From the NCBI GenBank assembly GCA_018672285.1, contig JABHGC010000099.1:4734-68733 (forward strand): a stretch of 64,000 bases of DNA. Direction: 5' to 3'. The stretch is from Methylococcales bacterium. GTDB lineage: Bacteria > Pseudomonadota > Gammaproteobacteria > JABHGC01. Below, piece by piece: positions 1-64,000 of this stretch. The translations under genes and the position numbers were made by a program. How positions within the stretch are numbered: position 1 is the first letter of the stretch; the number at the start of each line of letters is the position of its first letter. The notes beneath the pieces were generated by a model. It was not told the DNA's origin, searched no databases, and was given only the letters and a program-made list of their open reading frames with translations.

Positions 1-63
1 CATGACAGCCAACTTCAACTCATCCCTATATTCGTCGCCATTTTTTCTTTATTCGGCATCACG

Positions 64-1338
64 ATGGCGTTCAAAATGGGTGCGGCATACCGTACAGGCT
101 TATATCAACAACTCAGTGGATACACGGATACAGTCAAAGAACCCACTGAAAAAATCATTATCAACCACCTTAAAAGTGCAGACACCAACCAGCAAACACA
201 AGCGCTCACCTTAATTCGTCAACTAAAAATAACCCCACTACTCTATCAAGTAGGACAATTAGCAGTGAATACTCATTCTGTCATACTACGCCAGCACTGC
301 ATTGAAACGCTTGCCACGTTTCCTAAGGAAGCTGAGAGCCTCATGTACCTGCTAAAAGCACTGCGTTATGAGTCTTCACCTAACGTTATACGAAAGATTA
401 TTCACAGCCTTCGACACACGCCTGAGACCTTAACGCTATCTGAGATAGCCATTTTTTTAAAACACCCAGACCCTGATGTTTTTTTAGAAACCTGTATTTT
501 TCTCATAACGAGAAGCAGCACCAATGACCAGAAAACATCCGTTAAAGCCGCTTTGTTACTACGTATCAAGCATTCAAGCGCTTCCGCTCAATCAACGCTC
601 CTAAAAGCGTTTAAATACTTGCCTTCTCAAGAAGAAACCCTATTGACTTTTGCAGGGTCAAAACACAGCCTTGTTAGAGCAACTGCAATAGAGCTGCTCA
701 TTTCTCTCGACCCTAAATATGCCGATAAATTACAAAACGCTTTATACCAACTTCTCAATGAAACAAACCCTTCCACTCAAAGTATGGCATTAAAATGCTT
801 ACGAGAAGTGCCTCTGATTAATGATTGGCAACACATTATTAGCCACCTGAAAAACCCTAAAACAAAGGTTCAAAAGGCCGCACTCAATGTATTCCGGTCA
901 CATATTAGTACTGGAACAGCAGTACTGTTCCAGTATCTATTAGAAACCTCTAGCCCACCTGCTCTCTACTCACCCATTATCATTTTAATTTACAACAGAA
1001 TCAGCATTGAACAACAACACAAACTACAACAGAAAAGCACCCTCTACTGGGAAAAAATTCTGACGGCATTACAACAAAACCAGACAATTAATGCAGACTG
1101 GATTGGCTTCAACCTCAGTTTGACACTGGTTGAATGCAACAGTGGGCTAGATAATTTTTCTGAATTTTTAACCGGATTATCAAGCATAAAAGACGCGGAC
1201 GTTGGCAATGCCCTAGAAGCGTTATCTCAACTACCTAAACACCCTAAGTCGCAGAGCTTCATCCACTTTTATGAGGAATATATTCTGAGCCAACAATATA
1301 ACGATGGATTACTTTTTCTGCAAAAAAACCAGTGGTAG
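64..1338 (+). CDS. hypothetical alpha-helical repeat (HEAT/ARM-like) protein; reading frame is open to position 1, so the N-terminus may lie upstream of the window
   Basis: 424-aa ORF. Leucine-rich helical repeats throughout. No stop codon between window start and the first ATG, and the upstream in-frame residues are hydrophobic (IPIFVAIFSLFGIT). Confidence 0.5.
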   Translation: MAFKMGAAYRTGLYQQLSGYTDTVKEPTEKIIINHLKSADTNQQTQALTLIRQLKITPLLYQVGQLAVNTHSVILRQHCIETLATFPKEAESLMYLLKALRYESSPNVIRKIIHSLRHTPETLTLSEIAIFLKHPDPDVFLETCIFLITRSSTNDQKTSVKAALLLRIKHSSASAQSTLLKAFKYLPSQEETLLTFAGSKHSLVRATAIELLISLDPKYADKLQNALYQLLNETNPSTQSMALKCLREVPLINDWQHIISHLKNPKTKVQKAALNVFRSHISTGTAVLFQYLLETSSPPALYSPIIILIYNRISIEQQHKLQQKSTLYWEKILTALQQNQTINADWIGFNLSLTLVECNSGLDNFSEFLTGLSSIKDADVGNALEALSQLPKHPKSQSFIHFYEEYILSQQYNDGLLFLQKNQW

Positions 1339-1857
1339 CATTCGGTATAAAGTACCATCACGCCATACAAACTGATGAAATAATGCGGCTGATGCATGCA
1401 TTACAACCAAACCAACTAACAACCAGCCCGCAGCAACATGAGCAGACAATGCAAGACTCGCCAATTGTGCATTCTTTTCAACCACTGCAGGGATGTCAAA
1501 CAAACCAAAAAAGCCGAAATGATAACCGCCTGCAGCAGAATCTAGATAACCACTAATCGGCAAAATAATCATGACCAAGTACAGCATCAGATGTGTTATT
1601 GACGCCAGTGATTCTAGTACAGCAGAATGTGAAGAAAACTTAGGATAGTGATGCGTGCTACGCCAAAATATTCTAGCGAGCAGGAGAATAACAAACAGAA
1701 AACCGAGTGACTTGTGTAAATCATACCATTGCCACTTGGTGCTTCCGTCCTCTAAGGACACCATGTATTGCCCTAGAAAAAACAAGATGACTAAAAGCGC
1801 GACACAAAGCCAGTGGAATATAACAACCACGTGACTATAACGCTGATTAACCCCCAT
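1309..1857 (-). CDS. cytochrome b561 family membrane protein (CybB-like)
   Basis: 182 aa with 4 predicted TM helices. His-containing helices (HWLCVALL..., HVAAGWLLVGLVVMHASAALFHQF) typical of b561/CybB. 11-nt overlap with cheV. Confidence 0.6.
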   Translation of the reverse strand: MGVNQRYSHVVVIFHWLCVALLVILFFLGQYMVSLEDGSTKWQWYDLHKSLGFLFVILLLARIFWRSTHHYPKFSSHSAVLESLASITHLMLYLVMIILPISGYLDSAAGGYHFGFFGLFDIPAVVEKNAQLASLALSAHVAAGWLLVGLVVMHASAALFHQFVWRDGTLYRMLPLVFLQKK

Positions 1858-2791
1858 TAGCTTTTGCAGTTGCTTCCGCTACCACATGAAGCCTTGCCTC
1901 AACCGTTGCAGCGAGATCATTTGCCGCAAACTTAGCAAGAAACTGATCCGCCCCGACACTTTCAATCATAGATTCATTAAAATCGCCACTCATTGAAGTG
2001 TGCAACACAACGTAAAGACCTTTTAATACGGGATGTTCGCGTATTTTTGAGACCAATGAGTAGCCATCCATTTGCGGCATCTCAATATCAGAAATAATCA
2101 TAGCCAACCAATTTGGATCATCAAACTTACCTTCATCAACCCATGCTAACAATTGATTGTAAGCTGCTAAACCATCATTAACGACAGTTGCTTCTACACC
2201 GAGTTGATCAAGCACCGTCTTCACTTGCGTTCTGGCGACAAATGAATCATCTGCAACCAATATATGATGTCCTACTCCAAGACCTGCACCACCTTCTAAG
2301 ATGGCCTGAGAAACGGTTTGGTCAAAACCTTGAATCTCACTTAACACTTTTTCTACATCAACAATTTCGATGAGTTCTTCTCGGTTTTTAATGACCGCAG
2401 TCATATAGGTCACACCCATTGGCGGAGGGAAAACCTCCTCCCAACTGATGTTGATAATTTGCTCTACCGCTTCTACTAAAAAACCTTGAGTTCTCCGATT
2501 ATATTCTGTCAGCACCACAAATTTTTCTTGAATATTATCTGCTGGCGGCTCACCCATGGCATAAGACAAATCAATAATAGGGACTGCATTACCTCGTAAG
2601 TTGGCAATGCCGACGATGGTATGATGCGATTCTGGTAATTGAACCAATTTAGGGCAGTGGATAATTTCCCGAACTTTAAACACATTGATTGCAAACTGTT
2701 GATTACCATGTAGGCGAAACAACAACAACTCAAGCCGGTTATGCCCTGCTAGCTTTGTTCGTTGATCCACACTATCTAAAATACCTGCCAT
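1847..2791 (-). CDS. cheV: chemotaxis protein CheV (CheW-like domain plus C-terminal receiver domain)
   Basis: N-terminal CheW-like segment. C-terminal REC domain with the acid pocket and phospho-acceptor region (HILVADDS ... ISDIEMPQMDG). Confidence 0.8.
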   Translation of the reverse strand: MAGILDSVDQRTKLAGHNRLELLLFRLHGNQQFAINVFKVREIIHCPKLVQLPESHHTIVGIANLRGNAVPIIDLSYAMGEPPADNIQEKFVVLTEYNRRTQGFLVEAVEQIINISWEEVFPPPMGVTYMTAVIKNREELIEIVDVEKVLSEIQGFDQTVSQAILEGGAGLGVGHHILVADDSFVARTQVKTVLDQLGVEATVVNDGLAAYNQLLAWVDEGKFDDPNWLAMIISDIEMPQMDGYSLVSKIREHPVLKGLYVVLHTSMSGDFNESMIESVGADQFLAKFAANDLAATVEARLHVVAEATAKANGG

Positions 2792-2899
2792 ACATTACCC
2801 CTAGCGCACTCATATCAGTGCCAGCACAAATTATTCCTTACAATAAGTGTAGTCAAAAATTATCACTCTGATGCATAATTCAAAAATAAGCAGTCAGCA

Positions 2900-3520
2900 T
2901 CAAGCTTGATTAAGTTGTGCCCAATAATCATGCTCTTCAATAAACTGAAACAAGCGATCTCCTAACATCCGCTTTCGCTCTAACGGACTTCCTCCGCGCA
3001 CTTGCGTAGAGCTGGCGTCATACTCATCATCGAACACATGGTATTGGTCATCAAAAACACACCGGCAAATAGACTCAACATCGACGCCACGCTGCACAAC
3101 CAAGTGATCAAAACCTTTGAAGTATTGTGCAAAATTAAGGGACATACGATCGCCACCAACGAGGATATGGACATAATCTTTCCCCCCAAATGCTTCGCTA
3201 ATCGGCTCAATATTTTCCCTTAAACCATGAAACAACTCGGGGTGACATATAAATATTTTATCTGCTTGAACAGATTCACTCATTAATAACGAGAGCATTT
3301 CCAAACGAATATTTAAGGGTAATAGCTGCCCTGTTTTTCGCCAATTAAATGAGTGAGGAAACACCATGGCATAGTCAACTTTGTGCTTTACAGCGCACTC
3401 CATGACATGTAGATGACCTAAATGAGGTGGATTAAATGAACCGGAAAACACAGCGGTATGCTGGCCTTTGAACAGCTCTAACTGCTCTATACTACTAATA
3501 ATTTGATCGGACGGAATCAC
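2900..3520 (-). CDS. NadD/NMNAT-like nucleotidyltransferase (HxGH motif)
   Basis: Motif FSGSFNPPHLGHL matches the (H/T)xGH signature of nicotinate or nicotinamide mononucleotide adenylyltransferases. Confidence 0.55.
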   Translation of the reverse strand: MIPSDQIISSIEQLELFKGQHTAVFSGSFNPPHLGHLHVMECAVKHKVDYAMVFPHSFNWRKTGQLLPLNIRLEMLSLLMSESVQADKIFICHPELFHGLRENIEPISEAFGGKDYVHILVGGDRMSLNFAQYFKGFDHLVVQRGVDVESICRCVFDDQYHVFDDEYDASSTQVRGGSPLERKRMLGDRLFQFIEEHDYWAQLNQA

Positions 3521-3609
3521 TTCAAAGCCTTTTTAATAAACCCATTACCAAGCATAGTTGGAATCTGAACAAATGTAAGGCTAAATTGATATTAAAATAT
3601 TGGAATACT

Positions 3610-4728
3610 CTACATCCAGTAGCGAAAATAGAGTAGAAACCGCCCTAACCAGTACTTAATACCAGAGCTGGCCAGACGATTTTGTTCAACTTTTTGGCAG
3701 TCGACAAGGTCTTGTTCAAAAGTGGATAATAATTGCGATCTCACTTCCTCCGTCTGTACAACAACATCCACTTCTAAATCATGCAGAAAGCTCCGATGAT
3801 TTAAATTACTCGACCCAAGCGTCACCCAGTCATCAATCATCATCACTTTTTTGTGCATAATCCCTAATTGATACTCAAATATTTTTACCCCAGAACACAG
3901 AAGCAAGTGATAAAAAACAGATGAAACCCAGGGTATGAAAATAATATCCGACTGAGTCGACAACACTATTTTTACATCCACACCGCGCTTAGCAGCTTCC
4001 GATAAAACTTTAAGCAACCGAAAACCAGGCACAAAATAGGCATTTGAAATCCAAATTTTCTTCTCAGCTTGCTCTATCCTCTGAAGCAAGTCTTGATGGC
4101 AGCGCCGCCTACGCACCTTAGAAAAATTAAGCCGAAAAACACCTTTCGGCATGATCTTTGGGTAATGCCAAAATTTACGAGACCATGCTTTTTGAAATGC
4201 TTGCTTCAATGGGGAAAAGCGACAACCCGTCAGTTTCAGCCCTAAATCCTGCCAACCTTCACCGCCCTTTTCTTTTCCAAGGTGAACTTGGCTTACATTG
4301 AAGCTACCAACAAAAGCGACCTCATCATCAATCACACATGTTTTTCGATGATTACGGTGATTTAACTGCTGAATACGGTTTAACAAAGAGTCCTTTCCAT
4401 GCCACTGCCAAAATAGCCAAGGCAAAGGATGAAAGATCCGAACATTAACACCGCCTAGCTGAAGCGTTTCGATGATTTCTCTAGAAAAGGCAGCACTACC
4501 AAAACCATCCATTAGCAACCGTACAGTGACCCCCCGACGAGAAGCATTGATCAATGCTTCAACCACGTCATAACCTACCCCCACGGGTTCAAAAATATAC
4601 ACTTCAAAATCAATACTGATTTGTGCTGCATCCAAACTCGAGATCAACGACTGGTAGTACTCGCCACCTGTCGTCAGCAGTCTCTCAGTATTGCAATTGC
4701 CAGGATAAGACTTTTCGGATAAATGCAT
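3610..4728 (-). CDS. phospholipase D family protein, cardiolipin synthase-like (two HKD motifs)
   Basis: First HKD motif: HRKTCVIDDEVAFVGSFN. Second HKD motif: HKKVMMIDDWVTLGSSNLNHRS. The N-terminus resembles Cls proteins. 44-nt overlap with the upstream nadK-like gene. Confidence 0.75.
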   Translation of the reverse strand: MHLSEKSYPGNCNTERLLTTGGEYYQSLISSLDAAQISIDFEVYIFEPVGVGYDVVEALINASRRGVTVRLLMDGFGSAAFSREIIETLQLGGVNVRIFHPLPWLFWQWHGKDSLLNRIQQLNHRNHRKTCVIDDEVAFVGSFNVSQVHLGKEKGGEGWQDLGLKLTGCRFSPLKQAFQKAWSRKFWHYPKIMPKGVFRLNFSKVRRRRCHQDLLQRIEQAEKKIWISNAYFVPGFRLLKVLSEAAKRGVDVKIVLSTQSDIIFIPWVSSVFYHLLLCSGVKIFEYQLGIMHKKVMMIDDWVTLGSSNLNHRSFLHDLEVDVVVQTEEVRSQLLSTFEQDLVDCQKVEQNRLASSGIKYWLGRFLLYFRYWM

Positions 4729-5446
4729 ATTCGGGTATAAACCCTAAACGAACCGTTTGATTGCTCTTTTTGACTGTAATACTTTTCACCGCATCGTCAG
4801 ATGCTTTTACCCCATCGTAGCAAACGACACCAGGGCGCTTCTCAATTTGTAAAAAATCCACTTTCACTTCAACGTCATCAGGCAATATTAAAGAGCCAAC
4901 AGGTGTTTTATCAATCACACAAGACATTGGAGCCACTTGCAACACCTGTACGCCAGGTGAAATAGCCTTGCCTCGTAACGCCAAATTATAACCCGTAGAA
5001 CCTTGCGGCGTGCTAAATAAGACACCATCACCAACCATCAAGGGCGGCTGCTTCTCATTATCGAACGTTAACTCCATCCGTAAAATTTGACCTGTTAGCC
5101 TTTCCACCCAAATATCATTAAAACCAAAAATTTCAAGCTGGCTTGTCGTTGTCGTTACATTGGCTTGAATTAACCACAAATCTTCGAATACCACCTCACC
5201 CCAGCGCTGATAAAGCTGCTCATGACTTGGCACATCGTTCATTAAGTGCCCTCTTGTCCCAGCATTCACCCCAATGAATGGCTTATCAACGGCCATATAA
5301 GCCTTAATGGCACTCAACATTGAACCATCACCACCAAAAACAACAATCGCCTCTGCATCCTCTGGGGTATCAACAGATTCAAAGAACTCATTAAATCGCG
5401 TTAAATGAATTTTATCCGCGGAATTATCGACTACAAAATAAGCCAA
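4685..5446 (-). CDS. NAD kinase-like (ATP-NAD kinase / DAGK_cat fold)
   Basis: VVFGGDGSMLSAIKA (GGDG motif). GVNAGTRGHLMN (NxGxLGFL-like). DGVLFSTPQGSTGYNLALRGKAI (DGxxxSTxxGSTAY-like motif of NAD kinases). Short at 253 aa. Confidence 0.6.
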   Translation of the reverse strand: MAYFVVDNSADKIHLTRFNEFFESVDTPEDAEAIVVFGGDGSMLSAIKAYMAVDKPFIGVNAGTRGHLMNDVPSHEQLYQRWGEVVFEDLWLIQANVTTTTSQLEIFGFNDIWVERLTGQILRMELTFDNEKQPPLMVGDGVLFSTPQGSTGYNLALRGKAISPGVQVLQVAPMSCVIDKTPVGSLILPDDVEVKVDFLQIEKRPGVVCYDGVKASDDAVKSITVKKSNQTVRLGFIPEYAFIRKVLSWQLQY

Positions 5447-5540
5447 AATACAGCACCTCTACATTATATTCTTATTTACTACGTTAATTTTATTTGGGAA
5501 AAAGATGACATGCGTCAAAAAAAAAGTCTACAATCGAAGT

Positions 5541-5568
5541 AACAATGTAAGAGATAGATTACATTGTT
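5541..5568. promoter_or_regulatory. perfect 10-bp inverted repeat (aacaatgtaa-N8-ttacattgtt); possible operator
   Basis: Seen directly in the intergenic region upstream of the 47-aa ORF and the large acidic-repeat gene. Confidence 0.3.
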
Positions 5569-5595
5569 CACACGTTTGGTTATTGAGGTTTGTTT

Positions 5596-5739
5596 ATGGC
5601 TTTACCCATTGTCTTGTCGATTGTCAGCTTAATTCTCATTTTCATCGCCTGCACTTTTTGTAAAATTGTCCGCAATGGGCCAAAAGCACGCCAGATGTCC
5701 TGCTCAATCAATATACTCAATAAATCAAAAAACACCTAA
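5596..5739 (+). CDS. possible 47-aa single-TM small protein (not in the ORF track because it is under 60 aa)
   Basis: ATG at 5596 preceded by GAGG 8 nt upstream. Translation MALPIVLSIVSLILIFIACTFCKIVRNGPKARQMSCSINILNKSKNT* has a hydrophobic helix followed by a basic tail. Confidence 0.3.
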   Translation: MALPIVLSIVSLILIFIACTFCKIVRNGPKARQMSCSINILNKSKNT

Positions 5740-5847
5740 CCCTCTATCAAACCATCAATCTTTAGAGCTTTACCTGCTCAACCAAGATTCACACCAACAT
5801 CCACAAAACCTGTTTTTTAGACTATAACAATATATATAGAATGATAC

Positions 5848-8800
5848 TTGTTATGGTTAAAAATTGTTATGGGTGACATGCTCGAAATTTCTAGCACCGC
5901 AATCATTGGTGCCGTTGAGTTTGCCGGTGCGATCATTGCACTTAGCCTATTTTTGTATTTTTCTCAGAGAAAAACCAAGAAAAAGCTGCAAGAAACAGAA
6001 GAAAACAGCCAAAAGCAAATCAAATCGCTCAAGAAAAAAGTCGCTAAACCTAGCCAAACCCCAATCAGCTTTTTAAAAGATGAACTGTTAAGAACCAAGC
6101 AACGGTTTTTAAAAATTGGCAAAGCAAGCAAAGTCACCCTCTCCCCCACAGATAAAATCAAACAGCAATGCCTTGCCTTGCGCTACTATTTTTTGAAAAC
6201 CGAAACCAAAATGCTGAGTAGCAAACCAGGTAACGAGAAAAAATATTGGGCACAAATCGAAAAACTTTTATCCTCTATCGCCCAAACGTATTTAAACGCA
6301 ATGGAGGAAGCAAATAGCAGCTCAGAAGAACTCAAAGAACTTCAACAGAAACACGACTTACTTGAAGCGCAAAATAATAACTTACAACGCTATAAAAAAT
6401 TATTTTTTGACCTTCAAAGCCAAGCCCAAACATCTGAAGAAGAAATTGACCACATTCATGGCAAAATTTCGGATCTTATTTCAGATAGCAGCATGAGTGA
6501 TGACCAGCAAGAGCAAGTTGCCAGCTTATTCAACAGCTATCAAGAATCTGTTGGCGAAGTTATTTCAAGCATTACCACCGTTGCAGAAAGCAGCACGGAC
6601 AATGGTGACGAAGATGACCGTACACCAAAAGACACAAAAATTATCGAGCAATTTGGCAAGTTAAAAGACATCGCCATTGAGCAAAAGAACACGATATCAG
6701 CGCTAAGGGACAGAATAAGCGATCTCAAGCAGTCTCTGAACGACGGCCCTCCAACAGATGAAGAGATCGCACTCATGATCACTGAATTGGAGACATTAAA
6801 CGAAGATGTAGCAAGACTTGAGCGCACACTCAATGACTCAGAAATGTGTGTCCAAGTACTAGAGGCTGACAACGACAGCCTACAACAAGATATTTTAGCG
6901 CTTAAAACAGAATGCGAACAGCTCAAAAAACAGCCCATACAAAGCCCCGAACAAATAGAAGCTGAGGCGGCACTTCAGGCTCAAATTACCAATTTAAGCA
7001 GTACAATCACAGAGCAGCAGCAACAAATAGCCAATTTAGAAGACGATGACTCAGACCTATCTCTAGACTTAGATGAAGTTAAAGTTGAAGAGCTAGCAGA
7101 GAAACTTGACGACAAAGAAAGCAGAATTACAGAACTAGAAACATTAGTTGGAGAATTAGAGGAAAAAATTTCTGAGCAGCAATCAGCACTCCATGCGAAA
7201 CCAATTGTGCCTGAAATAGCTACCCAAACGATAGAAAGTGAACTCGAAGAAGAAGATGATGATGACACCGACATCGATGATTTAATTGACCAAGCTCAAG
7301 ACCAACCCGATGAAGACGAAGATGACGACGGCGAAACTGACATCGACGCCTTGCTTGATCAAGCTCAAGCCCAACCCGATGAAAGCGAAGATGATGGCGA
7401 CGAAACCGACATCGATGCTTTACTTGACCAAGCTCAAGCCCAACCCGATCAAAACGAAGATGACGACGGCGATACCGACATCGACGCCTTGCTTGACCAA
7501 GCTCAAGCCCAACCCAATGAAGACGAAGATGATGCCGACGAAACCGACATCGACGCCTTGCTTGACCAAGCTCAACAACATGAAGTAGAGACAGAATCTG
7601 TAGAAGCAGCAGAAGCACTAGAAACCGAACCACCTATAGAACCAGAACCTGAAGCACAAGACGACCCTACGGCAGACAAAATCACAGAGCCAAAAATCGT
7701 TGAAACTGAAGACCCACAAGATGAACCCACTGAGACTGAAGCACCCGCTGAACCTGAGATTGAAGAAGCTGCGGAAGCACTGCAAACCGAACCATCTATA
7801 GAGCCTGAACCAGTAGCGCAAGACGATCCTACGGCGGAAGAAACCACAGAGCCAGTAGAACCTGCTCCAGAAGCCGTTGAAGCTGAAGCACCAGTTGAAC
7901 CTGAGATTGAAGAGGCTGCAGAAGCACTAGAAACTGAACCTTCTATAGAGCCAGAGCCTGTTGCTCAAGACGAACCTATAGCTGCAGAAATCTCAAAACC
8001 AACAGAACCCGCTCCTGAAGCCGTTGAAACTGAAGCCCCACAAGATGAGCCTGCTGAGCCTGAGGTTGAAGAAGTTGCAGAAGCACTAGAAACTGAACCT
8101 TCTACAGAACCAGATCCTGAAGCGCTTGAAGAACCTACAGCGGAAGAAACCACAGAGCCAGAAGCAGTTGAAGCTGAAGTCCCACAGGATGAGCCTGCTG
8201 AGGTTGAAGCGTCAGCTGAACCTGAGGCTGATGAAGCTGCAGAAGCACTAGAAACCAAACCTTCTATAGAGCCAGATTCTGAAATACAAGACGAACCTAT
8301 AGCAGAAGAAATTACTAAACCAGCAGAACCCACTCCAGAAGCCGTTGAAGCTGAAGCACCAGCTGAGCCAGAGATTGAAGAAGCTGCGGAAGCACTAGAA
8401 ACTGAACCTTCTATAGAGCCAGAACCTGAAGCACAAAACAAACCTATAGCAGAAGAAATTACTGAACCAGCAGAAACCACTCCAGAAGCCGCTGAAGCTG
8501 AAGCACCAGTTGAACCTGAGATTGCAGAAGTTGCTGAAGCACTAGAAACTGAACCTTCTATAGAGCCAGAGCCTGAAGTACAAGACGAACCTATAGCTGC
8601 AGAAATCACAGAACCAGCTGAACCCGCTCCTGAAGCCGTTGAAGCTGAAGCACCAACCGAACCTGAGATTGAAGAAACAGCAGAAGCACTAAAAACCGAA
8701 CCTTCTATAGAGCCAGAGCCTGTTGCTCAAGACGAACCTATAGCTGCAGAAATCACAGAACCAGCAGAACCCGCTCCTGAAGCCGTTGAAACTGAAGACC

Positions 8801-10230
8801 CGCAGGATGAGCCGGCTGGGGCTGAAGCACCAACCGAACCTGAGACTGAAGAAACAGCAGAAGCACTAGAAACCGAACCTTCTATAGAGCCAGAGCCTGT
8901 AGTACAAGACGAACCTATAGCAGAAGAGATCACCGAACCAGCAGAACCCACTCCAGAAATCGTTGAAACTGAAGCCCCGCAGGATGAGACTGCTGAGGCT
9001 GAAGCACCTGTTGTACCTGAGATTGAAGAAGCAGCAGAAGCACTAGAAACTGAACCTTCTATAGAGCCAGAGCCTGTAGTACAAGACGAGCCTATAGCAG
9101 AAGAGATCACCGAGCCAGTAGAACCCACTCCAGAAGCCGTTGAAACTGAAGTCACACAGGATGAGCCTGCTGACACTGAAGCACCAGCTGAACCTGAGAT
9201 TGAAGAAACGGCAGAAGCACTAGAAACTGAACCTTCTACAGAACCAGATCCTGAAGCGCTTGAAGAACCTACAGCGGAAGAAACCACAGAGCCAGAAGAA
9301 TCCACTCCAGAAGCCGTTGAAACTGAAGTCACACAGGATGAGCCTGCTGACACTGAAGAACCAGCTGAACCTGAGATTGAAGAAGCAGCAGAAGCACGAG
9401 AAACCGAATCTTCTTTAGAGCCAGAGCCTGAAACGCAAGGCGAACCTTTAGCAGAAGAAATCACAGAGTCAGAAGAACCCGCTCCAGAAGCCGTTGAAGC
9501 TGAAGCCACACAAGTTGAGCCTGCTGAGCCTGAAGCACCAGCTGAACCTATAGCTCAAGAAGAGCCTACAGAGAACGTAAAAAACCAACCAGAAATAACT
9601 GAGCCTGAGCCTGAGCCTGAACAACAAACTGCACTAGCAAGAGAGAAAAGCACCGATGACAGCGAAGCCGTTGTCCGAGATATTCTTAAGAATGAGGGCA
9701 AAAAAGTCTTTAAGGCTGAGCCAGACCCTACTCCTGTTATTGATAACGGACGCCTTAATGCTGCTGAGAATGCGGTCATACAACGCCGCGCTTTCAACGA
9801 CAAGTCTTTACCCGACTTTCTTCAAGAAAACCCAGCAGCTTTTTTCAATGAGGTTATCGCTGACTGCGAAAGCAATGGGTACTCTCTCCCAACTCAAGAA
9901 GTTGAAACCCCTACCGCTGTCAGAGACTCAATAGAACAGATACCTGATGCGCCAATATCGGACAAAATATCGGCAGGAGAAGCCGCTATTTTGGCCAGAA
10001 GAGTCTTTACAGACACTTCTGCACCAGATTTTTTAAACGAAAACCCAAAATCTTATTTTCCTAATAGCTACCGACCGGCTGAGCCAAAACCTGAATCAGG
10101 CAATAAGTCCACACATAATACCATGCAAGAAAGTGAAAAAGTTCAAAGGGATGAACGCGACATTCTACTCGAAAGAGCAGCTGAAGTTACATCAGACCTT
10201 GATGATTTACTTTCTGAAATCGACATTTAA
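5848..10230 (+). CDS. large membrane-anchored coiled-coil protein with highly acidic tandem repeats (HubP/FimV-like overall architecture, but no LysM)
   Basis: N-terminal TM helix (AIIGAVEFAGAIIALSLFLYF, then KKK). About 430 aa of heptad-rich, coiled-coil-like sequence. 4.5 copies of a 29-aa repeat (TDIDALLDQAQAQPDEDEDDDGE; nt ~7265-7580). About 13-14 copies of a 49-56-aa E/P/A/T-rich repeat (EAAEALETEPSIEPEPVAQDEPIAAEITEPAEPAPEAVEAEAP; nt ~7590-9550). C-terminal ~200-aa region with an internal duplication (RRAFNDKSLPDFLQENP / RRVFTDTSAPDFLNENP). Confidence 0.8.
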   Translation: MLWLKIVMGDMLEISSTAIIGAVEFAGAIIALSLFLYFSQRKTKKKLQETEENSQKQIKSLKKKVAKPSQTPISFLKDELLRTKQRFLKIGKASKVTLSPTDKIKQQCLALRYYFLKTETKMLSSKPGNEKKYWAQIEKLLSSIAQTYLNAMEEANSSSEELKELQQKHDLLEAQNNNLQRYKKLFFDLQSQAQTSEEEIDHIHGKISDLISDSSMSDDQQEQVASLFNSYQESVGEVISSITTVAESSTDNGDEDDRTPKDTKIIEQFGKLKDIAIEQKNTISALRDRISDLKQSLNDGPPTDEEIALMITELETLNEDVARLERTLNDSEMCVQVLEADNDSLQQDILALKTECEQLKKQPIQSPEQIEAEAALQAQITNLSSTITEQQQQIANLEDDDSDLSLDLDEVKVEELAEKLDDKESRITELETLVGELEEKISEQQSALHAKPIVPEIATQTIESELEEEDDDDTDIDDLIDQAQDQPDEDEDDDGETDIDALLDQAQAQPDESEDDGDETDIDALLDQAQAQPDQNEDDDGDTDIDALLDQAQAQPNEDEDDADETDIDALLDQAQQHEVETESVEAAEALETEPPIEPEPEAQDDPTADKITEPKIVETEDPQDEPTETEAPAEPEIEEAAEALQTEPSIEPEPVAQDDPTAEETTEPVEPAPEAVEAEAPVEPEIEEAAEALETEPSIEPEPVAQDEPIAAEISKPTEPAPEAVETEAPQDEPAEPEVEEVAEALETEPSTEPDPEALEEPTAEETTEPEAVEAEVPQDEPAEVEASAEPEADEAAEALETKPSIEPDSEIQDEPIAEEITKPAEPTPEAVEAEAPAEPEIEEAAEALETEPSIEPEPEAQNKPIAEEITEPAETTPEAAEAEAPVEPEIAEVAEALETEPSIEPEPEVQDEPIAAEITEPAEPAPEAVEAEAPTEPEIEETAEALKTEPSIEPEPVAQDEPIAAEITEPAEPAPEAVETEDPQDEPAGAEAPTEPETEETAEALETEPSIEPEPVVQDEPIAEEITEPAEPTPEIVETEAPQDETAEAEAPVVPEIEEAAEALETEPSIEPEPVVQDEPIAEEITEPVEPTPEAVETEVTQDEPADTEAPAEPEIEETAEALETEPSTEPDPEALEEPTAEETTEPEESTPEAVETEVTQDEPADTEEPAEPEIEEAAEARETESSLEPEPETQGEPLAEEITESEEPAPEAVEAEATQVEPAEPEAPAEPIAQEEPTENVKNQPEITEPEPEPEQQTALAREKSTDDSEAVVRDILKNEGKKVFKAEPDPTPVIDNGRLNAAENAVIQRRAFNDKSLPDFLQENPAAFFNEVIADCESNGYSLPTQEVETPTAVRDSIEQIPDAPISDKISAGEAAILARRVFTDTSAPDFLNENPKSYFPNSYRPAEPKPESGNKSTHNTMQESEKVQRDERDILLERAAEVTSDLDDLLSEIDI

Positions 10231-10440
10231 AACATCATTACGCTATATAACGGACTCATAATTGAGGGAACACCCCAATAGGAAAAATATTGAAAGTCCG
10301 TAAACTTGCTCGCACATAACAACAAAAACAAATGACAATAATAAAAATAAATAATAACAATAACACGACGAATAACAATAATAAGTGCTACAACTACTCA
10401 CGTCATCTATGAAGTTTTACTTCATAGCAAGAACGTAAAA

Positions 10441-10473
10441 GGCAAGTTAACCTAAGGTTAACTTGCCTTTTTT
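10441..10473. terminator. bidirectional rho-independent terminator
   Basis: Perfect hairpin ggcaagttaacc-taa-ggttaacttgcc followed by tttttt. Sits between convergent genes. Confidence 0.7.
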
Positions 10474-10498
10474 CATTTTAAACAGCTGTAAAACCAGG

Positions 10499-10765
10499 TT
10501 ATTTTGCAAGTAACATTTGCTGGCTTAATAAAATCGTATTTAAAAAATCACTGCCATTCACTGTGCCATTCACTGTGTCATCCTCTTTTTCTGAGCTTTC
10601 TAATGCAGGCTCATCTACAAGTGCGGGTGTCATAACAGGTGCTGATTGAACAGACATTAAGCTCATCATCATCGCAAACTGTGTTCCATTACTTTGCTGC
10701 ACAGCAGAATGCAAAGAATGAATCATTTCTGGTGTTGTTTGGATTGGGTAATCAATTCGCATCAT
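10499..10765 (-). CDS. hypothetical 88-aa protein
   Basis: ORF ends just upstream of the terminator. Contains a 12-bp tandem DNA repeat encoding TVNGTVNGS. No recognisable family. Confidence 0.3.
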   Translation of the reverse strand: MMRIDYPIQTTPEMIHSLHSAVQQSNGTQFAMMMSLMSVQSAPVMTPALVDEPALESSEKEDDTVNGTVNGSDFLNTILLSQQMLLAK

Positions 10766-10862
10766 GTCTCTCCTTATACAATGTATCGGCCAGACACCTC
10801 GAATGTTTAGCCTAAATCACCTATAATATAAGGAGATACTTTTAAACCATCTGGAGAACACT

Positions 10863-11330
10863 GTGCCTTTGTTAAATCCTGCTCGCCTCTTAATCATTTG
10901 CAGCCTAGCACTCAGCAGCATTAGCTGTGATTACATCGGCCCTCCACCAGAACCTTCACAAATAAAAGCAGACCAAGAAGATGCACTGGCATTTTTAAAG
11001 TCACTGCCTCATGCCACCAAAAGAGACTTCCCACCTTGTACCTATTTAAGCAATGGGATCCGCAATATTTCTGGTGAAATTATTCCTTATGAGCAGTTTT
11101 CTTTGACCATCAGTAACGTTAAAAGAGAAACATTCATCTCTCTACTACGCCCCTCCCAGCGGCAGTACCTAGCAATCCCAACAAGCTCTGGCACGCTCAA
11201 CAATGAATGCATTGCGTACCGTTTTGTAAAACAGCAAGAGTATGCTTTTTACTGGGGCAAAGACCGAAAACAAGAATTATCCGCAAAAGTGGTTAAAGCG
11301 CTCCGCAAACTGGGTGTACAACAACTTTAA
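10863..11330 (+). CDS. hypothetical exported protein or lipoprotein
   Basis: N-terminal signal peptide with a Cys shortly after the hydrophobic core (LALSSISC). Confidence 0.45.
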   Translation: MPLLNPARLLIICSLALSSISCDYIGPPPEPSQIKADQEDALAFLKSLPHATKRDFPPCTYLSNGIRNISGEIIPYEQFSLTISNVKRETFISLLRPSQRQYLAIPTSSGTLNNECIAYRFVKQQEYAFYWGKDRKQELSAKVVKALRKLGVQQL

Positions 11331-11371
11331 ATTTAAGGTAAGATCAGCCACCTATTTTTGCAGGAAGCACT

Positions 11372-11761
11372 ATGACTACTCAGCCAAACAAAGACCTAGA
11401 GACCTTTGACAACGCAAACCCAGAGCGTGATTACACCATCCACATCACCATGCCGGAGTTTACTTGCCTGTGCCCCAAAACAGGCCAACCAGATTTTGCC
11501 ACAATCACCCTTGATTACGTGCCTAATTTGTCCTGCTTAGAACTTAAATCACTGAAGCTTTACATCTGGTCATTTAGAAATGTCGGCTCTTTTCATGAGG
11601 CCGTGACCAATGAAATATTAGATGACTTTGTACAAGCCTGTAGCCCTCGCTTTATGCGCGTAACAGCTGAGTTTATGGTTAGAGGCGGCATTTACACCAC
11701 GGTTGTCGCCGAACACCAGCACCCCGATTGGGAAGCCGCAGCTCACGTTACCCTACCTTAG
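11372..11761 (+). CDS. queF: NADPH-dependent 7-cyano-7-deazaguanine reductase QueF (small type-I form)
   Basis: [15 protein letters not shown] (catalytic Cys motif). LELKSLKLY(I)WSFRN, the QueF signature. 129 aa. Confidence 0.85.
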
Positions 11762-11769
11762 CCACCATC

Positions 11770-13020
11770 ATGACCTTCGTTGGCATTGACTTAGGCACCT
11801 CTGGCTGTAGAGCCATCGCTATCAATGCCGATGAAATGGTGCTTGCAGACACCAGAATCAGTTACACCAACAACCAAGCTCAAACACCTGAGCTCTGGTG
11901 GCAAAGCACACTTCAAGTATTAAAAACACTCATACCAAAACTGCCTGAACCACATATTGATGCGATTTGTGTCGACGGAACCTCCTCAAGCTTATTACTG
12001 TGCAGCCCATCAGGTTCACCTAAAAGCCCTGTCATGATGTATTTTGACAACGCACCAACCGATTGCCTGGACAAAATAACAGCCCACTCACCTGTGGATG
12101 CTGTTGTGAATAGCACCAGCTCATCACTTGCAAAAGCGATTAAGTTAAGCGAACAAGCTTCTAACCCATACATTATTTTACATCAAGCAGACTGGGTAAT
12201 TGGCAAGCTGTGTAATGTGTGGCAGTCCGATGAAAATAACGCGTTAAAGTTGGGCTATGACCCTCTCAACAGACAATGGCCTGACTGGATTGGTCACATC
12301 TTACCCAATGACAGCTTACCCGTTGTTTTGCCACCAGGAGAACCTCTACAAACACTAACAGCCGCCCTCACCACCGAACTAAAGCTACTTAGCCCCCCTA
12401 TGGTTTGTTCAGGCACAACAGACAGTACTGCAGCCTTCATTGCGACAGGGGCAAAAAATAAAGGTGATGCTGTCACCTCCCTTGGCAGCACTTTAGTCAC
12501 AAAAATATTATCTGACCATCCCATCAACCAACCTGATCTTGGTGTATACAGCCATAGATTAAACGAACATTGGATTGTAGGCGGCTCATCTAACACAGGT
12601 GGTAAAGTGCTACAGCAACATTTTAGCAATCACGACATTGTTGGACTCAGCCGACAGATAAAGCCAAATACACCAACCAAGCTCGACTATTACCCTCTAC
12701 CAAGCATCGGTGAACGATTCCCTAGCAACAACCCACAAAAACAACCCATACTCAGCCCTAAACCCTGCGACCCCGTGATTTTTTTACAAGGCATACTTGA
12801 AGGCATTACTAACATTGAAGCGGAAGGCTACCAATTACTCCATAAGCTAGGCTGCCCACAAGCTCAAAGAATATTCACGGTTGGAGGAGGCAGTAAAAAC
12901 ATGGCATGGACACAAATAAGAGAACAAAAATTACAGCTTACAATGGCAACCCCAAAACACAGTGAAGCTGCTTTTGGCACTGCCATTCTAGCTAAAAACG
13001 GTTGGCAAAAATCACTTTGA
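11770..13020 (+). CDS. FGGY-family carbohydrate kinase
   Basis: N-terminal MTFVGIDLGTSGCRA actin-like ATPase motif. Likely start is the ATG at 11770, not the overlapping upstream ATG at 11728. Confidence 0.6.
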   Translation: MTFVGIDLGTSGCRAIAINADEMVLADTRISYTNNQAQTPELWWQSTLQVLKTLIPKLPEPHIDAICVDGTSSSLLLCSPSGSPKSPVMMYFDNAPTDCLDKITAHSPVDAVVNSTSSSLAKAIKLSEQASNPYIILHQADWVIGKLCNVWQSDENNALKLGYDPLNRQWPDWIGHILPNDSLPVVLPPGEPLQTLTAALTTELKLLSPPMVCSGTTDSTAAFIATGAKNKGDAVTSLGSTLVTKILSDHPINQPDLGVYSHRLNEHWIVGGSSNTGGKVLQQHFSNHDIVGLSRQIKPNTPTKLDYYPLPSIGERFPSNNPQKQPILSPKPCDPVIFLQGILEGITNIEAEGYQLLHKLGCPQAQRIFTVGGGSKNMAWTQIREQKLQLTMATPKHSEAAFGTAILAKNGWQKSL

Positions 13021-13992
13021 ATCACGACCCCTCGTTGTTTCTTGATCCACCTGCTCCTTCAGCGTTGCAGAGCTTGCAAAAAACTCACTAAGCTGGTCAC
13101 TAACAACAACATTAAAGACTGGGGGTTTGAGCCTCACGGTCAAATCAATGGTATTGGAAAAGGAGTCATCGACGGCATCTTGAAACCACATTAAACTAAC
13201 CACACTTAGGGATACACCAGCGGCAGTTGCCACCACCCTTTTCGGCATCGCTAAAGAGCAATACCTTAAATGGCCATAAAATACCGCTGAAATAACCAAC
13301 AAAGTCGTCCCATATTCTAGCCAGAGCCGTTGCTCAGCCATAGAAAAAACATAGCTTATATAGTGTGAGAAGCCGTCTAATAAAACCAAACTGGCATAAC
13401 CTAGCCCCGCAACAAAAAGGTGTGCACCAAAGTTCGTTGCATTGGTTGTTAAGCGGTTCGCCACCACCCAACCTGCCACCCAGACCGCCACAACAATGTA
13501 GTCAAACAACAATTGGCTCAGCAGTTTAGCAATCGAGTACTGGTTGAAGTTACCAATATATTGATCAATAGCAATGACACTTAATACGGCAACCCAAAGT
13601 AAGACTAACAACCAACGCTTATTCATCACCCGGCTTAACAGGTGATCATGCAGGCTGTCTTTTAAGGCTTCTTTTACAAGATAATCAGGTTTTCTAAAAC
13701 GTAATCGAGTATGACCTATTCGTATTTCAGTACCCGTTTTAGCAATCGTTGATGACACTCTCTGGCTGTTATTAAAAAGATACAATCCATTAGTACTGCC
13801 CATATCAGACGTAACGAGGTTCCCCTCAACATCCAAATCTATTTTAATATGCTCAGGAGAAATAAAATCGTCATCTAATACTAAATCATTGCTATAACCA
13901 CGCCCCACATAATAAGGCAATGACTGTATAAAGTGTCTATGTTGAACCTTGGCGTTTTTATCTAACGCTTCAAGAATGATTATTGTTGCCAC
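13012..13992 (-). CDS. FHA-domain protein with C-terminal multi-TM region
   Basis: N-terminal FHA-like segment (YYVGRGYSNDLVLDD...SPEHIKI...GSTNGLYLFN...RIGHTRLRF), followed by 5 or more hydrophobic helices. Confidence 0.6.
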   Translation of the reverse strand: MATIIILEALDKNAKVQHRHFIQSLPYYVGRGYSNDLVLDDDFISPEHIKIDLDVEGNLVTSDMGSTNGLYLFNNSQRVSSTIAKTGTEIRIGHTRLRFRKPDYLVKEALKDSLHDHLLSRVMNKRWLLVLLWVAVLSVIAIDQYIGNFNQYSIAKLLSQLLFDYIVVAVWVAGWVVANRLTTNATNFGAHLFVAGLGYASLVLLDGFSHYISYVFSMAEQRLWLEYGTTLLVISAVFYGHLRYCSLAMPKRVVATAAGVSLSVVSLMWFQDAVDDSFSNTIDLTVRLKPPVFNVVVSDQLSEFFASSATLKEQVDQETTRGRDSK

Positions 13993-15254
13993 GTAATGCT
14001 ATCCAAGTATTTTTTTGCAAATTGCTGAGCATTTTGAAAGCTCACACCTGTCAATAAAAGTGCTGTTTGCAGCCCCATTTTTTTCTGATCTACAGTAGCG
14101 GCTTTTAATACGACATCATATAGTCCAAAAAACTTTTTATAGCCACGAGCGCAATACACCACTTTTAAGTGAAGACCGTGATTAACGACAAATTTTTCCT
14201 GGCACGAAAAGTTAGTCACATCTTCTTCTCTACCTTCCACTGCCATCAGTAATCGTGAGAATTTGGCCTCGAATAAGGTATAAAATTTAAAGGCATCTAG
14301 CTTGTCACTGGAGATTAACAAATGTTTATAGCTAACTGTCCCAGTGGAATGGTCTTCATTTAAAAAGATATCATCCTTAGATTCACAGCTCTGCTCAATA
14401 ATTTGATACGGTTTAGGCTTAGACAGTACATCTCCCCCCCAACACCTAAAGGTCTCCGACAATTTATCTGGCACACGATAGCGCCCTAACCTTGTCGTTT
14501 TAATAGGGTGACGAATAAAGTCTGACATATAAGTAGATTGGTTAGCCTGCAATTGTTGCTGTGCTAACACTAATAAATTTTGAGGTAAGCTGCGCGCATC
14601 TTCGAGCATTTTAACAACATGCTTAGAAGGCACTAGAAAACTGAGCAGGTTCCCTGCGGTTGCCACATTCACCCCAACCACTTTGCCATCAACGGTAAAA
14701 GAGGGTCCACCACTCATCCCTGGCTCTAATGCACCTATAAAGTGAATTTTTTCATACAGGGAAGGCTCAACTAATCCACCGTGGTTCCCGGAGAGGATCA
14801 CAAAACCTAAATCTCTAGGGTTTCCTAAAGAATAGACCTCTGTCCCCTTTTGTATCGGCTCAGGATTAAACTCAAAATACGCTTGATTATCTAAGTCAGC
14901 CTTCAGTAATGCAAGGTCATGCACTACGTCTACAGACACAACCTTGAGCTGCCCCGTTTTGCCACTTTCGGTGATATATACGGCATTATATTGCTGGGGT
15001 TTCAGTAATAAATCAGCAACAACATGGTAGTTAGTGACAATATAACCACCTTGCTTGACCAAAAACCCTGTGCCTATACTCGATTTCTTGCCAGAGGCGG
15101 TATATAAAATTTTAACCTGAAGGATAAGAGACTTGTATTGTTCAAATAGCTCTCGACTACTATCTTCTTTCGCAGCAACAGACTGTAGGCCTGCAAAGCA
15201 CGTGAGAAAAAAAACGAATAAAATCAACCCTGACCGGGTTACAAACATCGGCAT
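13980..15254 (-). CDS. secreted trypsin-like (S1/S1C-type) serine protease with a C-terminal domain of unknown function
   Basis: Signal peptide. Catalytic triad context: TNYHVV (His), DLALL (Asp), GMSGGPSF (Ser). 13-nt overlap with the downstream FHA gene. Confidence 0.65.
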   Translation of the reverse strand: MPMFVTRSGLILFVFFLTCFAGLQSVAAKEDSSRELFEQYKSLILQVKILYTASGKKSSIGTGFLVKQGGYIVTNYHVVADLLLKPQQYNAVYITESGKTGQLKVVSVDVVHDLALLKADLDNQAYFEFNPEPIQKGTEVYSLGNPRDLGFVILSGNHGGLVEPSLYEKIHFIGALEPGMSGGPSFTVDGKVVGVNVATAGNLLSFLVPSKHVVKMLEDARSLPQNLLVLAQQQLQANQSTYMSDFIRHPIKTTRLGRYRVPDKLSETFRCWGGDVLSKPKPYQIIEQSCESKDDIFLNEDHSTGTVSYKHLLISSDKLDAFKFYTLFEAKFSRLLMAVEGREEDVTNFSCQEKFVVNHGLHLKVVYCARGYKKFFGLYDVVLKAATVDQKKMGLQTALLLTGVSFQNAQQFAKKYLDSITWQQ

Positions 15255-15474
15255 TCTTTATGCGTCACTTATTATTATGGATGCACCCGATACTACCAAC
15301 TTTAAGAATTTATACCAGTGATTGCGAAGCAAACCAGACCCTTAATACCAACAATATGCAGAGGCACATACTGTCATCCATAAAAAAAGCACACATAACG
15401 GACATTACGTGTGCTTTTGAGAAAAACCTGAAACTAGCGCCAGCTTACCACTAACTCCAGAATCGCAATAAAAC

Positions 15475-16161
15475 CTATCTAAGTTTTATGTTATCACTCA
15501 TCGTTCGTGACTCTCTATCAATACTACCATTGCCAACAGCCACTGATTTTTTCACTTGGAAATAAACCGTTTTATTACCTTTACCTGCACTCAGCTCAAA
15601 CACAGGTGTTCCCGCGTATGCTTGCCAGCTTGCCCCTTCAAATGTAGAGGACTCGCTCGCGCGATAATGGGTTGGCTTACCATCCACAGAACTGGTAATT
15701 TTAACAGAACGGCTGCTTGTAGAACCTGAGCCTGAGTTTAACGACATACGGCTCAAGCGCAGTGCATGACTGTTTTGCTCATCTTTCTGACTTGAATTAG
15801 CAGGCAACTCTACCCGAGCAAGTATACAGGTCGCTCCACCAACACCGGGTGAAACCGGCGCATATACTGAGCTACTGAACCCTGCCATATTGATTCGTCT
15901 AGACTGCCCTTTATAGCCTGAGCGTGAAACTGTGACTTGTGCACGTCCATTAGGCACATCACGAAAAACAACTTCGCCACTGAGCCCTGTTTTCTTAGCA
16001 CCAAATGCAGCAGGATCCGATAACGTCCCGAGACAAACATTGGCGTTTTTAACACCGGCGTCTACACGTACATCACCGCCAGCGAAGGCTTGAGTCATCG
16101 GCGCTATAGCAAGAACTGCCACTGCAGCAAAATATTGTTTCAGGTTGTTACGGTAGGTCAT
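15475..16161 (-). CDS. hypothetical secreted protein
   Basis: Signal peptide MTYRNNLKQYFAAVAVLAIAPMTQAFA. G/S-rich, no recognisable domain. Confidence 0.4.
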   Translation of the reverse strand: MTYRNNLKQYFAAVAVLAIAPMTQAFAGGDVRVDAGVKNANVCLGTLSDPAAFGAKKTGLSGEVVFRDVPNGRAQVTVSRSGYKGQSRRINMAGFSSSVYAPVSPGVGGATCILARVELPANSSQKDEQNSHALRLSRMSLNSGSGSTSSRSVKITSSVDGKPTHYRASESSTFEGASWQAYAGTPVFELSAGKGNKTVYFQVKKSVAVGNGSIDRESRTMSDNIKLR

Positions 16162-16335
16162 TATTTCCCCTATGCTCTTTAGAACAGACTGTGATTTAAT
16201 CTTTAATTTTTACGCAACATCGCACATAAAGTCCAGCTATCTAGGACTTAGTGGACATTCTAAGGTTACCAACGGAGTTAACCCGCCTATTTTCTACTAT
16301 TATAGTAATGAATCACAACAAATAAAGGCACATGC

Positions 16336-17247
16336 ATGGAAGATCAAATTTCAATTTTGATAGTCGATGACTCAAAATTTAATTGCGCCATGATAGAGCG
16401 CACCTTACAAGACGGCGGCTACTCTGCTGTAAGGACTGCAAGAAGTGCTAAAGATGCCTTGAAAATGATGTCCGAACAAGTAGCGGACGTGTTAATTGCT
16501 GACTGGATGATGCCTGAAATGGACGGCCTTGAGCTGACGGATGAAATACGTCAGTTTGATGAAGAAAACAACCATTACACTTACATTCTTCTACTAACAG
16601 CCAAAGATGGCGTAGAACCTCTGATCGAGGCCTTTGACCGAGGTGTCGATGACTACTTAACCAAACCGCCCAATAAGTTTGAATTATTATCTCGTATTTA
16701 TGCAGCAACTCGTATCAGTGGCCTGCAAAATAGCTTACTTGAGTCCACCAAAGCCTTGAGCCGCATGAACCAAGCGCTAAAAGGTAAGATGCAAACAGAC
16801 CCAATGACAGGCTTCAGCAATCAAAAGGCCATCGAAAAACGGATTACCAGCCTACAAAAAGCCGCACAAACCAGAGAAGGCGTCCTTTGTCTTGCCTTAT
16901 TAAGAGTGATGGATTTTGACCAAAAAACAGCCAAGACGAGCCGCCGGGTAAAAGATGAAATCACCATCAGTTTATCCCGCAGATTACAACGAACAGTGAG
17001 ACCTTCCGATGAAATTGCCCGCGTTGGCGACCATGAATACCTGATTGTCATGTACAACCCAGATCGTAAAAACTTTCAGCGCTTCAGCTTACAAAGAATT
17101 TCTAATGCCATCAATTTACGCCCCATCAGCACATCAGCAGGGTTCATTCAGATTAAAGCGGCCATTAAAGTAATTTGCACTAATGATACACGCGGCAGCT
17201 CTGCGAATGAGATGATTACGTTACTACATGATAAATTTGATGAATAA
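16336..17247 (+). CDS. response regulator: receiver domain plus degenerate GGDEF domain (retains the RxxD inhibitory site, active-site motif reads GDHEY)
   Basis: REC domain: LIVDDS...LIADWMMPEMDG. C-terminal domain: RPSDEIARVGDHEYLIV, which aligns to RxxD-xxAR-x-GGDEF with the catalytic GG(D/E)EF replaced. Confidence 0.7.
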   Translation: MEDQISILIVDDSKFNCAMIERTLQDGGYSAVRTARSAKDALKMMSEQVADVLIADWMMPEMDGLELTDEIRQFDEENNHYTYILLLTAKDGVEPLIEAFDRGVDDYLTKPPNKFELLSRIYAATRISGLQNSLLESTKALSRMNQALKGKMQTDPMTGFSNQKAIEKRITSLQKAAQTREGVLCLALLRVMDFDQKTAKTSRRVKDEITISLSRRLQRTVRPSDEIARVGDHEYLIVMYNPDRKNFQRFSLQRISNAINLRPISTSAGFIQIKAAIKVICTNDTRGSSANEMITLLHDKFDE

Positions 17248-17251
17248 TGGG

Positions 17252-17578
17252 TTAGCGAGAACGACCTAAGCTCACCGTCTCTAGGTATTGCTTACTCACA
17301 TTTTGGCCTTTACTAAATTGACGAATATCATGGCCTAGTTTGTCCTGGGCTTGACGGGAAAGTACTTCCGTCTGCTCATCTAACTGAATAATTTCTTGGA
17401 GAATACACCGCTGAGGTTCAGACAATGTTTTTTGATCAACAAAAAAAGCGGCTATGTCTTGCCGCCTTTGCTCTTCAAGCTCACACAACAGCGCCCAATC
17501 TTCTTCTTTAGCCGTAGCCAACATGTTTTGCGTTTGACTTAATATATGTTCTAAAGCAGAAGTTGTGGTGTCCGTCAT
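17252..17578 (-). CDS. FliT-like small flagellar chaperone (assignment based on position only)
   Basis: 108-aa acidic helical protein immediately downstream of fliS in the same operon. Confidence 0.35.
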   Translation of the reverse strand: MTDTTTSALEHILSQTQNMLATAKEEDWALLCELEEQRRQDIAAFFVDQKTLSEPQRCILQEIIQLDEQTEVLSRQAQDKLGHDIRQFSKGQNVSKQYLETVSLGRSR

Positions 17579-17592
17579 TTCATCTCGATAGT

Positions 17593-18027
17593 TTAGGTTA
17601 AATATTGGCTTTCTAAGTCCGCCCTAGGCATGGCTTTAATTTCGTCAGGAATAGCAACCCAAGCACTGCGGATCTCACTTAATAAACTGGTCACTTCATC
17701 AAGCTGGTGAGGGTTATTATTCACATTCGCTTCCATTAAGATACGCCCCATATATTCATAGAGGTTATCTAAGTTTTCAGCAATTTCGCCACCGACTTGC
17801 TTATCTAAGCTCATTCTAAGGCCATTTACAATGGCAATCGCGCCACTGATAAGCTTACCCTTTGAACCGATATCTGATCGTAACATGAACCCTTTCGCAG
17901 CAGCAATTTTATCCATTGCGCCTTCTAACAGCATTGTAATTAAGCGATGAGGGTTAGCACCATCCGCTTGCGCTTCCTTGGCAACCTGACCATATTGCTG
18001 CATTGCATTATTACGTGAAAAGCCCAT
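17593..18027 (-). CDS. fliS: flagellar export chaperone FliS
   Basis: 144 aa. Start region MQQYGQVAKEAQADGANPHRLITMLLEGAMDKIAAAKG is typical of FliS. Confidence 0.8.
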   Translation of the reverse strand: MGFSRNNAMQQYGQVAKEAQADGANPHRLITMLLEGAMDKIAAAKGFMLRSDIGSKGKLISGAIAIVNGLRMSLDKQVGGEIAENLDNLYEYMGRILMEANVNNNPHQLDEVTSLLSEIRSAWVAIPDEIKAMPRADLESQYLT

Positions 18028-18104
18028 TTTATTCTCCGATAATTAATCCTTACACTTAAGTTAACGGCACGTTGCCCTAAATGTTTAGGATTGATTTCAA
18101 AAAA

Positions 18105-19418
18105 TTAACCCGGGGTTGGAATACTACTGAGCTGTTGGGACAAAAAGCTCCCGGTACTTTGCAAAGAACCCACCAATGAATCTAAGGCTGTGAACTGAGC
18201 ACGAATCCGCCGCTCAACAATCTCGAGCCTTCTTGTCAGGCCATCCTGAGAGCTTTGGTTATCTTTAATACGGGCATTTAGGCCATCCTCACGCGCATCA
18301 ATCAAACCATCAAAAGAGGAAAAACTGGTTGCTGCCGCTTCTAGTCGAGAGATAAAACCTTCGTCAGTATCGGCAAAAAGCTGGGATATTCCATCAAAAT
18401 CAGTGCTTAATGCCGTCGAAAATATGTCTGAATCTAGCTCAAAGTCACCCGCTTTATTTCTGGTGATACCAATTTCTGCAAAAGTCGAAAAACTGACACC
18501 TGAAAGACTGGCTTCAGTATTAATAATAGAATCAAACTGGTTCTGCATTGTTAACACGGTATTATCCGCTTCTAATTGCGCCCCCTCTGAACGAAAGCTC
18601 ACCAACTGAGTTCTTAACGTATTAAAGGCGGATATAAATGAGTTCACTGAACTGGTAATCGACGCCTCATCTTTCGCTACTGTCAGGGTCGAACTACCCC
18701 CTTCTGTTAATAAATTGAGCGTAACGCCCTGAATGGCACCAGTCACTGTATTCGACGATTGTGTAACGGTAAAACCATCCACATCTATAATAGAGTCTTT
18801 TGCTTGATTAGCGGCACTTTGGGTTAAGTTTAACGAGGTCGCCAAACCATCTGTAATGGTAATTTCATTGGCCGTACCGGTTGAATTTGATGTCAATATC
18901 AGTCTTGTACCACTGTCTTCAACAAGCACGGAAGCGGTTACACCGGTGTTATCTGAGGCTGAATTGATGGCACTTTGAATGTCGGTAATGGTATCGGTAG
19001 TCGTTGTGGTCACAGTAAACGAGCTGCCACCAACATCAATCGTTAAATCACCACCACCAAAGGTATCTGTTGACGTAACCGCATCAGCAACAAATTTTCC
19101 TGGGGTCGCTAATTGAGTCACCGTAACATCAAGTGATGCAATTGCAGAGGTACTATCTGCCGTTGCTGTAAAGGCGGTACTATCCGAAGATGAAGCACTA
19201 AAAACTTTGAATTTATCCGTAGAGCCTAATGCATCAGCAGCCGTTTCAAAGGTTGAAATATTACTTTTCAACTGACCAAAAGCACTTAACTGTGCCTTTA
19301 GAATCGATTGATCTGACTGTAGCTTTTTTAACGGAATCTCTTCTAAAGCAACCAATTTAGATACAATGTTCTCAACATCTAGCCCAGAACCAATACCTGA
19401 TGCAGTAATTGTTGCCAT
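18105..19418 (-). CDS. fliD: flagellar filament cap protein FliD
   Basis: MATITASGIGSGLDVENIVSKL N-terminus. T/S-rich central domain. C-terminal coiled coil. GGTGAGG Shine-Dalgarno-like sequence before the ATG at 19418; the track ORF extends to 19448. Confidence 0.85.
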   Translation of the reverse strand: MATITASGIGSGLDVENIVSKLVALEEIPLKKLQSDQSILKAQLSAFGQLKSNISTFETAADALGSTDKFKVFSASSSDSTAFTATADSTSAIASLDVTVTQLATPGKFVADAVTSTDTFGGGDLTIDVGGSSFTVTTTTTDTITDIQSAINSASDNTGVTASVLVEDSGTRLILTSNSTGTANEITITDGLATSLNLTQSAANQAKDSIIDVDGFTVTQSSNTVTGAIQGVTLNLLTEGGSSTLTVAKDEASITSSVNSFISAFNTLRTQLVSFRSEGAQLEADNTVLTMQNQFDSIINTEASLSGVSFSTFAEIGITRNKAGDFELDSDIFSTALSTDFDGISQLFADTDEGFISRLEAAATSFSSFDGLIDAREDGLNARIKDNQSSQDGLTRRLEIVERRIRAQFTALDSLVGSLQSTGSFLSQQLSSIPTPG

Positions 19419-19490
19419 AACCTCACCTTCGCCCTTACGTTTATCCATGAACCATGGATAAACTATAGCAAATTTCAGGCCAACATCATG

Positions 19491-19937
19491 TTAAACGCGA
19501 GCGTTTAACACCAAACCGGTCGGATCATCATCATCTCGCTTTAACCGTTCTTTAATGGCCAAGACTTCTTCACTCGGAATTTGCCGAATAACCTCTTCAG
19601 ACCCGGCATTCCGTACTTTGACGACAACACCACCAGACGGTTCATCCACACTGAAGCTGATTTCACGCTGCACGTTCTGCACAAAGTCATTTAAATCACT
19701 TACAACTTCATTTAAAGCCTTTGGATCTAACGGCTTTTCTTGCGCTTTTTCCTCTTCACGCACTATGGCACCAGAAGATTTTTCCTCTAATGCATCAACT
19801 GCGACTGACTCAGCTTCTACCTTATTATATAAGGCATTGACTGCAGGTGGGTCAGATTTATTATTTTGCTGCTGCGGTTTAACCACCTGATTAACCGTGA
19901 CATTAGTCGAATTATTGACCGTAGACATTTCCTTCAC
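19491..19937 (-). CDS. flaG: flagellar protein FlaG
   Basis: 148 aa, at the position typical of flaG, with a conserved C-terminal FlaG-like region. Confidence 0.7.
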   Translation of the reverse strand: MKEMSTVNNSTNVTVNQVVKPQQQNNKSDPPAVNALYNKVEAESVAVDALEEKSSGAIVREEEKAQEKPLDPKALNEVVSDLNDFVQNVQREISFSVDEPSGGVVVKVRNAGSEEVIRQIPSEEVLAIKERLKRDDDDPTGLVLNARV

Positions 19938-19961
19938 CTTTGATCCCCAAAAGTAACAGTC

Positions 19962-20107
19962 AGCCTAAACACATAACACATTTAAAGACATGACCATTAT
20001 TCTCTAAAGTTATTGCTACCAGTGTCGTTACATTAGCCTAAACACATAACACATTTAAAGACATGACCATTATTCTCTAAAGTTATTGCTACCAGTGTCG
20101 TTACATT
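19962..20107. repeat. perfect tandem duplication, 73 bp x 2, in the flagellin-flaG intergenic region
   Basis: agcctaaacacataacacatttaaagacatgaccattattctctaaagttattgctaccagtgtcgttacatt occurs twice head-to-tail. Contains CTAAAG-N14-GTCGTTAC on the + strand. Confidence 0.9.
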
Positions 20108-20124
20108 AGTAGCAACATCAACGC

Positions 20125-20976
20125 TTAAAGTAGTGACAACGCTAGTTGTGGCTGCTGGTTTGCTTGAGAAAGAATTGAAATGCCCGCTTGTTGTAAAATT
20201 TGCGAACGGGTTAATTTCGCTGTTTCTTGAGCAAAATCGGCATCTTGAATACGACTTCGAGCGGCACTTAAGTTTTCACTAGATACAGAAAGGTTTGATA
20301 TGACAGCCTCAAATCTATTTTGCACCGCACCAAAAACAGCTCGTTTTTGAGAAACGGAGTTAATTGCTGTATCCAAAGTCACTAACGCTGCACTGGCTGC
20401 TGCTGCTGTACTAATCGCAACAGTATTAGTCCCTGTTAAGTTAGACGTTACACCAGCAATGGCACTAATTGCACCAGTACCCGCAGTCAATTGAACCGTT
20501 ACTTGGTTATTAGCAACACCATCTTGACCCACTTGAAACGTTAAGGCAGAAGTTGCACCAGACGCACTTAATAAGTCAGTACCATTGAATGAGGTAGTTG
20601 CAACAATACGCGATATTTCTTGAGTTAACTGATCGACCTCAACCTGTAGGCCAGTTCGATCCTCAATTGTACTGGAGGAAGATTGCACCGCTAACTCACG
20701 AATACGCTGTAAGTTATTACCAATTTGCCCTAGAGCACCCTCCGCAGTTTGAGATAGCGAAATAGCATCTCCAGCATTTCTAATTGCTTGGTTAATACCT
20801 CGAATATCAGCTGTTTGGGTTTCTACAGAAAATTGACCAGCCGCATCGTCTTTTGCACTATTAATACGAAGACCAGAAGAAAGTCTCTCTAAAGAAGTGC
20901 TTAAGTCACCTTGAGATTTGGTTAAGTTACGTTGGGCGTTTAATGAGAAAACATTACTGTTAATTACGATAGCCAT
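20125..20976 (-). CDS. flagellin (paralog 1 of 4)
   Basis: Conserved N-terminal and C-terminal flagellin helices (RLSSGLRINSAKDDAAGQ ... ILQQAGISILSQANQ). 283 aa. Near-identical to paralog 2. Confidence 0.9.
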   Translation of the reverse strand: MAIVINSNVFSLNAQRNLTKSQGDLSTSLERLSSGLRINSAKDDAAGQFSVETQTADIRGINQAIRNAGDAISLSQTAEGALGQIGNNLQRIRELAVQSSSSTIEDRTGLQVEVDQLTQEISRIVATTSFNGTDLLSASGATSALTFQVGQDGVANNQVTVQLTAGTGAISAIAGVTSNLTGTNTVAISTAAAASAALVTLDTAINSVSQKRAVFGAVQNRFEAVISNLSVSSENLSAARSRIQDADFAQETAKLTRSQILQQAGISILSQANQQPQLALSLL

Positions 20977-21050
20977 TTTTAAAACTCCTTAAGCGATGCG
21001 ACACCAATTGTCTCTACGCTTTCATTGGAAAAAATGTTCTTACAGTTTTG

Positions 21051-21079
21051 CTATCGACTACACCTCAAATTTCTTGAGG
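21051..21079 (-). promoter_or_regulatory. sigma28 (FliA)-type promoter candidate for flagellin 1
   Basis: Minus-strand reading: CTCAAG-N14-GTCGATAG, compared with the class III consensus CTAAAG-N14-GCCGATAA. Confidence 0.45.
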
Positions 21080-21195
21080 GTTATTTTTCAATTAATTTTC
21101 CAATTTTAGGTAACACATTGTTTTACTACATTTTATCTCCAAAAAAAATTTCCACTTAGGTAGGATCGCTACCCAAGTGGACATCATGATCTCAA

Positions 21196-22050
21196 TTACC
21201 CTAACAACGACAACGCTAATTGTGGTTGCTGGTTAGCTTGAGACAAGATCGAAATACCTGCTTGTTGCAATATTTGCGCTCTTGTTAATTTAGCAGTTTC
21301 TTGAGCAAAATCAGCATCTTGAATACGGCTTCTTGCTGCACTTAAGTTTTCACTTGAGACAGAAAGGTTGGATATAACCGCTTCAAACCGGTTTTGTACC
21401 GCACCAAATACTGCTCGTTTTTGTGAAACTGCATTAATAGCAGTATCCAAAGTGACCAAAGCGGCACTTGCAGCTGCAGCAGTACTAATTGCGACAGTAT
21501 TAGTACCTGTCAAGTTAGTCGTTACACCTGCAATGGCACTAATTGCACCAGTCCCGGCAGTTAATTGCACGGTCACTTGATTATTAGCAACACCATCTTG
21601 TCCAACTTGGAAAACCAATGCAGATGTTGCACCTGAAGCACTTAACAAGTCAGTACCGTTAAAGCTGGTTGTTGCAACAATTCGAGAGATCTCTTGAGTT
21701 AATTGATCCACCTCAACCTGAAGACCTGTTCTGTCCTCAATGGTACCTGATGATGATTGAACTGCTAGCTCACGAATTCTCTGTAAGTTACCACCAATTT
21801 GACCTAATGCGCCCTCCGCTGTTTGTGATAATGAAATAGCATCACCGGCATTTCTGATCGCCTGGTTGATACCCCGTATATCTGCCGTTTGCGTTTCAAC
21901 AGAAAACTGCCCTGCTGCATCATCTTTCGCACTGTTAATACGAAGACCAGATGACAAACGTTGTAGGGATGTTGATAAATCCCCCTGAGTGCTGTTTAAA
22001 TTTCTTTGAGCATTCTGAGAGAATATATTGCTATTAATTACGATAGCCAT
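21196..22050 (-). CDS. flagellin (paralog 2 of 4)
   Basis: 284 aa. Differs from paralog 1 at only a few positions. Confidence 0.9.
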   Translation of the reverse strand: MAIVINSNIFSQNAQRNLNSTQGDLSTSLQRLSSGLRINSAKDDAAGQFSVETQTADIRGINQAIRNAGDAISLSQTAEGALGQIGGNLQRIRELAVQSSSGTIEDRTGLQVEVDQLTQEISRIVATTSFNGTDLLSASGATSALVFQVGQDGVANNQVTVQLTAGTGAISAIAGVTTNLTGTNTVAISTAAAASAALVTLDTAINAVSQKRAVFGAVQNRFEAVISNLSVSSENLSAARSRIQDADFAQETAKLTRAQILQQAGISILSQANQQPQLALSLLG

Positions 22051-22147
22051 TTTTGAAACTCCTTAAGCGATGTTACCTCATTGGGTACCGACGCTTTCAT
22101 TGGATTAAAAAATACGTTCACGATTAAAGTTTTTGCCTACACCTATA

Positions 22148-22175
22148 TGATCGGCACTGAGATGATTTTCTTGAG
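22148..22175 (-). promoter_or_regulatory. sigma28-type promoter candidate for flagellin 2
   Basis: Minus-strand reading: CTCAAG-N14-GCCGATCA. Confidence 0.5.
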
Positions 22176-22326
22176 CTAAAAATTGATTTAATTTGTTGTT
22201 TTTAAAGATTTATTTGAATTTTCAATGATTTTATTGCAGACACAGAAAAGCACCCAGAAAGGCTGTCTGAGATTTAAAAAAGATCATAGGAGATAGTCAT
22301 ATCAACCACTCCTATGACTTAAAGTA

Positions 22327-23181
22327 CTACTGGAGGAGTGATAAAGCTTGGTTTGGAATCTGGTTGGCTTGCGACAGGATGGATATTCCAGCTTGCTGCA
22401 AAATTTGTGCTCGCGTAAGTTTTGCCGTTTCATAAGCAAAATCAGCATCTTGTATTCGGCTTCTCGCCGCACTTAAATTTTCACTAAAATTAGATAAATT
22501 TGATATTACAGCTTCAAATCTATTTTGTACTGCACCAAAAACAGCTCGTTTTTGAGACAATGTATTAATAGCCGTATCTAACCCTACTAATGCAGCTGAT
22601 GCTGCTGCTGCTGTACTGATTGCAACAGTATTCGTCCCTGTCAAATTAGTTGTAACACCCGCAACACTACTAATGGAACCTGTGCCGGCTGTTAATTGTA
22701 CTGTTACCTGATTATTGGTATTACCATCTTGACCGATCTGGAATGTTAAAGCAGATCCAGCGCCTGCAGCACTGAGTAAACTGACACCATTAAAATTGGT
22801 AGTGGCAACAATTCTCGAAACTTCTTGAGTTAGCTGATCGACCTCAGCCTGAAGACCTGTTCTATCTTCAATCGTACCTGATGCTGACTGAACGGCTAAT
22901 TCTCGAACTCTTTGTAAGTTATTGGTTATTTGACCTAACGCACCCTCTGCAGTTTGCGCCAAAGAAATACCATCACCTGCATTTCTAATTGCTTGGTTAA
23001 CACCTCGTATATCTGCTGTTAATGTTTCAACAGAGAATTGCCCTGCCGCATCATCTTTTGCACTATTGATCCTTAACCCAGACGACAAACGTTGCAATGA
23101 TGTTTGCAAGTCACCGGACGACCGGGATAAGTTTCTCTGTGCATTTGCAGAAAATATATTACTGTTAACAACTAAAGCCAT
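22327..23181 (-). CDS. flagellin (paralog 3 of 4)
   Basis: 284 aa. Near-identical to paralog 4, and distinct from the 1/2 pair in its N-terminal and central regions. Confidence 0.9.
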   Translation of the reverse strand: MALVVNSNIFSANAQRNLSRSSGDLQTSLQRLSSGLRINSAKDDAAGQFSVETLTADIRGVNQAIRNAGDGISLAQTAEGALGQITNNLQRVRELAVQSASGTIEDRTGLQAEVDQLTQEVSRIVATTNFNGVSLLSAAGAGSALTFQIGQDGNTNNQVTVQLTAGTGSISSVAGVTTNLTGTNTVAISTAAAASAALVGLDTAINTLSQKRAVFGAVQNRFEAVISNLSNFSENLSAARSRIQDADFAYETAKLTRAQILQQAGISILSQANQIPNQALSLLQ

Positions 23182-23235
23182 GACCTTATTCCTCTTACCT
23201 TACGAACTAAGCACCTGATCGTTTGCCAAAATTTC

Positions 23236-24090
23236 TTACTGTAACAATGACAACGCCTGGTTTGGTATCTGATTCGCTTGAGAGAGAATTGAAATACCCG
23301 CTTGCTGTAAAATTTGAGCTCTAGTCAGCTTCGCAGTTTCAGCTGCAAAATCGGCATCCTGGATACGACTTCTAGCAGCACTTAAGTTTTCACTAAAGTT
23401 TGATAGATTAGATATTACTGCTTCAAATCTATTTTGAACCGCACCAAATACAGCCCGTTTTTGTGACAACGTATTGATGGCAGTATCTAAACCTGCTAAT
23501 GCCGCAGAAGCTGCTGCTGCCGTACTGATCGCAACAGTATTGGTACCGGTTAAGTTAGTAGTCACACCTGCCACACTACTAATGGATCCTGTACCTGCAG
23601 TTAATTGAACGGTCACTTGGTTATTGGTGTTACCATCCTGACCAATCTGGAATGTTAAAGCAGATCCAGCGCCTGCAGCACTTAGTAAACTCACACCATT
23701 GAAATTGGTGGTAGCAACAATTCGCGAAACCTCTTGAGTCAGTTGATCAACCTCAGCTTGAAGACCTGTTCTGTCTTCAATCGTACCTGATGCTGATTGC
23801 ACTGCTAACTCACGAACTCGCTGCAGGTTATTGGTTATTTGACCTAACGCACCCTCTGCAGTTTGCACCAAAGAAATACCATCACCTGCATTTCTAATTG
23901 CTTGGTTAACACCTCGAATATCTGCGGTTAATGTTTCAACAGAAAACTGACCTGCTGCATCATCTTTCGCACTATTGATCCGAAGACCTGATGACAAACG
24001 CTGCAAAGAAGTTTGAAGATCACCTGATGATCTTGTTAAGTTTCTCTGAGCATTTGCCGAGAATATATTGGAATTGACTACTAAAGCCAT
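23236..24090 (-). CDS. flagellin (paralog 4 of 4)
   Basis: Likely start is MALVVNSN at 24090; the track ORF begins 3 codons earlier. Confidence 0.9.
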   Translation of the reverse strand: MALVVNSNIFSANAQRNLTRSSGDLQTSLQRLSSGLRINSAKDDAAGQFSVETLTADIRGVNQAIRNAGDGISLVQTAEGALGQITNNLQRVRELAVQSASGTIEDRTGLQAEVDQLTQEVSRIVATTNFNGVSLLSAAGAGSALTFQIGQDGNTNNQVTVQLTAGTGSISSVAGVTTNLTGTNTVAISTAAAASAALAGLDTAINTLSQKRAVFGAVQNRFEAVISNLSNFSENLSAARSRIQDADFAAETAKLTRAQILQQAGISILSQANQIPNQALSLLQ

Positions 24091-24155
24091 GTTATGCACT
24101 CCTGATTTTTTAGCTTTTTTATAGGATCAGTTATATTTCTGATCTCTTGCTAATG

Positions 24156-24183
24156 TTATCGACCCAATGTTTTAAATCTTTAG
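24156..24183 (-). promoter_or_regulatory. sigma28-type promoter for flagellin 4, strong consensus match
   Basis: Minus-strand reading: CTAAAG-N14-GTCGATAA. Confidence 0.6.
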
Positions 24184-24285
24184 CCTTTTTTGTAAATTTT
24201 TTCAATTTAATTTTCAAAACAATATATTCTTCTTTTTCTTGGTTTTACTTCTTATTATTCAAACAACAAAAAACCCATAAATAAA

Positions 24286-27200
24286 TCATATTGCCTTTTT
24301 ATGTAGCTGTTTTAATGATTCTACTTGATCACCTGGGGTCAGTGCATTCATCCACACATCCAGGTTATCTTCTAACATCCAATTATCGTGAACCCATTTT
24401 TTCAACTCATCGCCTTCTTTAGCGGTTGAATCTAAATCAGTCACACGCTCCATAATCGCTTCGACCCATGCTTCTTTGGTATTTTTCACCCGTTTAACAG
24501 GACCATTTTGATATGGATAAATATCTGTACACACGACAGGCCACCCCATTGCACCATATTCTAATAATCGTAGATGGCTTTTGGCTTCGTTAAAGGGGTG
24601 GATTTCAAGTGGCGCAATGGCAAGATCTAAATCAAGACTCGCCATTTTTTCTGAATAATCTTCAAACATCACATAACCATGAGCTTCGGCAACATAGTCT
24701 TTTAATTCTTCTGGGCACATCCCCATAAAAACCCAATCGACTGATTTATAAGTTGCTTTAACAACATCAAAGATTAACTCTAAATCACCCAAGTGTTGTG
24801 GCGCGCCAACCCAACCAACGCGGGGTTTTAATCCTTGCTTTCGTAATGAAACAACATTACCCCAACGAGATTTTTCCAAATAGATAGGCACAATTTGAAT
24901 ATCATCAATTAAATCTTGATGTGCCTGTTTAATGGGTTCAGTTGTTACAATTAAGCGATCACAATAGGATAAAGCATCTCGAAGACGACGCTCCATATTA
25001 GGAAAGAGTATTGATTTCCTCGAGTTTTTATCAGGAACAACTGTCTTTAAATCTTCTAAATCGAAAACTTTAAAGACACTGCTATATTGATCGATATGCT
25101 TGATAAACTCTAAATGTTGATTTGTCACTGTCGTTGGCAATAAAATGCTATCCGGTTTCCAACGTTCAAACTCTGTTAATGTTGGCAAACGAAACTCAGG
25201 CTTCATGTCAAATGTCGGCATATAAGCATAATCAATTTTTGCCACATCATTTAGATTTCTAAACGGTGCCTTCATTCTATGCTCAGTAATTGCGCCCGTA
25301 TTTGTAGGGAAGCCGATCACCTTATGAGTATCGGTAAAATTAGTATCCCAACTCACCTCAAATTCTGGCTCAAAAATGCATCGTGTATCACTTAAACTCA
25401 AGTTTACATTGTAAGCTGGGTCAGAAATTAACTCTGGGAGCCATTTTTCTAACATTACGCGTTTTTCTTGTGTATCCCGCGCAACTTTTTTATGTTCATT
25501 GTAAGTGATCTGTGAAACTGAGCCGTAATGAATGGCTGTTGCATAAGGTGTATAAACAATTTTATAGCCTTTTTCTCTCACCTTTAGATTAAAATCAACA
25601 TCGTTATATTGAACCGTAAAGTTAACTTCATCATACCCGCCAACTTCATCATAAATTGATTTTTTGACCATCAAACAAGCTGCAGTGACAGCCGAATAAT
25701 TCATATCGACTTGAGCACGTTTCATATACCCTTCGTCTTCGATCGACTGACCAGAAAATGCATGACCTGCAATGCCATCAAGCCCTAAAATAACACCCGC
25801 ATGTTGAATTCGTTTATCTGATGTTAATAATCTTGCACCAACAATACCCACTTCAGGACGTTGTGCATGTGAAAGTAATCGTTCCAACCACGATCCCTGA
25901 ATAATTTGAATATCATTATTTAAACAAACAATATACTCGCCAGCCGCTTCCGCTACTGCCATATTATTCATCGCTGAAAAATTGAATGGCTGTGCATAAC
26001 TTAGTAAGCGTATTTTACCAGGGTAAGTTGCTTGAATTTCGTCATAATAAGCAAAGGTTTCATCAGCGATACTTTGGTTATCAACCACCAATATTTCAAA
26101 ATTTTGATAGATGGTTTTTTCAAAAATACTTTCAATACAAGGCCTGAAGTATTTCATCATATCTTTATTTGGTATCACAATAGAAACAAGCGGTTGTTCT
26201 GAGTGCTGATAATTAACTCGATGTGTTCCAATTAAATAGCCATCAGATACTTCAGCACGAATATTTTGTCTTTCAAGGTGCCCTTCAATGACCGATTTTG
26301 TCCTGTCATCTAATAGCGACTGTTTGACTCTTGGCGCTTCTCTTAATGGTTCATGCATCAAGATTTTTGCAATATGGCCGACCATATTTTCTGTGCAAGT
26401 ATCAATCACTTTTAAGACCAAATCATGTACCTCAACACCTTCAGACAGAATGTATCCATCTAGTGATTGCAATACATAGGTTCTAATGGCAACAAGATCG
26501 CCAATATAGTTATATGATCTTATGTAATCTAAGTTAATATCTGTTTTAAATTTGGGGTTACAGTACTCTCCAGCAGCACCAATCTCGTCATCATCGGTAT
26601 AGATCAGAGACCATTCTGGGTGAACATTGATATAATCTGCAAAACTAAACAAACACGTTGGGTCAAATTCGGTACCCGGCTGAACTAACAACGTCCAGTC
26701 CCACTGCGATTGTTTCACATAAGCATTAATTTCAGGCATGATTTCTGAATCACTAGGCACTTGAAACCAACGTAACACTTCGCTCTGATTAAAAATTTCA
26801 CCTGGCGCAGGCTCAGTCGATACAATGGTGACCGCCCAATTTTGATAAAGCTGACTCTCTAATGACGCCAATGTTTGAGAAAGCGCGACTTGATCCGATG
26901 CTCGGACAGGAATAACCAAACTAAAGACAGGAAAAGCAGTCCACTTATGCCCCATTCGCTCAGCCATAAATTGACCATCTGCCTCACGCATAGAGTGATT
27001 ATCAACCCACTCTTGATATAAACGATTATTACTTTCTATTGCGGCAATCTGCCCCTCAGTACAATCAAGAACCTGAGCGACTAAATTAATATTAAAATCA
27101 TCATTGAGCAATGAGGTATATCGCTGATATTCTGCATTTACCCAGTCACGCCAAAACCGAGGGAAACGAATATTACACTGGAAATCGTATACAGACTCTC

Positions 27201-28317
27201 GATTTTGCATAATGTCATCAAAAATAGAGACAACGGAATTGGTATCATTTAAATCAAAAATCCGACCATTCACTTCATCAATAATTTGCTCTGTCACGCT
27301 ACCAATTCGATTGGCTAGCACAGGCACTTGAGATGCAAATGCCTTCTCAATCAAATAACTAAACCCGGTATCAACACAATCTGAAATGAGCAACATATCG
27401 GTGTTTAAGAAAACATCTTCAAGTTGTATTTTTTGTGTTGCGAAATTGACTTTCACCGCACCACAATAACCTTCATCCGAGTTAAGCGACTGCATATATG
27501 CATCATCAATTGTCTCACCGTATACATTAATAACAGCCTGTACCTCTGACTGCTCTTTAACATCCACAATAGCAGACATTAATTCAGCCAAACCAGACTG
27601 CTTATTAACATCACCAACATAACTAAAGCGAAATACGCATGGATCAATTGGTCGCTTTATTTTTTGTGTACTCTGAAATAATCGATCTACCTGACTGATT
27701 GAAGCCTGTGTTAGTGATATTTTTTCACGTTTAACACCCGCATCTAATGCTGTTTTCTTTAGCGCCCGACTAACAACGACAACACGATCCACATACTGAT
27801 TGATAAGGCCAACAGTTTCTGATAACCGTACCGAACCTATTTCCCCTGCTGCTGAAGGCTCAGAAAACTCACTGTTTTCAAACATCCAATAATCGTGAAG
27901 TGATAATTTAACCGTATACCCAGCTTCACTGGCTACCTTTAATATACCGGCACCAAAAGAACCACAGTGCTGAACATCCACTAAATCGGGTTTAATTTCT
28001 TGTAACTGGGCCAGCAACATTTTACTCGCCCTGTCATTGTCTAATGGCTCTCGGCCATTTTCCTGCTTAGGCCAACCAAAGACTCGGCGCCTCTCGTAGC
28101 CATCTACTCGGGTAATATCGACGTCACCTTGGTGAGCGACTGCATTTTTTGCAACGGGTTCAAGCACTGTCAGTTTATAACCTATCTGAGCCATTGCTCG
28201 GCAAGACTCACTAATCATATGCACCGTTGAGCGATCAAACTCACTACTTGGCACTATGACGAGAATTCGACGCTCTTCAGGTAACTTATTATCATTATTG
28301 CTTGAATCGTCTGACAC
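24286..28317 (-). CDS. 1343-aa multidomain glycosyltransferase (GT-B-like N-terminal domain, two GT-A/GT2 domains, GT-B-like C-terminal domain); putative flagellin glycan glycosyltransferase
   Basis: GT2 signatures: FSLVIPVRASDQ...SLESQLYQNWAVTIV and VSIVIPNKDMMKYF...EILVVDNQS...CLNNDIQI. The N-terminal and C-terminal thirds have Rossmann-like GT-B features. Gene lies directly upstream of, and on the same strand as, the four flagellins. Confidence 0.7.
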   Translation of the reverse strand: MSDDSSNNDNKLPEERRILVIVPSSEFDRSTVHMISESCRAMAQIGYKLTVLEPVAKNAVAHQGDVDITRVDGYERRRVFGWPKQENGREPLDNDRASKMLLAQLQEIKPDLVDVQHCGSFGAGILKVASEAGYTVKLSLHDYWMFENSEFSEPSAAGEIGSVRLSETVGLINQYVDRVVVVSRALKKTALDAGVKREKISLTQASISQVDRLFQSTQKIKRPIDPCVFRFSYVGDVNKQSGLAELMSAIVDVKEQSEVQAVINVYGETIDDAYMQSLNSDEGYCGAVKVNFATQKIQLEDVFLNTDMLLISDCVDTGFSYLIEKAFASQVPVLANRIGSVTEQIIDEVNGRIFDLNDTNSVVSIFDDIMQNRESVYDFQCNIRFPRFWRDWVNAEYQRYTSLLNDDFNINLVAQVLDCTEGQIAAIESNNRLYQEWVDNHSMREADGQFMAERMGHKWTAFPVFSLVIPVRASDQVALSQTLASLESQLYQNWAVTIVSTEPAPGEIFNQSEVLRWFQVPSDSEIMPEINAYVKQSQWDWTLLVQPGTEFDPTCLFSFADYINVHPEWSLIYTDDDEIGAAGEYCNPKFKTDINLDYIRSYNYIGDLVAIRTYVLQSLDGYILSEGVEVHDLVLKVIDTCTENMVGHIAKILMHEPLREAPRVKQSLLDDRTKSVIEGHLERQNIRAEVSDGYLIGTHRVNYQHSEQPLVSIVIPNKDMMKYFRPCIESIFEKTIYQNFEILVVDNQSIADETFAYYDEIQATYPGKIRLLSYAQPFNFSAMNNMAVAEAAGEYIVCLNNDIQIIQGSWLERLLSHAQRPEVGIVGARLLTSDKRIQHAGVILGLDGIAGHAFSGQSIEDEGYMKRAQVDMNYSAVTAACLMVKKSIYDEVGGYDEVNFTVQYNDVDFNLKVREKGYKIVYTPYATAIHYGSVSQITYNEHKKVARDTQEKRVMLEKWLPELISDPAYNVNLSLSDTRCIFEPEFEVSWDTNFTDTHKVIGFPTNTGAITEHRMKAPFRNLNDVAKIDYAYMPTFDMKPEFRLPTLTEFERWKPDSILLPTTVTNQHLEFIKHIDQYSSVFKVFDLEDLKTVVPDKNSRKSILFPNMERRLRDALSYCDRLIVTTEPIKQAHQDLIDDIQIVPIYLEKSRWGNVVSLRKQGLKPRVGWVGAPQHLGDLELIFDVVKATYKSVDWVFMGMCPEELKDYVAEAHGYVMFEDYSEKMASLDLDLAIAPLEIHPFNEAKSHLRLLEYGAMGWPVVCTDIYPYQNGPVKRVKNTKEAWVEAIMERVTDLDSTAKEGDELKKWVHDNWMLEDNLDVWMNALTPGDQVESLKQLHKKAI

Positions 28318-28717
28318 TGCTCAGTCCTCATTAATCATTACGTTAATTCGAACATCCTGTTCAACCGGCACTTGTTTGCCTACCGGCAATCCATATCCAT
28401 GCATCTTTGCCGCTTTGCCACCCCGCCTCACTTGCTGCTGCCTAACCAGACGGTGCATTGAGTGACTTGCGAAATGTCATTGTTTTGTCCTACACACAGA
28501 TGCATGCAGAAATTAGGCCAACATTGATTTAAGACCAATATATCAACAGAACTAATTGATTAGAGAGGATATTTTAAAAAATTAAAGGAATAACTGAGAC
28601 ACAGAGGAAAACAGTGATGTTTTTTTGACGCTATGAAACACGTACTAAGCTTAGCAACATTTAAAATTAAGCACAGCCGTACATACTGATTGATAACCAC
28701 ACCGAGAATAAATACCC

Positions 28718-28739
28718 AACAACAACAACAACAACAACA
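28718..28739. repeat. (CAA)7 trinucleotide microsatellite
   Basis: caacaacaacaacaacaacaac lies in the intergenic region between the CsgG-like gene and the glycosyltransferase gene. Confidence 0.85.
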
Positions 28740-28747
28740 CAGGGCAC

Positions 28748-29728
28748 TTACCGAGAGGCTCTCTCATGTCGCTTTAATAAGTACCGGTATCGTGATTTCT
28801 TTTTTAACTGCGCTATTTTACGTATCGCTTTAGGGTTGCCTAATCTAGCAGACTGCACCAACCAATACGCCGCTTTATCTAAACGCTTACGCTGAAAAAA
28901 TGTCAGTGCTTTTTCAAACTCTTTTTCCCCTGCACCTATTGACGGTACAATAACCGCATTATCATCAGCTATATCATCGGCAGCAACATCATCAGTCTCA
29001 GCAGTTTCGCTTGTGTTTGCGACCAACTGAAAATCGAACGTCGTACTTGCAGCAGTTAATGCAACCCAGTTCTGCTTCATCTGATAACCAGGCGCAGATA
29101 CTTCTATATGATACCGTCCAGGTGTCAACAACATACCTGGCTGATATTTAGGGGCAATATTAAGCACTTTAATTTGAGCACTCGCAGGCACAACCGTCAC
29201 ATTCAATGGCAAAGAGACAGCACCTGCCACTATAGGCGCTGCCTCAGGTGCGCCTGCCAACTGCCTTGCCAGATCAGGCAAACCAACACTAGGCAACAAA
29301 CCCAGCTCAGCCTCTGGCGATACAATTTGACCACTTTTTAGTATTTCACCCGTTGTTGCATCTAACAATTGAGCGGTCACGGTCACCATATTGCCAAACT
29401 TAACCACCGTCCCCGTCACAATGGCCTGAACACCATACAGATCTCCCACCTTATTAGCGCGGGCCTTATCGCTCACATGCTCAGAGCTAGAGAGCACCTG
29501 CTCATCCAACACTTTACGAATTAATATGCGCTCCATCAGCTTAAACTGCTGCGTCGAGCTTAAAGGGTGAATAAAGGTTTGTGCAAGCCCCTTACCCTCT
29601 AGTGCAACCCCGCCACTGACTTCAAAATCAACGACGGCGACGTACATTTTTTCTTCGGCAGAAAAACCAACAACACTATATAGACACAAGCAAAAACCAA
29701 TTAATATTTTATTCATCATCATCGTCAT
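28748..29728 (-). CDS. exported protein with CsgG-like N-terminal domain, PEGA-like domain and Sel1-like C-terminal repeat; translationally coupled to the NRPS gene
   Basis: Signal peptide. YVAVVDFE...G..LAQTF...ERILIRKVLDEQVL...GVQAIVTGTVVKFGNMVTVTAQLLDATTGEIL matches the CsgG/FlgP-type lipoprotein-fold motif pattern. PGRYHIEVSAPGYQ is PEGA-like. KAAYWLVQSARLGNPKA is Sel1-like. The start overlaps the NRPS stop by 13-20 nt. Confidence 0.5.
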   Translation of the reverse strand: MTMMMNKILIGFCLCLYSVVGFSAEEKMYVAVVDFEVSGGVALEGKGLAQTFIHPLSSTQQFKLMERILIRKVLDEQVLSSSEHVSDKARANKVGDLYGVQAIVTGTVVKFGNMVTVTAQLLDATTGEILKSGQIVSPEAELGLLPSVGLPDLARQLAGAPEAAPIVAGAVSLPLNVTVVPASAQIKVLNIAPKYQPGMLLTPGRYHIEVSAPGYQMKQNWVALTAASTTFDFQLVANTSETAETDDVAADDIADDNAVIVPSIGAGEKEFEKALTFFQRKRLDKAAYWLVQSARLGNPKAIRKIAQLKKKSRYRYLLKRHERASR

Positions 29729-32700
29729 CCATTAGGTTATTAAGCATCGCATCCATTTCTTCGTCACTCATACCGTCTAATTCCGCCAACTGTAAATCAA
29801 TATCATCTTCACCTAGGTCCGCTGAATCTTCATCTTCAAATACCACAGACTCACGAGCGACTTTTCCAATCACCGTTAATTGCTGTGGTTCTATGGCATC
29901 AATGGCTTTCGCCAAATCCGCAATGGTTGGGGTTTCAAAGATCTGCCTTAAGGGTAGCTCAACATCACACTCTGCCATGATTTTTGCCGCTAATTGAGTG
30001 GCCAGTAAGGAATGGCCACCTAAATCAAAGAACACATCATGTATCCCTACCTGCTCTACGCTGAGTAGCTCCGCCCACATCACTGCCAGCAGTATCTCAG
30101 TAGGCGTTTCAGGTGCGACATAAGGAATGTCACTCACTACCACAGGTTCAGGCAAGCGGTGACGATCTACTTTCCCACTAGGGCTTAGCGGTAACGCCTG
30201 CTGATGCATCCAAACGGTTGGCACCATAAAATCAGGTAACTCTCCTCGCAAAGCCCGCTTCATTGCTTGCTCATCAAACTCACCGCTACATACCACATAG
30301 GCAACCAATCGCTGTTTAGACGCCATTGCGACCACATCTTGTACTTCGGGCAAAGCTTGTATTTTTGCCTCCACTTCTCCAAGCTCTATTCGATAACCTC
30401 TTAGCTTCACTTGGTTATCAGCACGCCCAATATAATGCAATATACCCTCTTTCGACCAGCGCACCAGATCCCCCGTTTTATATAAACGGGTTGGTATACC
30501 TTGTATATCAGCAACAATGAAACGCTCATTAGTCAACGTCTCACGTTTGAAATACCCTAACGCAAGACCTGAACCAGCAATATGTAGCTCACCCGAGACG
30601 CCTTCAGGGACAAAGTTCAAGCCTTCATCTAATACATACACTGCAGCATTATCGATTGGAACACCAATTGGCACGCCAACATCTTCATGCTCATCACTGG
30701 CAATATAAAACGTTGAGTCGATACTCGCTTCTGTTGGCCCATATAAATTCACAACCCGAGCTTCTGGTAACAGAATGGCAACATCCTTCACCACATCTTG
30801 CGTTAGTGCTTCACCACCACAGAAGATCAGCCGTAACGAGGTACAATCCACTATCTCTGGCGACAGTAACAGCATTTTTAACAAAGAAGGCACAACTTGC
30901 AAAACACTCACATTATGCCGCTTTATTTCCCCAATCATATAGTCAGTGTCTTTATGACCCTCAGGTTTAGCCAGCACCATTTTAATACCAGAAAGTAAGG
31001 GTGCCCAAAACTCCCAAATTGAAGCATCAAAACTATACGGTGTTTTTTGCAATAGAGTATCCGAGCCACTAAATTCAAACCGGTTTTGCATCCACAGCAT
31101 GTGGTTCATAACCGCCCCATGAGGCACCACAACCCCTTTAGGTAAACCTGTCGAGCCGGAGGTATAGATCATATAAGCAGGATCAGCAGCCGTCACTTTG
31201 CGTGTTTTTTTAAGTCGCTTCCGAGTATTAAAGACTAAGCTGTCAACCAGCAGCGTATTGCAGCTAACACGCTCTGGGAGTGATACATCGCTCGTCGATA
31301 TAACAAGATTCACCTCACTGTCTTGCAACATATAAGTGATTCTATCTGCAGGGTACGATGGGTCAATCGGTACATAGGCACAACCCAGTTTGATCACTGT
31401 TAGCATTGAGGCCACAAGGTCACTTTGCCTTGGCATGCACAATGCGACCATGCTACCTGCTATCACCTCTTCTTCTAGTATTGATGCAATATGCTCAGCT
31501 CTTGCATCGAGCTGTGCATAAGTCCATTGCCGCTCACCACACTGAACAACAACTTCATTGTCGTGGCTTTGTGCATACTCAGTAAAACAGGACAATAATG
31601 TGCCATCACTACTGCGATCAATGACAGGACCTTGGCCAAATTGGCATAACCTTGAAACAGCAGCAGCATCAACCAATGCCACAGATTTCACTTGAGCACT
31701 CGGGTTGTCTAACGTAGCACTGAGCAATAACTGGAAATTATCCATCATTTGCTCAATCGTCTCAGCGTCAAATAAGTCTGTGTTAAATTCCACGATACCT
31801 TTTAGTCGACCATCAACTTCAGTCATGGTCAGGCTGAGTTCAAATTTGGCTACCGCAGCCTCAACCGAAACCGGCTCGATCACTAACTCAGGCAACTCAA
31901 TCGTCTCTTCAGTTAGTGGTAGATTCTGTAACGTAAATAACGTTTGGAATAGCGGTGTACGACTCGTATCTCTAGGCAGTTTAAGCTGCTCAACGATGCG
32001 CTCTAATGGCACAACCTGATGACTAAAGGCATCTAAGGTTGTTTTTTTCAATGCCTGAATAACCTCAACAAACGAAGGATCATCCGTTAAGTTCGCTCTA
32101 ATCGGCAAGGTATTCACAAAATAGCCAATCAGATGCTCAAAAGATTTGTGCGTACGACCGGCGACTGGCGTCCCAATACAAAAATCATCCTGACCTGAAT
32201 AGCGCTGTAACAACACGCTATAGGCTGAAATTAACACCATAAATAAGGTGACGCCCTGCTCTTTCGATAAACTATGGAGGCGCTCAACTAATTCATGCTC
32301 CCACTCAAAGTGATGCAGTGCACCTTGATAGGTTTGTACTGCTGGCCGACTGCGGTCTAGCGGTAATTCTAATGCCTCTATCCCTTGCAGCTGATCATGC
32401 CAGAAATCCATTTGCGCTTGCAGGACATCCCCACTTAACCAACGTCTCTGCCAGTATGCATAGTCAGGATATTGAATATCCAAGACAGGCAATGTCGGCG
32501 GGGTATCCTGACTAAAAGCGCGATAGAAATGCGCGAATTCAGATAAGAACACGCCCATGGACCAGCCGTCAGAAATGATATGATGCAGCGTCAAAACCAG
32601 CACATAATGGTCTGGAGATTGCTTGATCAGCTTTAACCTCACAGGCAAACCAAGCTCTAAATCAAATGGAATGGAGACTTCATCAAATGCAGTCTGCTCT

Positions 32701-35700
32701 GTTTTGGCGACTAATACTTCACCTAAATAGGCAGATAAATCAACAACCTCTATACTCACCGGTTCTGGTGGCATGATAGACTGCACCGCCTTTTCATCTA
32801 CCGTTGAAAAAACCGTTCTCAGTGATTCATGCCTTAATAACAACGCATTATAAGCACGATTAATGGCATCAAGATCAATACTGCCCTTCAATCTAAAGAA
32901 CCCAGGAATATGGTATGCAACCAACCCAGGGCTAAACTTCTCTAAGAACCATAACCGCTCTTGAGCAAAAGTAAGCGGCAGGTTTTCTCTAGAAGGTGCA
33001 ACTTCAACGGCAGGTAGCACTACTGAGCTTTCATTCATACGAAGCTCGGCCAAACATCTCGCCATATTTTCCAAGGTCGAAAATTCAAATACTTTCTGCA
33101 ATGGAAACTCTATTTCAAAGCTCTCTCTAATTCTTGCGGCCAGCTGCGCGGCAAGAAGCGAGTGCCCACCAATCGCAAAAAAATCATCATATATACTGAT
33201 TTTGTCCACTTTTAAAACTTCCCGCCAACAATCGGCTAAGAGTATTTCATCAGAGGATTCTGGTGGTACAAATTGCATTGTATCCCATGAACTAACCTGT
33301 GGGTCTGGCAGTGCTTTTCGGTCTACTTTGCCATTGGCTGTCAAAGGCACTAAATCAATCTGCTGAATTACCTGAGGCACCATATAGTCAGGCAACACTT
33401 GCTGACAATGCGCCTTAATCTCATCCGCTACACCAACAGAACCACTGACCCAAGTAACATACGCGACCAGTCGATCAATGCCATGTTCATCCTGGTGAAC
33501 CAATACAACAGACTCAGAAATGGCTTCATATTCTGCTAATACAGCCTCAATTTCACCTAGCTCAATACGATAACCCCGTAGTTTGACTTGCTGATCAGAG
33601 CGCCCCATAAATTCGACCTGACCATCACCACGGAAACGGGCTAAATCACCTGTTTTGTATAATTTGTCATATTGAGACCCTGCAATGGGGTTATCAATCA
33701 AAACCGCTTGAGTTAATTCTGGCTGGTTAATATACCCTCTAAACAAGCCGGCACCAGTGAGATATAAATCCCCAGCAACCCCCATTGGTTGCGGCTGCAT
33801 ATTCGAATCAAGAATATAGATTTCAGCATTATCTATTGGCTTACCAATAGAGGGCAATCTATTCTCAGTGCGACAGGGCACCTCACCTGCAGTCACTAAA
33901 ATGGTGACCTCAGTAGGCCCATAAAGGTTATACAGTGCAAACGGAAGCCCCTCTTTCGGGTAACGGTGCAAGAGGTCTCCACCCGTCAAGACATAGCGTA
34001 ATTTTGTTTGTGCAGGCCAGTCTAAGTCCAACACTCTTTCAGTGAGTGAGGTGGGTAAAAATGAGACGGTAACGCCATGCTCAAGTAACCACTGTTGCAT
34101 TCGCTCAGGATCCATTCGGTCGATATCATTCACCAAGCAGACACAAGCACCTTGCGCTAAAAATGGCCAGCTATCAATGATTGCAGCATCAAAAGCAACC
34201 CCTGCAACTTGACTGACTTTATCCGCCTCTGTAATGGCAAACTCACGTATAGCCCAAGCCAGAAAATGGCTTAAGGATCGCTGCTCAATCTGTACACCTT
34301 TAGGCTTGCCTGTAGAACCTGAGGTATAAATAACATATGCCAAGTCATTTAGGCTTGTCGCAACACAAAGCGCTTCCTGTGAAAATGGCTCAATAACGGT
34401 TAAATCATTATCCACATCAAAACGCACCACCCCTTCAACATCTTGCATTGTGAGCGCCGTTTCTGTAAACACGAATTGAGCGCCGGAATCATTCAACATG
34501 TAGTTGACGCGATCCTCTGGGTAGGCAGGATCAATCGGCAAGTAAGCAGCCCCAGATTTCATAATGGCTAACTGACAAACAAGCATCATCATTGAGCGAT
34601 GAATATATACCCCAACAATCGACTCGACACCAATACCCTGCTCTATAAGGTAATATGCCAATTGATTAGACATCACATCCACTTGCTGATAATTCATGCT
34701 ACGTTGTTGTTGCTGGAGCGCAATTCGTTCTGGAAATTGTTGAGCACTCTGCTGGAAACGAGAGACGATGGAATCATTTTGATTACTAGATGAATGACTA
34801 TGAGCCTGATTCCAATCATGCAGAATGGTTGTACGATCCGATTCAGAGAGCAACGTCAGACGACCGATTTCAAGCGACTCATCAACCACGACTTGCTCAA
34901 GGATATGTTTAAAATATTGACCAAATCGAGCAATCGAATCCGCACTGAATAAATCTGTATTATATTCAAAAACACACTCTAAACAGCCATCATCTGCAAA
35001 CCAAGTCACCAATGACAGGTCAAATTTCGCAGTTGTTGATACCATTTCAAAAGGCTCAATTTCTAACCCTTCAATGACCAATGAATCATTGGCCAAATTC
35101 TGTAAGGTAAAAAAGGTTTGGTAAATTGGCGCATGCGTTAAATCTCGCCCTTCCGATACCGCCTCGACTATTTTTTCAAAGGAAATTTTGTCATGCAAGA
35201 AAGCCGATAAAACAGTTTTCTTCACTTGTTCTAACGCTGAAGAAAAAGGCATTTCAGGCAGCAGTGCATTTCGTATCGCCAAACTATTGATAAACGCGCC
35301 AATTAAAGGCTCTATCTCTGCTTGAGAACGACCGGCAGTAGGCACCCCTACCGCAAAATCCTGCTGCCCACTTAACCGACTCAACAAGACATGATAGACC
35401 GTCATCAATACCATAAACTCAGTTGCACCTGAGTCATTAGCCAAGCGCTTGAGACCTTGCATGGTTAGTGCTGGTATTGAAAATTGCAGATGTGCACCGG
35501 CAAATGTTTGAACTGAAGGCCTGGTGTAATCCACAGGTAATACCAAGGGGTCGACACCTTGAAGCTGCGATTGCCAATAACCTAAATCTGCCCCATATTT
35601 TTCAGATTGCTCATAATCCCGCTGCCAAATGGCATAGTCCGCATATTGAACAGACAAGTGAGGTAACCGTACGGCACGAGATTCTTGCTCTGCAAGGTAC

Positions 35701-38700
35701 ACAGCCATCAATTCTTTTAGCATGACCTGGCTGGACCAACCATCAGCAATAATATGATGGATGGTTAACATCAATACATGATGATTGTCGGTCAACTGTA
35801 ATACAGTACATTTAAACAGTGGGCCTTCAGCTAAATTAAAGACGGTATTTTGATCTTGTTGTATTCGGAGCCTCACTTCATCAGATTGGCGCTCTATGTC
35901 ATAACAGCCAATATCAAACTGCTCAACAGTCACGCGAGCCTCTGGGTCAATCACTTGAACGGCAATGCCTTGCTCATCAGGGAAACGTGTTCGCAGCACT
36001 TCATGGCGCTGACTAATCGTTGTAATAGCGATTTGTATTGCAGTAACATTCAGCCCACCTTTTATGGTGACTGCCGAGGCAATATTATATTGCGTTGACT
36101 CCGGAATGAGATTTTGTATAAACCACATCCGTTCTTGGGCAAACGATAATGGCGCCCTAGCAGACATTGATTCATCTCTAACTTGAATATCATTCGTTTG
36201 GCCTGCTTCAAGTTGCACAATATTTTCCGCCAACCTTTTCACTGTCGGTTGCTGAAAAATATCCGCCAGTGGTAGCTCTACAGCATATTGCTTTCGTATC
36301 CAAGATATTAACTGTGTGGCAGACAAGGAGTGCCCACCGAGTGCAAAGAAATTATCTTCAACGCCCACTTTACTAATGGCCAACAATTCAGACCAATACT
36401 GACACAGCTGCTTTTCTAAAGTTGAGCTAGGTGCGACATAGCTTAACTGTTGTAAATCAGGGGTAGGCAATGCTTTTTTATCAATTTTGCCATTAGGCGT
36501 CAGCGGGAATTCTTGTAATGAGACAAACCGTGTTGGCACCATATAATCGGGTAGGAAGGTGGCAATAGACTCACTCAACAACGCTTGATCAAAGCTCCCC
36601 ACTAAATAGGCCACTAAAACATCATCAACAACCATCACAAAGGGGTGTAGTTTTGCATCATACCCTCTGATAGCAAACTCAATTTCGCCAATTTCAATTC
36701 TAAGCCCACGCAATTTAACCTGACTATCAACTCGACCCACAAAAACCAATTGACCATCGGCTCGGTAATACACCAAATCCCCTGTTTGGTACATTTCCTG
36801 CCCGGTAGTAGGGTTCTTTATGAATACTTTCTGGGTTTTTTCAGCATCATTAATGTAGCCTAAGCTCACCCCTGCTCCTGAAATATAAAGCTCACCTGTA
36901 ATTCCAATCGGCACCGACTGTAACTGACTATTGAGCACGAGCAGGGACACATTGTCGTTTGGCCGACCGATAGGAATGCTGTGCCCACCCTTCAAGTCTT
37001 TTGACTTAAGCTCATAAAAAGCAGCGATATCAGTACATTCTGTTGGCCCATAACTATTAAAAACGGTGACAGATGACTGAGTGCAATAATCCTTAATTTT
37101 CGATCGCTCTATCGGCTCACCACCCAAACAAATCGATTTAAGTGATGACAACGCGCCATATTGTGATGGCAATTCACATAATGGATAAAATGCACTTGGC
37201 GCACAGTTCAATAGCGTTGGACGATATTTACTCATGGTATTCGCAATATCATCCACATCGTAATGGTCAAACTGAGGAAAAATCAAACGCCCGCCTTGCC
37301 AGAGCAATGCAAAAAGGTTCTTCTGGGTTAAATCAAAACCAAGCGCACTAATGATAATGGCGCCATCCGCCTCGTCAATTGAGAGTGTTTTGGTGTACCA
37401 ATGTAATAAATTGGCAATACCAGAATGCTTCACCCCAACCCCTTTTGGTTGACCTGTTGAGCCTGAGGTATAAATCATATAGGCCAATGCGTTTGACGTG
37501 GTTGCAACGGTAGAAAAGGTGGCAACATCAACTTTAACCGGCTTATCAAGGTCCACTCTAATACCTGAATAATCAGGTAACACATTCAGGCGTGACTGAG
37601 ACAGCAATACTTGAGCTTGGCAATCCTCAACGATGTATTGCAACCGAGCGTTCGGGTAAGTGGGGTCTAATGGCACGTAATAACCACCGGCTTTTAGCGT
37701 TGCCAATAAGGCCACGATAAAATCAGCACCTCGGCTGGTACAGATTGCAACCGCTTGGTTAGATGTGATGCCTAAGCGTTGCAATCTCGTTGCCAAAGAC
37801 AATGACTGCTGTTCAATATCTCGATATGTAAAGCACTGTTCACCTTGCTGAACGGCTAAAGCGTCAGGGTTGTTTTGCATTTGTAACTGTATTGCATCGA
37901 TGATATTGCTGTAATTTGGCTCATGAATGGCTGACGTATTATTCCAGCGGTCCAACTGGGCATTTTCTTCCCCAGTTACCCACGATAAATCAGCAATCGT
38001 ATCAACGCCCTCAACAAACTGTTCAATCACCGACTTCAAGCGTCTCATTGCGGCAAAGCTATTAAAATCTTGTGTGTGATAATGGCATTCAAGCAAGAGA
38101 TCATCACTCATTTGCTTTGCAATGAGCTGAACTTGGCCAACAGGTACTCTTGGTGGGTAATGCTGCAAACGCTGCTTTTGCCCCATAAAATCAATGATAT
38201 GGTGAAAGTCATAGTAATTATAAAGAAAACCAATTCGCCCATGTTGAATCAATTTTTGCTGCTGCAACACAGAGATATTTTGTGCAGAACCCAACTGTTT
38301 TTGGGCTTGCTTAATGTGGTTTAAATACTCACTCAGTACATTAGATGGTTGCATTAATGCTTGTTGAAACAGCACTGGGACTTGCTGATAATAACAGCCT
38401 ATCGCCCTGTTATGCTGTTTTTTACGACCAGAGATAATTTCATAGACAACAAAATCATTGGTAGGGCGACAATATTGCTGTAAAAGCAACCCGTAAAGTG
38501 ATTTCAAAACCAATGAAGGTGTTGACTTATGGCGCCGGCATGCAGATCTGAATTGCTTCCACAATGCGCTACCAATCGACACACTGTCACACAACTGCTC
38601 CACCTTTGTGACGTCCGGCTTCGGAAAATCAAGAGGCTGAACATCTTTAAGTTTGGATTGCCAATGTAATAAATCATCTGCAAGATCAAATACAGCGGCT

Positions 38701-41700
38701 TGGTCATGAACATAATCCGTAAAATCGACAAACTCAGGCTGCCATGTTTCACCAGAAGACTGTGCCTGGTACACCTGACAGACTTGCTGCATGTGCAACG
38801 TGCCACCAGCACCATCAATTGATAAATGATGGCCTGCCAATAAACTCACATAATGCTCATCTGCCAACTTAAACAAATAATGACAAATCAATGCATCTTT
38901 AGACACATTAAACGACCGGTAAACTTCAGCATTGATGTAGTTTAAAAATTCTGAATGACTCAGTTTCATAGCGGATAGATCACGATAATCTAAAGCCACT
39001 TTTTTGGTTTTTGCGACCGCTAGATAGGCCATATCTAAATACGGCTTATCCGCAGGGACAACATCAGTCCGCAGTACTGAGTGCACATTGGTCACAACTT
39101 GCAATGCTTGCGCCCATTGATCAGGGTCAATATCCGTTCGCATCTCAAAACTACAGCCGAGACTATTATCCAACGTATCAGCATGCACATGGCTATGCAT
39201 ATACAAATCACGCTGAGTCGACGTTAACGGGACAATATACTCGTAGTCCTCAGGATTGAGTGACAGCGCAAGGTACATTTGGTGGTCAGGAAATAAAGCA
39301 TAACTCGACAACGCTTGATCCGGCAATGACACCATTTGCCCGAGTAAATATTCAAAGTGCCGTGAAAATTGCTCGATAGTGGATTGGTCAAACAAATCGG
39401 TATTGTATTCAATATTTCCGACTAAATTGTCGCCATGAGGAGAGTCATGCAACATTAAAATCAAATCGTATTTAGCCGTATCGGTTGTTATTTCATAAGA
39501 ATCAACCGATAACGCCTCTAATGTCATATTGGTCGATGGCATGTTCTGTAATGCAAAACCAACTTGCGCGATCGGTGGGTAACTTAAATTTCTCTCAGGC
39601 TGCACCGCATCCACTAATGCTTCAAATGGCAAATATTGATGTGCAAAACCACCCACCACCGCTTCTCTGGTTTGCTGTAGCAATTGCTGACCGGTCAAGT
39701 TACCGCTTAACTGACCCCGAAAGACCAAGGCATTGACAAAATATCCAAGCATGCGTTCTGTTTGTGCAGATTCCCTACCCGCAATTGGCGAGCCGACGAC
39801 AATATCGTCCTGTCCACTATACCGAGACAGCAATAACTGATATGTCCCTAATAACAGCATAAACAACGTTGATTGATTGTCTGATGCGTATTTTTTAGCC
39901 GCATTCGTCACTTCACCATCAATGGTAAAGGATAACGTTCGGCCATTGGTTGTTTGCACAGCAGGTCTTGGCCGATCTGTTGGTAATGAAAGCACCGCAG
40001 GAATGCCCTTAAGCTGGGAGACCCAATAAGCGAGTTGCTCTTCTAAAACGTCACCTTGTAAGTACCCTCTTTGCCAATGTGCAAAGTCTGCATACTGAGT
40101 ATGTACCGGTTGTAGCAGTGTACCTTTACCTGAATCATGGCTTTGATACAGCACCATTAACTCTTCATTAAAGATGCTATTCGACCAACCATCAAAAATA
40201 ATGTGATGAATATTCACACAAAGGATGTGCAACTCTTCTGACAAAGCCACACACATGACCCTAACAAGATCATCATACTCTAGATTGAACGGGGTCAGAG
40301 AGAACTCAGAGATCAAGGCATCCACATCACTACCCGAATCTTCAGCAGGTGACTCTATCGACACCCAATTGATGCCCAAAGAGGATTTTGGCATGATTTC
40401 TATGGCAGCCGAACCCACTCCCGAGACAATTTTAGCGCGTAATATTTCATGACGAGCCAACATATCATTCAGCGCAGCTTGCAGTGCAACACGATTCAAT
40501 GGGCCCTTTAGCTGGATGGCTGACGGGATGTTATAAGCTGGACTTTCAGGTTGTAATTGGTACAACAACCATAACCGCTCTTGAGCGAAAGTCAGCGGTA
40601 TGGTATTGGCTCGGTCAATGGCTACGATTTGTTGTTCATTAGGCTTTATTTGCTGTAATAACCGGGCAATCTTTTCAATGCTAGTGTGGGCAAATATATC
40701 TTTTAAAGCAATCGACAAGCCCATCTGCTGATCAATTTTCGTGATCAACTTTATTGCAAGCAGTGAGTGCCCTCCGAGCGCAAAAAAGTCATCTAATACA
40801 CCAAATTCTTGCGTAGGTAGCAGTGTTTGCCATATTTCAAATAAAGCCGTTTCCCAGTAATCCCTTGGTGGCACGAGCGCCACAGGCGTGTTTAGGTCAC
40901 CACTTTGTGACAGTTTTATTGCTAACGCTTTTTGCTGCTCAATAGAAGCCTGACACGCATCAACAGAGAGCAATGTTAGCTTTTCAACTAAGACCCCAGG
41001 CGACTCAACAGCCAAAGTTAATAACTGGATATAATGCTCAGCCATAGCAGAAATACTGGTCGAAGAAAACCGAGTGACATCAAACTCCAACGCCCCAGCA
41101 ATGCCTGAATCTACCTTCTCTAAGGTAATACTGACATCATATTTAGCGGTATTATGCGCCAATGCATACGATTCAACATCAAGGTTTGAAAAACCATCAG
41201 AAAAATCAATATCGGACTGATTTTGAAAGGTAAACAGCGTTTGAAAAATAGGTGGTTGCATTGTGTTTCGCACAATATTTAGCGCGTCAACAATTTGCTC
41301 AAATGGGATCACTTGATGAGTAAAGGCATTCAACAAGTCATGTTTAAAAGCCATCAAATATTGATCAAAGCTCAGCTCAGCGGCAACATTAGATCGAATA
41401 ACAACCGTGTTCACAAAAAACCCTATTAATGGCTGAACTTCATGCCACTGCCTGCCTGCAACAGGTGTCCCTACACAGACGTCATGCTGAGATGAGTACC
41501 TGTGCATCAACAAACAATAACCACTCATCAAGATCATATAGAGCGTCACGCCTCGAGCTTTTGCCATTTTCTCAAGCTCGACCACCAATTCATCAGGCAA
41601 TGTAAAGTGGTACAAATCACCACGACGCTCAACACCAGGTTCAGGTTCATGATCAAATGGAAGAGACAGCACCACAGGGTCAGCCAAATACTTCAACCAG

Positions 41701-44700
41701 TAATCATAATGCTGTTGAAACTCATCATCGCCCTCTAGCAATCGCTGCCAAACAGCATAATCACCATACTGTATGGGCATTGAGTCTATCGATACAGGTT
41801 GATGCTGTGTATAACTCTTATAAAAGGCGGAAAGCTCTTTAAACAAGGTCCCCATTGACCAGCCATCGGAAATAATATGGTGCATATTCAAATATAAAAT
41901 ATGCTTAGCATCATGGCACTTTATTAAACTGCATTGAAATAACGGCCCTCTCAAGAAATTGAAGGGCTGACCTTGTAATTCAGATAAATAATTGGCTAAC
42001 AGGCGTGATTGCTCTGCTTCTGAAGCATCAGAAATATCAAACGTTTCAACCGTCAGCTCCAAATCGCCCAATAAAATCCACTCCGGATCTTCCGACTGAT
42101 CATTCACGATTGACCGTAATATTTCATGACGACTCACAACAGAACTGAGTGCTGCTTGTAACGCTGCAATATCTAGCTCGCCTTTTAACGTCACAGCAAC
42201 AGGAATATGGTACGCCGTACTATCTGGCTCTAATTTTTGTAAAAACCAAAGCCTTTCTTGAGAAAAAGACAGCGGCACACTACTGCCAGGCTCTCTCTGC
42301 TGAATATTCACAAGACCACTTGCCGAGCTTGATTCACCTTTTAATGTGGCAATAGCTTGACAGAATGTTTGCAACGTTGGCTGATCAAAAATCAGCCTGA
42401 CTGGCAACTCAATCTGGTACACTTTCCTAACATAGGAAATTACTTGGGTTGCTAACAAAGAGTGCCCACCTAAATCAAAAAAGTGGTCTTCTAAATAGAC
42501 TTGCTCTAGTGATAATAAATTCTTCCAAAGCCCCGCTATATCTAACTCAATATCTGTACTTGCAGGTGTTTTCGACGCTCTTTGTGTGGTTGGCTCAGGT
42601 AAAGATTGGCGATCTATCTTCCCGTTCGCCGTTAATGGAAACGCCGCCAGAGACACAATAACACTCGGCAACATATAATCTGCTAAGTCGACTGCCATCG
42701 ATTCAGCAACCGCCTGAACATCATTATTACCTGTGATATATAAAACAATTCGTTCATCACGAATTTGAGCTAACGCTTCTGTCACTTTATCGCATTGTCT
42801 TGCGATCGATTCAATCTCACCTAACTCAATACGCAAACCACGTAATTTGACTTGATGATCCGTCCGTCCATCATAAATAAGGTTATAATCCTCATCATAA
42901 TGTACAAGGTCCCCCGTTTTATACAGTGGCACAACGCGCCCATCCGGGAAAGACACATTAACAAAGGACTCAGCAGTCTTAACCGCATCAAACACATAAC
43001 CTTCACTTAAGCCAGAGCCACCAATATACAGCTCCCCTTGAAGACTAGGTACAGTCAGTTTTCGGTTAGAATCGAGTACATATAACTGCACATTGTCATT
43101 CGCTTTACCTATCGGTATTTCTTGTTCTAAACCGTGATCACTTTTAACACGATAAAAAGCGGCTATATCTGTACATTCAGTCGGCCCATAACTGTTAATC
43201 AGTTCTGCAGATTGATACTGTAACCAGGGCTGTAATCTGGCATATTCAATACGCTCCCCGCCCAATACAACCGTCGTCAAGCTGGCTAGATTGGACCAGT
43301 ATCTTTGTATCTCTGCGACCGCATAAAAAGCACTAGGCGCGCAGTTAATTAAAGTCACCGAATGCATTGATATGGCAGAAACAATATCATCAACGTCGTA
43401 TCGACTGCTCACAGGAAAAACAATCGTGCCGCCCTGCCATAATAAAGAAAAAATATTCTTCTGCGTTAAGTCGAAACCCATTGCACTGATAATAATCGCT
43501 GATGAGGATGCGGTTATCTTCATTTCCGAGCAATACCAGCTAAGCAAGTTCAATGCTTGCCGGTGACGAACAGCAACCCCTTTTGGCTGGCCTGTAGAGC
43601 CGGAGGTGTAAATCATATACAGGCGATCAGATTCAGACACCTGAACAATAGGTAAAGCATCGATGTGATGGGTGTAATCAGCGTCGACATCAACCCACAG
43701 TGCACCCCCTAATTTTTTAGACAATGTGGTGTTGGTCATTACCACGGCTATATTTGCGTCATTTAAAATATAGCGAATACGCTGATCGGGGTAATCTTGA
43801 TCCAACGGTACATAGTGAGCCCCTACCTTTAATATCGTGACAATAGAGACGACAAAATTAAGGCCTTTCGGCAGCACAATCGCAACCGCTTGACCAGGCT
43901 TAACACCTTGAGTCAATAACTCACCAGCCAACTGATTAGTACGAGTCTCTAAGGCTTGATAGCTTAGAGAGTCTCGCCCTTGCTTAATGGCGATTTGCTC
44001 AGGATTTTCAGTTGCCGCTTTTAAATACGGTGCAAGCACAGAACCGGATGTATTGGCATGAGGCTGATGAGACTGCTCAAAAGTTGCCATCACTTGCTGT
44101 GCTTCATGGGCATTTAAAAAGCAATATTCAGAAATCATCGCTTCTTGCGTTAGCAACGTTGCTAAAAGCTGTTCAACCCTCTGTAGAAAATCGACTTCAG
44201 TGAACACTGATGCATCATAATTCAAATGTAAAGTCAGACCACCCGGTGTTTCTTTTGGCACAAAATGAATTTCACCAGGGCGTGGCATAGCGGCATTAAT
44301 TTCAATGGATGCTTTCTGACCCGAGATATCAATCGCGCTAGGCATATTGAAATAGTTATAAATAAAATTCAGATCAGATGGATCAAACAATTGTGAATAT
44401 AAATTATTTGAGATAAAACGGGTATCAGAAACGCTTTGTTTGAACTGATAGAAATGTTTAATTAAATCAAAAATCACACTCTCTTTGGTGAATAATTCAG
44501 CGGTATACACTACCGGTAATCGTACGTAGAAGCAGCCAATACTGCGTAAATTTTTACGCGTTCGCTCACCTAAAATATCACTCACAACAAATGGGTGATC
44601 CACACGTTGATAGTGCTGCAATAGCATGACATAACACGCTCTCAATATTGCAGGAATACCAATTCTATGGACTTGAGAAAAAGCAGTTAAATCTGTAAAA

Positions 44701-47700
44701 AGTGCACTGGGCAATGGCCGCTGTATAGAACGGATATCGGTATCACCCTTTTTCCGTCCAAGTTGAAAACCTTCACAATCATGACCATAAGAAGCCCACG
44801 TTTGATACACTTGCTCGGTATCATACAGTTGACGAATATCTTGCGTGTCTTCAAAGCAATTTCTGACGTCAAATTTTGGCACCTCATTGCTTGCAAGCGC
44901 GTTATAAATACGAGAGAAGTAGTTAACATAGAGTGACTCAGAAAAACCATCCATTAATATGTGGTGCACCGCAAATATAAATAATGAGCGCCCATCTTCT
45001 AGCAGAATCAGCTTATGCTTTAGTAATGAATGCTGAATAATTTGATAGGGTTGATAAACAAAATCATCCACTAAGGCTTTAATTTGGGCCTCTGATACCG
45101 CTTCAGAGCGCGTTTCAATCTCAAGTGACACCGTTTTTTGGTGACGGATGGCAAAGTACGCAGGTTGTAAATAAGGCTCTGTTGAAGCGATAACATCTGC
45201 ACGAAGAACCTCAGTATTATCTTGAATCCATTGCAAGGCATCGCGTGCTAAAGATGGATCTAGCTTTTCATTCACCACAAACGATACACCAATACTGCTT
45301 GAAAGCGTATCAGGATCTAATTCACATTCAATATACAAATCTCTCTGTACAGGTGTTAACCTTTTTATACCTGAATAAGCCTTAAAATCAATTTGTAAAC
45401 AGTGGCCAAGTTGCACTTCATCAAGCATGTGTGCAGCATGGATATGTTGCTGCGGCGCCGTGATCAAACTGAGCAAGATTGCTTGATAGTTTGCAGCAAG
45501 ATCCTGTATTGTTTTATGAGAAAAAATATCCGTTTGATACTCTATAATCCCCTCAAGACCACTGTCTTTCTCCACCATCACTAACATCAGGTTTAACTTA
45601 GCAAAGATGACAGGCATCTCTATCTGCTCAAGTGACTGACCATCTAACTCAGCATGAATGTCACCCATCATTTTAGACTGCAAGCTGAATGCAGTTTGAA
45701 ACAACGGACTTTCAGTGGTGCTTCGATCGATACCAATATGGTCGACAATTTTTTCAAAGGGCGTATCTTGATGCTCAAATGCCGTCAAGGTGTTTTGTGT
45801 CACCCTTTTGACAAAATCAATAAAACTTGGGTTGTCACCCGATTGATTACGCAAAGGCAATGTATTCACAAAGCAACCGAGTACCGAAGACCACTTTTCA
45901 CGACCTCTTCCTGAGACCGCAGTACCAATGCAAATGTCTTGCTGTTTGGTATAACGCGTTAATAACACATGATAGGCCGCAAGCATGACCATAAACGTGG
46001 TTGAATTGACGTTTGCCACGAAGGTGGCTAATTTTTCTTGCGTCTCTTTCGCCAATGTAAAGGTAACTGCCCCCCCCTTAAACGTCGGATCTTTAGGCGC
46101 CTTATAATCTACCGGCATTGCTAAATTAGAGACATTTCTCAGGTGATTTTTCCAATAGCCTAATTGTTGCTGCAAGACCTCATCAGACAACCATTGTCTC
46201 TGCCACACCGTGAAATCGAGGTAATCATATTCTTTTGCTTTAAATAAAGGGGCTTGTCCTGCTTTTCTGGCGTGATAGGCAATTTGAAAATCTTCCAATA
46301 AGACATTAACCGACCAACCATCCATAATGGCATGATGAAAATTGAAGATAACCACCATCTCGTCATCAGAGTGCTTGAGCAATTTAACCCGCCACAATTT
46401 TTCCTCTGTTAGTGCAATCGGTTTCTTAACTTCTTGGGCAACGTAGTCTTGGACTTTTCGGTTAAACTCAGCATCATTGAGTGCGGCGTAATTTTCTACG
46501 ACAAATTCTTCTGGATCATACGCTGATACAACCTGAAATGGCGTATTGCTGTTACGCTCTTGAATGCGAGTTCGTAATACTTCATGACGTCTTACTAAAT
46601 CATTAATCGCCTGCCTAAGTACGGTTAACGTCAAATTCGATGTAATTTTAAACGCAAATGGAATGTTGTATACAGCCGTATCTGGTGCAAATTTTTCGAC
46701 AAACCAAAACCGTTGCTGAGCATAGGAGAGAGGCTGATTTATTGTCCGTTCAACTGAGACGACATCAGGGAAAACTGCCTGTTGATTGTCTTGCTGACAT
46801 TTACGAATATGCCCCGCTAAGGCGGATAACACAGGGTAGTCAAAAATAGTTTTCAACGATAACGTGAGATGTAACGTTGCCTCAATCCGGCCGACCAATA
46901 CCGTCACTAACAGTGAATGACCACCTAACTCAAAGAAATTATTTCCTCGACCGACCTCATCGACGAGTAAGATGTCCTTCCAGATAGCGGCTAATAATTT
47001 TTCCTCTTGTGTATCTGGCAAATCAATCACTTGATCTAACTTCACTGCCTCAGGTTCAGGTAATGCGCTACGATCAATTTTTCCATTCGCGGTAACAGGC
47101 AACATATCTAGTGCTACAAACGCCGCAGGAACCATATAATCAGGCAAACGTTTCTTTAAAAAGTCGGGTAAGACCATACGAGGGGATTCTAATCCGACAA
47201 CGTAAGCGACCAACCTATCAGGCATGCCCTTGCTTTGATTCAATAGGACAATAGACTCTTTAACACCTGAATAATCCAATATTGCAGACTGAATTTCTCC
47301 AAGCTCAATACGATAGCCTCGTAATTTAACCTGAAAATCTGTACGGCCTAAACACTCTATACGTCCATTATGCTGAAACCGGCCAAGATCACCTGTTTTG
47401 TACAGCCGCTGAACGCCCTGACCTTCAATATCTACATCAATAAAAGATGACTCTGATAACTGAGGTAAATTTTTATAGCCCCGCCCCACTAATGTACCAG
47501 ACACACATATTTCACCCACAACCCCTGCAGGAACCAGCTGGTTGTGAACACTTAAAATATAAATTTTAGCATTGCGTATTGGCTGACCAATATCAGGTAT
47601 GCCTAAGTCACCATGGCTTGTCACTAGTGAGTGCGTTGATACAACGGCACACTCTGAAGGCCCATATAAATTAACCAGCTCAAAAGGCAATGTCTCAGGA

Positions 47701-50700
47701 ACGTAACGGTGCAGCTTATCTCCACCAACACCCAATACTCTCAAACTGAGACTGTCAGGCCAAGGTAAATCCAGCGCGACTTCTAACATGGGCGTTGGCA
47801 TGAAACCCGCGGTAATTTTACATTCATTGAACCACTGAATGGCTAATTCAGTATTATGTCTGACATTATCATCAGCTAAATGCAAACAACCACCAGATGT
47901 TAATCCGACCCAAATTTCCCAAACTGACGCATCAAAACTCAACCCCGCAAATGACGTCAGCTGATCATCAGATGTAATTTCATAACAACTTTGATACCAT
48001 TCAACCAAATTGATAAGAGAGTGGTGCTCTATTTGCACACCTTTAGGCTGCCCTGTAGAACCTGAAGTATAAATAATATACGCTAACTGATTACCATCAA
48101 TAGGCGGCAAGCTAAGCACAGGAAACGCACTGATTGCCCGCAATTTTTGATCAAGATACAAGCATAAATCAAGATCAATTTTTTCTTCTAAATGCAAATA
48201 TGAATGCGATACAACGACTTTTGTCCCAACATCGTTAGCAATATAAGCAAGACGTTCTAAAGGGGTATTGGTATCCACAGGAACATAACACCCCCCTGCT
48301 TTTAACACCCCTAAATACACAACCATCAAGTCAAATGAACGCGGTAAAAAGACAACAACCGGGTCTTCACGCTTAATACCTTGAGCAATTAAATAATATG
48401 CCAGCTGATTTGATTGCTGCTCGAGTTGGTCGTACCGAAGGTATTGACCATTAAACTCTAAAGCAGGGCTTTGACCTGCTGCTTGAATAACTGCTTGCAT
48501 TAAGGTGATAACGGAAGAGTGTTGTACAGGCCGCTCTGTCGCATTCCAGCTTGATAACTGTTTATAATCTTCGCTTGTGAGTAAATTCAAGGTCTGAATA
48601 TTCGCCGTCGGCTGATTCATCACCTGCTCTAACACGCCTTTATAATGACGAGAAAACTGATGTATTGTCTGCTCAGAAAACAAACCATCATCATATTCAA
48701 ACGCACACTCTAACGTGCTCCCTTTCTGGCTCACGATTAAACTGATTTCAAATTTTGCTGTTGTCACATCAAGCTCAACCGGCTCAACAGTTAATTGATC
48801 AAAAGCGCTATCGAACTTAATATCACTATTATTCTGATAAGAGAAGAACACTTGAAACAAGGGCGAATGGTGACTATCTCTAGCAACAGACAGCCTATCC
48901 ACTAACTGCTCAAAAGGGACATCTTGGTTTTCATAAGCGTCTAGACTGATCTTTTTTATTTTTTGCAACAGATGAATAAAGGAGTCGTCTTCAGCACACG
49001 TTGCCCTCATGACTAAGGTATTAACAAATAATCCAATGAGTGGTTCTAGTAACTGGTGATGCCTGCCTGCAATCGGCGTCCCAACACAAATATCATCTTG
49101 ACCAGAATAGCGACTGAGCAAAACCATATACGCTGATAACATCAACATAAATGGGGTCACTTTATGGCTCTCAGAAAACTGATTCAACCTTTTTGCCAAG
49201 TTCGAATCCAGTGTCATCAGTCGCGTTTTTCCGGATACGGATACGTCTCTAGAGCGCGAAAAATCGGTAGGTAAAGAGATAACGGGGGTATTATTTAACT
49301 GCTTTTGCCAATATTGGTATTGCTGTTCAACGGCTTCAGCCTCTAAGCCTGAGCGCTGCCATGCAGCATAATCAACATATTGAATGGCGAGAGGAGAACT
49401 TGGCAAGCTGACTTTTTGAACTATCGCATTATAAAAATCAGATAACTCTGAAAATAAAACACCCAGTGACCAACCATCAGAAATAATATGGTGCATACAC
49501 ACATACAAATACGTTGAGTCAGTTCCCCGTACAATATGTGTCAACCATAATGGCCCTTGGCTTAACTCAAAGTGATAATTGAGGCACTGCTCAGCAATTT
49601 TGCCGTTTGCAACATCAAACCTTTGCTCATCATAAGCTGAATAGTCATGTACAAAAATAGCGGGTTTGTCATTACGGCCCAGAATTTGCCGCAGCTGACC
49701 TTCCACCTTGCCTATGACTGAGCGTAATACCTCATGTTTTTCAGCAACATACTCAATGGCAGACACTAAAGCTTGAATATCAACAACGCCTGTCAGCTTT
49801 AAACCAACAGGGATGTTATACAACGTACTTGACTCAGTATATTGGTGTAAAAACCAAATTCTTTCTTGTGCAGATGACAACGGCAAAGCAGCATCACGAG
49901 GAATAACAGGAATGTTTGCTTCAGATTGTCCTTGCCCCCCTTTTGGCAACGCTAATACAAAGTCAGACAGCACCGTATGTTCAAATGCAAATGAGACGGG
50001 CACTTTAATATTCAGGTTTGTATTTAGCCTAGAAATTAATTTCGTCGCTAACAACGAGTGGCCACCAAGCAAGAAAAAATCATCTTCTAAATAAACGACC
50101 TCTCGCTGGAGTAAATTTTGCCATATCTCAGCAATAGACACCGCCATTGGGTCACTCGGCAGTGTTTGGATAACATCAACACTTTTTATTGACTCACCAG
50201 CTAGGGCTTTACGGTCAATTTTACCATTGGGAGTCAGTGGGAATGCCTCTAAAAAGCATAACTGAGCAGGCACCATATAGCTCGGTAACGATAATTTTAA
50301 GGCGGCCTTAACAGTCACCTGATCACCAGCCCCTGTGACAAAGGCGTGTAACTGCTCATCTTTCACAAGTGCGATGGCATCTTTAATACCCGGGATTACT
50401 TTAATCGCCGATTCTATTTCACCTAGCTCAATCCTAAACCCACGGAGTTTGATTTGGTGATCGCTACGGCCAACATACACCAACTCGCCTTCCTGCATGA
50501 CCACAAGATCGCCGGTTTTATAGGCAGTGGTCTGCTCTTGATTAGCAATAGACAATGTCAAAAACTGAGCTTTGGTTTTCTCAGCATCTAATAGATACCC
50601 TTGGCTAACTCCTGCGCCTGCAATGTACAGCTCACCAACCACACCAGGCACACATTGTTTACGCTCGGCATCGAGCACAAAAAGCTGAACATTGTCATTG

Positions 50701-53700
50701 GCATGGCCAATCGGCAGTGGATATGGCTTATCATAAACCCCATCTGTGATTTTATAATACGCGGCAATATCCGTACATTCTGTTGGCCCATAACTGTTAA
50801 TCAAGCTTGATTTATTGTGTGATAACCAATCAGAAATAGCAGTAAGTTCTATTGGTTCCCCCCCTAACACCACTGTTTTTAAGGAAGCTAAGGCACTCCA
50901 ATTCGCACGATTTTCAACCAATGGATAAAAGGCACTTGGCGCACAATTGATATAACTGATTTGTAAACGTTCAACCGTCTCAACAATGTGATCCACGTCG
51001 TAATAATCAGACTCAGGGAAAACTACCGTGCCACCTGACCACAAATTAACAAACAAATTCTTTTGCGTTAAATCAAAGCCCAATGCACTGATAATCAATG
51101 TTTTTGATGTTGCAGACGTACTCAGCGTTTTCTGGTACCAAGATAATAGATTAATCACGCTTTTCTGGGTAACGGCAACCCCTTTAGGTTGGCCTGTAGA
51201 ACCCGATGTATAAATAATATACGCCAGCTGTTCAGGTTCAATAGTCACATGGGGTGCTTCATGACCAAAGCCATCCAAACAACCGGCTTGTCTTAAATCT
51301 AGCTGGCACACGATATTTGCGTCTATGCCTGCGTGAATAAGAAATTTCACTTCAGCATTATCTAAAATATATTCAATTCTATTTTCGGGATAGCTTGGAT
51401 CAATAGGCACATAGCACCCACCTGCTTTTAAAATCGCAATCTGAGCCACGCTAAAATCAACAGATTTTGACAAGCCAATAGCAACAGGCTGATTGGTCTT
51501 CAAGCCATTGTCTAATAAGTAGTTTGCAATTTTATTAGAACGCTCATCAAGTTCTCTATAGCTTACCTGAGTATCTCCTTGAACCAAGGCAATGGCATCA
51601 GGTGTCGCTTTAACGTGTTGCAATAAAGGTGCTAGCAAACGGGGGATTTCTTGCTGTGACACGGCAGAGGATTCACGCAACTGCTGCAGATCTGCCTCTT
51701 CATTCGGCATTAAATACGATAAATCAGATATCATCTCTGCTTTATGGCAGATTTGATGAACTAAGTGAATATAACGATCAATAAAAGACAGGTCATCGAA
51801 TACGGCCACATCGTAGTTAATCATTAACTCTATGCTGTCGCCTCTAACCTGAGGAACAAAATGAACCTCTCCAGGTCTTGCATGTGCAGGGAAAATATTA
51901 ATAGGATATTGTTCTGCACCTATATCAACACTACTTTTAAAATTAAAAAAATTGAATATATAAGTTGATCTACCTGTATTGATATTGTCTTTAATAAATT
52001 CTGTCGTAACATTCCGGACCAATTTATCATGTGCTTCAGAATAGCCAACATGATTAAAGTATTCAATGCACGTCAAGTCACCAGAAAAGTCTTTGGCAGC
52101 GTAATATTTAGGCTCTGCACTAAAAAAACAACCGAGTACAGCCTTATTATCCTCATTTCTTTGGGCATTGATATTCAGAACCACAAAATCTTTTTCCGCG
52201 CGACAATAATGGCTCAATAATAAAACATAAATCCCCCGCAGAAAACGTGCTACTGGAATCGAATTTTCATTACAATATTGCTGTATTTCTTTATTTTGAC
52301 TGACTGTCATCAACCGGTTTTGATTCACGATTCTTGACGAATCACTGATTAATTTTTTAAAGTCTAACGGCTCAATATCTTCACGTTTTTTCTGCCAAAA
52401 TTGATAAGCTTGTGCTTGATCAAACTGGCCCCGCAACTCGGGCACAAAAGATGAAAATGGTTTCACGCTTTCTTGCTCAGGGTCATCTGATGTTGAGCAA
52501 TGATATTGCTGCATAACCGCATTCAAATACAGTGACTCTGAAAAGCCATCCATCATCACATGATGCATTGCAACGATTAAAACGCACTTACTCGGGGTAC
52601 TGACTAATTTATGTCTAATCAGTGGGTGCCGCTCTAAGATATAAGGCTGATTGATAAAGGCCTGTGTAAGAGAGGATAACTGAGTATCATCAGTGATTGT
52701 TTGTGCTTCAAAAAAGGTATTTTTTTGCTTTTTAACCGCAAAATAGACATTTTTCATATCTCCTTGCAGTAGCGTTTTGACCTCAGACCTTAGCAGGTCA
52801 TTCGCGTCCGAAACCTGTTGCACTGCGTATTTAAGCCTTGCAACATCGATATTTTTTGGTAATTCAATCGCACAACCAATACTACTGGATATTTCATTTG
52901 GATTTATCTCAGCCGACAAAAACAATGAATGCTGTACCGGGCTCATTGCAAAGGCACTTAAATACGTTTCGTTTGATAAACCGAGTAACAACAACGCGTC
53001 TGCTTTTGGCAGCCAATCGATGGCACTCACAGGCGCAGAGCTGTTATCAAGAAAATATTCAATTAACCCTGTCAATGCATTTAGCAACGCCGTCAGGTTT
53101 TTAGGTGATATCACTCCCAATTGAACTTTTAAGGTCAGCTCATAAGCATTACCCGAGGTATTAGCCAACATGACAATTTTTGCGTTATGGCTTAACTCAT
53201 CACACCTTGCGCCCTGAATGCTTTGAAAATGAAAATCATCATGCTTTAGCGGACACCCTTTAAGCGCAGGCTTTACAATCAAATCTTGTAATTCAGGGTT
53301 ATTGGCTAAATCACTTTGGTATAGCTGAACAAAAGAAAATGCATTCAACGCTAGATCATAATTTTTCTGAGCGGTTATTAGATCTGCTGCAGTCCATGTG
53401 ATTGACTCAACATGCTGCCACTGCGTCAAAAGCAATGGAAACAACGATTGTAATACGGCGTCTTTGGTTAGCTCATGACGGTGACAAAATTCTGCCAACC
53501 GTGAACACAGTGCCTTGTCCACTGAGAGACTTGCTTCAGAAAACTCATTCGAATCAACCTGCGCGGGCAATGTATAAAGGATCTCATCTGTCACAATGTC
53601 ATGGAGACAATTCTTCTGAGCATGGTCAAATAAACGGTATTGATTACCAGAAAAGTGAATAACTGCCTTTCCAAGGCGTGAAATAGGTTGCTCTTGATGA

Positions 53701-55955
53701 TATTCGCTTTCGATTTTAAGCGTTATATTACTGATGCAATCTTGTTGATTCAGCGTATTTGTAGCCGCATTTTGGTAAGCGACACAGCCACCAAATTCGG
53801 TGATAGAGTGCGTGAGATACAGATCCACCCCTTCAAGTGACACCTCACCTTTTAACGCAGGAGCCGTCACTACCTTAAGGCTGTTTATTGGGTTTCGAAT
53901 AAGAAACTGAAGTAACGGGATTGACGCATGCACATGCGTCACAGGCCTACTTTTCAGTAATGAAAAACCACACACGACTGAAGCGCCAACAGATAAGGCT
54001 GCCATAACATGGTTCAGCTGGTATTGGTCGGTCAAGCCTGTTAATGCAAAATATTGACTTTCAGGTTCTAATTTAACCCGGTCAATATAACCTGAAACAA
54101 CAACATGATGGTGTAATCCTGATATTTCGAGCAAAGACCATTCATTATTTTTCTGCTCTAATAAGCCGTAACTCACCCACTCTTGAGGCACATCTGGTGC
54201 CTCCCAGTGGCCTGTTAATTCAGAAAATGGAATATCACTCAACTTGACAACATTAAACTCAATATCTGAGTGAAGTGTCTCGCTAATAACGATGGCAGGC
54301 TTGACTGTTAATAACGCTTTTTCTCGATCCGCGTTATCCCACTGAGTATTAACAGGGATAAAACTGACCCCCATTCGCTGCGTTGCGAGTAGCACCTGGT
54401 AAGCATCAATATCAGATGACAGCTCTATGGCTAATTTATCGCCAGATTTAATACCCTGTTGCTGTAAATATTGTGCAATTTGATTGGATCTGACTTGCAA
54501 CCAGTGATAACTATATTCGCCAGAGCCACAGACTACGGCAATCTGCTCAGGCTGTGTTTCTGATATTTTATCGAACAGGTTAATCAGCGATGTTTTGGGA
54601 TGCGGAGCTAACGTTTGTTGTCTTGATAAATAAAGAGGTAACTGATCTAACGCCGTTGTAGGACTTGCTAAGGCACTTTGTAGCAAACATAAAAAATGCT
54701 CAGTAAACTCACTCACTCTAGCCGCTGAAAACAAATCTGCATTGTACTCCCAGCACCCGACCAATCCTTGCTCCGTTTGCTTGATCTCTAACATCAGATA
54801 AAATCGGCTTCGGCCGTAATCAATATCCATAGGCGTCATATCAACGCCACTTAAATGAGGTTGCTCTGTCACTGCATTTTGCAATGAAAACATCGTTTGG
54901 AAGAAAGGAGTGGTTGTGGTGTCTCTCTCAGGACTTAATGCTTGCACTAGCATTTCGAAAGGCACTTGCTGGTGCGTGAAAGCCGCTATGGACTGCTGCT
55001 TGATTTGCGATGCCAAAACATCAAACCCTGCACTGCCTTCCAATTGCCCTCTTATCACAACAGTATTGACAAAAAAACCAATCAAAGGTTCTAGCTCTAC
55101 TCGATCACGATTCGCAACGGGTGTGCCAACAGTAATATCTTGCTGTCCTGTCATTCGGTATAAAAACAAATGATACACCGACATCAGCAAAGCATACTGC
55201 GTTAATTCAGATTCTGAGTCTAAATAATCATAGATTGATGACTCTAGCGTTTTAGGAATGGTAAAAAGCGAATTACCACCGGCAAAAGTTTGTAGTGGTG
55301 CATGTGGAAAATCGGTTACTAATTTGAGTTTTTCGACCCCGGATAATGCATTCTTCCAGAAGGCAATATCGTTTGCCATGGTCTCTAACGTGAAATTGTC
55401 TCTCTGCCACTCTGCATAGTCAATATACTGAATCTCAAGCTCTGGCAAGTCGAGCTCTACGCCTTGTAAGCATGCCTCATAACTTAACAATAATTCCCGC
55501 ATTAACACGGCGACAGATAGCCCATCTGAAATAATATGATGCATTGAAATACAGAGCATATATTCTGCATCGGCTAATGACACAACGGCGACCCTGAGCA
55601 ACATATCAGAGGCTAAATCAAATGGCCTATTACCATGTTCTTTAGCAAACTCAACCAATGTCTGTCCTGTAGCCAGCGTTACTTGCTCAACCTCGAATGG
55701 CTCCTCTTCGCGTAAGAATTGAACAGGCTGCTCATCAACGGTTGTAAAATTCGTCACGAGTGATTCATGCCGGTCGATAATGGCTTGAAATGCTTGTTCT
55801 AATGCGGGGATATTGAGCTGACCGGCCAACTTAAAGGCAGCCGACATGTTATAAACAGACTCACCGGGTGACATTACGTCAAGCAACCACAGCCGCTCTT
55901 GTGAGTAGGATAAAGGGAATTCTTCTAAATCAATTTCGTTGTCATCGTGGTCCAT
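29709..55955 (-). CDS. non-ribosomal peptide synthetase, 7 modules (about 8750 aa). Domain order: C, degenerate A/C remnant, C', A, PCP, C, A, PCP, C, C', A, PCP, C, PCP, C, C', A, PCP, C, A, PCP, C, A, PCP, acidic C-terminal tail. No TE domain.
   Basis: 10 HHxxxDG condensation-type motifs. 6 A domains (core LAYIIYTSGSTGxPKG). 7 PCP cores (FFxLGGHSLL). Likely ATG start at 55955 (MDHDDNEIDLEEFPLSYSQERLWLL), giving a 14-nt overlap with the upstream NRPS gene; the track ORF starts at a TTG at 56042. Confidence 0.9.
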   Translation of the reverse strand: MDHDDNEIDLEEFPLSYSQERLWLLDVMSPGESVYNMSAAFKLAGQLNIPALEQAFQAIIDRHESLVTNFTTVDEQPVQFLREEEPFEVEQVTLATGQTLVEFAKEHGNRPFDLASDMLLRVAVVSLADAEYMLCISMHHIISDGLSVAVLMRELLLSYEACLQGVELDLPELEIQYIDYAEWQRDNFTLETMANDIAFWKNALSGVEKLKLVTDFPHAPLQTFAGGNSLFTIPKTLESSIYDYLDSESELTQYALLMSVYHLFLYRMTGQQDITVGTPVANRDRVELEPLIGFFVNTVVIRGQLEGSAGFDVLASQIKQQSIAAFTHQQVPFEMLVQALSPERDTTTTPFFQTMFSLQNAVTEQPHLSGVDMTPMDIDYGRSRFYLMLEIKQTEQGLVGCWEYNADLFSAARVSEFTEHFLCLLQSALASPTTALDQLPLYLSRQQTLAPHPKTSLINLFDKISETQPEQIAVVCGSGEYSYHWLQVRSNQIAQYLQQQGIKSGDKLAIELSSDIDAYQVLLATQRMGVSFIPVNTQWDNADREKALLTVKPAIVISETLHSDIEFNVVKLSDIPFSELTGHWEAPDVPQEWVSYGLLEQKNNEWSLLEISGLHHHVVVSGYIDRVKLEPESQYFALTGLTDQYQLNHVMAALSVGASVVCGFSLLKSRPVTHVHASIPLLQFLIRNPINSLKVVTAPALKGEVSLEGVDLYLTHSITEFGGCVAYQNAATNTLNQQDCISNITLKIESEYHQEQPISRLGKAVIHFSGNQYRLFDHAQKNCLHDIVTDEILYTLPAQVDSNEFSEASLSVDKALCSRLAEFCHRHELTKDAVLQSLFPLLLTQWQHVESITWTAADLITAQKNYDLALNAFSFVQLYQSDLANNPELQDLIVKPALKGCPLKHDDFHFQSIQGARCDELSHNAKIVMLANTSGNAYELTLKVQLGVISPKNLTALLNALTGLIEYFLDNSSAPVSAIDWLPKADALLLLGLSNETYLSAFAMSPVQHSLFLSAEINPNEISSSIGCAIELPKNIDVARLKYAVQQVSDANDLLRSEVKTLLQGDMKNVYFAVKKQKNTFFEAQTITDDTQLSSLTQAFINQPYILERHPLIRHKLVSTPSKCVLIVAMHHVMMDGFSESLYLNAVMQQYHCSTSDDPEQESVKPFSSFVPELRGQFDQAQAYQFWQKKREDIEPLDFKKLISDSSRIVNQNRLMTVSQNKEIQQYCNENSIPVARFLRGIYVLLLSHYCRAEKDFVVLNINAQRNEDNKAVLGCFFSAEPKYYAAKDFSGDLTCIEYFNHVGYSEAHDKLVRNVTTEFIKDNINTGRSTYIFNFFNFKSSVDIGAEQYPINIFPAHARPGEVHFVPQVRGDSIELMINYDVAVFDDLSFIDRYIHLVHQICHKAEMISDLSYLMPNEEADLQQLRESSAVSQQEIPRLLAPLLQHVKATPDAIALVQGDTQVSYRELDERSNKIANYLLDNGLKTNQPVAIGLSKSVDFSVAQIAILKAGGCYVPIDPSYPENRIEYILDNAEVKFLIHAGIDANIVCQLDLRQAGCLDGFGHEAPHVTIEPEQLAYIIYTSGSTGQPKGVAVTQKSVINLLSWYQKTLSTSATSKTLIISALGFDLTQKNLFVNLWSGGTVVFPESDYYDVDHIVETVERLQISYINCAPSAFYPLVENRANWSALASLKTVVLGGEPIELTAISDWLSHNKSSLINSYGPTECTDIAAYYKITDGVYDKPYPLPIGHANDNVQLFVLDAERKQCVPGVVGELYIAGAGVSQGYLLDAEKTKAQFLTLSIANQEQTTAYKTGDLVVMQEGELVYVGRSDHQIKLRGFRIELGEIESAIKVIPGIKDAIALVKDEQLHAFVTGAGDQVTVKAALKLSLPSYMVPAQLCFLEAFPLTPNGKIDRKALAGESIKSVDVIQTLPSDPMAVSIAEIWQNLLQREVVYLEDDFFLLGGHSLLATKLISRLNTNLNIKVPVSFAFEHTVLSDFVLALPKGGQGQSEANIPVIPRDAALPLSSAQERIWFLHQYTESSTLYNIPVGLKLTGVVDIQALVSAIEYVAEKHEVLRSVIGKVEGQLRQILGRNDKPAIFVHDYSAYDEQRFDVANGKIAEQCLNYHFELSQGPLWLTHIVRGTDSTYLYVCMHHIISDGWSLGVLFSELSDFYNAIVQKVSLPSSPLAIQYVDYAAWQRSGLEAEAVEQQYQYWQKQLNNTPVISLPTDFSRSRDVSVSGKTRLMTLDSNLAKRLNQFSESHKVTPFMLMLSAYMVLLSRYSGQDDICVGTPIAGRHHQLLEPLIGLFVNTLVMRATCAEDDSFIHLLQKIKKISLDAYENQDVPFEQLVDRLSVARDSHHSPLFQVFFSYQNNSDIKFDSAFDQLTVEPVELDVTTAKFEISLIVSQKGSTLECAFEYDDGLFSEQTIHQFSRHYKGVLEQVMNQPTANIQTLNLLTSEDYKQLSSWNATERPVQHSSVITLMQAVIQAAGQSPALEFNGQYLRYDQLEQQSNQLAYYLIAQGIKREDPVVVFLPRSFDLMVVYLGVLKAGGCYVPVDTNTPLERLAYIANDVGTKVVVSHSYLHLEEKIDLDLCLYLDQKLRAISAFPVLSLPPIDGNQLAYIIYTSGSTGQPKGVQIEHHSLINLVEWYQSCYEITSDDQLTSFAGLSFDASVWEIWVGLTSGGCLHLADDNVRHNTELAIQWFNECKITAGFMPTPMLEVALDLPWPDSLSLRVLGVGGDKLHRYVPETLPFELVNLYGPSECAVVSTHSLVTSHGDLGIPDIGQPIRNAKIYILSVHNQLVPAGVVGEICVSGTLVGRGYKNLPQLSESSFIDVDIEGQGVQRLYKTGDLGRFQHNGRIECLGRTDFQVKLRGYRIELGEIQSAILDYSGVKESIVLLNQSKGMPDRLVAYVVGLESPRMVLPDFLKKRLPDYMVPAAFVALDMLPVTANGKIDRSALPEPEAVKLDQVIDLPDTQEEKLLAAIWKDILLVDEVGRGNNFFELGGHSLLVTVLVGRIEATLHLTLSLKTIFDYPVLSALAGHIRKCQQDNQQAVFPDVVSVERTINQPLSYAQQRFWFVEKFAPDTAVYNIPFAFKITSNLTLTVLRQAINDLVRRHEVLRTRIQERNSNTPFQVVSAYDPEEFVVENYAALNDAEFNRKVQDYVAQEVKKPIALTEEKLWRVKLLKHSDDEMVVIFNFHHAIMDGWSVNVLLEDFQIAYHARKAGQAPLFKAKEYDYLDFTVWQRQWLSDEVLQQQLGYWKNHLRNVSNLAMPVDYKAPKDPTFKGGAVTFTLAKETQEKLATFVANVNSTTFMVMLAAYHVLLTRYTKQQDICIGTAVSGRGREKWSSVLGCFVNTLPLRNQSGDNPSFIDFVKRVTQNTLTAFEHQDTPFEKIVDHIGIDRSTTESPLFQTAFSLQSKMMGDIHAELDGQSLEQIEMPVIFAKLNLMLVMVEKDSGLEGIIEYQTDIFSHKTIQDLAANYQAILLSLITAPQQHIHAAHMLDEVQLGHCLQIDFKAYSGIKRLTPVQRDLYIECELDPDTLSSSIGVSFVVNEKLDPSLARDALQWIQDNTEVLRADVIASTEPYLQPAYFAIRHQKTVSLEIETRSEAVSEAQIKALVDDFVYQPYQIIQHSLLKHKLILLEDGRSLFIFAVHHILMDGFSESLYVNYFSRIYNALASNEVPKFDVRNCFEDTQDIRQLYDTEQVYQTWASYGHDCEGFQLGRKKGDTDIRSIQRPLPSALFTDLTAFSQVHRIGIPAILRACYVMLLQHYQRVDHPFVVSDILGERTRKNLRSIGCFYVRLPVVYTAELFTKESVIFDLIKHFYQFKQSVSDTRFISNNLYSQLFDPSDLNFIYNYFNMPSAIDISGQKASIEINAAMPRPGEIHFVPKETPGGLTLHLNYDASVFTEVDFLQRVEQLLATLLTQEAMISEYCFLNAHEAQQVMATFEQSHQPHANTSGSVLAPYLKAATENPEQIAIKQGRDSLSYQALETRTNQLAGELLTQGVKPGQAVAIVLPKGLNFVVSIVTILKVGAHYVPLDQDYPDQRIRYILNDANIAVVMTNTTLSKKLGGALWVDVDADYTHHIDALPIVQVSESDRLYMIYTSGSTGQPKGVAVRHRQALNLLSWYCSEMKITASSSAIIISAMGFDLTQKNIFSLLWQGGTIVFPVSSRYDVDDIVSAISMHSVTLINCAPSAFYAVAEIQRYWSNLASLTTVVLGGERIEYARLQPWLQYQSAELINSYGPTECTDIAAFYRVKSDHGLEQEIPIGKANDNVQLYVLDSNRKLTVPSLQGELYIGGSGLSEGYVFDAVKTAESFVNVSFPDGRVVPLYKTGDLVHYDEDYNLIYDGRTDHQVKLRGLRIELGEIESIARQCDKVTEALAQIRDERIVLYITGNNDVQAVAESMAVDLADYMLPSVIVSLAAFPLTANGKIDRQSLPEPTTQRASKTPASTDIELDIAGLWKNLLSLEQVYLEDHFFDLGGHSLLATQVISYVRKVYQIELPVRLIFDQPTLQTFCQAIATLKGESSSASGLVNIQQREPGSSVPLSFSQERLWFLQKLEPDSTAYHIPVAVTLKGELDIAALQAALSSVVSRHEILRSIVNDQSEDPEWILLGDLELTVETFDISDASEAEQSRLLANYLSELQGQPFNFLRGPLFQCSLIKCHDAKHILYLNMHHIISDGWSMGTLFKELSAFYKSYTQHQPVSIDSMPIQYGDYAVWQRLLEGDDEFQQHYDYWLKYLADPVVLSLPFDHEPEPGVERRGDLYHFTLPDELVVELEKMAKARGVTLYMILMSGYCLLMHRYSSQHDVCVGTPVAGRQWHEVQPLIGFFVNTVVIRSNVAAELSFDQYLMAFKHDLLNAFTHQVIPFEQIVDALNIVRNTMQPPIFQTLFTFQNQSDIDFSDGFSNLDVESYALAHNTAKYDVSITLEKVDSGIAGALEFDVTRFSSTSISAMAEHYIQLLTLAVESPGVLVEKLTLLSVDACQASIEQQKALAIKLSQSGDLNTPVALVPPRDYWETALFEIWQTLLPTQEFGVLDDFFALGGHSLLAIKLITKIDQQMGLSIALKDIFAHTSIEKIARLLQQIKPNEQQIVAIDRANTIPLTFAQERLWLLYQLQPESPAYNIPSAIQLKGPLNRVALQAALNDMLARHEILRAKIVSGVGSAAIEIMPKSSLGINWVSIESPAEDSGSDVDALISEFSLTPFNLEYDDLVRVMCVALSEELHILCVNIHHIIFDGWSNSIFNEELMVLYQSHDSGKGTLLQPVHTQYADFAHWQRGYLQGDVLEEQLAYWVSQLKGIPAVLSLPTDRPRPAVQTTNGRTLSFTIDGEVTNAAKKYASDNQSTLFMLLLGTYQLLLSRYSGQDDIVVGSPIAGRESAQTERMLGYFVNALVFRGQLSGNLTGQQLLQQTREAVVGGFAHQYLPFEALVDAVQPERNLSYPPIAQVGFALQNMPSTNMTLEALSVDSYEITTDTAKYDLILMLHDSPHGDNLVGNIEYNTDLFDQSTIEQFSRHFEYLLGQMVSLPDQALSSYALFPDHQMYLALSLNPEDYEYIVPLTSTQRDLYMHSHVHADTLDNSLGCSFEMRTDIDPDQWAQALQVVTNVHSVLRTDVVPADKPYLDMAYLAVAKTKKVALDYRDLSAMKLSHSEFLNYINAEVYRSFNVSKDALICHYLFKLADEHYVSLLAGHHLSIDGAGGTLHMQQVCQVYQAQSSGETWQPEFVDFTDYVHDQAAVFDLADDLLHWQSKLKDVQPLDFPKPDVTKVEQLCDSVSIGSALWKQFRSACRRHKSTPSLVLKSLYGLLLQQYCRPTNDFVVYEIISGRKKQHNRAIGCYYQQVPVLFQQALMQPSNVLSEYLNHIKQAQKQLGSAQNISVLQQQKLIQHGRIGFLYNYYDFHHIIDFMGQKQRLQHYPPRVPVGQVQLIAKQMSDDLLLECHYHTQDFNSFAAMRRLKSVIEQFVEGVDTIADLSWVTGEENAQLDRWNNTSAIHEPNYSNIIDAIQLQMQNNPDALAVQQGEQCFTYRDIEQQSLSLATRLQRLGITSNQAVAICTSRGADFIVALLATLKAGGYYVPLDPTYPNARLQYIVEDCQAQVLLSQSRLNVLPDYSGIRVDLDKPVKVDVATFSTVATTSNALAYMIYTSGSTGQPKGVGVKHSGIANLLHWYTKTLSIDEADGAIIISALGFDLTQKNLFALLWQGGRLIFPQFDHYDVDDIANTMSKYRPTLLNCAPSAFYPLCELPSQYGALSSLKSICLGGEPIERSKIKDYCTQSSVTVFNSYGPTECTDIAAFYELKSKDLKGGHSIPIGRPNDNVSLLVLNSQLQSVPIGITGELYISGAGVSLGYINDAEKTQKVFIKNPTTGQEMYQTGDLVYYRADGQLVFVGRVDSQVKLRGLRIEIGEIEFAIRGYDAKLHPFVMVVDDVLVAYLVGSFDQALLSESIATFLPDYMVPTRFVSLQEFPLTPNGKIDKKALPTPDLQQLSYVAPSSTLEKQLCQYWSELLAISKVGVEDNFFALGGHSLSATQLISWIRKQYAVELPLADIFQQPTVKRLAENIVQLEAGQTNDIQVRDESMSARAPLSFAQERMWFIQNLIPESTQYNIASAVTIKGGLNVTAIQIAITTISQRHEVLRTRFPDEQGIAVQVIDPEARVTVEQFDIGCYDIERQSDEVRLRIQQDQNTVFNLAEGPLFKCTVLQLTDNHHVLMLTIHHIIADGWSSQVMLKELMAVYLAEQESRAVRLPHLSVQYADYAIWQRDYEQSEKYGADLGYWQSQLQGVDPLVLPVDYTRPSVQTFAGAHLQFSIPALTMQGLKRLANDSGATEFMVLMTVYHVLLSRLSGQQDFAVGVPTAGRSQAEIEPLIGAFINSLAIRNALLPEMPFSSALEQVKKTVLSAFLHDKISFEKIVEAVSEGRDLTHAPIYQTFFTLQNLANDSLVIEGLEIEPFEMVSTTAKFDLSLVTWFADDGCLECVFEYNTDLFSADSIARFGQYFKHILEQVVVDESLEIGRLTLLSESDRTTILHDWNQAHSHSSSNQNDSIVSRFQQSAQQFPERIALQQQQRSMNYQQVDVMSNQLAYYLIEQGIGVESIVGVYIHRSMMMLVCQLAIMKSGAAYLPIDPAYPEDRVNYMLNDSGAQFVFTETALTMQDVEGVVRFDVDNDLTVIEPFSQEALCVATSLNDLAYVIYTSGSTGKPKGVQIEQRSLSHFLAWAIREFAITEADKVSQVAGVAFDAAIIDSWPFLAQGACVCLVNDIDRMDPERMQQWLLEHGVTVSFLPTSLTERVLDLDWPAQTKLRYVLTGGDLLHRYPKEGLPFALYNLYGPTEVTILVTAGEVPCRTENRLPSIGKPIDNAEIYILDSNMQPQPMGVAGDLYLTGAGLFRGYINQPELTQAVLIDNPIAGSQYDKLYKTGDLARFRGDGQVEFMGRSDQQVKLRGYRIELGEIEAVLAEYEAISESVVLVHQDEHGIDRLVAYVTWVSGSVGVADEIKAHCQQVLPDYMVPQVIQQIDLVPLTANGKVDRKALPDPQVSSWDTMQFVPPESSDEILLADCWREVLKVDKISIYDDFFAIGGHSLLAAQLAARIRESFEIEFPLQKVFEFSTLENMARCLAELRMNESSVVLPAVEVAPSRENLPLTFAQERLWFLEKFSPGLVAYHIPGFFRLKGSIDLDAINRAYNALLLRHESLRTVFSTVDEKAVQSIMPPEPVSIEVVDLSAYLGEVLVAKTEQTAFDEVSIPFDLELGLPVRLKLIKQSPDHYVLVLTLHHIISDGWSMGVFLSEFAHFYRAFSQDTPPTLPVLDIQYPDYAYWQRRWLSGDVLQAQMDFWHDQLQGIEALELPLDRSRPAVQTYQGALHHFEWEHELVERLHSLSKEQGVTLFMVLISAYSVLLQRYSGQDDFCIGTPVAGRTHKSFEHLIGYFVNTLPIRANLTDDPSFVEVIQALKKTTLDAFSHQVVPLERIVEQLKLPRDTSRTPLFQTLFTLQNLPLTEETIELPELVIEPVSVEAAVAKFELSLTMTEVDGRLKGIVEFNTDLFDAETIEQMMDNFQLLLSATLDNPSAQVKSVALVDAAAVSRLCQFGQGPVIDRSSDGTLLSCFTEYAQSHDNEVVVQCGERQWTYAQLDARAEHIASILEEEVIAGSMVALCMPRQSDLVASMLTVIKLGCAYVPIDPSYPADRITYMLQDSEVNLVISTSDVSLPERVSCNTLLVDSLVFNTRKRLKKTRKVTAADPAYMIYTSGSTGLPKGVVVPHGAVMNHMLWMQNRFEFSGSDTLLQKTPYSFDASIWEFWAPLLSGIKMVLAKPEGHKDTDYMIGEIKRHNVSVLQVVPSLLKMLLLSPEIVDCTSLRLIFCGGEALTQDVVKDVAILLPEARVVNLYGPTEASIDSTFYIASDEHEDVGVPIGVPIDNAAVYVLDEGLNFVPEGVSGELHIAGSGLALGYFKRETLTNERFIVADIQGIPTRLYKTGDLVRWSKEGILHYIGRADNQVKLRGYRIELGEVEAKIQALPEVQDVVAMASKQRLVAYVVCSGEFDEQAMKRALRGELPDFMVPTVWMHQQALPLSPSGKVDRHRLPEPVVVSDIPYVAPETPTEILLAVMWAELLSVEQVGIHDVFFDLGGHSLLATQLAAKIMAECDVELPLRQIFETPTIADLAKAIDAIEPQQLTVIGKVARESVVFEDEDSADLGEDDIDLQLAELDGMSDEEMDAMLNNLMDDDDDE
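37968..39260 (-). other. C' domain 3 (HHLSIDGAGG), after C7 and before A4
   Basis: aa ~5595-6025. Starts TSTQRDLYMHS. Contains RAIGCYYQQVPVLF and FLYNYYDF. Confidence 0.5.
40653..40880 (-). other. carrier protein (PCP) of an A-less module (C6-PCP, followed directly by C7)
   Basis: aa ~5055-5130. DDFFALGGHSLLAIKL verified on the DNA at 40746-40793. No adenylation motifs lie between C6 (HH at aa 4721) and this PCP. Confidence 0.75.
44073..45380 (-). other. C' domain 2 (HHILMDGFSESLY), directly after a complete C domain and before A3
   Basis: aa ~3555-3990. Starts TPVQRDLY. Contains RSIGCFYVRLPVVY and NFIYNYFNM. Confidence 0.5.
51678..52970 (-). other. C' domain 1: condensation-superfamily domain with E-like motifs (HHVMMDGFSESLY), between C1 and A1
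   Basis: aa ~1025-1455. Starts SPVQHSLF. Contains AVLGCFFSAEPKYY and YIFNFFNF, which resemble E-domain motifs E5 and E7. Confidence 0.5.
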
Positions 55956-58900
55956 TTGATTTTTTTCGACGCCTTGTTTTTTTAGTAAGGGGTTTGATAT
56001 CTGCAATTTTTTGACTATCAGCGACTTTGTCGGCCAAGTCAATGGCTTTTGAAAGACCTTCTAAAGTCGGCTCATCAAAAAATACCTGCAAAGGTATTTT
56101 GCACGAAAATTGGCTCAATATTCTAGAAAGTACTTGTGTCACTAACAATGAGTGCCCGCCAAGCTCAAAAAAGCTATCACCGCGATTAACTTTGTCGATA
56201 CTGAGTACTTCACACCAAATTTTCGCCAGTGCTTTTTCTGTATCCGTTTCAGCTTCACCACTGATTTTTTCAGTAGAGTCAATATGTTCTGGCGCAGGCA
56301 GTGCTGCACGATCGACCTTTCCACTATCGAGTAAAGGTAATCCATCTAAGTGAACGAACGATTTAGGTACTAAGAATTCAGGGAAGTAGCCATTGAGGTA
56401 ACGCCTTAAGTGACCCATTGTATGAGTAGATAACCAATAATGTTCAGATTGCATAACACTAAGCACACTCTGATAAAACCGTACCTGTGTTTCTTTATCG
56501 ATATTTAATTGAACACTGGCGAAGGTATTATTGACCCACAATAACTTGCCCTCAACCCAGCTTGAAACAGACTCACCTGGAAGTGCGATCAGCAATGATA
56601 TCAAGTCATCTTGACGACACTCTTTAGGTACATTTTTAAGTCGAATATACCCCACGGACAAATCTTCGGTATCCACTTTATACAAATGCCCCGAAGACAT
56701 TAATTTGAGCTGGCACTGTTGATGCAACGGTACCCTGAGACGTGAGCGTCTTGGGTCTGAGACATTCAATCTTCTCAAGTCAAATAAATTAAAGCCATGA
56801 TCAGCAATGATACCTGAAATCATATCACTGACCTGACCGACATCTTCACTTAACTCTAACAAAATGCCAGCAGATCCGGACTGGCACCACACCATTTTAC
56901 CGGTAATTTTTCCGACCTGAGGGAAGTTTTCTAACTCGAGGCTGACTCTCTGCCCTTTTTGCCAGTAACTTGGCACGTTCATTAACTTCAAGCCACGCTT
57001 TGAGATATCTTCAGTGGTCACGGTAACAGGGTCATGCCCTTCTACTCTTGCTGTACAACTAATTTTAAACAGCACTCTATCAGCAACAATGCTCGACACC
57101 AAATAGGCTACTAACCCCATTTGCCCTTTCTCATCTTTCCTAGCCACCACCACACTTTCATGTACGGCAGGATGCTCATTCAATACCGCTTCAATCTCTT
57201 CTAACTCTACCCGGTAACCTCTAATTTTAATTTGTAAATCAGAACGACCTACGTATTCAAGTTCCCCTGTTGCTAACCATCGAACCAAATCTCCTGTCTG
57301 ATACAATCGGCTTTGTTTGCTACTAGAAAACGGATTATGAATAAACCTAGCCTGAGTCATTTCCATTTGATTCAAGTAGCCCGAAGACAAACCTTCACCC
57401 GCGATGAACAATTCGCCAACAACACCTGTCGGTACAACATTCAAGTGCTGATCAAGCACATACACCTGGTTATTATTAATCGGCTGACCAATGGGCACAG
57501 ACTCACCTATGTGGTGCTTATCCGCAACACCAAAAGTCGCATCGATTGTCGCTTCAGCAGGCCCGTACAAATTAATTAATTGGCAGGATAAACGGCTGAA
57601 AAATTGTTGTGCCAACTCTTGAGGGAAAACTTCACCACCACAAAAAACGGTTCGCAATGAGGTACATTCTGAGAATTGTGGTTGCGCGACTAATTCGCGC
57701 AATAAGGTCGGTACAACTTGCAACAAAGTAATCTGCTGGCTCAATATCAACTCAATTAAGCGTTTTGCATCACCCACTTCATTTAAGGTCGTTACTTGGT
57801 TTTCAACTTGATTGGGTGCTGGCAGCGCGGCATAATCAATTTTACCATTCGCAGTGAGCGGCACAACATCAATTGAGACAAACGAAGACGGAATCATATA
57901 TTCAGGAATTCTCAGCTTAATAAATTGCCGAATATCCACAAACTCTATGTTGGTCGGTTTAACGATGTAACACACAATTTGTGGCTCACCGTGGCGATCA
58001 TCTTTAACAATGGTAATATTTTCTTTAACACCTGGGAATGCTGCAATGGCGGACTCAACCTCACCAAGCTCAATACGATAACCCCGTAGCTGCACTTGAT
58101 GGTCCATTCGGCCTAAATACTGCACTTCTCCGCTAGGTAGATACCGAGCCAAATCACCAGAGCGATATAACTTACCTGGAATACCCGGAAGTTGAACAAA
58201 GCGGCTTGCCGTCAACCCAGCCCGATTATGATAACCGCGCGCAACACCCTCACCAGACACACAAATTTCACCCGGTACACCCACTGCTACCGGCCTATTT
58301 TGGGCATCTAAAATATGAAGTTTCAACCCATTAATGGGTTGGCCTATAAAGTTCAAGGTGCTCATGGTTCTCAGGGCGAAATCAACATCTTCCTGTGTCA
58401 CCGGCCTGCAGGTCACATGTACAGTCGTTTCCGTAATACCATACATATTCGAAAGCTTAGGCTGGCTATCACCGTGGCGCATAACCCAAGGCTTGAGCTT
58501 TCTATAGTCTAAAACTTCGCCGCCAAAGATGACTTCTCTAAGTACCAGTGCATTTTCATCATTATCTGCCGACCTGAACAACTGCTCTTCTGCAGAGATC
58601 AACTGATAAAATTCTGATGGGGTTTGGTTAAGAATGGTCACTTTTTCTTTCACGAGCAACTGATAAAATGCTTCCGCATCTTGACTGCAGCTATCTGGCA
58701 CCAGCACCAAACGGCCGCCATACATTAATGCCCCCCAGGCTTCCCACACTGAAAAATCAAAAGCACAAGAGTGGAACATAGCCCACACATCATTGTGATC
58801 AAAATCAAATAATGGTGCTGACTGATCCATCAGACTTAAAATTTGAGCATGTTCTACCATCACACCTTTAGGCTTACCTGTTGATCCAGAAGTATAAATC

Positions 58901-61900
58901 ACATAAGCCAAACGACTGCTTGAGATACTAATATTAACCGACGTATTTGGCTGTGAAATAACACTCTTATCTTGTGTTTCAAGTATTTCAATATCCTGGC
59001 TCGCAATACCTTTAATCGTTTTAACATGTCTTGGTTGAGTAATGACGAGGGGTATTTCAGTATCTTCAAGAATCCACTCAACCATATCTTCCGGTGCAGT
59101 AGGGTCAAGCGGTACATAACAACCACCTGCTTTGAGTACGGCCAGCATAGCAATCACTTGGTCTACAGAACGGTCTATAAACAAGCCAACATATGTTTCC
59201 TGTTCAACGCCCATTGCCAATAAACAATGCGCCATTTGATTGGATCGGTGCTCAAGCTCTGCATAGGTAAGTTGCACATCGTCATATCCCACAGCAACTT
59301 GCAGTGGGTAGGCCTCAACCATCGCCTCAAATCTTTGCACCAAAGACCCTGACACAGGCTCACTGTCAACCTTGTTATCAGGCTCAATGACTGAGCGCTC
59401 AACAGGTAACGACAGCATCCCTAAGGTGACAGGACTTTCAACAATTTGTACGAGCAGTTGCTGCAGCTGATTAAAAAAACCAAAATCGGTAAAGTGATGA
59501 GAATGGTAAGTCAGTGTTAACCTTAAGTCAGACCCCACCTGCTCACTTGACAACCATACAGAGGACTCTTCATTCTGGTTGATCATTCCGTGATCGGTAT
59601 AATAAAATGCGGTTTTTCCTGTGGTGACAGGCTGATCTAAACAAATGCCACACAACAGTGGTAGCTGCTCATAAATCGTCCGACAACGGTTTAAACGTGC
59701 CCACAACTCCTGACAGGTTGCGACCTCATGAAATAGCTCAGGTGAAAAAACATACAACACTTGATTATCCGCATTCTGAACGGGGAAATACCCTTCAGGT
59801 CGACAATATTGATATACCCACCAAGCTTGCAGCCCAATCAAACATTCAAAAATTTTCATCGAATGGCTGTCACAATACTGCTGAAGTTTTTGGTGCAAAT
59901 CTGGACTCAACGTAAACTGCTCTGTTTTCCAGGCACCGGTATCTTCAACCATAACCGGGTAATTAAGTGCTTCTATTTGGTCATAATCACGTTTCCACTC
60001 TGCGATAATGCCACCCAGGTAACACAAGGTTGGGTTATAAAATGCGGCATTCATTTCTAAAACAAGTTCACCACCACTTAATAGCGGTAGCCAAAATTCT
60101 GTGACAGATGCATCAAAGCTCATTGGTGAGCGCTGCAACATCCGATCAGATTCGCTCAACTCAAATTCTCTCTGCATCCACTGCATGTGGTTATATGCCG
60201 CTTTATGAGGAACCACAACCCCCTTCATCGCACCGGTACTACCAGAGGTATAAATCTGATACATCGGATCGTTGGTTGACACACCACTGATTAAATTTTT
60301 TGTGCTGAGCGTTAAGACATCTTCCCAGCCTTCATCCACTAAAAACAGCTGCATTTGTGAACGTTTAAACTGGCGCCCACGGATAGAATCGGTCATCAAC
60401 ATTAAGGGTTTAGCATCTTGCAGCATCTGCTCAATACGGTCTTTCGGACAGCTTGCGTCAAACGGAATATAACACCCCCCAGACTTAGCCACCGCTAGCA
60501 TAGATATAACCAGCTCTATTGAGCGTGGCAAATGAATACCAACACTAATATTTGGACCAACATTTTGCATCCGTAGCCAATGCGCGAGTTGATTGGCCTT
60601 TTCATTTAATTCTCTATAAGTCAGTTTTTCATGGCCTAATGTGACGGCTATCGCATCCGGCGTATATTCAGCTTGATCCTCAAACAACTGGTGCACACAG
60701 ACACGCTCAGGAAAATCAACTTGGGTATCATTCCATTCATTCACCAAACGGTTTTTCTCAGACTCTGGCAATAAAGAAATTTTGGCAATGGGTGTTTCTG
60801 GTTGGCGAATAATGTTATTTAACAAGACTTGAAGCTGACTTAAAATACGCTCAATGGTTGCCTCTTCAAACAGATCGGTATTGTATTCCATTTGAGCGAT
60901 CATGCCTTCTTGCGACTCACTCAAACTTAACCACAAATCAAATTTTGCAGTGCCATTGTGACTATGAAATAACTCGGCATCGACATCTGGTAGTGAGAAA
61001 GCTTCAAGCGGGGTGTTTTGCATGGTGAACATCACTTGAAACAAGGGTGATCGACTGGTGTCACGCTGCGGGTCTAATTCATCGACTAGTCTCTCATATG
61101 GCACATCTTGATTTGAAAATGCACCAAAAAAGACGTCACGAACTCGCCTCACTTGTTCTTGAAAATCAATATCATCATCTAGCGTTGTCTTAATCGCCAA
61201 CGTATTCACAAACAAACCAATCAAGTGCTCAACTTCAACTCGAGTACGGTTCGCAATCGGGAAACCGACCATGATTTCACGTTGACCTGAATACCGATAA
61301 AGCAGCACATTAAACGCGGCAAACAAGGTCATGCCTAAGCTAGCGCCATTGCGCTCACTTAGCTCTTCTAAACCAACAATCAACTCAAATGGAATCAGCC
61401 TTAAACACTGCGCCCCTTGGTAACTTTGCACCAATGGCCGAGGATAGTCTGTTGGTAAATTAAGCACGGGTACATCACCATGCGCCCCGATTTGGTCACG
61501 CCAAAACTCAATTTGTTTGGCCAACACCTCATCGGTTAAAAATGTGTTTTGCCATGCAGAGTAATCAATATACTGAATAGGTAACGCACTCAATCGAACA
61601 GATTTCCCACCAATAAACGCTTTATAAGCGGTCAAAAACTCTGAGCAAAACAAACCGAGTGACCAACCATCTGAGACGATATGATGCATGGTAAATAAAA
61701 ATAAATAATCATCTTCATCCAACACCAACAACTTAGCTCGAATCAAAGGTGGTGCTGTTAAATCAAACCCCTCCGTTCCCTCTTCATCCGCTAAACGCTT
61801 CGCCTCAGCTTGACGCACTTCAGCTGTATCACCTTCTACTTCAATCACAGTAAAAGGCACTTCATCTACCTCTGCAACAAAAGCGACCGGCTCTCCTAAC

Positions 61901-64000
61901 TGGTCTAAATACCCTGTTTTTAAGACTTCATGATGATTTAAAATCGTATTTAAGCTGAATTTCAAAGCATCAATATTGACCTTACCCTTCATCGAAATGG
62001 CAGCAGGCATGTTATAAACGGATGTGTTTTCTAACAAATGATGTAAAAACCACAAACGTTTTTGCGCCGATGACACCGGTAAAAATTCGCTTCTAGTGAT
62101 TACTTTAATATCGGTTTTTGGCAAACTCTTCTGATGCCGATAATGTTTTTCAATATGGCGAGACAAATCAGCAATGGTTGGGTGTTCAAATAACGCCCGC
62201 ACAGGCACTTCTAGTGCAAACCGATCATAAATACGAGCAACCACTTGAGTTGCTAATAATGAGTGCCCACCAAATTCGAAAAAGTTATCTTCAACACCGA
62301 CTCGGATGGCACCCAATACTTGCCCCCAAATCTCAACCAACGCTAATTCTAGCGGTGTTCCAGGTGCAATATACGCATCATCCATTTGCATGCCTGATGG
62401 TGCAGGCAATGCCAAACGATCAACCTTACCATTTGGCATCAATGGCAGGGCATCTAAAATCACAATGTCGTTAGGAATCATGTAAATTGGTAAATAGTTC
62501 TTCAGGAAGACTTTCATCTCCTCTGTCGTTGGTGAATTAACCGGATCAGAGATCACATAGGTCACCAAGCGCTTATTTCCTGGTACATCCTCTCGTACCA
62601 ATGTCACACTCTGTCTTACAGCGGGGTGATCATTAATCGCCGCTTCAACCTCACCCATTTCAATACGATAACCCCGTAACTTGACCTGGTGATCGATTCG
62701 ACCTAAAAATTCGATAGAGCCATCATGCAAATACCGCCCTAAGTCACCACTCTTATAAAGCTTTTGATCAGCCTCAAAAGGGTTGCTAATAAAACTGTCA
62801 TCGGTTAATTCAGGTCGGTACAAGTAACCACTTGCCAAACCTTGACCTGAAATATGAATTTCACCTGGCACACCAACCGGCACAGGGTTTAAAGACTTAT
62901 CTAAGATATAAATCTTGGCATTTGAAATGGGTCTACCAATGGGTAAATTATTTTGCAAATAACGTGGGTCGCACTCCCAAAACGTACTATCAATTGTCGC
63001 TTCTGTTGGCCCATAAAGATTAAATAAGGGTACGTCCAATCTTTCATAGTGCTGTTTTTGCAAATCAAGCGTCAGCGCCTCACCACCACAACAAACCCGT
63101 TTTAAACTACTGATACTTTCAATGCCAATTGTCTCAAGCAGCATTCTTAAAGCAGAAGGTACCAATTGAATGGTCGTCACATTATATTGTTTAATCGCCT
63201 CTAATAAATACGCACCATCTCGGTGACCATCAGGCTTGGCCATCACTAAAGTACCGCCAACCATGAGAGGCGCAAAAAATTCCCAAATAGAGGCGTCAAA
63301 ACTAAAGGGGGTTTTTTGTAACACCACATCATTTGAATCAAAGTTCAGGGCATCCAGCATCCACAACATGTGATTAACAATCGCACGATGAGGAATCATG
63401 ACCCCTTTTGGCCGACCTGTTGAACCTGAAGTGTAAATAATATAAGCCAATTGCTCAGGATCAAAAGCCATATCAATATTGGCTTTGTCAAATTCAGCCA
63501 AATCTAGCGTATCGATGGGTATCATCGTGCTTTTATTACGCTGAGGCATCGCATCGCATAATTGACTGTTGGTTAACACTAACGACAATTTTGCGTCTTC
63601 ACACATATAGGTTAACCGTTCAACAGGATAACCCGGGTCTAACGGAACGTAAGCCCCACCCGCTTTTAAAACCGCTAAAATGGCCACAACCATATCAATT
63701 GAGCGATGCACACAAACTCCAACCAAGAGGTTGTCTGCAACATTATTACTTTGTAAATATCGTGCTAATTGGTTCGCACGTTCGTTCAGTGCCTGATAAG
63801 TGATAGACGCTTGTTCATAACGAACAGCAATACTCTCTGGGCTAGATTCTGCAAATGACTCGAACCAGCTATTCAGTGAGCGCTCTAAAGGGTAATCAAC
63901 ATAATGATCATTCCACTCGACCGTTAACAAGTAACGATCAGCTTCAGTCATTAAAGGAATATCACTCATTGGGCTATCAGACTCACTGAGCAACCCTTGT
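55942..64000 (-). CDS. non-ribosomal peptide synthetase, 5'-truncated by the window edge (at least 2683 aa). Domain order: [C] linker, A, PCP, C, A N-half, C-tail fragment, full A, A C-half containing a PilZ-like insert, PCP, basic C-terminal tail.
   Basis: The frame stays open to position 64000. The first residues (LMTEADRYLLTVEWND) are a C-to-A linker, so a C domain lies upstream of the window. The track start at 63993 is a TTG. Confidence 0.9.
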   Translation of the reverse strand, partial: QGLLSESDSPMSDIPLMTEADRYLLTVEWNDHYVDYPLERSLNSWFESFAESSPESIAVRYEQASITYQALNERANQLARYLQSNNVADNLLVGVCVHRSIDMVVAILAVLKAGGAYVPLDPGYPVERLTYMCEDAKLSLVLTNSQLCDAMPQRNKSTMIPIDTLDLAEFDKANIDMAFDPEQLAYIIYTSGSTGRPKGVMIPHRAIVNHMLWMLDALNFDSNDVVLQKTPFSFDASIWEFFAPLMVGGTLVMAKPDGHRDGAYLLEAIKQYNVTTIQLVPSALRMLLETIGIESISSLKRVCCGGEALTLDLQKQHYERLDVPLFNLYGPTEATIDSTFWECDPRYLQNNLPIGRPISNAKIYILDKSLNPVPVGVPGEIHISGQGLASGYLYRPELTDDSFISNPFEADQKLYKSGDLGRYLHDGSIEFLGRIDHQVKLRGYRIEMGEVEAAINDHPAVRQSVTLVREDVPGNKRLVTYVISDPVNSPTTEEMKVFLKNYLPIYMIPNDIVILDALPLMPNGKVDRLALPAPSGMQMDDAYIAPGTPLELALVEIWGQVLGAIRVGVEDNFFEFGGHSLLATQVVARIYDRFALEVPVRALFEHPTIADLSRHIEKHYRHQKSLPKTDIKVITRSEFLPVSSAQKRLWFLHHLLENTSVYNMPAAISMKGKVNIDALKFSLNTILNHHEVLKTGYLDQLGEPVAFVAEVDEVPFTVIEVEGDTAEVRQAEAKRLADEEGTEGFDLTAPPLIRAKLLVLDEDDYLFLFTMHHIVSDGWSLGLFCSEFLTAYKAFIGGKSVRLSALPIQYIDYSAWQNTFLTDEVLAKQIEFWRDQIGAHGDVPVLNLPTDYPRPLVQSYQGAQCLRLIPFELIVGLEELSERNGASLGMTLFAAFNVLLYRYSGQREIMVGFPIANRTRVEVEHLIGLFVNTLAIKTTLDDDIDFQEQVRRVRDVFFGAFSNQDVPYERLVDELDPQRDTSRSPLFQVMFTMQNTPLEAFSLPDVDAELFHSHNGTAKFDLWLSLSESQEGMIAQMEYNTDLFEEATIERILSQLQVLLNNIIRQPETPIAKISLLPESEKNRLVNEWNDTQVDFPERVCVHQLFEDQAEYTPDAIAVTLGHEKLTYRELNEKANQLAHWLRMQNVGPNISVGIHLPRSIELVISMLAVAKSGGCYIPFDASCPKDRIEQMLQDAKPLMLMTDSIRGRQFKRSQMQLFLVDEGWEDVLTLSTKNLISGVSTNDPMYQIYTSGSTGAMKGVVVPHKAAYNHMQWMQREFELSESDRMLQRSPMSFDASVTEFWLPLLSGGELVLEMNAAFYNPTLCYLGGIIAEWKRDYDQIEALNYPVMVEDTGAWKTEQFTLSPDLHQKLQQYCDSHSMKIFECLIGLQAWWVYQYCRPEGYFPVQNADNQVLYVFSPELFHEVATCQELWARLNRCRTIYEQLPLLCGICLDQPVTTGKTAFYYTDHGMINQNEESSVWLSSEQVGSDLRLTLTYHSHHFTDFGFFNQLQQLLVQIVESPVTLGMLSLPVERSVIEPDNKVDSEPVSGSLVQRFEAMVEAYPLQVAVGYDDVQLTYAELEHRSNQMAHCLLAMGVEQETYVGLFIDRSVDQVIAMLAVLKAGGCYVPLDPTAPEDMVEWILEDTEIPLVITQPRHVKTIKGIASQDIEILETQDKSVISQPNTSVNISISSSRLAYVIYTSGSTGKPKGVMVEHAQILSLMDQSAPLFDFDHNDVWAMFHSCAFDFSVWEAWGALMYGGRLVLVPDSCSQDAEAFYQLLVKEKVTILNQTPSEFYQLISAEEQLFRSADNDENALVLREVIFGGEVLDYRKLKPWVMRHGDSQPKLSNMYGITETTVHVTCRPVTQEDVDFALRTMSTLNFIGQPINGLKLHILDAQNRPVAVGVPGEICVSGEGVARGYHNRAGLTASRFVQLPGIPGKLYRSGDLARYLPSGEVQYLGRMDHQVQLRGYRIELGEVESAIAAFPGVKENITIVKDDRHGEPQIVCYIVKPTNIEFVDIRQFIKLRIPEYMIPSSFVSIDVVPLTANGKIDYAALPAPNQVENQVTTLNEVGDAKRLIELILSQQITLLQVVPTLLRELVAQPQFSECTSLRTVFCGGEVFPQELAQQFFSRLSCQLINLYGPAEATIDATFGVADKHHIGESVPIGQPINNNQVYVLDQHLNVVPTGVVGELFIAGEGLSSGYLNQMEMTQARFIHNPFSSSKQSRLYQTGDLVRWLATGELEYVGRSDLQIKIRGYRVELEEIEAVLNEHPAVHESVVVARKDEKGQMGLVAYLVSSIVADRVLFKISCTARVEGHDPVTVTTEDISKRGLKLMNVPSYWQKGQRVSLELENFPQVGKITGKMVWCQSGSAGILLELSEDVGQVSDMISGIIADHGFNLFDLRRLNVSDPRRSRLRVPLHQQCQLKLMSSGHLYKVDTEDLSVGYIRLKNVPKECRQDDLISLLIALPGESVSSWVEGKLLWVNNTFASVQLNIDKETQVRFYQSVLSVMQSEHYWLSTHTMGHLRRYLNGYFPEFLVPKSFVHLDGLPLLDSGKVDRAALPAPEHIDSTEKISGEAETDTEKALAKIWCEVLSIDKVNRGDSFFELGGHSLLVTQVLSRILSQFSCKIPLQVFFDEPTLEGLSKAIDLADKVADSQKIADIKPLTKKTRRRKKSNGPR
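56449..57096 (-). other. 216-aa YcgR-like insert (degenerate PilZ-N-like domain plus canonical PilZ domain) within an adenylation domain, between motifs A8 and A9
   Basis: aa ~2300-2515. PRRSRLRVPL-(23 aa)-DLSVGYIRL...VEGKLLWVNNTFASVQL matches RxxxR...DxSxG...GxVxW PilZ hallmarks. The preceding half reads DISKRGLKLMNVPSYWQKGQRVSLEL...VGKITGKMVWCQSGSAGILL. It is flanked by A8 (GRSDLQIKIRGYRVELEEIE) and A9/A10 (FPEFLVP...DSGKVDRAAL). Confidence 0.55.
57820..59331 (-). other. complete adenylation domain of a different subfamily (A5 motif NMYGITETTVHVT), nested inside a split A domain
   Basis: aa ~1555-2058 with motifs A1 to A10. No PCP follows it. The sequence runs straight into the C-terminal half (A5-A10) of another A domain. 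Confidence 0.7.
59404..60696 (-). other. N-terminal half of the split A domain (motifs A1-A4, YTSGSTGAMKG...FDAS) fused to a ~170-aa fragment of the C-terminal end of a condensation domain
   Basis: aa ~1100-1312 carry A1-A4 and diverge after GGELVLE. aa ~1360-1530 resemble C-domain motifs C4-C7 and the domain end (LHQKLQQYCDSHSMKIFECLIGLQAWWVYQYCRPEGYF ... LRLTLTYHSHHFTDFGFFNQLQQLLVQIVESP). Confidence 0.55.

Follow-up and report, generated by a model that had tools for sequence, protein, structure and literature searches.

PilZ domains are the classic receptors of c-di-GMP, the motility/biofilm signal, and it is through them that this nucleotide gates flagellar motors as well as polysaccharide synthases. 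The effects of c-di-GMP on secondary metabolism of which we know are transcriptional. In the PilZ-gated polysaccharide synthases (BcsA cellulose synthase; Alg44), PilZ is fused to a biosynthetic enzyme of the membrane glycosyltransferase class. YcgR, MotI/DgrA, PlzA, VCA0042/PlzD and MrkH occur as free-standing proteins, with the flagellar motor or DNA as their target; they have two barrels, each with a helix, and carry RxxxR in the linker between the barrels. Among NRPSs, the closest described systems are the interrupted adenylation (A) domains (A-M-A types, families 1-7; Lundy et al. 2020, PMC8341866), in which a catalytic methyltransferase is placed as a foreign domain in the a8-a9 loop of A_sub, the usual permissive site, and the A domain stays intact on either side of it. 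The abstract of that paper lists interruptions at a2-a3, a6-a7 and a8-a9 only, and PilZ is not mentioned in the paper (PMC8341866). A literature search for PilZ inside an NRPS or an A domain found no paper that describes it.

The stretch of DNA analysed here (64,000 nucleotides in its whole length, hereafter the window) holds an NRPS A domain with a foreign domain in the same A_sub loop and both A halves intact. The cargo is a tandem PilZ signalling receptor instead of a methyltransferase, and the same A domain has a second interruption, which lies at a4-a5, outside the sites given in the abstract cited above, and consists of half a C domain and a whole A domain. The fusion of PilZ to a biosynthetic enzyme is shared with BcsA and Alg44, but the enzyme is here a cytosolic thiotemplate synthetase, and its PilZ is internal, tandem and has a non-canonical second motif. 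The two barrels, their helices and the linker RxxxR are those of the YcgR-like receptors, except that they are spliced into an enzyme.

Architecture of the NRPS subunits

A minus-strand, colinear pair of NRPS genes was identified by ORF and motif scans, with at least 11,431 aa in total and nine carrier domains, whose GGHSL motifs are divided between the upstream protein (two) and the large protein (seven; Table 1). The initial annotation, with more than 11,400 aa, at least nine PCP modules, two colinear minus-strand genes of which the upstream one leaves the window, and transcription in the direction of the flagellins, was borne out on all these points. Pfam matched only AMP-binding, AMP-binding_C, Condensation and PP-binding in both NRPS proteins, plus PilZ in the upstream one, and the signatures of type I NRPSs (A core motifs a1-a10, PCP GGxS and C HHxxxDG) were present in Pfam and motif scans. 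The nine A domains counted initially are intact, but they are not distributed one per module, as one module has two (nested) and another lacks one; in addition, residues 478-1047 of the large protein form a tenth, degenerate A domain.

Table 1. Features of the NRPS locus and its neighbours, in coordinates of the window.
Feature	Coordinates	Strand	Remarks
GT4+GT2 glycosyltransferase, four flagellins, flaG, fliD, fliS, fliT	17252..28317	(-)	neighbours, system membership not established
Exported CsgG/FlgO-like protein gene	28748..29728	(-)	start overlaps NRPS stop
NRPS subunit 2 (large protein)	29709..56042	(-)	8777 aa from TTG; 8748 aa from ATG at 55955; domain order C-A(dead)-C'-A-PCP / C-A-PCP / C-C'-A-PCP / C-PCP / C-C'-A-PCP / C-A-PCP / C-A-PCP-acidic tail
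Last PCP and 64-aa acidic tail (...GMSDEEMDAMLNNLMDDDDDE)	29712..30083	(-)	no release domain
C'3	37908..39233	(-)	HHLSIDG; directly after ordinary LCL-type C5 (39282-40601); precedes A DLKNCGSDIK (36486-37877)
C4-PCP module without A domain	40662..42278	(-)	only ~40 aa between C and PCP; PCP at residues 5067-5127 of the large protein
C'2	44028..45362	(-)	HHILMDG; directly after ordinary C3 (45417-46733); precedes A DLKNVGSDIK (42618-44015)
C'1, divergent condensation domain	51633..52901	(-)	HHVMMDG; precedes A DLKNVGSDIK (homoserine type, 50220-51611)
Degenerate A domain	52902..54611	(-)	aligns over full A length, without catalytic motifs, no PCP after it
NRPS subunit 1 (upstream protein)	55942..64000 (ORF 55942..63993)	(-)	visible 2683 aa, 5' end beyond window; domain order in visible part A-PCP-C-A[nested]-PCP-basic tail
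Module 2 PCP	56044..56229	(-)	followed by basic tail (55945-56004)
Outer A end	56317..56421	(-)	a9 FPEFLVP, a10 SGKVD
Tandem PilZ module, between a8 and a9 of outer A	56422..57105	(-)	Pfam PF07238
Outer A of module 2 resumed (a5-a8, first half of A_sub)	57106..57771	(-)	phmmer seed 216-348, Ac 1-38
Insert part 2, complete inner A domain	57841..59331	(-)	motifs a2-a8 and a10 matched; code DFWNIGMVHK (Thr)
Insert part 1, C'-type C-terminal lobe only	59359..60042	(-)	without HHxxxDG, no Pfam match
Module 2 outer A, N-terminal part	60043..60684	(-)	motifs a1-a4, a3 = YTSGSTGAMKG; phmmer seed positions 1-209
Module 1 A domain	62425..63864	(-)	code DAWQCGLIDK, 9/10 to Gln code

The gene order was revised at one point. 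The NRPS had been described as ending 420 nt before the glycosyltransferase gene, whereas the CsgG-like gene intervenes, overlapping the NRPS stop by ~14-20 nt, and a gap of 430 nt separates this gene from the glycosyltransferase. The CsgG-like gene is translationally coupled to the NRPS. Its product, initially annotated as an exported CsgG-like/PEGA/Sel1 protein, does carry a signal peptide and a CsgG/FlgO-type domain, whereas PEGA and Sel1 were not matched by Pfam; the PEGA-like and Sel1-like stretches are a by-eye call only. The protein was found 100% identical in a Methylococcales MAG, and its distant homologues adjoin TamB/Omp85 genes or unrelated genes, their synteny being uninformative.

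For the specificity codes, Gln is reported for DAWQFGLIDK (PMC8313283), Thr for DFWNIGMVHK (PMC12283262) and Hse for DLKNVGSDVK/DLKNFGSDVK (PMC12283262, PMC7524897). Subunit 2 contains three C-C' tandems, the first with the dead A domain between C and C', and each of them precedes a homoserine-type A domain. The first C domain in each tandem might be taken for an E domain in disguise, but this reading was rejected, as these domains show C-type motifs and their best PDB matches are of LCL type (Txo1/2, TycC); no E domain was found in either NRPS protein. A starter C identity for C' was weakened: a single-sequence search ranked starter C domains at the top, whereas a profile search ranked those of BacC, TycB1 and McyB first, which we take to be of DCL type. 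Because of the tandem C domains, the dead A domain, the A-less module and the nested A domain, a colinear prediction of the product is unsafe.

All three of the charged, docking-like tails noted initially are present: a basic C-tail on the upstream protein (KKTRRRKKSNGPR), an acidic N-terminus on the large protein (MDHDDNEIDLEE) and an acidic C-tail on the latter, ending in MDDDDDE. Both C-terminal tails are conserved in orthologues, as KKSRRRRKKA in one locus (L052) and as ...MLNDLMEEDD in another (L060). By Pfam, neither NRPS protein has a thioesterase, reductase or terminal C domain, and none was found elsewhere in the window or at the end of the L060 orthologue. The initial statement that the 8777-aa protein ends in a PCP plus an acidic tail with no release domain was thereby upheld, L060 having the same ending. 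As for a thioesterase and remaining cluster with unrelated flanks elsewhere, which the initial annotation had named as counter-evidence, the flanks of the orthologues are indeed unrelated, but a thioesterase was found nowhere.

The interrupted adenylation domain and its tandem PilZ module

The outer A domain of module 2 is interrupted twice, by half a C' domain and an A domain between a4 and a5, and by PilZ-PilZ between a8 and a9. Despite both interruptions its motifs a3-a10 are present, so it is an otherwise complete A domain, and its code is DATQFGLIDK (Gln-like). The inserts, PilZ and a C lobe plus an A domain, are not tailoring catalysts (M, KR or Ox). The first part of the a4-a5 insert is homologous to C' positions 176-425 (E = 3e-9) and is 40% identical in L052. 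In the XUC concept, recombination units consist of a C acceptor lobe plus an A domain; the nested insert, with the C-terminal lobe of a C domain in front of an A domain, would correspond to such a unit, and would differ from it in being inserted within a still-intact resident A domain, not replacing it.

The a8-a9 insert was matched by PF07238 over two stretches, with 46.4 bits against a cut-off of 22.5. DISKRG is found in the first domain (PilZ1), RRSRLR in the linker and DLSVGY in the second domain (PilZ2). An AF2 model of the insert (pLDDT 85.7; AF2 from the single sequence alone was poor, with pLDDT 53) consists of two six-stranded beta-barrels, each followed by a helix. The best Foldseek matches of this model were PlzA, MotI, VCA0042, MrkH and YcgR, each with probability 1.0, and the best structural matches are c-di-GMP-bound receptors; the PilZ structures of BcsA and Alg44 were also among the matches. 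As TM-scores over both barrels were only 0.3-0.4, either the barrels are oriented to each other differently than in those receptors or their mutual orientation is undefined.

The family profile aligns RxxxR and (D/N)xSxxG with BcsA residues 692-783, motif for motif. In the window copy, the linker RxxxR before the PilZ2 barrel is present (RRSRLR), and (D/N)xSxxG together with RxxxR on the same barrel is absent, PilZ2 having DLSVGY and PilZ1 having RxxxK upstream of DISKRG. Therefore, the full canonical pair is found in no single barrel, since PilZ2 has lost the last Gly and PilZ1 has RxxxK. The last Gly of (D/N)xSxxG is also lost in L052, where PilZ2 reads DLSVGF. In the PDB, the PilZ1 half of the profile is closest to a Xanthomonas PilZ protein (type IV pilus PilZ protein), which to our knowledge is not a c-di-GMP binder. 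Judged by these motifs, the window copy would be a doubtful binder of c-di-GMP. A gene for a response-regulator-GGDEF protein lies nearby, with the degenerate active site GDHEY, and because of this degeneration it is not an obvious source of c-di-GMP.

An exhaustive search of cluster representatives (50% identity) gave 62 matches, at least 53 of them NRPSs with the order A - Ac[1-38] - PilZ - Ac[42-76] - PCP, and the insertion site was identical across five lineages. The family was revealed only by this search and not by the word-indexed protein database, in which the C-terminal 632 aa of the upstream protein retrieved mostly ordinary NRPSs, two of them with PilZ, and the insert profile retrieved two unrelated PilZ proteins. 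The members found so far belong to filamentous cyanobacteria, an Anaerolineales MAG and the Methylococcales lineage of the window, and the other PilZ-carrying NRPSs are located in NRPS-PKS clusters. Among 18 diverse inserts, R10, S35, G38, R124 and S150 are invariant, R124 being part of the linker RxxxR and the serines being those of DxS. The canonical pair RxxxR...(D/N)xSxxG is present in 29 of 61 family members; Microcoleus sp. FACHB-831 WP_190485037.1 is a relative with canonical motifs. We tentatively propose, at somewhat less than even confidence, that PilZ-interrupted A domains may be an undescribed class of c-di-GMP effectors that exert direct post-translational control over NRPSs, in this case over one that makes a Hse/Gln-rich lipopeptide and is encoded beside flagellins.

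Orthologues and genomic surroundings

L052 (1028..12610), which comes from a different, higher-GC organism, aligns colinearly with subunit 1 (62.6% identity across 2674 aa); the nested A domain and the half C' are retained in it, as are the tandem PilZ and the basic tail. In L060, which matches the last 3400 aa of subunit 2 colinearly at 51% identity, a C-C' tandem with the code of its A domain (C'3) is conserved, as well as the ending in a PCP and an acidic tail. Specificity codes and catalytic motifs are conserved between the window and these orthologues. The locus with the 8748-aa product recurs in an independent ENA assembly, and the 3' end of the locus recurs in an NCBI Methylococcales MAG and in other metagenome contigs. 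The locus is not an artefact; it encodes an intact assembly line that evolves under selection.

The N-terminus of L052 is FAAL-ACP-C (Pfam, NCBIfam), with best matches to fatty-acid--AMP ligase families and to the PvdL-type model PRK05691. Given this start in the orthologue, the product would be a lipopeptide, as had been supposed initially; the window protein, 63% identical, probably starts in the same manner. No same-species contig extending the locus upstream was found among genome and metagenome contigs, the best matches being 50% and 67% identical. The FAAL-ACP-C start of the orthologue is like that of FAAL-primed lipopeptide NRPSs (PvdL, cyanobacterial laxaphycin-type), and the homoserine-type A code is like that of the laxaphycin NRPS (PMC7524897). 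In contrast to such lines, the window has no E or TE domain, and it shows C domains in tandem, one A domain nested within another and an inserted PilZ module.

L052 is flanked by two-component regulators and a hydrolase, and L060 by a transposase; homologues of the CsgG-like protein, the glycosyltransferase and the flagellins were not found beside the NRPS in either of them. As the orthologues lie in unrelated neighbourhoods, the adjacency to flagellins is lineage-specific. No exact match to the sigma-28 or sigma-54 consensus was detected in the window, the consensus being that of other taxa and the NRPS promoter lying outside the window. A scan for sigma-70-type promoters and terminators stayed at chance level, and a search for Rfam families, including c-di-GMP riboswitches, found none. 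The tie to motility suggested by the initial annotation is partly supported. It lost ground through the non-conserved adjacency, and no flagellar promoter consensus was matched in the window; its stronger basis is the YcgR/PlzA-like tandem PilZ in the A domain, overlooked initially. Gene adjacency is weak evidence for such a tie, and it would reflect at most co-regulation, with no structural requirement. In pseudomonads, swarming requires a flagellum and a biosurfactant (PMC11237744).

Proposed control of loading and alternative explanations

On balance, and with slightly better than even confidence, we read the region as encoding the two large subunits of a non-ribosomal lipopeptide synthetase that is primed with a fatty acid, in an uncultured marine Methylococcales bacterium, with loading under PilZ/c-di-GMP control. 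Subunit 1 would start with FAAL-ACP-C, as its orthologue does, and would add two residues, the first Gln-like and the second at the two-A module (outer Gln-like, nested Thr-type). The chain would pass to subunit 2 through contact between the basic tail and the acidic head, and subunit 2 would add seven positions, Hse - X - Hse - (A-less module) - Hse - X - Gln. As subunit 2 ends in a PCP and a conserved acidic tail, release probably takes place in trans, by a partner presumably encoded elsewhere. A_sub must rotate between adenylation and thiolation states, and the PilZ tandem sits in the a8-a9 loop of A_sub in the outer A domain of module 2. If a ligand binds, both barrels may close and bias or block this movement. 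We propose c-di-GMP as the ligand, with the linker RxxxR and the second barrel as its binding site; the loading of module 2, hence the whole line, would then track the motile/sessile signal. The sign of this control, activation or inhibition, cannot be predicted.

If this reading is true, PilZ in the loading domain of an NRPS would represent an effector of a new type, as well as the first allosteric switch known inside an assembly line. For NRPS engineering, it would widen the cargo range of the a8-a9 loop, add a4-a5 as an interruption site and provide a natural design for ligand-controlled NRPSs. It also suggests a route by which an uncultured marine Methylococcales bacterium may couple the output of a surface-active peptide to its swim-or-settle decision.

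The region may instead encode an ordinary secondary-metabolite NRPS with flagellins as chance neighbours, in which PilZ is a degenerate, non-nucleotide-binding spacer or serves protein-protein contact, through which the PilZ protein of type IV pili acts. The position of the orthologues and of the other PilZ-A NRPSs away from flagellar genes is consistent with this, and so are the lack of a flagellar promoter consensus in the window, the loss of the last Gly of PilZ2 and of the second Arg of PilZ1 in the window copy, and the match of the PilZ1 part of the profile to the type IV pilus PilZ protein in the PDB. We regard it as unlikely, although it keeps a substantial share of the probability, because linker R124 and the DxS serines are invariant in the 18 diverse inserts, about half of the family is fully canonical (29/61) and c-di-GMP-bound receptors are the best structural matches; the overlap of the NRPS stop with the CsgG/FlgO-like start and the placement of all genes on the flagellin strand also argue against it.

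Three homoserine-type modules, the richness of azotobactin in Hse and the similarity of the L052 FAAL to PRK05691, its closest model and of PvdL type, could point to an acylated siderophore synthetase, pyoverdine- or azotobactin-like, instead of one for a surface-active lipopeptide. However, the codes (Gln-like, Thr, Hse and two without assignment) include none for Tyr or Dab chromophores, genes for a hydroxylase, an N-oxygenase, a TonB receptor and a transporter are absent from the window, and an E domain is absent as well, which makes a siderophore improbable. The dead A domain, the truncated C' lobe, the A-less module, the nested A domain and the missing release domain could also be signs of a decaying, non-functional line or of a metagenome misassembly of NRPS repeats. 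This is very improbable for ORFs that run uninterrupted over 26.3 kb and more than 8 kb and for an 8748-aa product found again in an independent assembly; the odd features all recur in the 51-63% identical orthologues from another sample, with codes and catalytic motifs conserved.

The assembly line and its interrupted adenylation domain

Two minus-strand NRPS genes were found as described in the initial annotation, the upstream one running off the window. Public gene calls start the large ORF at the ATG. Besides PilZ, which was confined to the upstream protein, Pfam detected only AMP-binding, AMP-binding_C, Condensation and PP-binding domains; neither these two proteins nor any further window ORF has a thioesterase, a reductase or a release domain of another kind, in agreement with the earlier claim. 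Nine GGHSL carrier motifs (2 in the upstream protein, 7 in the large one) bore out the count of at least nine PCP modules. The distance of 420 nt from the NRPS to the glycosyltransferase had to be corrected: the start of the CsgG-like gene overlaps the large NRPS stop by 14-20 nt, and 430 nt separate this gene from the glycosyltransferase. Of its description as a CsgG-like/PEGA/Sel1 exported protein, the signal peptide and the CsgG/FlgO-type domain stood, the PEGA-like and Sel1-like stretches being visible by eye only. Further downstream lie the 1343-aa GT4+GT2 protein, four flagellins, flaG, fliD, fliS and fliT.

Domain seeds from the upstream protein were searched against both proteins, and Pfam was applied to the gaps. 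The upstream protein has the order A - PCP - C - A* - PCP - basic tail, in which A*, the outer A domain of module 2, is interrupted twice. Its N-terminal part (seed positions 1-209, last residue 1317) runs through core motif a4 and is followed by ~230 aa without a Pfam match, homologous to the C-terminal lobe of the divergent condensation domains (C') of the large protein (E = 3e-9), and by a complete inner A domain (residues 1555-2051). The outer domain restarts at seed position 216 and covers a5-a8, after which two PilZ domains (residues 2297-2524) precede a9-a10 and the PCP. The outer domain has kept motifs a3 (TSGSTGAMKG) to a10, and a2-a8 and a10 were matched in the inner one.

Modules of the large protein were assigned by seed searches, Pfam and code alignment. 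The nine A domains counted earlier are indeed intact, although the module detail differed, as they are not paired one-to-one with the nine PCPs and a dead A domain comes in addition. Module 6 lacks an A domain, whereas module 2 holds a surplus, complete Thr-type inner A domain. Nine intact A domains for nine PCPs, with one A-less module and one surplus A, suggest loading in trans, in which the inner domain may serve the A-less module.

Features of the window and of the homologous contigs L052 and L060
Feature	Position	Strand	Remarks
CheV-type CheW-receiver protein	1847..2791	-	another signalling gene in the flank
1460-aa ORF	5848..10230	+	N-terminal membrane helix, coiled coil, then ~800 aa of E/P/A/T-rich repeats
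FHA-domain protein	13012..13992	-	signalling gene in the flank; weak acyltransferase_3 match
Response-regulator-GGDEF protein	16336..17247	+	adjoins fliT; active-site motif GDHEY vs GG(D/E)EF
CsgG/FlgO-type protein	28748..29728	-	signal peptide; gene next after NRPS
Large NRPS ORF	29709..56042	-	8777 aa from TTG, 8748 aa from ATG at 55955
Upstream NRPS ORF	55942..63993	-	2683 aa, extends past window edge
Module 1 A			DAWQCGLIDK, Gln-like, 9/10
Module 2 outer A			DATQFGLIDK, Gln-like, 9/10
Module 2 inner A	57841..59331	-	DFWNIGMVHK, Thr (PMC12283262)
Module 3			C - dead A (residues 478-1047, without catalytic motifs) - C' - A - PCP
Module 4			C - A - PCP
Module 5			C - C' - A - PCP
Module 6	40662..42278	-	C - PCP, without A domain
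Module 7			C - C' - A - PCP
Module 8			C - A - PCP
Module 9			C - A - PCP - 64-aa acidic tail
Three C' domains	37908..39233, 44028..45362, 51633..52901	-	each precedes a homoserine-type A domain
Three A domains behind C'			DLKN(V/C)GSDIK, homoserine, 9/10 or 8/10
Modules 4 and 8 A			DAWGGGLVVK, DAISLGLILK; no matching code found
Last A domain			DAWQFGLIDK, Gln, exact match
Dienelactone hydrolase family (alpha/beta-hydrolase) gene	L052 13626..14414	-	1 kb downstream of upstream-protein orthologue, between two response-regulator genes
DDE transposase	L060 12293..13567	+	2 kb downstream of large-gene orthologue

Each C' comes directly after an ordinary C domain or, in module 3, after a C and the dead A domain. 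The tandems begin with an ordinary C domain of the LCL type (best PDB matches Txo1/2 and TycC), and C' retains HHxxxDG with only 19-30% identity to other C domains. Its profile comes nearest to the BacC, TycB1 and McyB C domains, which we take to be of the DCL type, and next to PvdL C1; despite these matches, no E domain was found in the whole assembly line. Two explanations are possible for a pair of C domains per homoserine module. C' may act on the gamma-hydroxyl; alternatively, C'-A(Hse) cassettes may have been inserted after C domains already in place, and the dead A domain of module 3 would then be what is left of the resident one.

To obtain ten-residue specificity codes, the A domains were aligned to the GrsA-PheA segment; the GrsA sequence used gave back DAWTIAAICK. 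Published codes used for comparison were DAWQFGLIDK for Gln (PMC8313283), DFWNIGMVHK for Thr (PMC12283262), and DLKNVGSDVK and DLKNFGSDVK for Hse (PMC12283262, PMC7524897). The L052 equivalent of the module 2 outer A domain has exactly DAWQFGLIDK.

PilZ domains within adenylation domains

The PilZ insert scored 46.4 bits in Pfam (cut-off 22.5), in two stretches. It lies between the LVAYxVS strand following a8 and LPxYMxP of a9, a point identical in the window, L052, one Kamptonema and one JGI protein (P0001 and P0016, respectively), and an Anaerolineales MAG (L002). In an exhaustive HMMER search of the 228-aa insert against 1.84 billion cluster representatives (E <= 1e-3), 62 matches were obtained, at least 53 of them NRPSs with the order A - A_sub[1-38] - PilZ (one or two) - A_sub[42-76] - PCP, A_sub being the C-terminal A subdomain. 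The named ones, from Microcoleus, Oscillatoria and Kamptonema, are annotated solely as 'amino acid adenylation domain-containing protein'. These genera are gliding forms, and filamentous cyanobacteria are the main source of the named proteins (P0129, P0131, P0142, P0001). The number of PilZ domains varies between one and two, and in P0144 as well as P0187 two separate A domains contain PilZ. Two PilZ-interrupted relatives belong to hybrid NRPS-PKS clusters in which there are no flagellar genes.

When 18 tandem inserts were aligned, R10, S35, G38, R124 and S150 were invariant. S35 and G38 belong to DxSxxG of the first barrel, R124 is the second Arg of the linker motif DLRRxxxRVPL, and S150 lies in DxS of the second barrel, whose family consensus is (D/N)ISxGG. 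The canonical RxxxR...(D/N)xSxxG pair was present in 29/61 family members, and the family profile motifs align with RRSHR...DFSDGG in the PilZ domain of BcsA from E. coli. AlphaFold2 with the insert alignment gave two barrel-plus-helix units (pLDDT 85.7), for which the top Foldseek matches in the PDB were PlzA-c-di-GMP (7MIE), MotI/DgrA (5VX6), VCA0042-c-di-GMP, MrkH and YcgR. In the window and L052, the second barrel reads DLSVG(Y/F) and the first is preceded by RxxxK; as neither barrel holds the complete canonical pair, c-di-GMP binding by the window protein is, from its sequence, uncertain.

No description of PilZ inside an NRPS or A domain was found in the full-text literature, a coverage outside which most subscription journals fall, so that absence is not proof. 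A 2020 census of interrupted A domains mentions neither PilZ nor c-di-GMP, and the inserts given in its abstract are methyltransferases only, at a2-a3, a6-a7 and a8-a9 (PMC8341866), whereas the cargo here is PilZ. While the NRPS as such is of a known kind, an adenylation domain interrupted by PilZ and by a second A domain is a new architecture variant. If c-di-GMP is bound, PilZ-interrupted A domains would add a new class to the known second-messenger effectors.

Orthologues and genomic context

The window itself is part of a 65,965-bp JGI metagenome contig, and its gene order was found again on an NCBI MAG contig and on contigs from ENA, JGI and Logan. An NCBI MAG with the label Methylococcales bacterium encodes a CsgG-like protein 100% identical to that of the window, and one independent ENA assembly encodes the same 8748-aa product. 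Misassembly, or the strain-level pseudogenisation that the initial annotation had considered, is therefore unlikely.

L052, a JGI contig (49% GC), carries a gene whose 3860-aa product is colinear with the upstream protein over 2674 aa (62.6% identity), sharing the nested A domain, the half C', the tandem PilZ and the basic tail KKSRRRRKKA. Its 1180 additional N-terminal residues form FAAL - ACP - C, with Pfam matches to AMP-binding, a DIP2-like C-terminal part and PP-binding, and best NCBIfam matches to fatty-acid--AMP ligases and a PvdL-type model. With such a start in the orthologue, the earlier reading of the product as a lipopeptide is supported. L060, from the same sample (48% GC), encodes the final 3400 residues of a large-protein orthologue (51% identity), in which the C-C' tandem, the specificity codes and the PCP-acidic-tail end (...MSDEDMDAMLNDLMEEDD) are retained. 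As every odd feature is conserved at this distance, function rather than decay is argued for.

Neither contig carries CsgG-like, glycosyltransferase or flagellin genes. In L052, the upstream-protein orthologue is followed not by the large NRPS gene but by a response regulator-Hpt protein, the dienelactone hydrolase family gene (opposite strand) and another response regulator. In L060, 2 kb of non-coding DNA and the transposase come after the large gene, and this neighbourhood has therefore been rearranged. Given these unrelated flanks, the flagellin adjacency of the NRPS is lineage-specific. The inference of a lipopeptide tied to motility is partly supported, the motility link being plausible through the PilZ insert and not through the adjacency on which it had been based.

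Possible control of loading and release

The A_sub of adenylate-forming enzymes rotates ~140 degrees on going from adenylation to thioester formation, and in PlzA, YcgR and MrkH c-di-GMP bound at the inter-barrel linker locks both barrels together. A PilZ module in A_sub could couple ligand occupancy to A_sub freedom, which would set loading of the module 2 PCP, the step immediately preceding chain transfer to the second subunit; either activation or inhibition by the ligand would be compatible with this. The a8-a9 loop tolerates methyltransferase domains, according to the census (PMC8341866). A lipid start with a polar, Gln/Hse-rich chain would fit an amphiphile, and pseudomonad swarming requires a flagellum plus biosurfactant, as stated in the abstract of PMC11237744; by analogy, c-di-GMP control of a lipopeptide line would therefore be biologically sensible.

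The charged, docking-like tails noted before were present at the quoted termini. The conserved basic tail of the upstream protein faces the acidic head of the large one, and both the large protein and its L060 orthologue end in PCP plus a conserved acidic, helix-like tail. Most economically, this tail would be the docking site of a third partner whose gene lies elsewhere (a TE, a terminal C domain or a hydrolase). No such trans partner was found, and the dienelactone hydrolase family gene of L052, without a homologue among the scanned window ORFs, is a candidate for a trans-acting release enzyme.

Judged by its active-site motif, the response-regulator-GGDEF protein is probably not an active diguanylate cyclase and could be a c-di-GMP-related sensor. 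The 1460-aa ORF gave no Pfam match and presumably resembles FimV/HubP-type polar landmark proteins; its repeats are extremely acidic (310 Glu), and this ORF explains the AT-skew peak at 6-10 kb.

Follow-up and report, generated by a model that had tools for sequence, protein, structure and literature searches.

What does a second condensation-superfamily domain do when it stands between the C domain and the A domain of an NRPS module? The question is raised by the gene for an NRPS of 8777 aa in the stretch of Methylococcales bacterium DNA analysed here (64,000 nucleotides, hereafter the window), in which modules 1, 3 and 5 had been predicted to contain such an extra domain. We call these domains C'.

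Domain order of the NRPS

The gene, located from the ORF list, and the features that bear on C' are:

29709-56042, minus strand: NRPS of 8777 aa, domain order C-[A remnant]-C'-A-T / C-A-T / C-C'-A-T / C-T / C-C'-A-T / C-A-T / C-A-T
54669-55916, minus strand: LCL-type C domain of module 1 (residues 43-458), 452 bits with the LCL HMM versus 101 bits with the C' HMM
54267-54572, minus strand: N-terminal remnant of an A domain (residues ~491-592), matching only positions 2-107 of the Pfam AMP-binding profile (BLAST and HMM)
51693-52946, minus strand: C'1 (residues 1033-1450), HHVMMDG, 320 bits with the C' HMM, 87 with LCL, 24 with E
50073-51620, minus strand: A domain after C'1, code DLKNVGSDIK (homoserine-type)
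45468-46733, minus strand: LCL-type C domain of module 3 (residues 3104-3525), from HMM scores, motifs and PDB matches
44103-45359, minus strand: C'2 (residues 3562-3980), HHILMDG, 335 bits with the C' HMM
42483-44030, minus strand: A domain after C'2, code DLKNVGSDIK
40653-42275, minus strand: C-T unit lacking an A domain (C residues 4590-5012, PCP ~5060-5130), immediately before the third C-C'-A-T module
39333-40601, minus strand: LCL-type C domain of module 5 (residues 5148-5570), from HMM scores and motifs
37959-39230, minus strand: C'3 (residues 5605-6028), HHLSIDG, 483 bits with the C' HMM
36348-37895, minus strand: A domain after C'3, code DLKNCGSDIK
55942-63993, minus strand: upstream NRPS of 2683 aa, domain order A-T-C-[A N-terminal half]-[C' C-terminal-half remnant]-A(Thr, PilZ insert)-T

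The 2683-aa NRPS feeds the 8777-aa NRPS, which has no TE domain and ends in an acidic C-terminal tail. Self-BLAST and motif scans of the larger protein separated seven C domains that resemble one another (29-38% identity) from three divergent ones, the C' domains; ten C-type domains thus face six A domains, and T domains without an A domain are present. The extra domains of the original prediction are real, with a length of about 420 aa, and the C-C'-A-PCP order is indeed non-canonical. In module 1, however, C and C'1 are not adjacent but lie about 570 aa apart, with the A remnant and, between it and C'1, about 430 aa of degenerate sequence in the interval. What had been counted as module 4 is the A-less C-T unit. 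The resulting C-T-C-C'-A-T arrangement is also found in four homologues (P0004, P0011, P0059, P0064), and A-less C-T and C-C'-T units recur beside C-C'-A-T modules. The cluster bears recombination scars, namely the A remnant between C and C'1 and the half-A and half-C' remnant in the upstream NRPS; these true remnants are visibly decayed in both genes.

Sequence and class of the C' domains

Each C' domain is located directly before an A domain and downstream of an LCL-type C domain. The three have pairwise identities of 23-29%, and of about 20% to the seven C domains, and all pass the Pfam Condensation profile (95-117 bits, cutoff 30.6). A motif scan recovered every motif that had been quoted for them, with HHVMMDGFSESLY, HHILMDGFSESLY and HHLSIDGAGGTLH in the HH region, AVLGCFFSAEP, RSIGCFYVRLP and RAIGCYYQQVP at the C5 position, and IFNFFNF, IYNYFNM and LYNYYDF in the Asn strand. 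The strings at the last two positions, which resemble E5 and E7, are family-specific versions of the ordinary C5 motif and of the conserved Asn strand, not E motifs.

With a C' family HMM whose training set left out the window sequences, the three domains scored 320-483 bits, compared to 72-113 with the LCL and DCL HMMs (DCL alone 72-96) and 18-35 with the E HMM. Across the family, the median best BLAST bit score was 351 inside the clade, about 70 to LCL/DCL domains and 37 to E domains. C' was monophyletic in 100 of 100 NJ bootstraps, and no sister group was resolved in the bootstrap tree, chain-initiating domains included. C' is a separate, deep clade within the condensation-domain superfamily. 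Its best matches among solved structures were to domains of the D-clade (DCL, starter-like), namely BacC, TycB1 and PvdL C1, with E-values of 1e-28 to 1e-20 for the DCL/Cs type; the starter structures CDA-C1 and RzmA-Cs gave weak partial matches. DCL domains that follow an E domain (TycB1, BacC, McyB; E = 1e-28 to 1e-18) occupy the same slot immediately before A, but C' follows LCL and not E, and scores far lower with the DCL HMM than with its own.

A canonical E-DCL pair was excluded, as the preceding domains are LCL-type by HMM scores and PDB matches.

The HHxxxDG motif, the shared superfamily and the Thr and Ser modules of the C' family would be compatible with an in-cis epimerase or a modAA-type dehydratase, and "epimerase-like" was the label that the domains had first received. 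Both activities are extremely unlikely: E HMM scores were low throughout, TycA E (E = 1e-5) was a weak PDB match and AmbE (5e-4) and McyA (2e-7) very weak ones, EGHGRE was present in none of 124 family members and is missing from the C' domains of the window, no T domain precedes C', and most of the substrates (homoserine-type, Dab, Orn, Lys) are incapable of β-elimination. The fallback of the original prediction, a tailoring role other than these two, stands.

The second (catalytic) His of the motif is conserved in 98% of the 124 members, the Asp in 100% and the Gly in 94%; further conserved positions are W189 (98%), R268 (98%), P284 (97%) and N337 (99%). A structural prediction reached a pLDDT of only 48.7. 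The retention of the catalytic motif across the family argues for an active enzyme, and judging by its sequence C' is apparently catalytically competent. The domains before C' are, as predicted, genuine C and not E domains, with canonical C1-C4 motifs (e.g. SYAQQRFW, RHEVLR, HHAIMDGWS, YLDFTVW, HQDTPF) and LCL domains (TycC, DhbF, Txo, FscG) as best PDB matches. Since these partners keep HHxxxDG at a normal rate (101 of 120, versus 423 of 472 other C domains), they also look active, and two catalysts imply two reactions. In tandem Cy-Cy-A modules (VibF and similar), two condensation-superfamily domains likewise stand before one Thr, Ser or Cys A domain and share the work; yet where C' and its LCL partner both carry HHxxxDG, the Cy motif is DxxxxD.

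About 180 copies of C' were found in about 200 NRPSs, mostly from marine Gammaproteobacteria and also from Brevibacillus, Bacteroidota, Aminicenantes and Burkholderiaceae, nearly always in the context T-C-C'-A-T. C' is therefore a widespread family and not a one-off.

Coupling to the module's amino acid

The three A domains that follow C' have the code DLKN(V/C)GSDIK in common. On the assignment of this code in two papers (PMC7524897, PMC12283262), they are predicted to load a homoserine-type residue. They had been described as close paralogs; they share a specificity type but are not very close, with 44-47% mutual identity compared to 31-38% to the other A domains of the NRPS.

The further proposal that C' travels with a particular type of A domain holds for the whole family. 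A codes for DLKNxGxDx (homoserine-type), Dab, Thr, Orn, Ser or Lys followed C' in 112 of 115 modules, versus 118 of 419 other modules (Fisher p = 1e-45), and nucleophilic-side-chain codes did so in 52 of 53 C' modules of a second, independent set of loci from genomes. Homoserine-type residues and Dab were the most frequent substrates, none of the C' modules had an Asp or His code, and the A codes upstream of C' modules were diverse. This shows C' to be coupled to the module's own (acceptor) residue, with its nucleophilic side chain, and not to the upstream residue. The near confinement of C' to modules with a reactive-side-chain residue suggests that each such residue may be acylated twice.

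A second nucleophile is present in all residues coupled to C'.

The remnants in the two NRPS genes might be taken to mean that C' is a functionless by-product of recombination, left when C'-A-T units were inserted behind resident C domains. We regard this as very unlikely, because about 180 full-length copies, with 94-100% conservation of the active-site residues, are spread over distant phyla, real remnants in the same genes have visibly decayed, and drift would hardly produce the non-random link to amino-acid type.

Possible functions of C'

The closest characterised analogue of C' is the CI domain embedded in module 3 of the icosalide synthetase IcoA, right after LCL and before A(Ser)-PCP. 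It N-acylates Ser-S-PCP with a 3-hydroxyacyl thioester in vitro, and the LCL domain has been proposed to attach the upstream chain to another nucleophile afterwards (PMC6553374). In both systems an LCL domain is followed by a non-LCL C domain fused to A, the module loads a hydroxy amino acid, and neither of the two C domains has lost its catalytic His. The embedded domain is single in IcoA, where the nucleophile is a lipid one, whereas C' occurs three times in one NRPS, is confined to nucleophilic-side-chain residues (mostly homoserine-type and Dab) and was not resolved as part of the CI clade in the tree.

C' is positioned on the acceptor side of its module, fused straight to the A domain.

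By analogy with the IcoA module (LCL-CI-A-PCP), we infer for C' an activity, a nucleophile and a donor, and tentatively propose, as the best explanation, that it may perform a second acyl transfer, onto the carrier-bound amino acid of its own module. The A domain would load a homoserine-type residue onto the PCP; C' would then acylate one of its two nucleophiles, the α-NH2 or the side-chain OH/NH2, with a donor that would not come from the preceding module and would most simply be an acyl-CoA or acyl-ACP thioester; finally, the upstream LCL domain would join the growing chain to the remaining nucleophile. If so, the product would have acyl caps or side-chain (ester/isopeptide) linkages at three homoserine positions. 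Three such modules would make it unusually heavily acylated or branched, which counts against acyl transfer, and since the second nucleophile in icosalide is on the fatty acid and not on a side chain, the precedent fails to explain the restriction to nucleophilic side chains. As to donors, one context speaks for a lipid: the gene of a single-module C-C'-A-T protein (P0162) comes directly after those of a FAAL-like ligase, a free carrier protein and a thiolase. In the window, no candidate partner (acyl ligase, free ACP or acyltransferase) is encoded, and the genes that recur beside C' family members are those of class-III aminotransferases and MFS exporters rather than lipid-activating ones.

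About 9 kb upstream of P0162 lies a gene for a radical-SAM/TauD fusion protein. TauD-type hydroxylases are the partners, on Asp and His modules, of the I domain, which is described as non-catalytic and is detected by antiSMASH 8; in β-hydroxyaspartate siderophore NRPSs it is reportedly inserted between C and A (Reitz et al. 2019), the C-X-A slot in which C' is found. Like C', I domains belong to the condensation superfamily and are tied to the module's amino acid. They do not come straight after a T domain (PMC10212144). C' could accordingly be a non-catalytic docking platform that holds a trans-acting tailoring enzyme beside the carrier-bound amino acid. Compared by description only, the two differ in the 94-100% conservation of the catalytic His, Asp and Gly in C' and in its modules, which are homoserine-type, Dab, Thr, Orn, Ser or Lys and never Asp or His. 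As, moreover, no TauD or other hydroxylase was found in the window or among the gene families that recur beside C' at 65 loci, we consider such a platform unlikely.

Megapolipeptin biosynthesis also involves a hydroxy-amino-acid module with two C domains in tandem: MgpC contains C-C-A(Thr)-T, with a starter-like second C domain outside the LCL group; the product has two consecutive Thr residues (Thr-alloThr), and use of the module in two rounds has been proposed (PMC11411415). Were C-C'-A-T modules likewise used twice, with one peptide bond formed per C-type domain, two copies of the residue would be inserted, in keeping with the excess of C-type over A domains and the A-less T domains of the 8777-aa NRPS. 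We find this quite unlikely. The second C domain of MgpC, compared at the level of its motif, has HHxxxDR, seen in 0 of 124 C' members, and its host is a Burkholderiales PKS-NRPS hybrid; furthermore, double use gives no account of how one carrier domain serves two rounds and leaves the restriction to nucleophilic side chains without explanation.

Some proteins are split between C and C'. P0143 (1077 aa) consists of C'-A(Ser)-T, P0118 (locus L030) also starts with C'-A-T and is encoded by the first gene of its operon, and many upstream proteins in the family set end in ...T-C. The split resembles the usual one between T-E and DCL-A-T, and together with the recurrent A-less units and the fusion of C' to A, as in a normal C domain, it would fit C' being the true elongating domain, the upstream LCL domain serving the previous module (in transfer or tailoring) or A-less carriers. 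This is improbable, as the partners have intact motifs and are ordinary LCL domains, for which we know of no tailoring role, and as the strong link of C' is to the acceptor amino acid and not to the upstream residue. C' domains that head proteins, together with upstream proteins ending in ...T-C, point to starter-like behaviour, which favours the proposed acyl transfer.

Layout of the 8777-aa NRPS and traces of recombination

The domain layout of the 8777-aa NRPS, which matches the Pfam families Condensation, AMP-binding and PP-binding throughout, was derived from motif scans and self-BLAST. Three extra condensation-superfamily domains, here called C'1, C'2 and C'3, lie directly before A domains. 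They are real, as originally predicted: all three match PF00668 at full length, scoring 95-117 bits (cutoff 30.6) over positions ~4-454 of the 456 in the profile. The strings quoted for them are present as well (HHVMMDGFSESLY, HHILMDGFSESLY or HHLSIDGAGGTLH; xxGC(F/Y)(F/Y)xxxP; (F/Y)N(F/Y)(F/Y)(N/D)(F/M)), with the HHxxxDG motif reading HHVMMDG, HHILMDG and HHLSIDG. In the self-BLAST, C' domains are 23-29% identical to each other and ~20% identical to the seven ordinary C domains, which among themselves reach 29-38%.

NRPS features in the window (residue numbers refer to the respective protein)
29709..56042, minus strand: ORF of the 8777-aa NRPS
Module 1, residues of the 8777-aa NRPS: C (43-458), A remnant, C'1 (1033-1450), A, T
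52947-54572, minus strand: gap before C'1, residues ~491-1032
Module 2: C, A, T
Module 3: C (3104-3525), C'2 (3562-3980), A, T
40653-42275, minus strand: A-less unit, C (4590-5012), T
Next module: C (5148-5570), C'3 (5605-6028), A, T
Last two modules: C, A, T, then C, A, T
55942..63993, minus strand: upstream NRPS, 2683 aa, supplying A-T-C-A-T
59203-60750, minus strand: partial-domain mosaic in the upstream NRPS, residues 1082-1597, before a complete Thr-type A domain

The predicted order C-C'-A is found in the modules with C'2 and C'3, but not in module 1, where C and C'1 are ~570 aa apart. The unit that had been counted as module 4 is an A-less C-T unit, located directly 5' of the third C-C'-A-T module. 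This C-T-C-C'-A-T arrangement is shared, as a supermodule, by the homologous NRPSs P0004 (Pelagibaculum spongiae), P0011, P0059 and P0064 and the genome locus L064, and A-less C-C'-T units are present in the relatives P0033 and P0037. Domain scans detected no thioesterase domain in the 8777-aa NRPS; its C-terminal tail is strongly acidic (…DDIDLQLAELDGMSDEEMDAMLNNLMDDDDDE) and is possibly a docking element.

The gap in module 1 holds an N-terminal A-domain remnant of ~100 aa, followed by ~430 aa almost devoid of detectable domain similarity, in which the sole trace is a 38-aa match to C'3. The mosaic in the upstream NRPS consists of the N-terminal half of an A domain (1082-1313), then a remnant C' domain reduced to its C-terminal half (1333-1597), which shares 22% identity with C'1 (E = 1e-14) and with C'3 (E = 7e-8). 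This mosaic, like the A remnant before C'1, looks like a recombination scar, and blocks of C'-A-T appear to move into resident modules.

C' as a separate condensation-domain family

To place the C' domains, we built reference HMMs from context-labelled domains of other proteins: an E HMM from 17 E domains with EGHGR, a DCL HMM from the 16 C domains directly following those, an LCL HMM from 150 T-C-A domains, and a C' HMM free of any window-derived sequence.

Bit scores of the condensation domains of the 8777-aa NRPS
Three C' domains: C' HMM 320-483; LCL 77-113; DCL 72-96; E 18-35
Seven ordinary C domains: C' HMM 101-129; LCL 440-519; DCL 168-216; E 61-107

The domains preceding C' (440-474 bits with the LCL HMM, 61-102 bits with the E HMM) are ordinary C domains, as had been proposed, with canonical C1-C4 motifs and LCL domains as their best solved relatives. 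An E-DCL pair, the arrangement that the original prediction named as its refutation, is excluded, since the preceding domains are LCL-type by both HMM and PDB matches. In a neighbor-joining tree of 135 domains (Poisson distances, 100 bootstraps), C' domains were monophyletic in 100/100 bootstraps and separate from the context-defined DCL domains; the tree resolved no sister group for them.

The description of C' as epimerase-like did not survive this comparison. Besides their minimal E HMM scores, EGHGRE is absent from the three window domains and from all family members (0/124), and the PDB match to the E domain of TycA is weak (E = 1e-5). The position, correctly recognized as non-canonical for an E domain, is after an LCL domain and before an A domain, not after a PCP, and thus differs from PCP-E-DCL order. 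A role as modAA-type dehydratase is disfavored by the PDB matches to AmbE (E = 4.8e-4) and McyA (E = 2.2e-7), both poor beside the top PDB match at 1e-28. We therefore consider epimerization or dehydration by C' highly improbable. An assignment to DCL domains was rejected on the grounds of the DCL HMM scores, the lack of a preceding E domain and the separate clade; to dual E/C domains, because C' does not follow a T domain; and to Cy domains, because HHxxxDG is present and DxxxxD is not (bacillamide Cy match, E = 1.7e-9). Among solved structures, DCL and starter-like domains come closest to C' (BacC 9e-28, TycB1 3e-21, PvdL C1 2e-20), and the starter structures CDA-C1 and RzmA-Cs gave weak partial matches in the PDB search. 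For the two-lobed CAT-like fold of the superfamily, an AF2 model of C'1, computed from the alignment of the three window sequences, reached a mean pLDDT of 48.7, too low for use.

Among 1.84 billion representative proteins, a profile search picked out 150 NRPSs, from which we parsed 124 full-length C' domains, 83 of them in the context T-C-C'-A and 33 in C-C'-A at the protein start. WP_116687287 of Pelagibaculum spongiae, a cultured bacterium, has the layout of the 8777-aa NRPS (C-C'-A-T / C-A-T / C-C'-A-T / C-T-C-C'-A-T); other named carriers are Methylococcales MAGs, Luteibaculum oceani, Aminicenantes and Brevibacillus laterosporus. The protein pattern Y-x5-DF-x3-E-x3-GR-x8-GC-x5-P is found in 40/124 C' domains and in 0/590 other C domains, and serves as a detection signature that is also usable as a DNA pattern: in its back-translated, degenerate DNA form it matched 66 genome stretches when 185,579 species genomes were scanned, of which 65 were true C' domains. 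The genome matches were mostly to marine Gammaproteobacteria (Ketobacter, Spongiibacteraceae, the BD1-7 clade, Moraxellaceae MAGs, strain HdN1), with further ones in Cytophagales, Dongiaceae, Aminicenantes and Burkholderiaceae. A homology search with C'3 and its A domain found three true C' proteins. That C' is a functionless relic of recombination is quite improbable, as this is contradicted by its ~180 conserved copies in distant phyla.

Searches of plasmid records with tblastn found a C' domain in Brevibacillus, in a PKS-NRPS hybrid with the order T-C-C'(196 bits)-A(DIWELTADDK)-T, the A code being of the Dab/Dap type. This protein of 4288 aa (B. laterosporus B9, locus L001, NZ_CP011076.1 948143-989420, ORF 11595-24461) is kept across B. 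laterosporus and B. halotolerans strains. The NZ_CP011076.1 record is blank of annotation over this stretch. An edeine-like identity of the B. laterosporus cluster was considered and set aside for want of evidence.

The acceptor amino acid and a possible second acyl transfer

Across the 124 C' domains, the HHxxxDG motif retains its second His in 98%, its Asp in 100% and its Gly in 94%, and W189, R268, P284 and N337 are 97-99% conserved. The LCL partner, the ordinary C domain upstream in the same module, retains HHxxxDG in 101/120 cases, compared to 423/472 for other C domains. As predicted, the three A domains following C' in the 8777-aa NRPS share one type, with the code DLKN(V/C)GSDIK in all three; they are 44-47% identical to each other and 31-38% identical to the other A domains. 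Codes of the form DLKNxGxDx, assigned to homoserine (PMC7524897, PMC12283262), are also the majority after C' in the family, the remainder being Dab (DIWE(M/L)TADD), Thr, Orn, Ser or Lys codes. Codes for residues with nucleophilic side chains were found in 112/115 C' modules, against 118/419 of the remaining modules in these proteins (odds ratio 95, p = 1e-45), and in 52/53 C' modules of the independent genome loci. Every such acceptor residue type has a second nucleophile. The A codes upstream of C' modules are diverse, which, together with the restriction of the downstream codes, links C' to the acceptor amino acid.

The slot occupied by C' would also suit a scaffold akin to the interface (I) domain. 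According to Reitz et al. 2019, the I domain is reportedly non-catalytic, having lost its catalytic motif, and I-domain modules are said to load Asp or His, which are beta-hydroxylated by a TauD-type enzyme. Compared by description, C' differs in keeping its catalytic residues, in the absence of Asp or His codes after it (none in 115 + 53 modules) and in the lack of TauD in the window. A TauD-type hydroxylase was likewise absent among the 25 of 53 neighbor Pfam families listed. Since conserved catalytic residues, substrates and neighbors do not fit, we regard an interface-like scaffold as unlikely.

In P0143 and in P0118/L030, the first gene of its operon, C'-A-T stands at the protein start, and many C'-family proteins end in ...T-C. 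Protein split points favor a reading in which C' is the true elongating domain and the LCL domain serves the previous module, yet the normal-looking LCL domains and the link of C' to the acceptor oppose it, leaving this, too, with a small likelihood.

We tentatively favor double acylation, in which C' would perform a second acyl transfer onto the module's own homoserine-type residue and the LCL partner would use the remaining nucleophile of the same residue. The model would account for two intact active sites, the acceptor-side position of C', its starter-like behavior where it heads a protein, and the confinement of C' to modules for bifunctional amino acids. To our knowledge, module 3 of the icosalide synthetase IcoA is the only experimentally characterized module with a C-C'-A-T-like order. 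In vitro, its embedded chain-initiating (CI) domain N-acylates Ser-S-PCP with a 3-hydroxyacyl thioester; in the proposed next step, the LCL domain joins the upstream chain to the nucleophile still free (PMC6553374). The likeness lies in a domain directly N-terminal to A, located after an LCL domain or at the protein N-terminus (PMC6553374), and is one of architecture by description. We infer double acylation from this precedent and from the architecture and conservation of C'.

Tandem C domains have also been read differently: for the C-C-A(Thr)-T module of the megapolipeptin synthetase MgpC, with a starter-like second C domain and a product containing Thr-alloThr, double incorporation has been proposed (PMC11411415). 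A C-C'-A-T module might in the same way add its amino acid twice, but the second C domain of MgpC has HHxxxDR where C', compared by description, has HHxxxDG, and we think this improbable. Tandem C-C-A-T modules have been noted singly, in icosalide (PMC6553374), megapolipeptin (PMC11411415), cystomanamide and jagaricin; in the literature searched, embedded C domains that form one coherent clade, keep their catalytic site intact and go with residues whose side chains are nucleophilic are nowhere described. An "interface" subtype is also known; C' was set against the I domain, IcoA and MgpC by their descriptions.

It is conceivable, though rather doubtful, that C' represents a widespread, uncharacterized class of embedded second C domains dedicated to residues with side-chain OH or NH2 groups, each module acylating twice. 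If so, the products would be N-acyl-homoserine-type units joined by side-chain esters or isopeptide bonds, so that marine Gammaproteobacteria would make depsi- and isopeptides that are multi-tailed or branched, and icosalide module 3, so far a single curiosity, would become a common NRPS module type. Structure-prediction tools assume one condensation per module; if C-C'-A-T performs two acyl transfers, the predicted products of hundreds of NRPS clusters are wrong at those residues, in Ketobacter, Spongiibacteraceae, Pelagibaculum, strain HdN1 and Methylococcales, but also in Brevibacillus laterosporus. An extra C' would then be a testable marker of a residue whose side chain is in use, and C' may be of use in engineering peptides with added branches or acyl caps; its interest would grow if double acylation is confirmed.

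Gene neighborhoods

In the 59 non-NRPS ORFs that flank the genome loci, the families that recur are class-III aminotransferases (8), which fit Dab supply as expected, and MFS exporters (6). Among the 25 of 53 Pfam families listed, neither a hydroxylase nor an acyl-activating gene was recurrent. The single-module C-C'-A-T protein P0162 (L068, Logan SRR20218960 contig, 1-14905) directly follows genes for a FAAL-like AMP-binding ligase, a free carrier protein, a thiolase and a type II thioesterase. Also 5' of it are a fatty-acid desaturase, a C-A-T NRPS and, further upstream, a single radical-SAM/TauD fusion. The A code of P0162, DVWTINAVTK, is outside the usual C' set.

In the window, the last A domain of the upstream NRPS contains a PilZ domain (PF07238, 48.6 bits, E = 1e-12, two stretches).

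PilZ feature
~56480-57080, minus strand: PilZ insert, residues ~2305-2505 of ORF 55942..63993, at the junction of A core and C-terminal subdomain

In the insert, RxxxR (as RSRLR) and DxSxxG (as DISKRG) occur in different repeats. The usual ligand of PilZ domains is c-di-GMP, and it would be unusual for such a domain to interrupt an A domain from within.

A 1460-aa ORF (5848-10230, plus strand) had no significant Pfam match. The stop codon of the 8777-aa NRPS is overlapped by 20 nt by a gene for a CsgG-like lipoprotein (326 aa; 28748-29728, minus strand), suggesting co-translation, and 3' of the latter lies a 1343-aa GT4 + GT2 glycosyltransferase fusion (24286-28317, minus strand). The NRPS cluster is adjoined by four tandem flagellin genes (283-287 aa each) and fliD (18105-24099, minus strand), near which are a CheW-receiver fusion (1847-2791) and a receiver-GGDEF protein (16336-17247).

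Follow-up and report, generated by a model that had tools for sequence, protein, structure and literature searches.

The locus described here raises the question of why, in a truncated nonribosomal peptide synthetase (NRPS) gene, the final adenylation (A) domain is broken between its core motifs a8 and a9, what the inserted segment is, and what it may do to its host. The window, i.e., the whole stretch of DNA that was analysed (64,000 nucleotides), comes from an uncultured gammaproteobacterium, and a first-pass annotation had read the segment as a YcgR-like tandem of PilZ domains, the receptor type for c-di-GMP.

A PilZ tandem inside a split A_sub

The NRPS gene lies on the minus strand and its reading frame is uninterrupted over ~8 kb. 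Pfam and the translation assign the domain order A-T-C-A(doubly interrupted)-T to the visible 2683 aa. Insert boundaries were set by BLASTP against an uninterrupted A domain of the same NRPS protein, hereafter the reference, and the features are as follows.

55942..64000, minus strand: NRPS gene, 5' end beyond the window (ORF and translation; Pfam AMP-binding, Condensation, PP-binding and PilZ)
60058..60747, minus strand: host A domain, N-terminal part with motifs a1-a4, aa 1083-1312 (BLASTP against reference residues 4-232)
59380..60057, minus strand: first interruption, part 1, remnant of a condensation-domain C-terminal lobe, aa 1313-1538 (BLASTP)
57802..59379, minus strand: first interruption, part 2, whole nested A domain with a1-a10, aa 1539-2064 (BLASTP against reference residues 10-517)
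57085..57771, minus strand: host A domain continuation, a5-a8 and first A_sub half, aa 2075-2303 (BLASTP)
57190-57249, minus strand: a8 motif GRSDLQIKIRGYRVELEEIE, aa 2249-2268 (translation)
57097-57114, minus strand: strand LVAYLV in the host A domain continuation
56434..57084, minus strand: second interruption, in-frame tandem PilZ insert of 217 aa, aa 2304-2520 (BLASTP gap, Pfam, AlphaFold2, Foldseek)
56797..57096, minus strand: PilZ unit N, aa 2300-2399 (Pfam, model secondary structure, motif columns)
56992-57009, minus strand: DISKRG, the [D/N]hSxxG motif of unit N, aa 2329-2334 (alignment)
56443..56751, minus strand: PilZ unit C, aa 2415-2517 (Pfam, model, alignments)
56734..56748, minus strand: RxxxR motif RSRLR at the end of the linker between the units, aa 2416-2420 (alignment, model pLDDT)
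56647-56664, minus strand: DLSVGY, second motif of unit C, aa 2444-2449 (alignment)
56290..56433, minus strand: host A domain, second A_sub half (BLASTP against reference residues 466-513)
56365-56385, minus strand: a9 FPEFLVP, aa 2537-2543 (translation)
56299-56325, minus strand: a10 SGKVDRAAL with the catalytic Lys, aa 2557-2565 (translation)
56029..56226, minus strand: thiolation (T, PCP) domain followed by a basic C-terminal tail (motif; Pfam PP-binding, found in two stretches of the protein)
56140-56172, minus strand: FFELGGHSLLV of the T domain, with GGHS at aa 2612 (translation)
29709..56042, minus strand: downstream NRPS gene, 8777 aa (ORF, Pfam), with neither a PilZ copy nor a thioesterase domain by Pfam

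The first interruption separates a4 from a5. Its leading part matches C-domain regions located 50-280 aa past HHxxxDG in the neighbouring NRPS (BLASTP E 8e-9 and 1e-6), itself lacks HHxxxDG and receives no Condensation call from Pfam; in the nested A domain that follows, a3, a5 and a10 were found by pattern search and a8 is legible in the translation. Both a3 (YTSGSTGAMKG) and a4 (FDASVTEF) are present in the N-terminal part of the host domain, its continuation aligns from reference residue 240 to 466, and all host motifs from a3 through a10 are preserved, with Asp in a4 and Lys in a10. The host domain nevertheless holds two foreign segments, the PilZ insert and, at a4/a5, a C-lobe remnant followed by a complete A domain; its own adenylation activity is therefore uncertain, and it may not function in adenylation at all.

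At the second interruption, the A-domain alignment ends with aa 2303 at reference residue 466 and is taken up again with aa 2521 at this same reference residue. This leaves an insert of 217 aa between a8 and a9; the first-pass annotation, whose quoted motif strings were all located in the translation, had put it at ~216 aa and 56449-57096. Core motifs a3 to a8 lie on the upstream side, a9 and the a10 Lys on the downstream side, and each A_sub element occurs singly around the insert, as for one split A_sub and not for an intact A domain with a pseudo-A_sub of the kind seen in KR cases.

The insert matches Pfam PilZ (PF07238) with 48.7 bits and E 1e-12, where the gathering cut-off is 22.5 bits; its N half alone is above this cut-off (31.7 bits), and its C half alone is just below (21.0 bits, E 4e-4). 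NCBIfam holds no model covering the insert. The best sequence-profile match is BcsA (E 3.7e-4), in which the invariant Arg and DxSxxG are aligned with the PilZ domain of the E. coli protein, and the profile also matches 3dsg and 3cnr, two non-binding PilZ proteins of type IV fimbriae.

An AlphaFold2 model of the insert and the A_sub part (mean pLDDT 80.7) predicts for each unit a six-stranded barrel with a C-terminal helix, i.e., strands 75-142 and helix 145-161 in unit N, and strands 189-259 and helix 263-280 in unit C (model numbering). The pLDDT drops below 50 in the inter-unit linker at model residues 164-169 and 173-179, right before RxxxR, and the C-terminal helix of unit C leads into the a9 segment; the pTM of 0.57 makes the model unreliable as to how the PilZ units and A_sub lie relative to one another. 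The top Foldseek matches, with probability 1.00, are PlzA (7mie), MotI (5vx6), VCA0042 (2rde), MrkH and YcgR (5y6f). Single PilZ structures align at a target-normalised TM of 0.7-0.8, and the two-domain receptors over ~240 columns, with a whole-tandem TM of ~0.2-0.4 and an rmsd of 12-16 Å, values to be read in light of the model pTM. The interrupted A domain 5wmm is also listed, its match lying in the A_sub portion of the model. Taken together, the profile matches and the model show the insert to be a tandem of two PilZ domains of predicted canonical fold, located within A_sub between a8 and a9.

The first-pass annotation had proposed the PilZN-plus-PilZ arrangement of YcgR, and the tandem itself, the RxxxR motif in the linker and the fold matches, YcgR among them, bear this out in part; the N unit, however, is PilZ and not PilZN. 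Neither PilZN/YcgR_N (PF07317) nor PilZNR (PF12945) is matched at E<=10, PF07238 being matched instead, and the unit keeps helix 145-161 and DISKRG, whereas in PilZN-type domains the C-terminal helix is gone, as are the two binding motifs (10.1101/814665). Judged from sequence and model, the arrangement is best described as PilZ-PilZ with a YcgR-like logic.

The binding motifs are divided between the two units. RxxxR is complete in unit C (RSRLR) and reduced to its second Arg in unit N (SSIVADR), and [D/N]hSxxG is complete in unit N (DISKRG) and, strictly taken, incomplete in unit C. The second motif of unit C follows the second Arg of RSRLR by 23 aa, but the canonical spacing claimed for this half does not fully hold: DLSVGY has a Tyr at the sixth motif position, where at least 90% of relatives have Gly. 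By strict motif criteria, the window protein has no fully canonical PilZ unit, and its binding of c-di-GMP is putative.

A recurrent family of PilZ-interrupted A domains

Of the 68 matches from an exhaustive phmmer search, 66 are credible; the other two, P0012 and P0032, represent repeat proteins and were dropped as spurious. Word-indexed protein searches with the insert alone or with a 20-sequence insert alignment returned no matches, which we attribute to a limitation of the index because the exhaustive search succeeded. In 46 of the 66 credible homologues, A-domain sequence is found on both sides of one, two or three PilZ units, and the domain is broken at the same point, at reference residues 462-466 on one side and 466-477 on the other. 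The a8-to-a10 spacing falls into classes of ~90, 195, 300 and 395 aa. M domains in P0002 and P0047 use this breakpoint too (472-482/473-474), in keeping with the description of the a8/a9 loop as an established insertion site.

The hosts are NRPS and PKS-NRPS proteins of filamentous cyanobacteria, of Chloroflexota and of the present gammaproteobacterium, with Microcoleus, Oscillatoria, Laspinema and Phormidium among the cyanobacterial names. The protein WP_190485037.1 of Microcoleus sp. FACHB-831 is compact, A(PilZx2)-T-TE in 1124 aa, and both motifs are intact in its second unit. About 34 of the 54 modules with PilZ stand at the end of their polypeptide. P0001 and P0002 contain a second partial A_sub, the A_sub::PilZ units being duplicated, and stand-alone A_sub::PilZ2 proteins of ~325 aa have lost the a10 Lys and keep RxxxR and [DN]xSxxG in unit C. 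In the PKS-NRPS clade, the motifs that flank the insert are degraded, with decay of both a8 and the Lys of a10. A genome scan with a four-sequence alignment and the narrow pattern DLRR[SAR][EH][LPT]RVP found four loci, and scans of metagenome and genome contigs with the window peptide, aimed at an independent copy of this exact gene, found no relative.

These data show that PilZ-interrupted A domains with one to three units form a recurrent family, and one that is apparently undescribed. Openly searchable full text, a survey of interrupted A domains and a PilZ survey contain no description of PilZ in NRPS or PKS, in accordance with the earlier statement that no such NRPS family was known.

Also as first annotated, the window contains a flagellar locus (four flagellin genes, flaG, fliD, fliS and fliT, downstream) and a REC-GGDEF protein whose signature has degenerated to GDHEY and is preceded, five residues upstream, by RPSD. 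This neighbourhood is absent from the four NRPS/PKS-NRPS homologue loci examined, in which a diguanylate cyclase or phosphodiesterase gene is not consistently linked either, and the adjacency in the window is context only.

A putative c-di-GMP switch and its alternatives

We propose, with a probability of roughly 0.45, that the tandem PilZ insert is a ligand-operated c-di-GMP switch on A_sub that gates loading of the T domain. In two-domain PilZ receptors the ligand is bound at the inter-domain linker, and the C-terminal helix serves as read-out (Galperin and Chou, bioRxiv 10.1101/814665). By analogy with such xPilZ-PilZ receptors, the expected binding site for c-di-GMP comprises the linker that contains RxxxR and, on the second unit, the [D/N]hSxxG face; an occupied site would order the linker and lock the barrels in a defined mutual position. 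The chain would pass into the insert from the LVAYLV strand and out of it through the C-terminal helix of unit C, the usual PilZ read-out element, which is predicted to end some eight residues ahead of the helix preceding a9/a10; from this position, ligand-induced closure would be passed directly to the segment with the a10 Lys. Alternatively, closure might sterically bias the ~140-degree rotation of A_sub between the adenylation and thiolation states. In either case, loading of the adjacent T domain would be gated by the c-di-GMP level. The wider proposal, that PilZ-interrupted A domains in general are built-in c-di-GMP gates on NRPSs and PKS-NRPSs that switch amino-acid loading post-translationally, is offered tentatively, with the odds leaning against it.

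The conservation pattern bears directly on these proposals. In alignments of 20-25 inserts, sequence identity is only 18-37%, and five of the six invariant columns are motif positions, namely, in both units, the second Arg and the Ser, and in unit N also the Gly, which suggests selection on presumed ligand-contact residues. At least one unit with both motifs complete is present in 27 of the 39 multi-unit proteins; in one clade this is unit C (DLRRxxxRVP and NxSxGG), and in the other unit N (SDRIVDR and DxSxxG).

A non-binding PilZ protein serves as a docking surface for FimX, and the insert could be a ligand-independent structural or adaptor module of this kind, i.e., a docking or localisation surface that senses no c-di-GMP and might anchor the module on an exporter, on an envelope machine or on another synthetase. 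We consider this unlikely, but it accounts for several features of the family. The first Arg of RxxxR is missing in 29 of 32 single-unit inserts, and canonical c-di-GMP binding is therefore not a universal role of the family; the same residue is missing in 29 of the 39 first units of multi-unit proteins, and the window copy is itself without a fully canonical unit. The profile match to 3dsg and 3cnr, the position of most PilZ modules at the end of the polypeptide, where inter-protein hand-over or release happens, and the established existence of PilZ-related domains that have lost c-di-GMP binding (10.1101/814665) fit an adaptor as well. What the family conserves, however, are the predicted ligand contacts (second Arg, Asp/Asn, Ser and Gly) and not surface patches, the complete motif pair switches position between clades and is not lost, and the four homologue loci examined share no conserved partner gene.

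An evolutionary relic is less likely still; in this case the module would be scrambled and possibly inactive, and the insert, brought in with a recombined A_sub cassette, would be tolerated at the permissive a8-a9 loop without a regulatory role here. The a4/a5 nesting of the host domain has no parallel in any of the 66 credible homologues (0/66), the Gly of the second motif of unit C has become Tyr, and the decay of a8 and the a10 Lys in the PKS-NRPS clade, together with the duplicated and excised copies of A_sub::PilZ, is the behaviour of a cassette. Against such a relic stand the open frame and the intact host motifs described above, an insert GC content of 0.424 that matches neighbouring sequence, and two PilZ units that are modelled confidently and keep the family-invariant residues.

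The two remaining explanations have almost no weight. The window is from a metagenome contig (JGI 3300072015, 65,965 bp) and the contig scans found no second contig with the exact junction, but a mis-joined PilZ gene fragment is extremely improbable, as both junctions are in frame, the A domain resumes at its exact stopping residue (466/466), composition does not break at the insert, and domain and breakpoint are shared by 46 independent proteins, some of them from assemblies of named cyanobacteria. A divergent catalytic tailoring domain (methyltransferase, oxidase or ketoreductase), suggested by the classical M-domain position (PMC8341866) and by the 5wmm match through A_sub, is refuted by the HMM, model and fold data: no methyltransferase, oxidase or reductase family is matched at E<=10, each 100-aa unit is modelled as a six-stranded barrel with one helix and not as a Rossmann fold, and the leading fold matches are all PilZ receptors.

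Control of NRPS output is usually discussed as transcription or precursor supply. If the c-di-GMP switch on A_sub operates as proposed, the receptor in the A_sub lid would provide a direct allosteric control point on the assembly line. It would also represent a new class of c-di-GMP effector, through which gliding filamentous cyanobacteria, Chloroflexota and a flagellated gammaproteobacterium would connect this signal with their secondary metabolism. On the wider proposal, the choice between motile and sessile life would act directly on natural-product output, and the stand-alone ~325-aa A_sub::PilZ2 proteins would have arisen from the same cassette as a new family of c-di-GMP receptors. For such questions, Microcoleus WP_190485037.1 is a compact natural test construct. 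A signalling-type, non-catalytic insert furthermore implies that the a8-a9 loop is more tolerant than thought, a property useful for engineering ligand-switchable NRPS modules.

Comparison with known systems

A domains pass through an open/closed/thiolation cycle, and their a8-a9 site is known to tolerate inserts (PMC8341866). Interrupted A domains of the a8-a9 type are exemplified by TioS A8-M-A9 (PDB 5WMM) and comprise families 1, 2 and 5 (Lundy et al. 2020, PMC8341866); every insert described in them is a catalytic tailoring domain (M, Ox/MOx), the KR case having been reinterpreted. The window protein resembles them in having an in-frame foreign domain within A_sub with a1-a10 retained, in the breakpoint shared with the M domains of P0002 and P0047, and in the back-to-back copies of the inserted domain that occur in both. 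It differs in that its insert is a non-catalytic, receptor-type fold, identified by HMM and fold as PilZ only. Di-interrupted A domains are known as well, but the a4/a5 site of the window protein and its content of a C lobe and an A domain are absent from the survey (PMC8341866).

The two-domain receptors YcgR, MotI/DgrA, PlzD/VCA0042, PlzA and MrkH share with the insert the tandem barrels, the RxxxR in a flexible inter-domain linker and a first unit that lacks part of the binding motif. Unlike theirs, the N unit of the window protein is a Pfam PilZ domain with C-terminal helix and DxSxxG, and the tandem is not free-standing but embedded in another domain; given the low whole-tandem TM, the orientation of its two domains may differ as well. 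PilZ-PilZ proteins such as Sinorhizobium SMc00999 (10.1101/814665) resemble it in that both barrels of a canonical tandem have their C-terminal helix; those proteins are stand-alone, however, whereas the window pair is nested in A_sub and its first unit is without the first Arg.

A possible functional parallel is found in polysaccharide synthesis. BcsA (cellulose synthase) and Alg44 (alginate) have PilZ domains in a biosynthetic machine, which is thereby placed under direct post-translational control by c-di-GMP. The window protein likewise has PilZ built into a biosynthetic machine, with putative ligand binding, and the Alg44 PilZ domain aligns with the model at a target-normalised TM of 0.75. 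In BcsA and Alg44 the PilZ domains are terminal or inter-domain fusions, whereas here they are an internal loop insertion in the mobile catalytic subdomain of a peptide synthetase, and this design, shared by more than 60 database proteins, suggests direct second-messenger control of the enzyme.

PilZ tandem in the host adenylation domain

The NRPS gene lies on the minus strand, from 55942 to beyond the window end, with its frame open upstream of the first listed codon. All peptide strings quoted in the first-pass annotation were found in the translation, and a GGHS motif of the thiolation (T) domain follows a10 at aa 2612. The host adenylation (A) domain is interrupted twice, at a4/a5 and at a8/a9.

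57085–60747 (−), host A domain, full span
57802–60057 (−), a4/a5 interruption
56434–57084 (−), a8/a9 interruption (insert)
aa 1083–1312, host A domain, a1–a4 part
aa 1313–1538, condensation-domain remnant, with matches confined to the C-terminal lobe of such domains
aa 1539–2064, nested complete A domain with its own a1–a10
aa 2075–2303, host A domain, restarting at reference residue 240, eight residues past its stop
aa 2249–2268, a8, GRSDLQIKIRGYRVELEEIE
aa 2329–2334, second motif of the first PilZ unit (unit N), DISKRG
aa 2416–2420, first motif of the second unit (unit C), RSRLR
aa 2444–2449, second motif of unit C, DLSVGY
aa 2537–2543, a9, FPEFLVP
aa 2557–2565, a10, SGKVDRAAL

When an uninterrupted A domain of the same protein was aligned to the entire protein, the alignment ended at reference residue 466 (aa 2303) and restarted at reference residue 466 (aa 2521), so that the insert comprises 217 aa (nt 56434–57084), in agreement with the earlier estimate to about 15 nt. 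This break and the motif positions bear out its placement between a8 and a9.

In Pfam the insert matches one family significantly, PilZ (PF07238; 48.7 bits, E = 1e-12, two stretches), the identity proposed in the first-pass annotation. With the gathering cut-off at 22.5 bits, the N half scanned alone reaches 31.7 bits and the C half 21.0 bits (E = 4e-4). An AlphaFold2 model of aa 2238–2592, built on a 25-sequence alignment (mean pLDDT 80.7, pTM 0.57), places the two PilZ units between the first and the remaining elements of the small mobile C-terminal subdomain, A_sub. Each unit is modelled as six strands and a C-terminal helix (model residues 75–161 and 189–280), and within the insert pLDDT falls below 50 only at model residues 164–169 and 173–179, the inter-unit linker ending at RSRLR. 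The top Foldseek matches in the PDB are two-domain c-di-GMP receptors, led by PlzA (7mie), MotI/DgrA (5vx6), VCA0042 (2rde/3kyg), MrkH and YcgR (5y6f); single PilZ domains (Alg44 4rt0, 4xrn, PA0012 8u0i, 4i86) reach target-normalised TM scores of 0.7–0.8, and NRPS A_sub regions are matched as well, among them the TioS domain interrupted by a methyltransferase (M) domain (5wmm). A profile built from the inserts matches E. coli BcsA in its PilZ domain (E = 3.7e-4); in this alignment the Arg invariant across the family falls on the second Arg of RxxxR, and DiSxxG coincides with DFSDGG. The insert is confirmed as PilZ domains placed between a8 and a9.

Canonical PilZ domains combine a six-stranded barrel, a C-terminal helix and two motifs, RxxxR and [D/N]hSxxG; the N domain of YcgR and other xPilZ-PilZ proteins has typically lost the helix as well as the two motifs (Galperin and Chou, bioRxiv 10.1101/814665). 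Unit N, by comparison, retains the helix and the second motif and scores above the PilZ gathering cut-off, which makes the insert a tandem of the PilZ-PilZ type with YcgR-like logic. Of the YcgR label proposed earlier, the tandem logic stands and membership in the PilZN-PilZ family is ruled out, PilZN/YcgR_N giving no Pfam match to the insert even at E ≤ 10.

A short, strongly basic tail follows the final T domain (55942–56028, −; …KKTRRRKKSNGPR) and resembles the C-termini of three cyanobacterial PilZ-bearing homologues, P0001, P0002 and P0008 (…QKQRLQGKNKNG, …GKSKKGKSKNG and …SRQPRRYHNG). These endings may have a docking or localisation role in common.

Family and motif conservation

An exhaustive phmmer search over 1.84 billion cluster representatives gave 68 matches at E ≤ 1e-3 (21 at E ≤ 1e-10), of which two, unrelated repeat proteins, were discarded. 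In 46 of the remaining 66, A-domain sequence flanks the PilZ segment on both sides, with the break at reference residues 462–466 / 466–477; the nesting of one A domain within another seen in the window is absent from all 66. By the distance from a8 to a10 the domains form separate classes, of about 90 aa for an ordinary domain, 195 aa with one PilZ, 300 aa with two, about 395 aa with three (P0005) and 507 aa with a methyltransferase. Two homologues, P0002 and P0047, carry an M domain in one module and PilZ in another at the identical breakpoint. Hosts include Microcoleus sp. FACHB-831, Oscillatoria princeps RMCB-10, Laspinema sp., Phormidium lacuna, a Coleofasciculaceae cyanobacterium and a Chloroflexota MAG. 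Database annotation of the homologues reads merely "amino acid adenylation domain-containing protein" or similar, and the precomputed Pfam strings of P0004 and P0013 hold AMP-binding, PilZ and PP-binding in one protein. Among the 54 cases that could be assessed, PilZ sits in the final module of the polypeptide in about 34, a frequent arrangement being C-A(PilZ)-T-TE.

Three stand-alone proteins of about 325 aa (P0010, P0016 and P0028) consist of two A_sub halves enclosing two PilZ units, without A core or T domain; the a10 Lys is replaced, and unit C retains intact RxxxR and [DN]xSxxG. P0016 (locus L007, 8001–8996, GCA_027077805.1) and P0028 (locus L008, 8001–8969, GCA_053496835.1) are surrounded by housekeeping genes rather than NRPS clusters, one near MinCDE, DsbC, YajQ and rimM/trmD, the other among cyanobacterial photosystem genes. 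In P0001 (aa 673–1238) and P0002 (aa 1896–2464), A(PilZ) is followed by a degenerate T-like stretch without GGHS, a partial A_sub with its own PilZ, and a real T domain. This arrangement is, as read from the sequence, a tandem duplication of the A_sub::PilZ cassette, and the second partial A_sub recalls the 'pseudo-A subdomain' of KR cases.

Motifs were counted over all 112 PilZ units.

Motif retention by unit position
First units (n = 39): second Arg 39; first Arg 10; [DN]xSxxG 36; both complete motifs 9
Later units (n = 41): second Arg 40; first Arg 20; [DN]xSxxG 26; both complete motifs 18
Single units (n = 32): second Arg 32; first Arg 3; [DN]xSxxG 28; both complete motifs 1

Segments were compared in two alignments, A1 (25 two-unit segments, 25–37% identical to that of the window) and A2 (20 inserts, 18–29% identical to the window insert). 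Six columns are invariant in A2, by construction all of them inside the insert. A Gly in unit N accounts for one, and the other five belong to motifs: the second Arg in both units, Ser and Gly in DxSxxG of unit N, and Ser in the unit C motif. Two clades are apparent. In clade 1, to which the window belongs, a8 and a10 are canonical and unit C is the one with both motifs complete (D[LI]RRxxxRVP...NxSxGG). Clade 2, mostly PKS-NRPS hybrids (in A1: P0003, P0017, P0018, P0019, P0023, P0026, P0033, P0035 and P0062), is its mirror image, with SDRIVDR and DxSxxG in the first unit and no first Arg in the second; a8 is degenerate, as is the a10 Lys, which is often replaced. The window copy departs from its clade pattern. 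Unit N has ADR and DISKRG with no first Arg. Of the hallmarks claimed for unit C, RRSRLR is present, with 23 residues from its second Arg to the start of DLSVGY, but in the latter Tyr stands in place of a Gly kept by at least 90% of relatives. The exchange takes two nucleotide changes and so cannot be put down to a simple error in base calling.

Genomic neighbourhood

5848–10230 (+), 1460-aa ORF, no Pfam match at E ≤ 1e-3
16336–17247 (+), REC-GGDEF gene, adjoining fliT and fliS
17252–29728 (−), flagellar filament locus
29709–56042 (−), downstream NRPS of 8777 aa

The large NRPS, on the same strand as the PilZ-bearing gene, has nine C/E-type HHxxxDG motifs, six A domains and eight GGxS carrier-type motifs, and ends C-A-T; Pfam reports no PilZ, thioesterase or reductase domain in it, and no release mechanism is visible within the window. 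The start of a CsgG/FlgO-like gene on the same strand overlaps its end by 20 nt. The flagellar context noted earlier was recovered: the co-directional filament locus holds four tandem short flagellin genes (283–287 aa), flaG, fliD, fliS and fliT, together with a 1343-aa multi-glycosyltransferase (GT4 and GT2 domains) on the NRPS strand. The REC-GGDEF protein, encoded opposite to the NRPS genes, has a degenerate active site (GDHEY); exactly five residues upstream of it the RxxD I-site is retained (RPSD). Instead of acting as a cyclase, the protein may bind c-di-GMP as a response regulator.

None of this flagellar/GGDEF neighbourhood, and no conserved GGDEF or EAL gene, occurs at the homologue loci examined, one of which adjoins an exopolysaccharide cluster, the others lying within NRPS or PKS clusters. 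In that one locus (L003, 5859–12904, Microcoleus sp. FACHB-831), P0004, a compact protein of the order A(PilZx2)-T-TE, has as its direct neighbour the exopolysaccharide-type cluster, which includes Wzy, WecG, a Polysacc_synt flippase and several glycosyltransferases. Making exopolysaccharide is a classic c-di-GMP output; the linkage was found at this locus only.

Possible control of adenylation and relation to known interruptions

A domains pass cyclically through an open, a closed and a thiolation state by movement of A_sub, and the a8–a9 loop accepts large inserts, which move along with A_sub (PMC8341866); the PilZ C-terminal helix has been proposed as the read-out of ligand binding (10.1101/814665). 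In the AlphaFold2 model the insert is entered through the LVAYLV strand and left through the C-terminal helix of unit C, about eight residues ahead of the helix preceding a9/a10. On binding, c-di-GMP would give order to the linker and hold the two barrels fixed against each other; the a9/a10 segment would thereby shift, or the rotation of A_sub would be biased, and either effect would gate loading of the adjacent T domain. We assign this proposed switch a probability of about 0.45, because the motifs are imperfect in the window copy and single-unit relatives are motif-poor. The proposed c-di-GMP control of adenylation is plausible, and is weakened in the window copy, where Gly has become Tyr and the host domain is scrambled.

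The main rival, that the tandem is a ligand-independent adaptor, is favoured by the imperfect motifs and is considered less likely, at least one fully canonical unit being retained in 27 of 39 multi-unit proteins. That the tandem is a tolerated relic within a scrambled module is more doubtful still; host-domain motifs a3 to a10 are intact. The window derives from a metagenome contig (JGI 3300072015), and its CheV is about 59% identical to that of Sedimenticola and other Chromatiales-type Gammaproteobacteria, and database searches found no independent contig with its exact A/PilZ junction. A chimeric assembly is nevertheless very unlikely, effectively excluded because the splice is in frame and restarts at the exact reference residue (466/466), GC content is uniform (0.424 in the insert versus 0.41–0.445 in adjoining segments) and dozens of unrelated assemblies have the same architecture. 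A divergent tailoring enzyme is likewise effectively excluded, as Pfam finds PilZ only and no methyltransferase, oxidase or reductase family matches the insert at E ≤ 10.

The first reading knew of no NRPS family of this kind, and full-text literature searches (subscription-only literature being outside their scope) found no description of PilZ within an NRPS or PKS; no NCBIfam model matches the insert. The PilZ-interrupted A domain thus appears undescribed, in the sense of absent from the searchable literature. A survey of PilZ domains gives many architectures, no synthetase among them (10.1101/814665). The 2020 census of bacterial interrupted A domains contains M-domain families only, and its introduction names M, KR and Ox/MOx as the known interruptions (PMC8341866). 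The present domains are of the same kind as these, but what interrupts them is a signalling-type receptor fold.

Follow-up and report, generated by a model that had tools for sequence, protein, structure and literature searches.

A doubly interrupted 'A-in-A' adenylation domain in a nonribosomal peptide synthetase of an uncultured Methylococcales bacterium

Here we describe an NRPS module in which one adenylation (A) domain lies inside another, encoded on contig JABHGC010000099.1 of assembly GCA_018672285.1, from an uncultured, marine-type Methylococcales bacterium. The window, by which we mean the whole stretch of DNA analysed, spans 64,000 nt and encodes a 2683-aa protein (pA) that carries the nested module, and a downstream 8777-aa protein (pB) of the same assembly line. 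The pA reading frame occupies window positions 55942-63993 on the minus strand and is uninterrupted, with no stop codons. The module within it runs in the order C, A2 motifs a1-a4, a condensation-like segment that we call X, a complete A domain (A3), A2 motifs a5-a8, two PilZ repeats, A2 motifs a9-a10 and T. Domain coordinates are from local HMM and phmmer searches, with amino acids numbered within the 2683-aa product:

60745..62088, minus strand: C domain of the module (aa 636-1083; Pfam PF00668, 375.9 bits; HHIVSDG motif intact)
60055..60684, minus strand: N-terminal half of the host A2, a1-a4 (aa 1104-1313; A-domain HMM positions 1-209/214, E 3.6e-88)
59362..60054, minus strand: X, assigned by hhalign as a remnant of a C' C-terminal subdomain (aa 1314-1544)
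57814..59361, minus strand: complete guest A3, a1-a10 with its own C-terminal subdomain (aa 1545-2060; HMM positions 1-481 at aa 1555-2051, E 1.9e-200)
57778..57813, minus strand: 12 residues of the cassette's former A-T linker (NQVENQVTTLNE), read directly, which rejoin A3 to the host
57070..57777, minus strand: middle part (C-half) of the host A2, a5-a8 (aa 2073-2308; HMM positions 215-450, E 4.2e-105)
56425..57069, minus strand: second interruption of A2, two PilZ-type repeats between a8 and a9 (aa 2309-2523; PF07238)
56317..56424, minus strand: a9-a10 of the host A2 (aa 2524-2559; HMM positions 446-481; a10 lysine in SGKVDR)
56038..56244, minus strand: T/PCP carrier domain of the module (aa 2584-2652; GGHSL present)

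The module holds a genuine 'A-in-A' adenylation domain with two interruptions, a nested layout that has not been described before. An initial annotation of this DNA had proposed the domain order up to the PCP, which we recovered in a single stop-free ORF together with every motif that it quoted (YTSGSTGAMKG, NHMQWM and ATIDATF in A2; NHMLWM and ATIDSTF in A1; NHMLWM and ASIDSTF in pB_A6; NMYGITETTVHVT in A3). Its dimensions required revision: the condensation-like fragment measures ~230 aa instead of ~170 aa, the insert at a4-a5 of A2 (nt 57778-60054) measures 759 aa instead of 740 aa and takes the place of ~3-6 surface-loop residues, and the feature extends beyond nt 57820, ending with T at nt 56038.

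Host, guest and remnant

A2 is one domain in three segments. E-values of 1e-35 to 1e-105 for its halves rule out chance, and both halves have their best external matches in shared, uninterrupted A domains (P0019 at 195-403 and 411-637, for example). Once joined, A2 aligns as a single stretch (1-485) to solved A domains, 1AMU among them (E 1e-96). Pairwise alignment bore out the suggestion that the halves belong to one subfamily, the N-half being nearest to pB_A6 (43%) and pA_A1 (41%) and the C-half nearest to the same two domains (47% and 45%, other A domains reaching 30-40%), and the two do abut at one loop with ~3-6 residues missing, as expected of halves of one A domain. Motifs a1-a10 are all present in order, split by the inserts. 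The C-half had been read as a continuous a5-a10 stretch, however, and although all of these motifs are there, ~215 aa with the two previously unmentioned PilZ repeats separate a8 from a9. By alignment to GrsA, the specificity code DATQFGLIDK is assembled from three separated segments, of which the N-half gives residues 235, 236 and 239 (D, A, T) and the middle part residues 278-331 (Q, F, G, L, I, D); it is Gln-like (9/10 Gln), the assignment of this type of code following PMC8313283. As a control, the extraction returned DAWTIAAICK for GrsA.

The guest A3 is a full-length match to TIGR01733 (417.2 bits; curated cutoff 317.4) and is modelled by AF2 with a pLDDT of 80-95. It retains the a3 P-loop YTSGSTGKPKG and the a10 Lys (NGKIDY), and is without a T of its own. 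Its code at the GrsA-aligned positions, DFWNIGMVHK, is identical at 10/10 positions to the Thr code and is listed for Thr in PMC12283262; A3 is predicted to be a Thr-activating A domain. The description of the inserted domain as foreign holds insofar as it belongs to a different subfamily, but not in composition, as the insert is native in both codon usage and GC3. At conserved positions A2 carries odd residues in a3 (AMKG versus xPKG), a5 (GPAE) and a10 (SGK). Over the 75 columns conserved to at least 90% across 237 external A domains, A2 and A3 deviate at five each, and the other A domains here at 2-6. As judged from their sequences, A2 and A3 show no decay at conserved positions and retain a full set of ten core motifs as well as coherent codes, and both may still be functional.

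X has no match in Pfam or NCBIfam and falls outside the Condensation family (PF00668). Profile comparison identifies it as what remains of a C-terminal subdomain from a divergent condensation-like (C') family, represented here by pB 1032-1472, 3560-4005 and 5605-6050, P0121 and P0122; C' domains precede three A domains in pB. The hhalign probability is 98.3% against this family (E 1.6e-14; X 15-231 = C' 185-432) and only 6% against ordinary C domains, in agreement with the C-domain tail identified at the outset. Searches with blastp against the C' C-halves of pB gave 2e-8 and 9e-7, the best match to X among 1.84 billion representatives was the C' C-half of P0121, and the collections searched yielded neither an ortholog nor a homolog of X. 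The HHxxxDG (catalytic) half is absent, as are ~15 aa of the C5-like segment, and X is therefore probably a non-catalytic linker or scaffold. In the AF2 model of X-A3, X takes the place that the C part has in C-A didomains, on which Foldseek superposes the model over ~800 columns (TMq 0.67-0.75); A-only structures superpose over ~510 columns.

The PilZ repeats and the downstream synthetase

The PilZ pair scores 48.4 bits against PF07238 and belongs to this family, with repeat 1 at 31.4 bits, above the cutoff of 22.5, and repeat 2 just under it at 21.3. By eye, repeat 1 contains DRVLFK (RxxxK) and DISKRG, and repeat 2 contains RRSRLR and DLSVGY, such that each matches one of the c-di-GMP binding motifs, RxxxR and (D/N)xSxxG, canonically and departs from the other. 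At least three further synthetases from metagenomes have PilZ repeats at the A-domain hinge, and PilZ as an A-domain insert was absent from the literature searched. Flagellar and chemotaxis genes adjoin the gene cluster.

Two further features lie in pB:

40653..42278, minus strand: A-less C-T module 4 (C aa 4589-5026, T aa 5064-5130), which the extra A domain may serve in trans
52950..54572, minus strand: scar in module 1, comprising a dead A remnant, a C'-type fragment and then a full C'-A-T, analogous to the nested module

In module 4 Pfam detects Condensation and PP-binding only, separated by 38 aa, and there is no A-domain HMM match. With this A-less C-T module, the numbers of intact A and T domains are therefore equal at nine each, a count that includes the nested pair and covers only the part of the assembly line within the window; the protein is cut at its N-terminus. 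The initial annotation had left open which A domain loads the PCP, a point on which module 4, missed at that stage, bears. The A remnant of module 1 (aa 491 to ~745) has its a3 P-loop deleted and FDxS lost (hhalign 97.7%, A positions 1-258), and is followed by a C'-type C-terminal fragment (aa 827-1031; hhalign 75%, C' positions 207-257). This stretch had been taken for a degenerate copy of the same unit. An A remnant and a C'-type fragment are indeed present, but the breakpoints differ, and on sequence comparison the scar appears only analogous to the nested module and not demonstrably the same unit. The dead remnant offers a picture of A-domain decay within the same gene cluster.

Relation to known NRPS architectures

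We class the nested module as a variant of interrupted A domains. As in the A-M-A proteins TioS, TioN and KtzH, the A-MOx-A proteins MtaG and MelG, domains with Ox or KR inserts and PchE with its E insert, the ten motifs of A2 run in order and are split by a folded insert in an inter-motif loop (PMC8341866, PMC11355689, PMC11411415, PMC8807600). The insertion sites documented in these papers are a2-a3, a6-a7 and a8-a9; the a4-a5 insert of A2 is not at a site listed in PMC8341866, and the PilZ insert occupies a8-a9, the classical site. Interrupted hosts fold around their insert, which is expected for A2 too. A2 differs from them in its inserts, a C' remnant with a complete A domain and a pair of PilZ repeats, neither of which is a tailoring domain (M, Ox/MOx, KR). 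The MOx insert of MtaG reportedly lies at an a4-a5 site. An interrupted A domain that resumes after an inserted A domain was seen in 0/122 retrieved proteins.

Leftover A pieces beside T also occur in depsipeptide modules (A-KR-pseudoAsub-T), where the pseudo-A subdomain is a structural adaptor (PMC8341866), although the flanking pieces of A2, unlike this truncated subdomain, make up a full A domain with intact motifs and code. With a C-T module that has no A and an A domain without its own T, pA and pB resemble the trans-A systems of WS9326A (Cal22Thr/Cal23Asn), HMWP2 and syringomycin. In WS9326A, the Thr-specific trans enzyme Cal22 supplies the residue at an A-less C-PCP module (PMC7539972). 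The candidate trans domain A3 would differ from these separate proteins in being embedded in a loop of A2 within the upstream synthetase. Natural A-core and C-A exchange (Baunach et al. 2021, PMC8097286) likewise preserves the recipient C-A linker and Asub-T interface; the cassette donor segment, unlike natural exchange units, was added and not exchanged, leaving the recipient A core unreplaced. The left end of the cassette is the boundary of two C subdomains and its right end the A-T linker. Engineered XUC units split C domains between subdomains. In-frame illegitimate joins inside A domains also persist in P0028 (A positions 1-303, then a full A) and in P0017, P0025 and P0027 (C-A(1-368)-C-A-T), as they do in pA.

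Origin and possible functions of the nested module

The nested layout is probably a product of recombination. It is known from one contig of one metagenome, and NRPS genes are rich in repeats and readily misassembled. An assembly or sequencing chimera, with the nested order absent from the organism, is nonetheless extremely improbable, given that we found no shared repeat, homology or composition shift at the junctions: the longest repeats in 55900-64000 are 48-59 nt at 75-76% identity and lie elsewhere, in conserved T and a5 motifs. The joins link non-homologous positions (an A loop to mid-C', and an A-T linker to the same A loop), both preserve the reading frame, and the host resumes within ~3-6 residues of the point at which it stopped.

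We infer that the module originated by illegitimate recombination inside this genome's own NRPS repertoire. A cassette comprising a C' C-terminal subdomain, the following Thr-type A domain and the first 12 residues of the A-T linker of that domain would have entered, in frame, the surface loop between a4 and a5 of a Gln-type host with PilZ repeats at the classical a8-a9 site, and would have survived owing to the position of all three breakpoints, each in a linker or loop. The host would also have retained its native junctions, that with C and that between the A2 subdomain and T, and natural NRPS recombination keeps these same interfaces (PMC8097286). A2 would then fold around the insert like other interrupted A domains, which stay active with foreign inserts such as M and MOx (PMC11355689, PMC11411415), and charge the tethered T, probably with Gln or a close analogue. 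A3 would act as a built-in stand-alone Thr-activating enzyme. Because there is one A-less C-T module and a 9:9 ratio of A to T domains, A3 would most likely charge the orphan T of pB module 4 in trans, as A-less C-PCP modules are served in WS9326A, yersiniabactin and syringomycin (PMC7539972), with competition for the cis T less likely. This combination of an A-in-A domain of recombination origin, A2 acting on the cis T and A3 on the orphan T in trans, a division of labour that we likewise infer, is our best explanation overall, and we hold it with about even confidence. Against it stand the occurrence of the module on a single metagenomic contig, the lack of an ortholog of it in the collections searched, intact motifs that could merely reflect a recent event, the odd A2 residues in a3, a5 and a10, the restriction of the 9:9 count to the window, and the position of the A-less module directly after pB A3, an A domain that could charge both T domains.

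The same observations can be read differently. The module may be a recombination scar with one working A domain, in which either A3 loads T with Thr and A2 is a scaffold keeping the C-A and Asub-T junctions, or A2 works and A3 is idle cargo. We consider this rather unlikely, although exactly these two junctions are kept in natural NRPS recombination (PMC8097286), the pseudo-Asub of KR-containing modules is a precedent (PMC8341866), the Thr code of A3 is perfect (10/10) and three A2 motifs have unusual residues; set against this, A2 deviates at conserved columns no more than A3 or the other domains, its 9/10 Gln code is kept across three separate segments, useless A pieces decay in this very cluster and A3 is untethered to T. 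Two intact A domains beside one T could instead both charge it, giving a Gln-like residue or Thr at that position and microheterogeneity of the product, with pB A3, immediately upstream, serving the A-less module. That one A domain can load several T domains is known from HMWP2 (PMC7539972), but the downstream C domain would need to tolerate both residues, and the 9:9 ratio would be reduced to coincidence, making this reading improbable. We regard as very improbable that a recent insertion broke the assembly line and left the module or whole cluster functionally dead, with stop codons yet to accumulate. The second scar in pB module 1, the A-less module and the want of relatives showing conservation in the collections searched would fit such a course; the open frames of 2683 and 8777 codons, the catalytic motifs, all intact in C, A2, A3 and T, and breakpoints placed precisely in loops and linkers do not. 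The native codon usage of the insert also opposes it, and the insert is therefore not a very recent foreign acquisition.

Slightly less probable still is a two-A device under c-di-GMP control, in which the PilZ repeats at the a8-a9 hinge sense the state of the cell's c-di-GMP and the peptide depends on it. The bound tandem PilZ would restrain the C-terminal subdomain of A2, such that the cis carrier would be charged by A2 (Gln-like) or handed to A3 (Thr), or, alternatively, A3 would be freed to serve the orphan carrier. The recurrence of PilZ repeats at the A-domain hinge suggests that c-di-GMP might control a synthetase directly.

For the NRPS family more broadly, the nested module represents an intermediate of A-domain recombination of the 'added, not exchanged' kind, known so far only by inference from comparative studies, and the nested A3 may be a natural means of supplying an A-less module without a separate gene. 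If A2 and A3 are both active, no other module would be known in which two A domains are folded into each other, and the a4-a5 loop would tolerate a 759-residue insert including a whole A domain, far beyond the methyltransferase-sized inserts known. NRPS engineers would then gain a natural insertion site at which the C-A and Asub-T interfaces stay intact.

Genomic setting of the two synthetases

The right half of the window is taken up by two huge open reading frames on the minus strand, the upstream synthetase pA, which carries the nested module, and the downstream synthetase pB.

55942–63993, minus strand: pA, 2683 aa, truncated at its N-terminus where the window ends
29709–56042, minus strand: pB, 8777 aa

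The last ∼100 nt of pA overlap the start of pB as listed (55942–56042). Because the gene caller gives a pB product of 8748 aa as against the 8777 aa counted from the first TTG, the real start probably lies 29 codons downstream of that codon. The surrounding genes are chromosomal and encode four tandem flagellins of 283–287 aa each with FlaG and FliD (20125–24099 and 18105–19448, both minus strand), a CheV-like protein, a NAD kinase and a PLD-family protein. Further neighbours are a CsgG-like lipoprotein gene (28748–29728), which overlaps the 3′ end of pB, and a gene for a 1343-aa multi-glycosyltransferase (24286–28317), ∼0.2–8 kb from the flagellin, FlaG and FliD genes. The contig, of 65,965 bp, derives from a single JGI metagenome (sample 3300072015). 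Across 185,579 species genomes the CheV-like neighbour reaches a top identity of 58% (in MAG PPR_0564), with its best matches in gammaproteobacterial MAGs, Methylophaga and Amphritea, which points to an uncultured, poorly sampled gammaproteobacterium as the source. Elsewhere in the window, a 1460-aa open reading frame without a Pfam match (5848–10230, plus strand) differs from its surroundings in a striking AT skew (0.37–0.38) and raised GC (0.44–0.49); its first 451 codons, read by eye, comprise a hydrophobic N-terminal segment followed by acidic Glu/Gln/Leu-rich sequence suggestive of a coiled coil.

The interrupted adenylation domain and its guest

Pfam detects AMP-binding in four stretches of pA, together with one Condensation, two PP-binding and, unexpectedly, PilZ. 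The following domain coordinates were obtained by local phmmer and HMM searches using the window's own domains, with A2 denoting the host adenylation (A) domain, A3 the guest, and X the stretch that precedes A3 in the insert.

Domains of pA (amino acid positions; all minus strand)
44–523: A1
546–620: first T domain
636–1083: condensation (C) domain
1104–1313: A2 N-piece, A profile positions 1–214
1314–1544: X, ∼230 aa, unassigned by profile
1555–2051: A3, complete A domain, A profile positions 1–481
2073–2308: A2 middle piece, A profile positions 215–450
2309–2523 (window 56425–57069): gap with PilZ repeats, by Pfam
2524–2559: A2 a10 piece, A profile positions 446–481
2584–2652: second T domain

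The initial annotation had described this domain order correctly, and every motif string that it quoted is present in the sequence. Its sizes required revision, with X now at ∼230 aa and the inserted block at 759 aa (aa 1314–2072, nt 57778–60054), and the C-terminal half of A2 proved to be itself interrupted between a8 and a9.

Five independent results agree that the A2 pieces constitute one A domain. When the window's nine A domains are aligned with MAFFT, the two pieces meet in the loop after the GGxLVL strand, with only ∼3–6 residues missing. Both are nearest to the same two window domains, pB_A6 and pA_A1 (43% and 41% identity for the N-piece, 47% and 45% for the C-piece), with all remaining comparisons at 30–40%, which bears out the earlier proposal that the halves share a subfamily. 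Among 122 external synthetases retrieved by similarity search, the best matches to the pieces are neighbouring parts of the same uninterrupted domains, for example residues 195–403 with 411–637 of P0019 and 1075–1283 with 1291–1514 of P0074. When joined in silico, A2 aligns to solved A domains in one stretch over residues 1–485 (E 1e-96 for 1AMU and 1e-181 for LgrA). Finally, the ten specificity positions were read off an alignment to GrsA, in which GrsA itself, as the control, returned its known code, DAWTIAAICK. The A2 code so obtained, DATQFGLIDK, is spread over all the pieces, with three residues contributed by the N-piece, six by the middle piece and the lysine by the a10 piece; it compares with DAWQCGLIDK for pA_A1 and DAWQFGLIDK, the published Gln code (PMC8313283), for pB_A6.

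The guest A3 possesses all core motifs and clears the curated TIGR01733 threshold (417 bits versus 317). Its code, DFWNIGMVHK, is the canonical Thr code (PMC12283262), so that the different subfamily to which the inserted domain had been assigned is simply the Thr clade. Its nearest external relatives are ∼50% identical.

Composition and origin of the insert

Pfam and NCBIfam searches returned no match for X. BLAST against the window's own proteins aligned its residues 20–215 with pB 1216–1442 (E 2e-8) and 17–215 with pB 5791–6020 (E 9e-7), both stretches being the C-terminal halves of members of a divergent condensation-like family, here C′. Profile comparison matched X 15–231 to positions 185–432 of the 446 in C′ with a probability of 98.3% (E 1.6e-14), against only 6% for ordinary C domains. 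X begins where the C-terminal subdomain does, at its “fW” motif, lacks the entire HHxxxDG half and has lost ∼15 residues around the C5-like segment. The three pB copies of C′ retain HHxxxDG and sit between an ordinary C and an A domain, forming C-C′-A-T modules.

Copies of C′ in pB (all minus strand)
51627–52949: copy 1, pB aa 1032–1472
44028–45365: copy 2, pB aa 3560–4005
37893–39230: copy 3, pB aa 5605–6050

C′ also occurs in the external synthetases P0121 and P0122, the former (5942 aa) with the same C-C′-A layout. Against Pfam it gives a weak generic Condensation match, and against NCBIfam sub-cutoff matches to whole-synthetase models. The A domains behind C′ have in common the a4 motif FDLTQKN and the codes DLKNVGSDIK or DLKNCGSDIK. 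X is 15–22% identical to C′ domains, which among themselves reach only 18–32%, and the insertion therefore cannot be dated by relative rates.

In an AlphaFold model of X with A3 (12-row alignment, pLDDT 73), confidence is high over A3 (80–95) and patchy over X. The model superposes on the C-A didomain crystal structures McyB 8HLK, Txo2 6P1J, SrfA-C 2VSQ and EntF 5JA2 over ∼800 columns (TMq 0.67–0.75), as compared with ∼510 columns and TMq ∼0.5 for A-only structures; this is supportive and not independent, as the model's alignment held C-half rows. Given also that the X-A3 linker resembles an ordinary C-A linker and that 12 residues of A-T linker follow A3 a10 before A2 resumes, the cassette is made up of a C′ C-terminal subdomain, an A domain and the start of an A-T linker.

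Several origins for this arrangement were considered. The initial annotation had allowed for a misassembled repeat; no repeat is present at either junction, and the longest repeats in 55900–64000 (48–59 nt, 75–76% identity) map to conserved T and a5 motifs away from the joins. At each join the positions brought together are non-homologous, an outcome that misassembly through repeats cannot yield, and we reject this origin; the reading frame is continuous through both joins, with A2 resuming where it broke off. Recent acquisition from a foreign source is ruled out by GC3 and synonymous codon usage, which for X and A3 fall inside the spread of random chunks of pB. An intein or mobile element is rejected, the insert having no splicing-type boundary residues and containing NRPS domains only. 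A 7-nt AAATGAA is found at both junctions, and collapsing it to one copy throws the host out of frame, which excludes a target-site duplication; we treat it as chance, chance-shared 7-mers being expected here.

For interrupted A domains, M, Ox/MOx and KR units are documented as inserts, located at a2-a3, a6-a7 or a8-a9 (PMC8341866, PMC11355689); MtaG is organised as C-A-MOX-A-T-TE (PMC11411415), and in PchE the insert is an E domain (PMC8807600). The literature searched gave no account of an A domain inside another, or of one inserted with a condensation remnant, and neither is seen among the 122 synthetases, some of which hold A fragments that are never resumed (for example P0028 and P0017). 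We therefore count the A-in-A arrangement described here as a new form of interrupted A domain. A protein search with the whole module returned only ordinary multi-A synthetases at ∼33–40% query cover, none in the nested order. With X alone, a word-indexed search of 5.8 billion proteins found no match, HMMER over 1.84 billion representatives found two weak matches only (the C′ domains of P0121 and P0122), and scans of metagenome and genome contigs found none, missing even the source contig. The nested architecture is well supported and very probable; its functional reading is much less certain.

Proposed loading of the T domains and a PilZ insertion

Modules of pB
Module 1: C-(dead A)-(C′ fragment)-C′-A-T
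Module 2: C-A-T
Module 3: C-C′-A-T
Module 4: C-T, without an A domain (C aa 4589–5026, T aa 5064–5130; window 40653–42278, minus strand)
Module 5: C-C′-A-T
Module 6: C-A-T
Module 7: C-A-T

The visible part of the line has nine T domains and, counting the nested pair, nine intact A domains, with one module having a pair of A domains for its single T and another having none. A-less C-PCP modules are served by A domains in trans in WS9326A, yersiniabactin and syringomycin, the WS9326A enzyme being Thr-specific (PMC7539972). According to comparative work (PMC8097286), recombination in nature leaves the C-A linker and the Asub-T interface undisturbed, and both are intact for A2. On these grounds we favour a division of labour in which A2 would load the T domain tethered to it and A3, having no T of its own, would load the orphan T of pB module 4 in trans. 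Just as plausibly, pB_A3, the A domain immediately upstream of the A-less module, may serve its own T domain and the orphan one, or A3 may compete for the T domain in cis.

At 75 alignment columns with a conservation of 90% or more across 237 external A domains, A2 and A3 deviate at five each, compared with 2–6 for the other seven window A domains and a mean of 2.3 (SD 2.3) for the external ones. The A remnant of pB module 1, by contrast, is decayed.

52950–54572, minus strand: dead A remnant with C′-type C-subdomain fragment, pB aa 491–1031

The remnant aligns to A positions 1–258 with a1-a2 recognisable, the P-loop deleted and FDxS lost, and is followed in frame by a 51-residue C′-type fragment and a full C′-A-T. 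It had been described as a repeat of the split unit in pA: an A piece with a C-tail fragment does exist, but the breakpoints differ and the remnant is closest to pB_A1 and pB_A3 rather than to A2. It shows that A pieces without a use decay in frame in this cluster, which makes the intact state of A2 and A3 meaningful; that state may instead reflect a recent event, no ortholog having been found for a selection test.

The second interruption of A2, between a8 and a9, comprises ∼215 residues with two PilZ repeats, scoring 48.4 bits as a pair and 31.4 and 21.3 singly (cutoff 22.5); judged by eye, in either repeat one c-di-GMP motif is canonical and the other deviates. As a query on its own this insert returned no match. 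PilZ occupies the same a8-a9 position in three metagenomic synthetases among the search matches (P0016, P0062 and P0086). Behind the PilZ-interrupted A domain of P0016, at aa 1636–2452, a short unit of A positions 404–445, PilZ and 449–480 is repeated, which makes it a duplicated Asub-PilZ unit. PilZ inside an NRPS has no description in the literature searched, and its presence within an A domain may mean that an NRPS is under c-di-GMP control.
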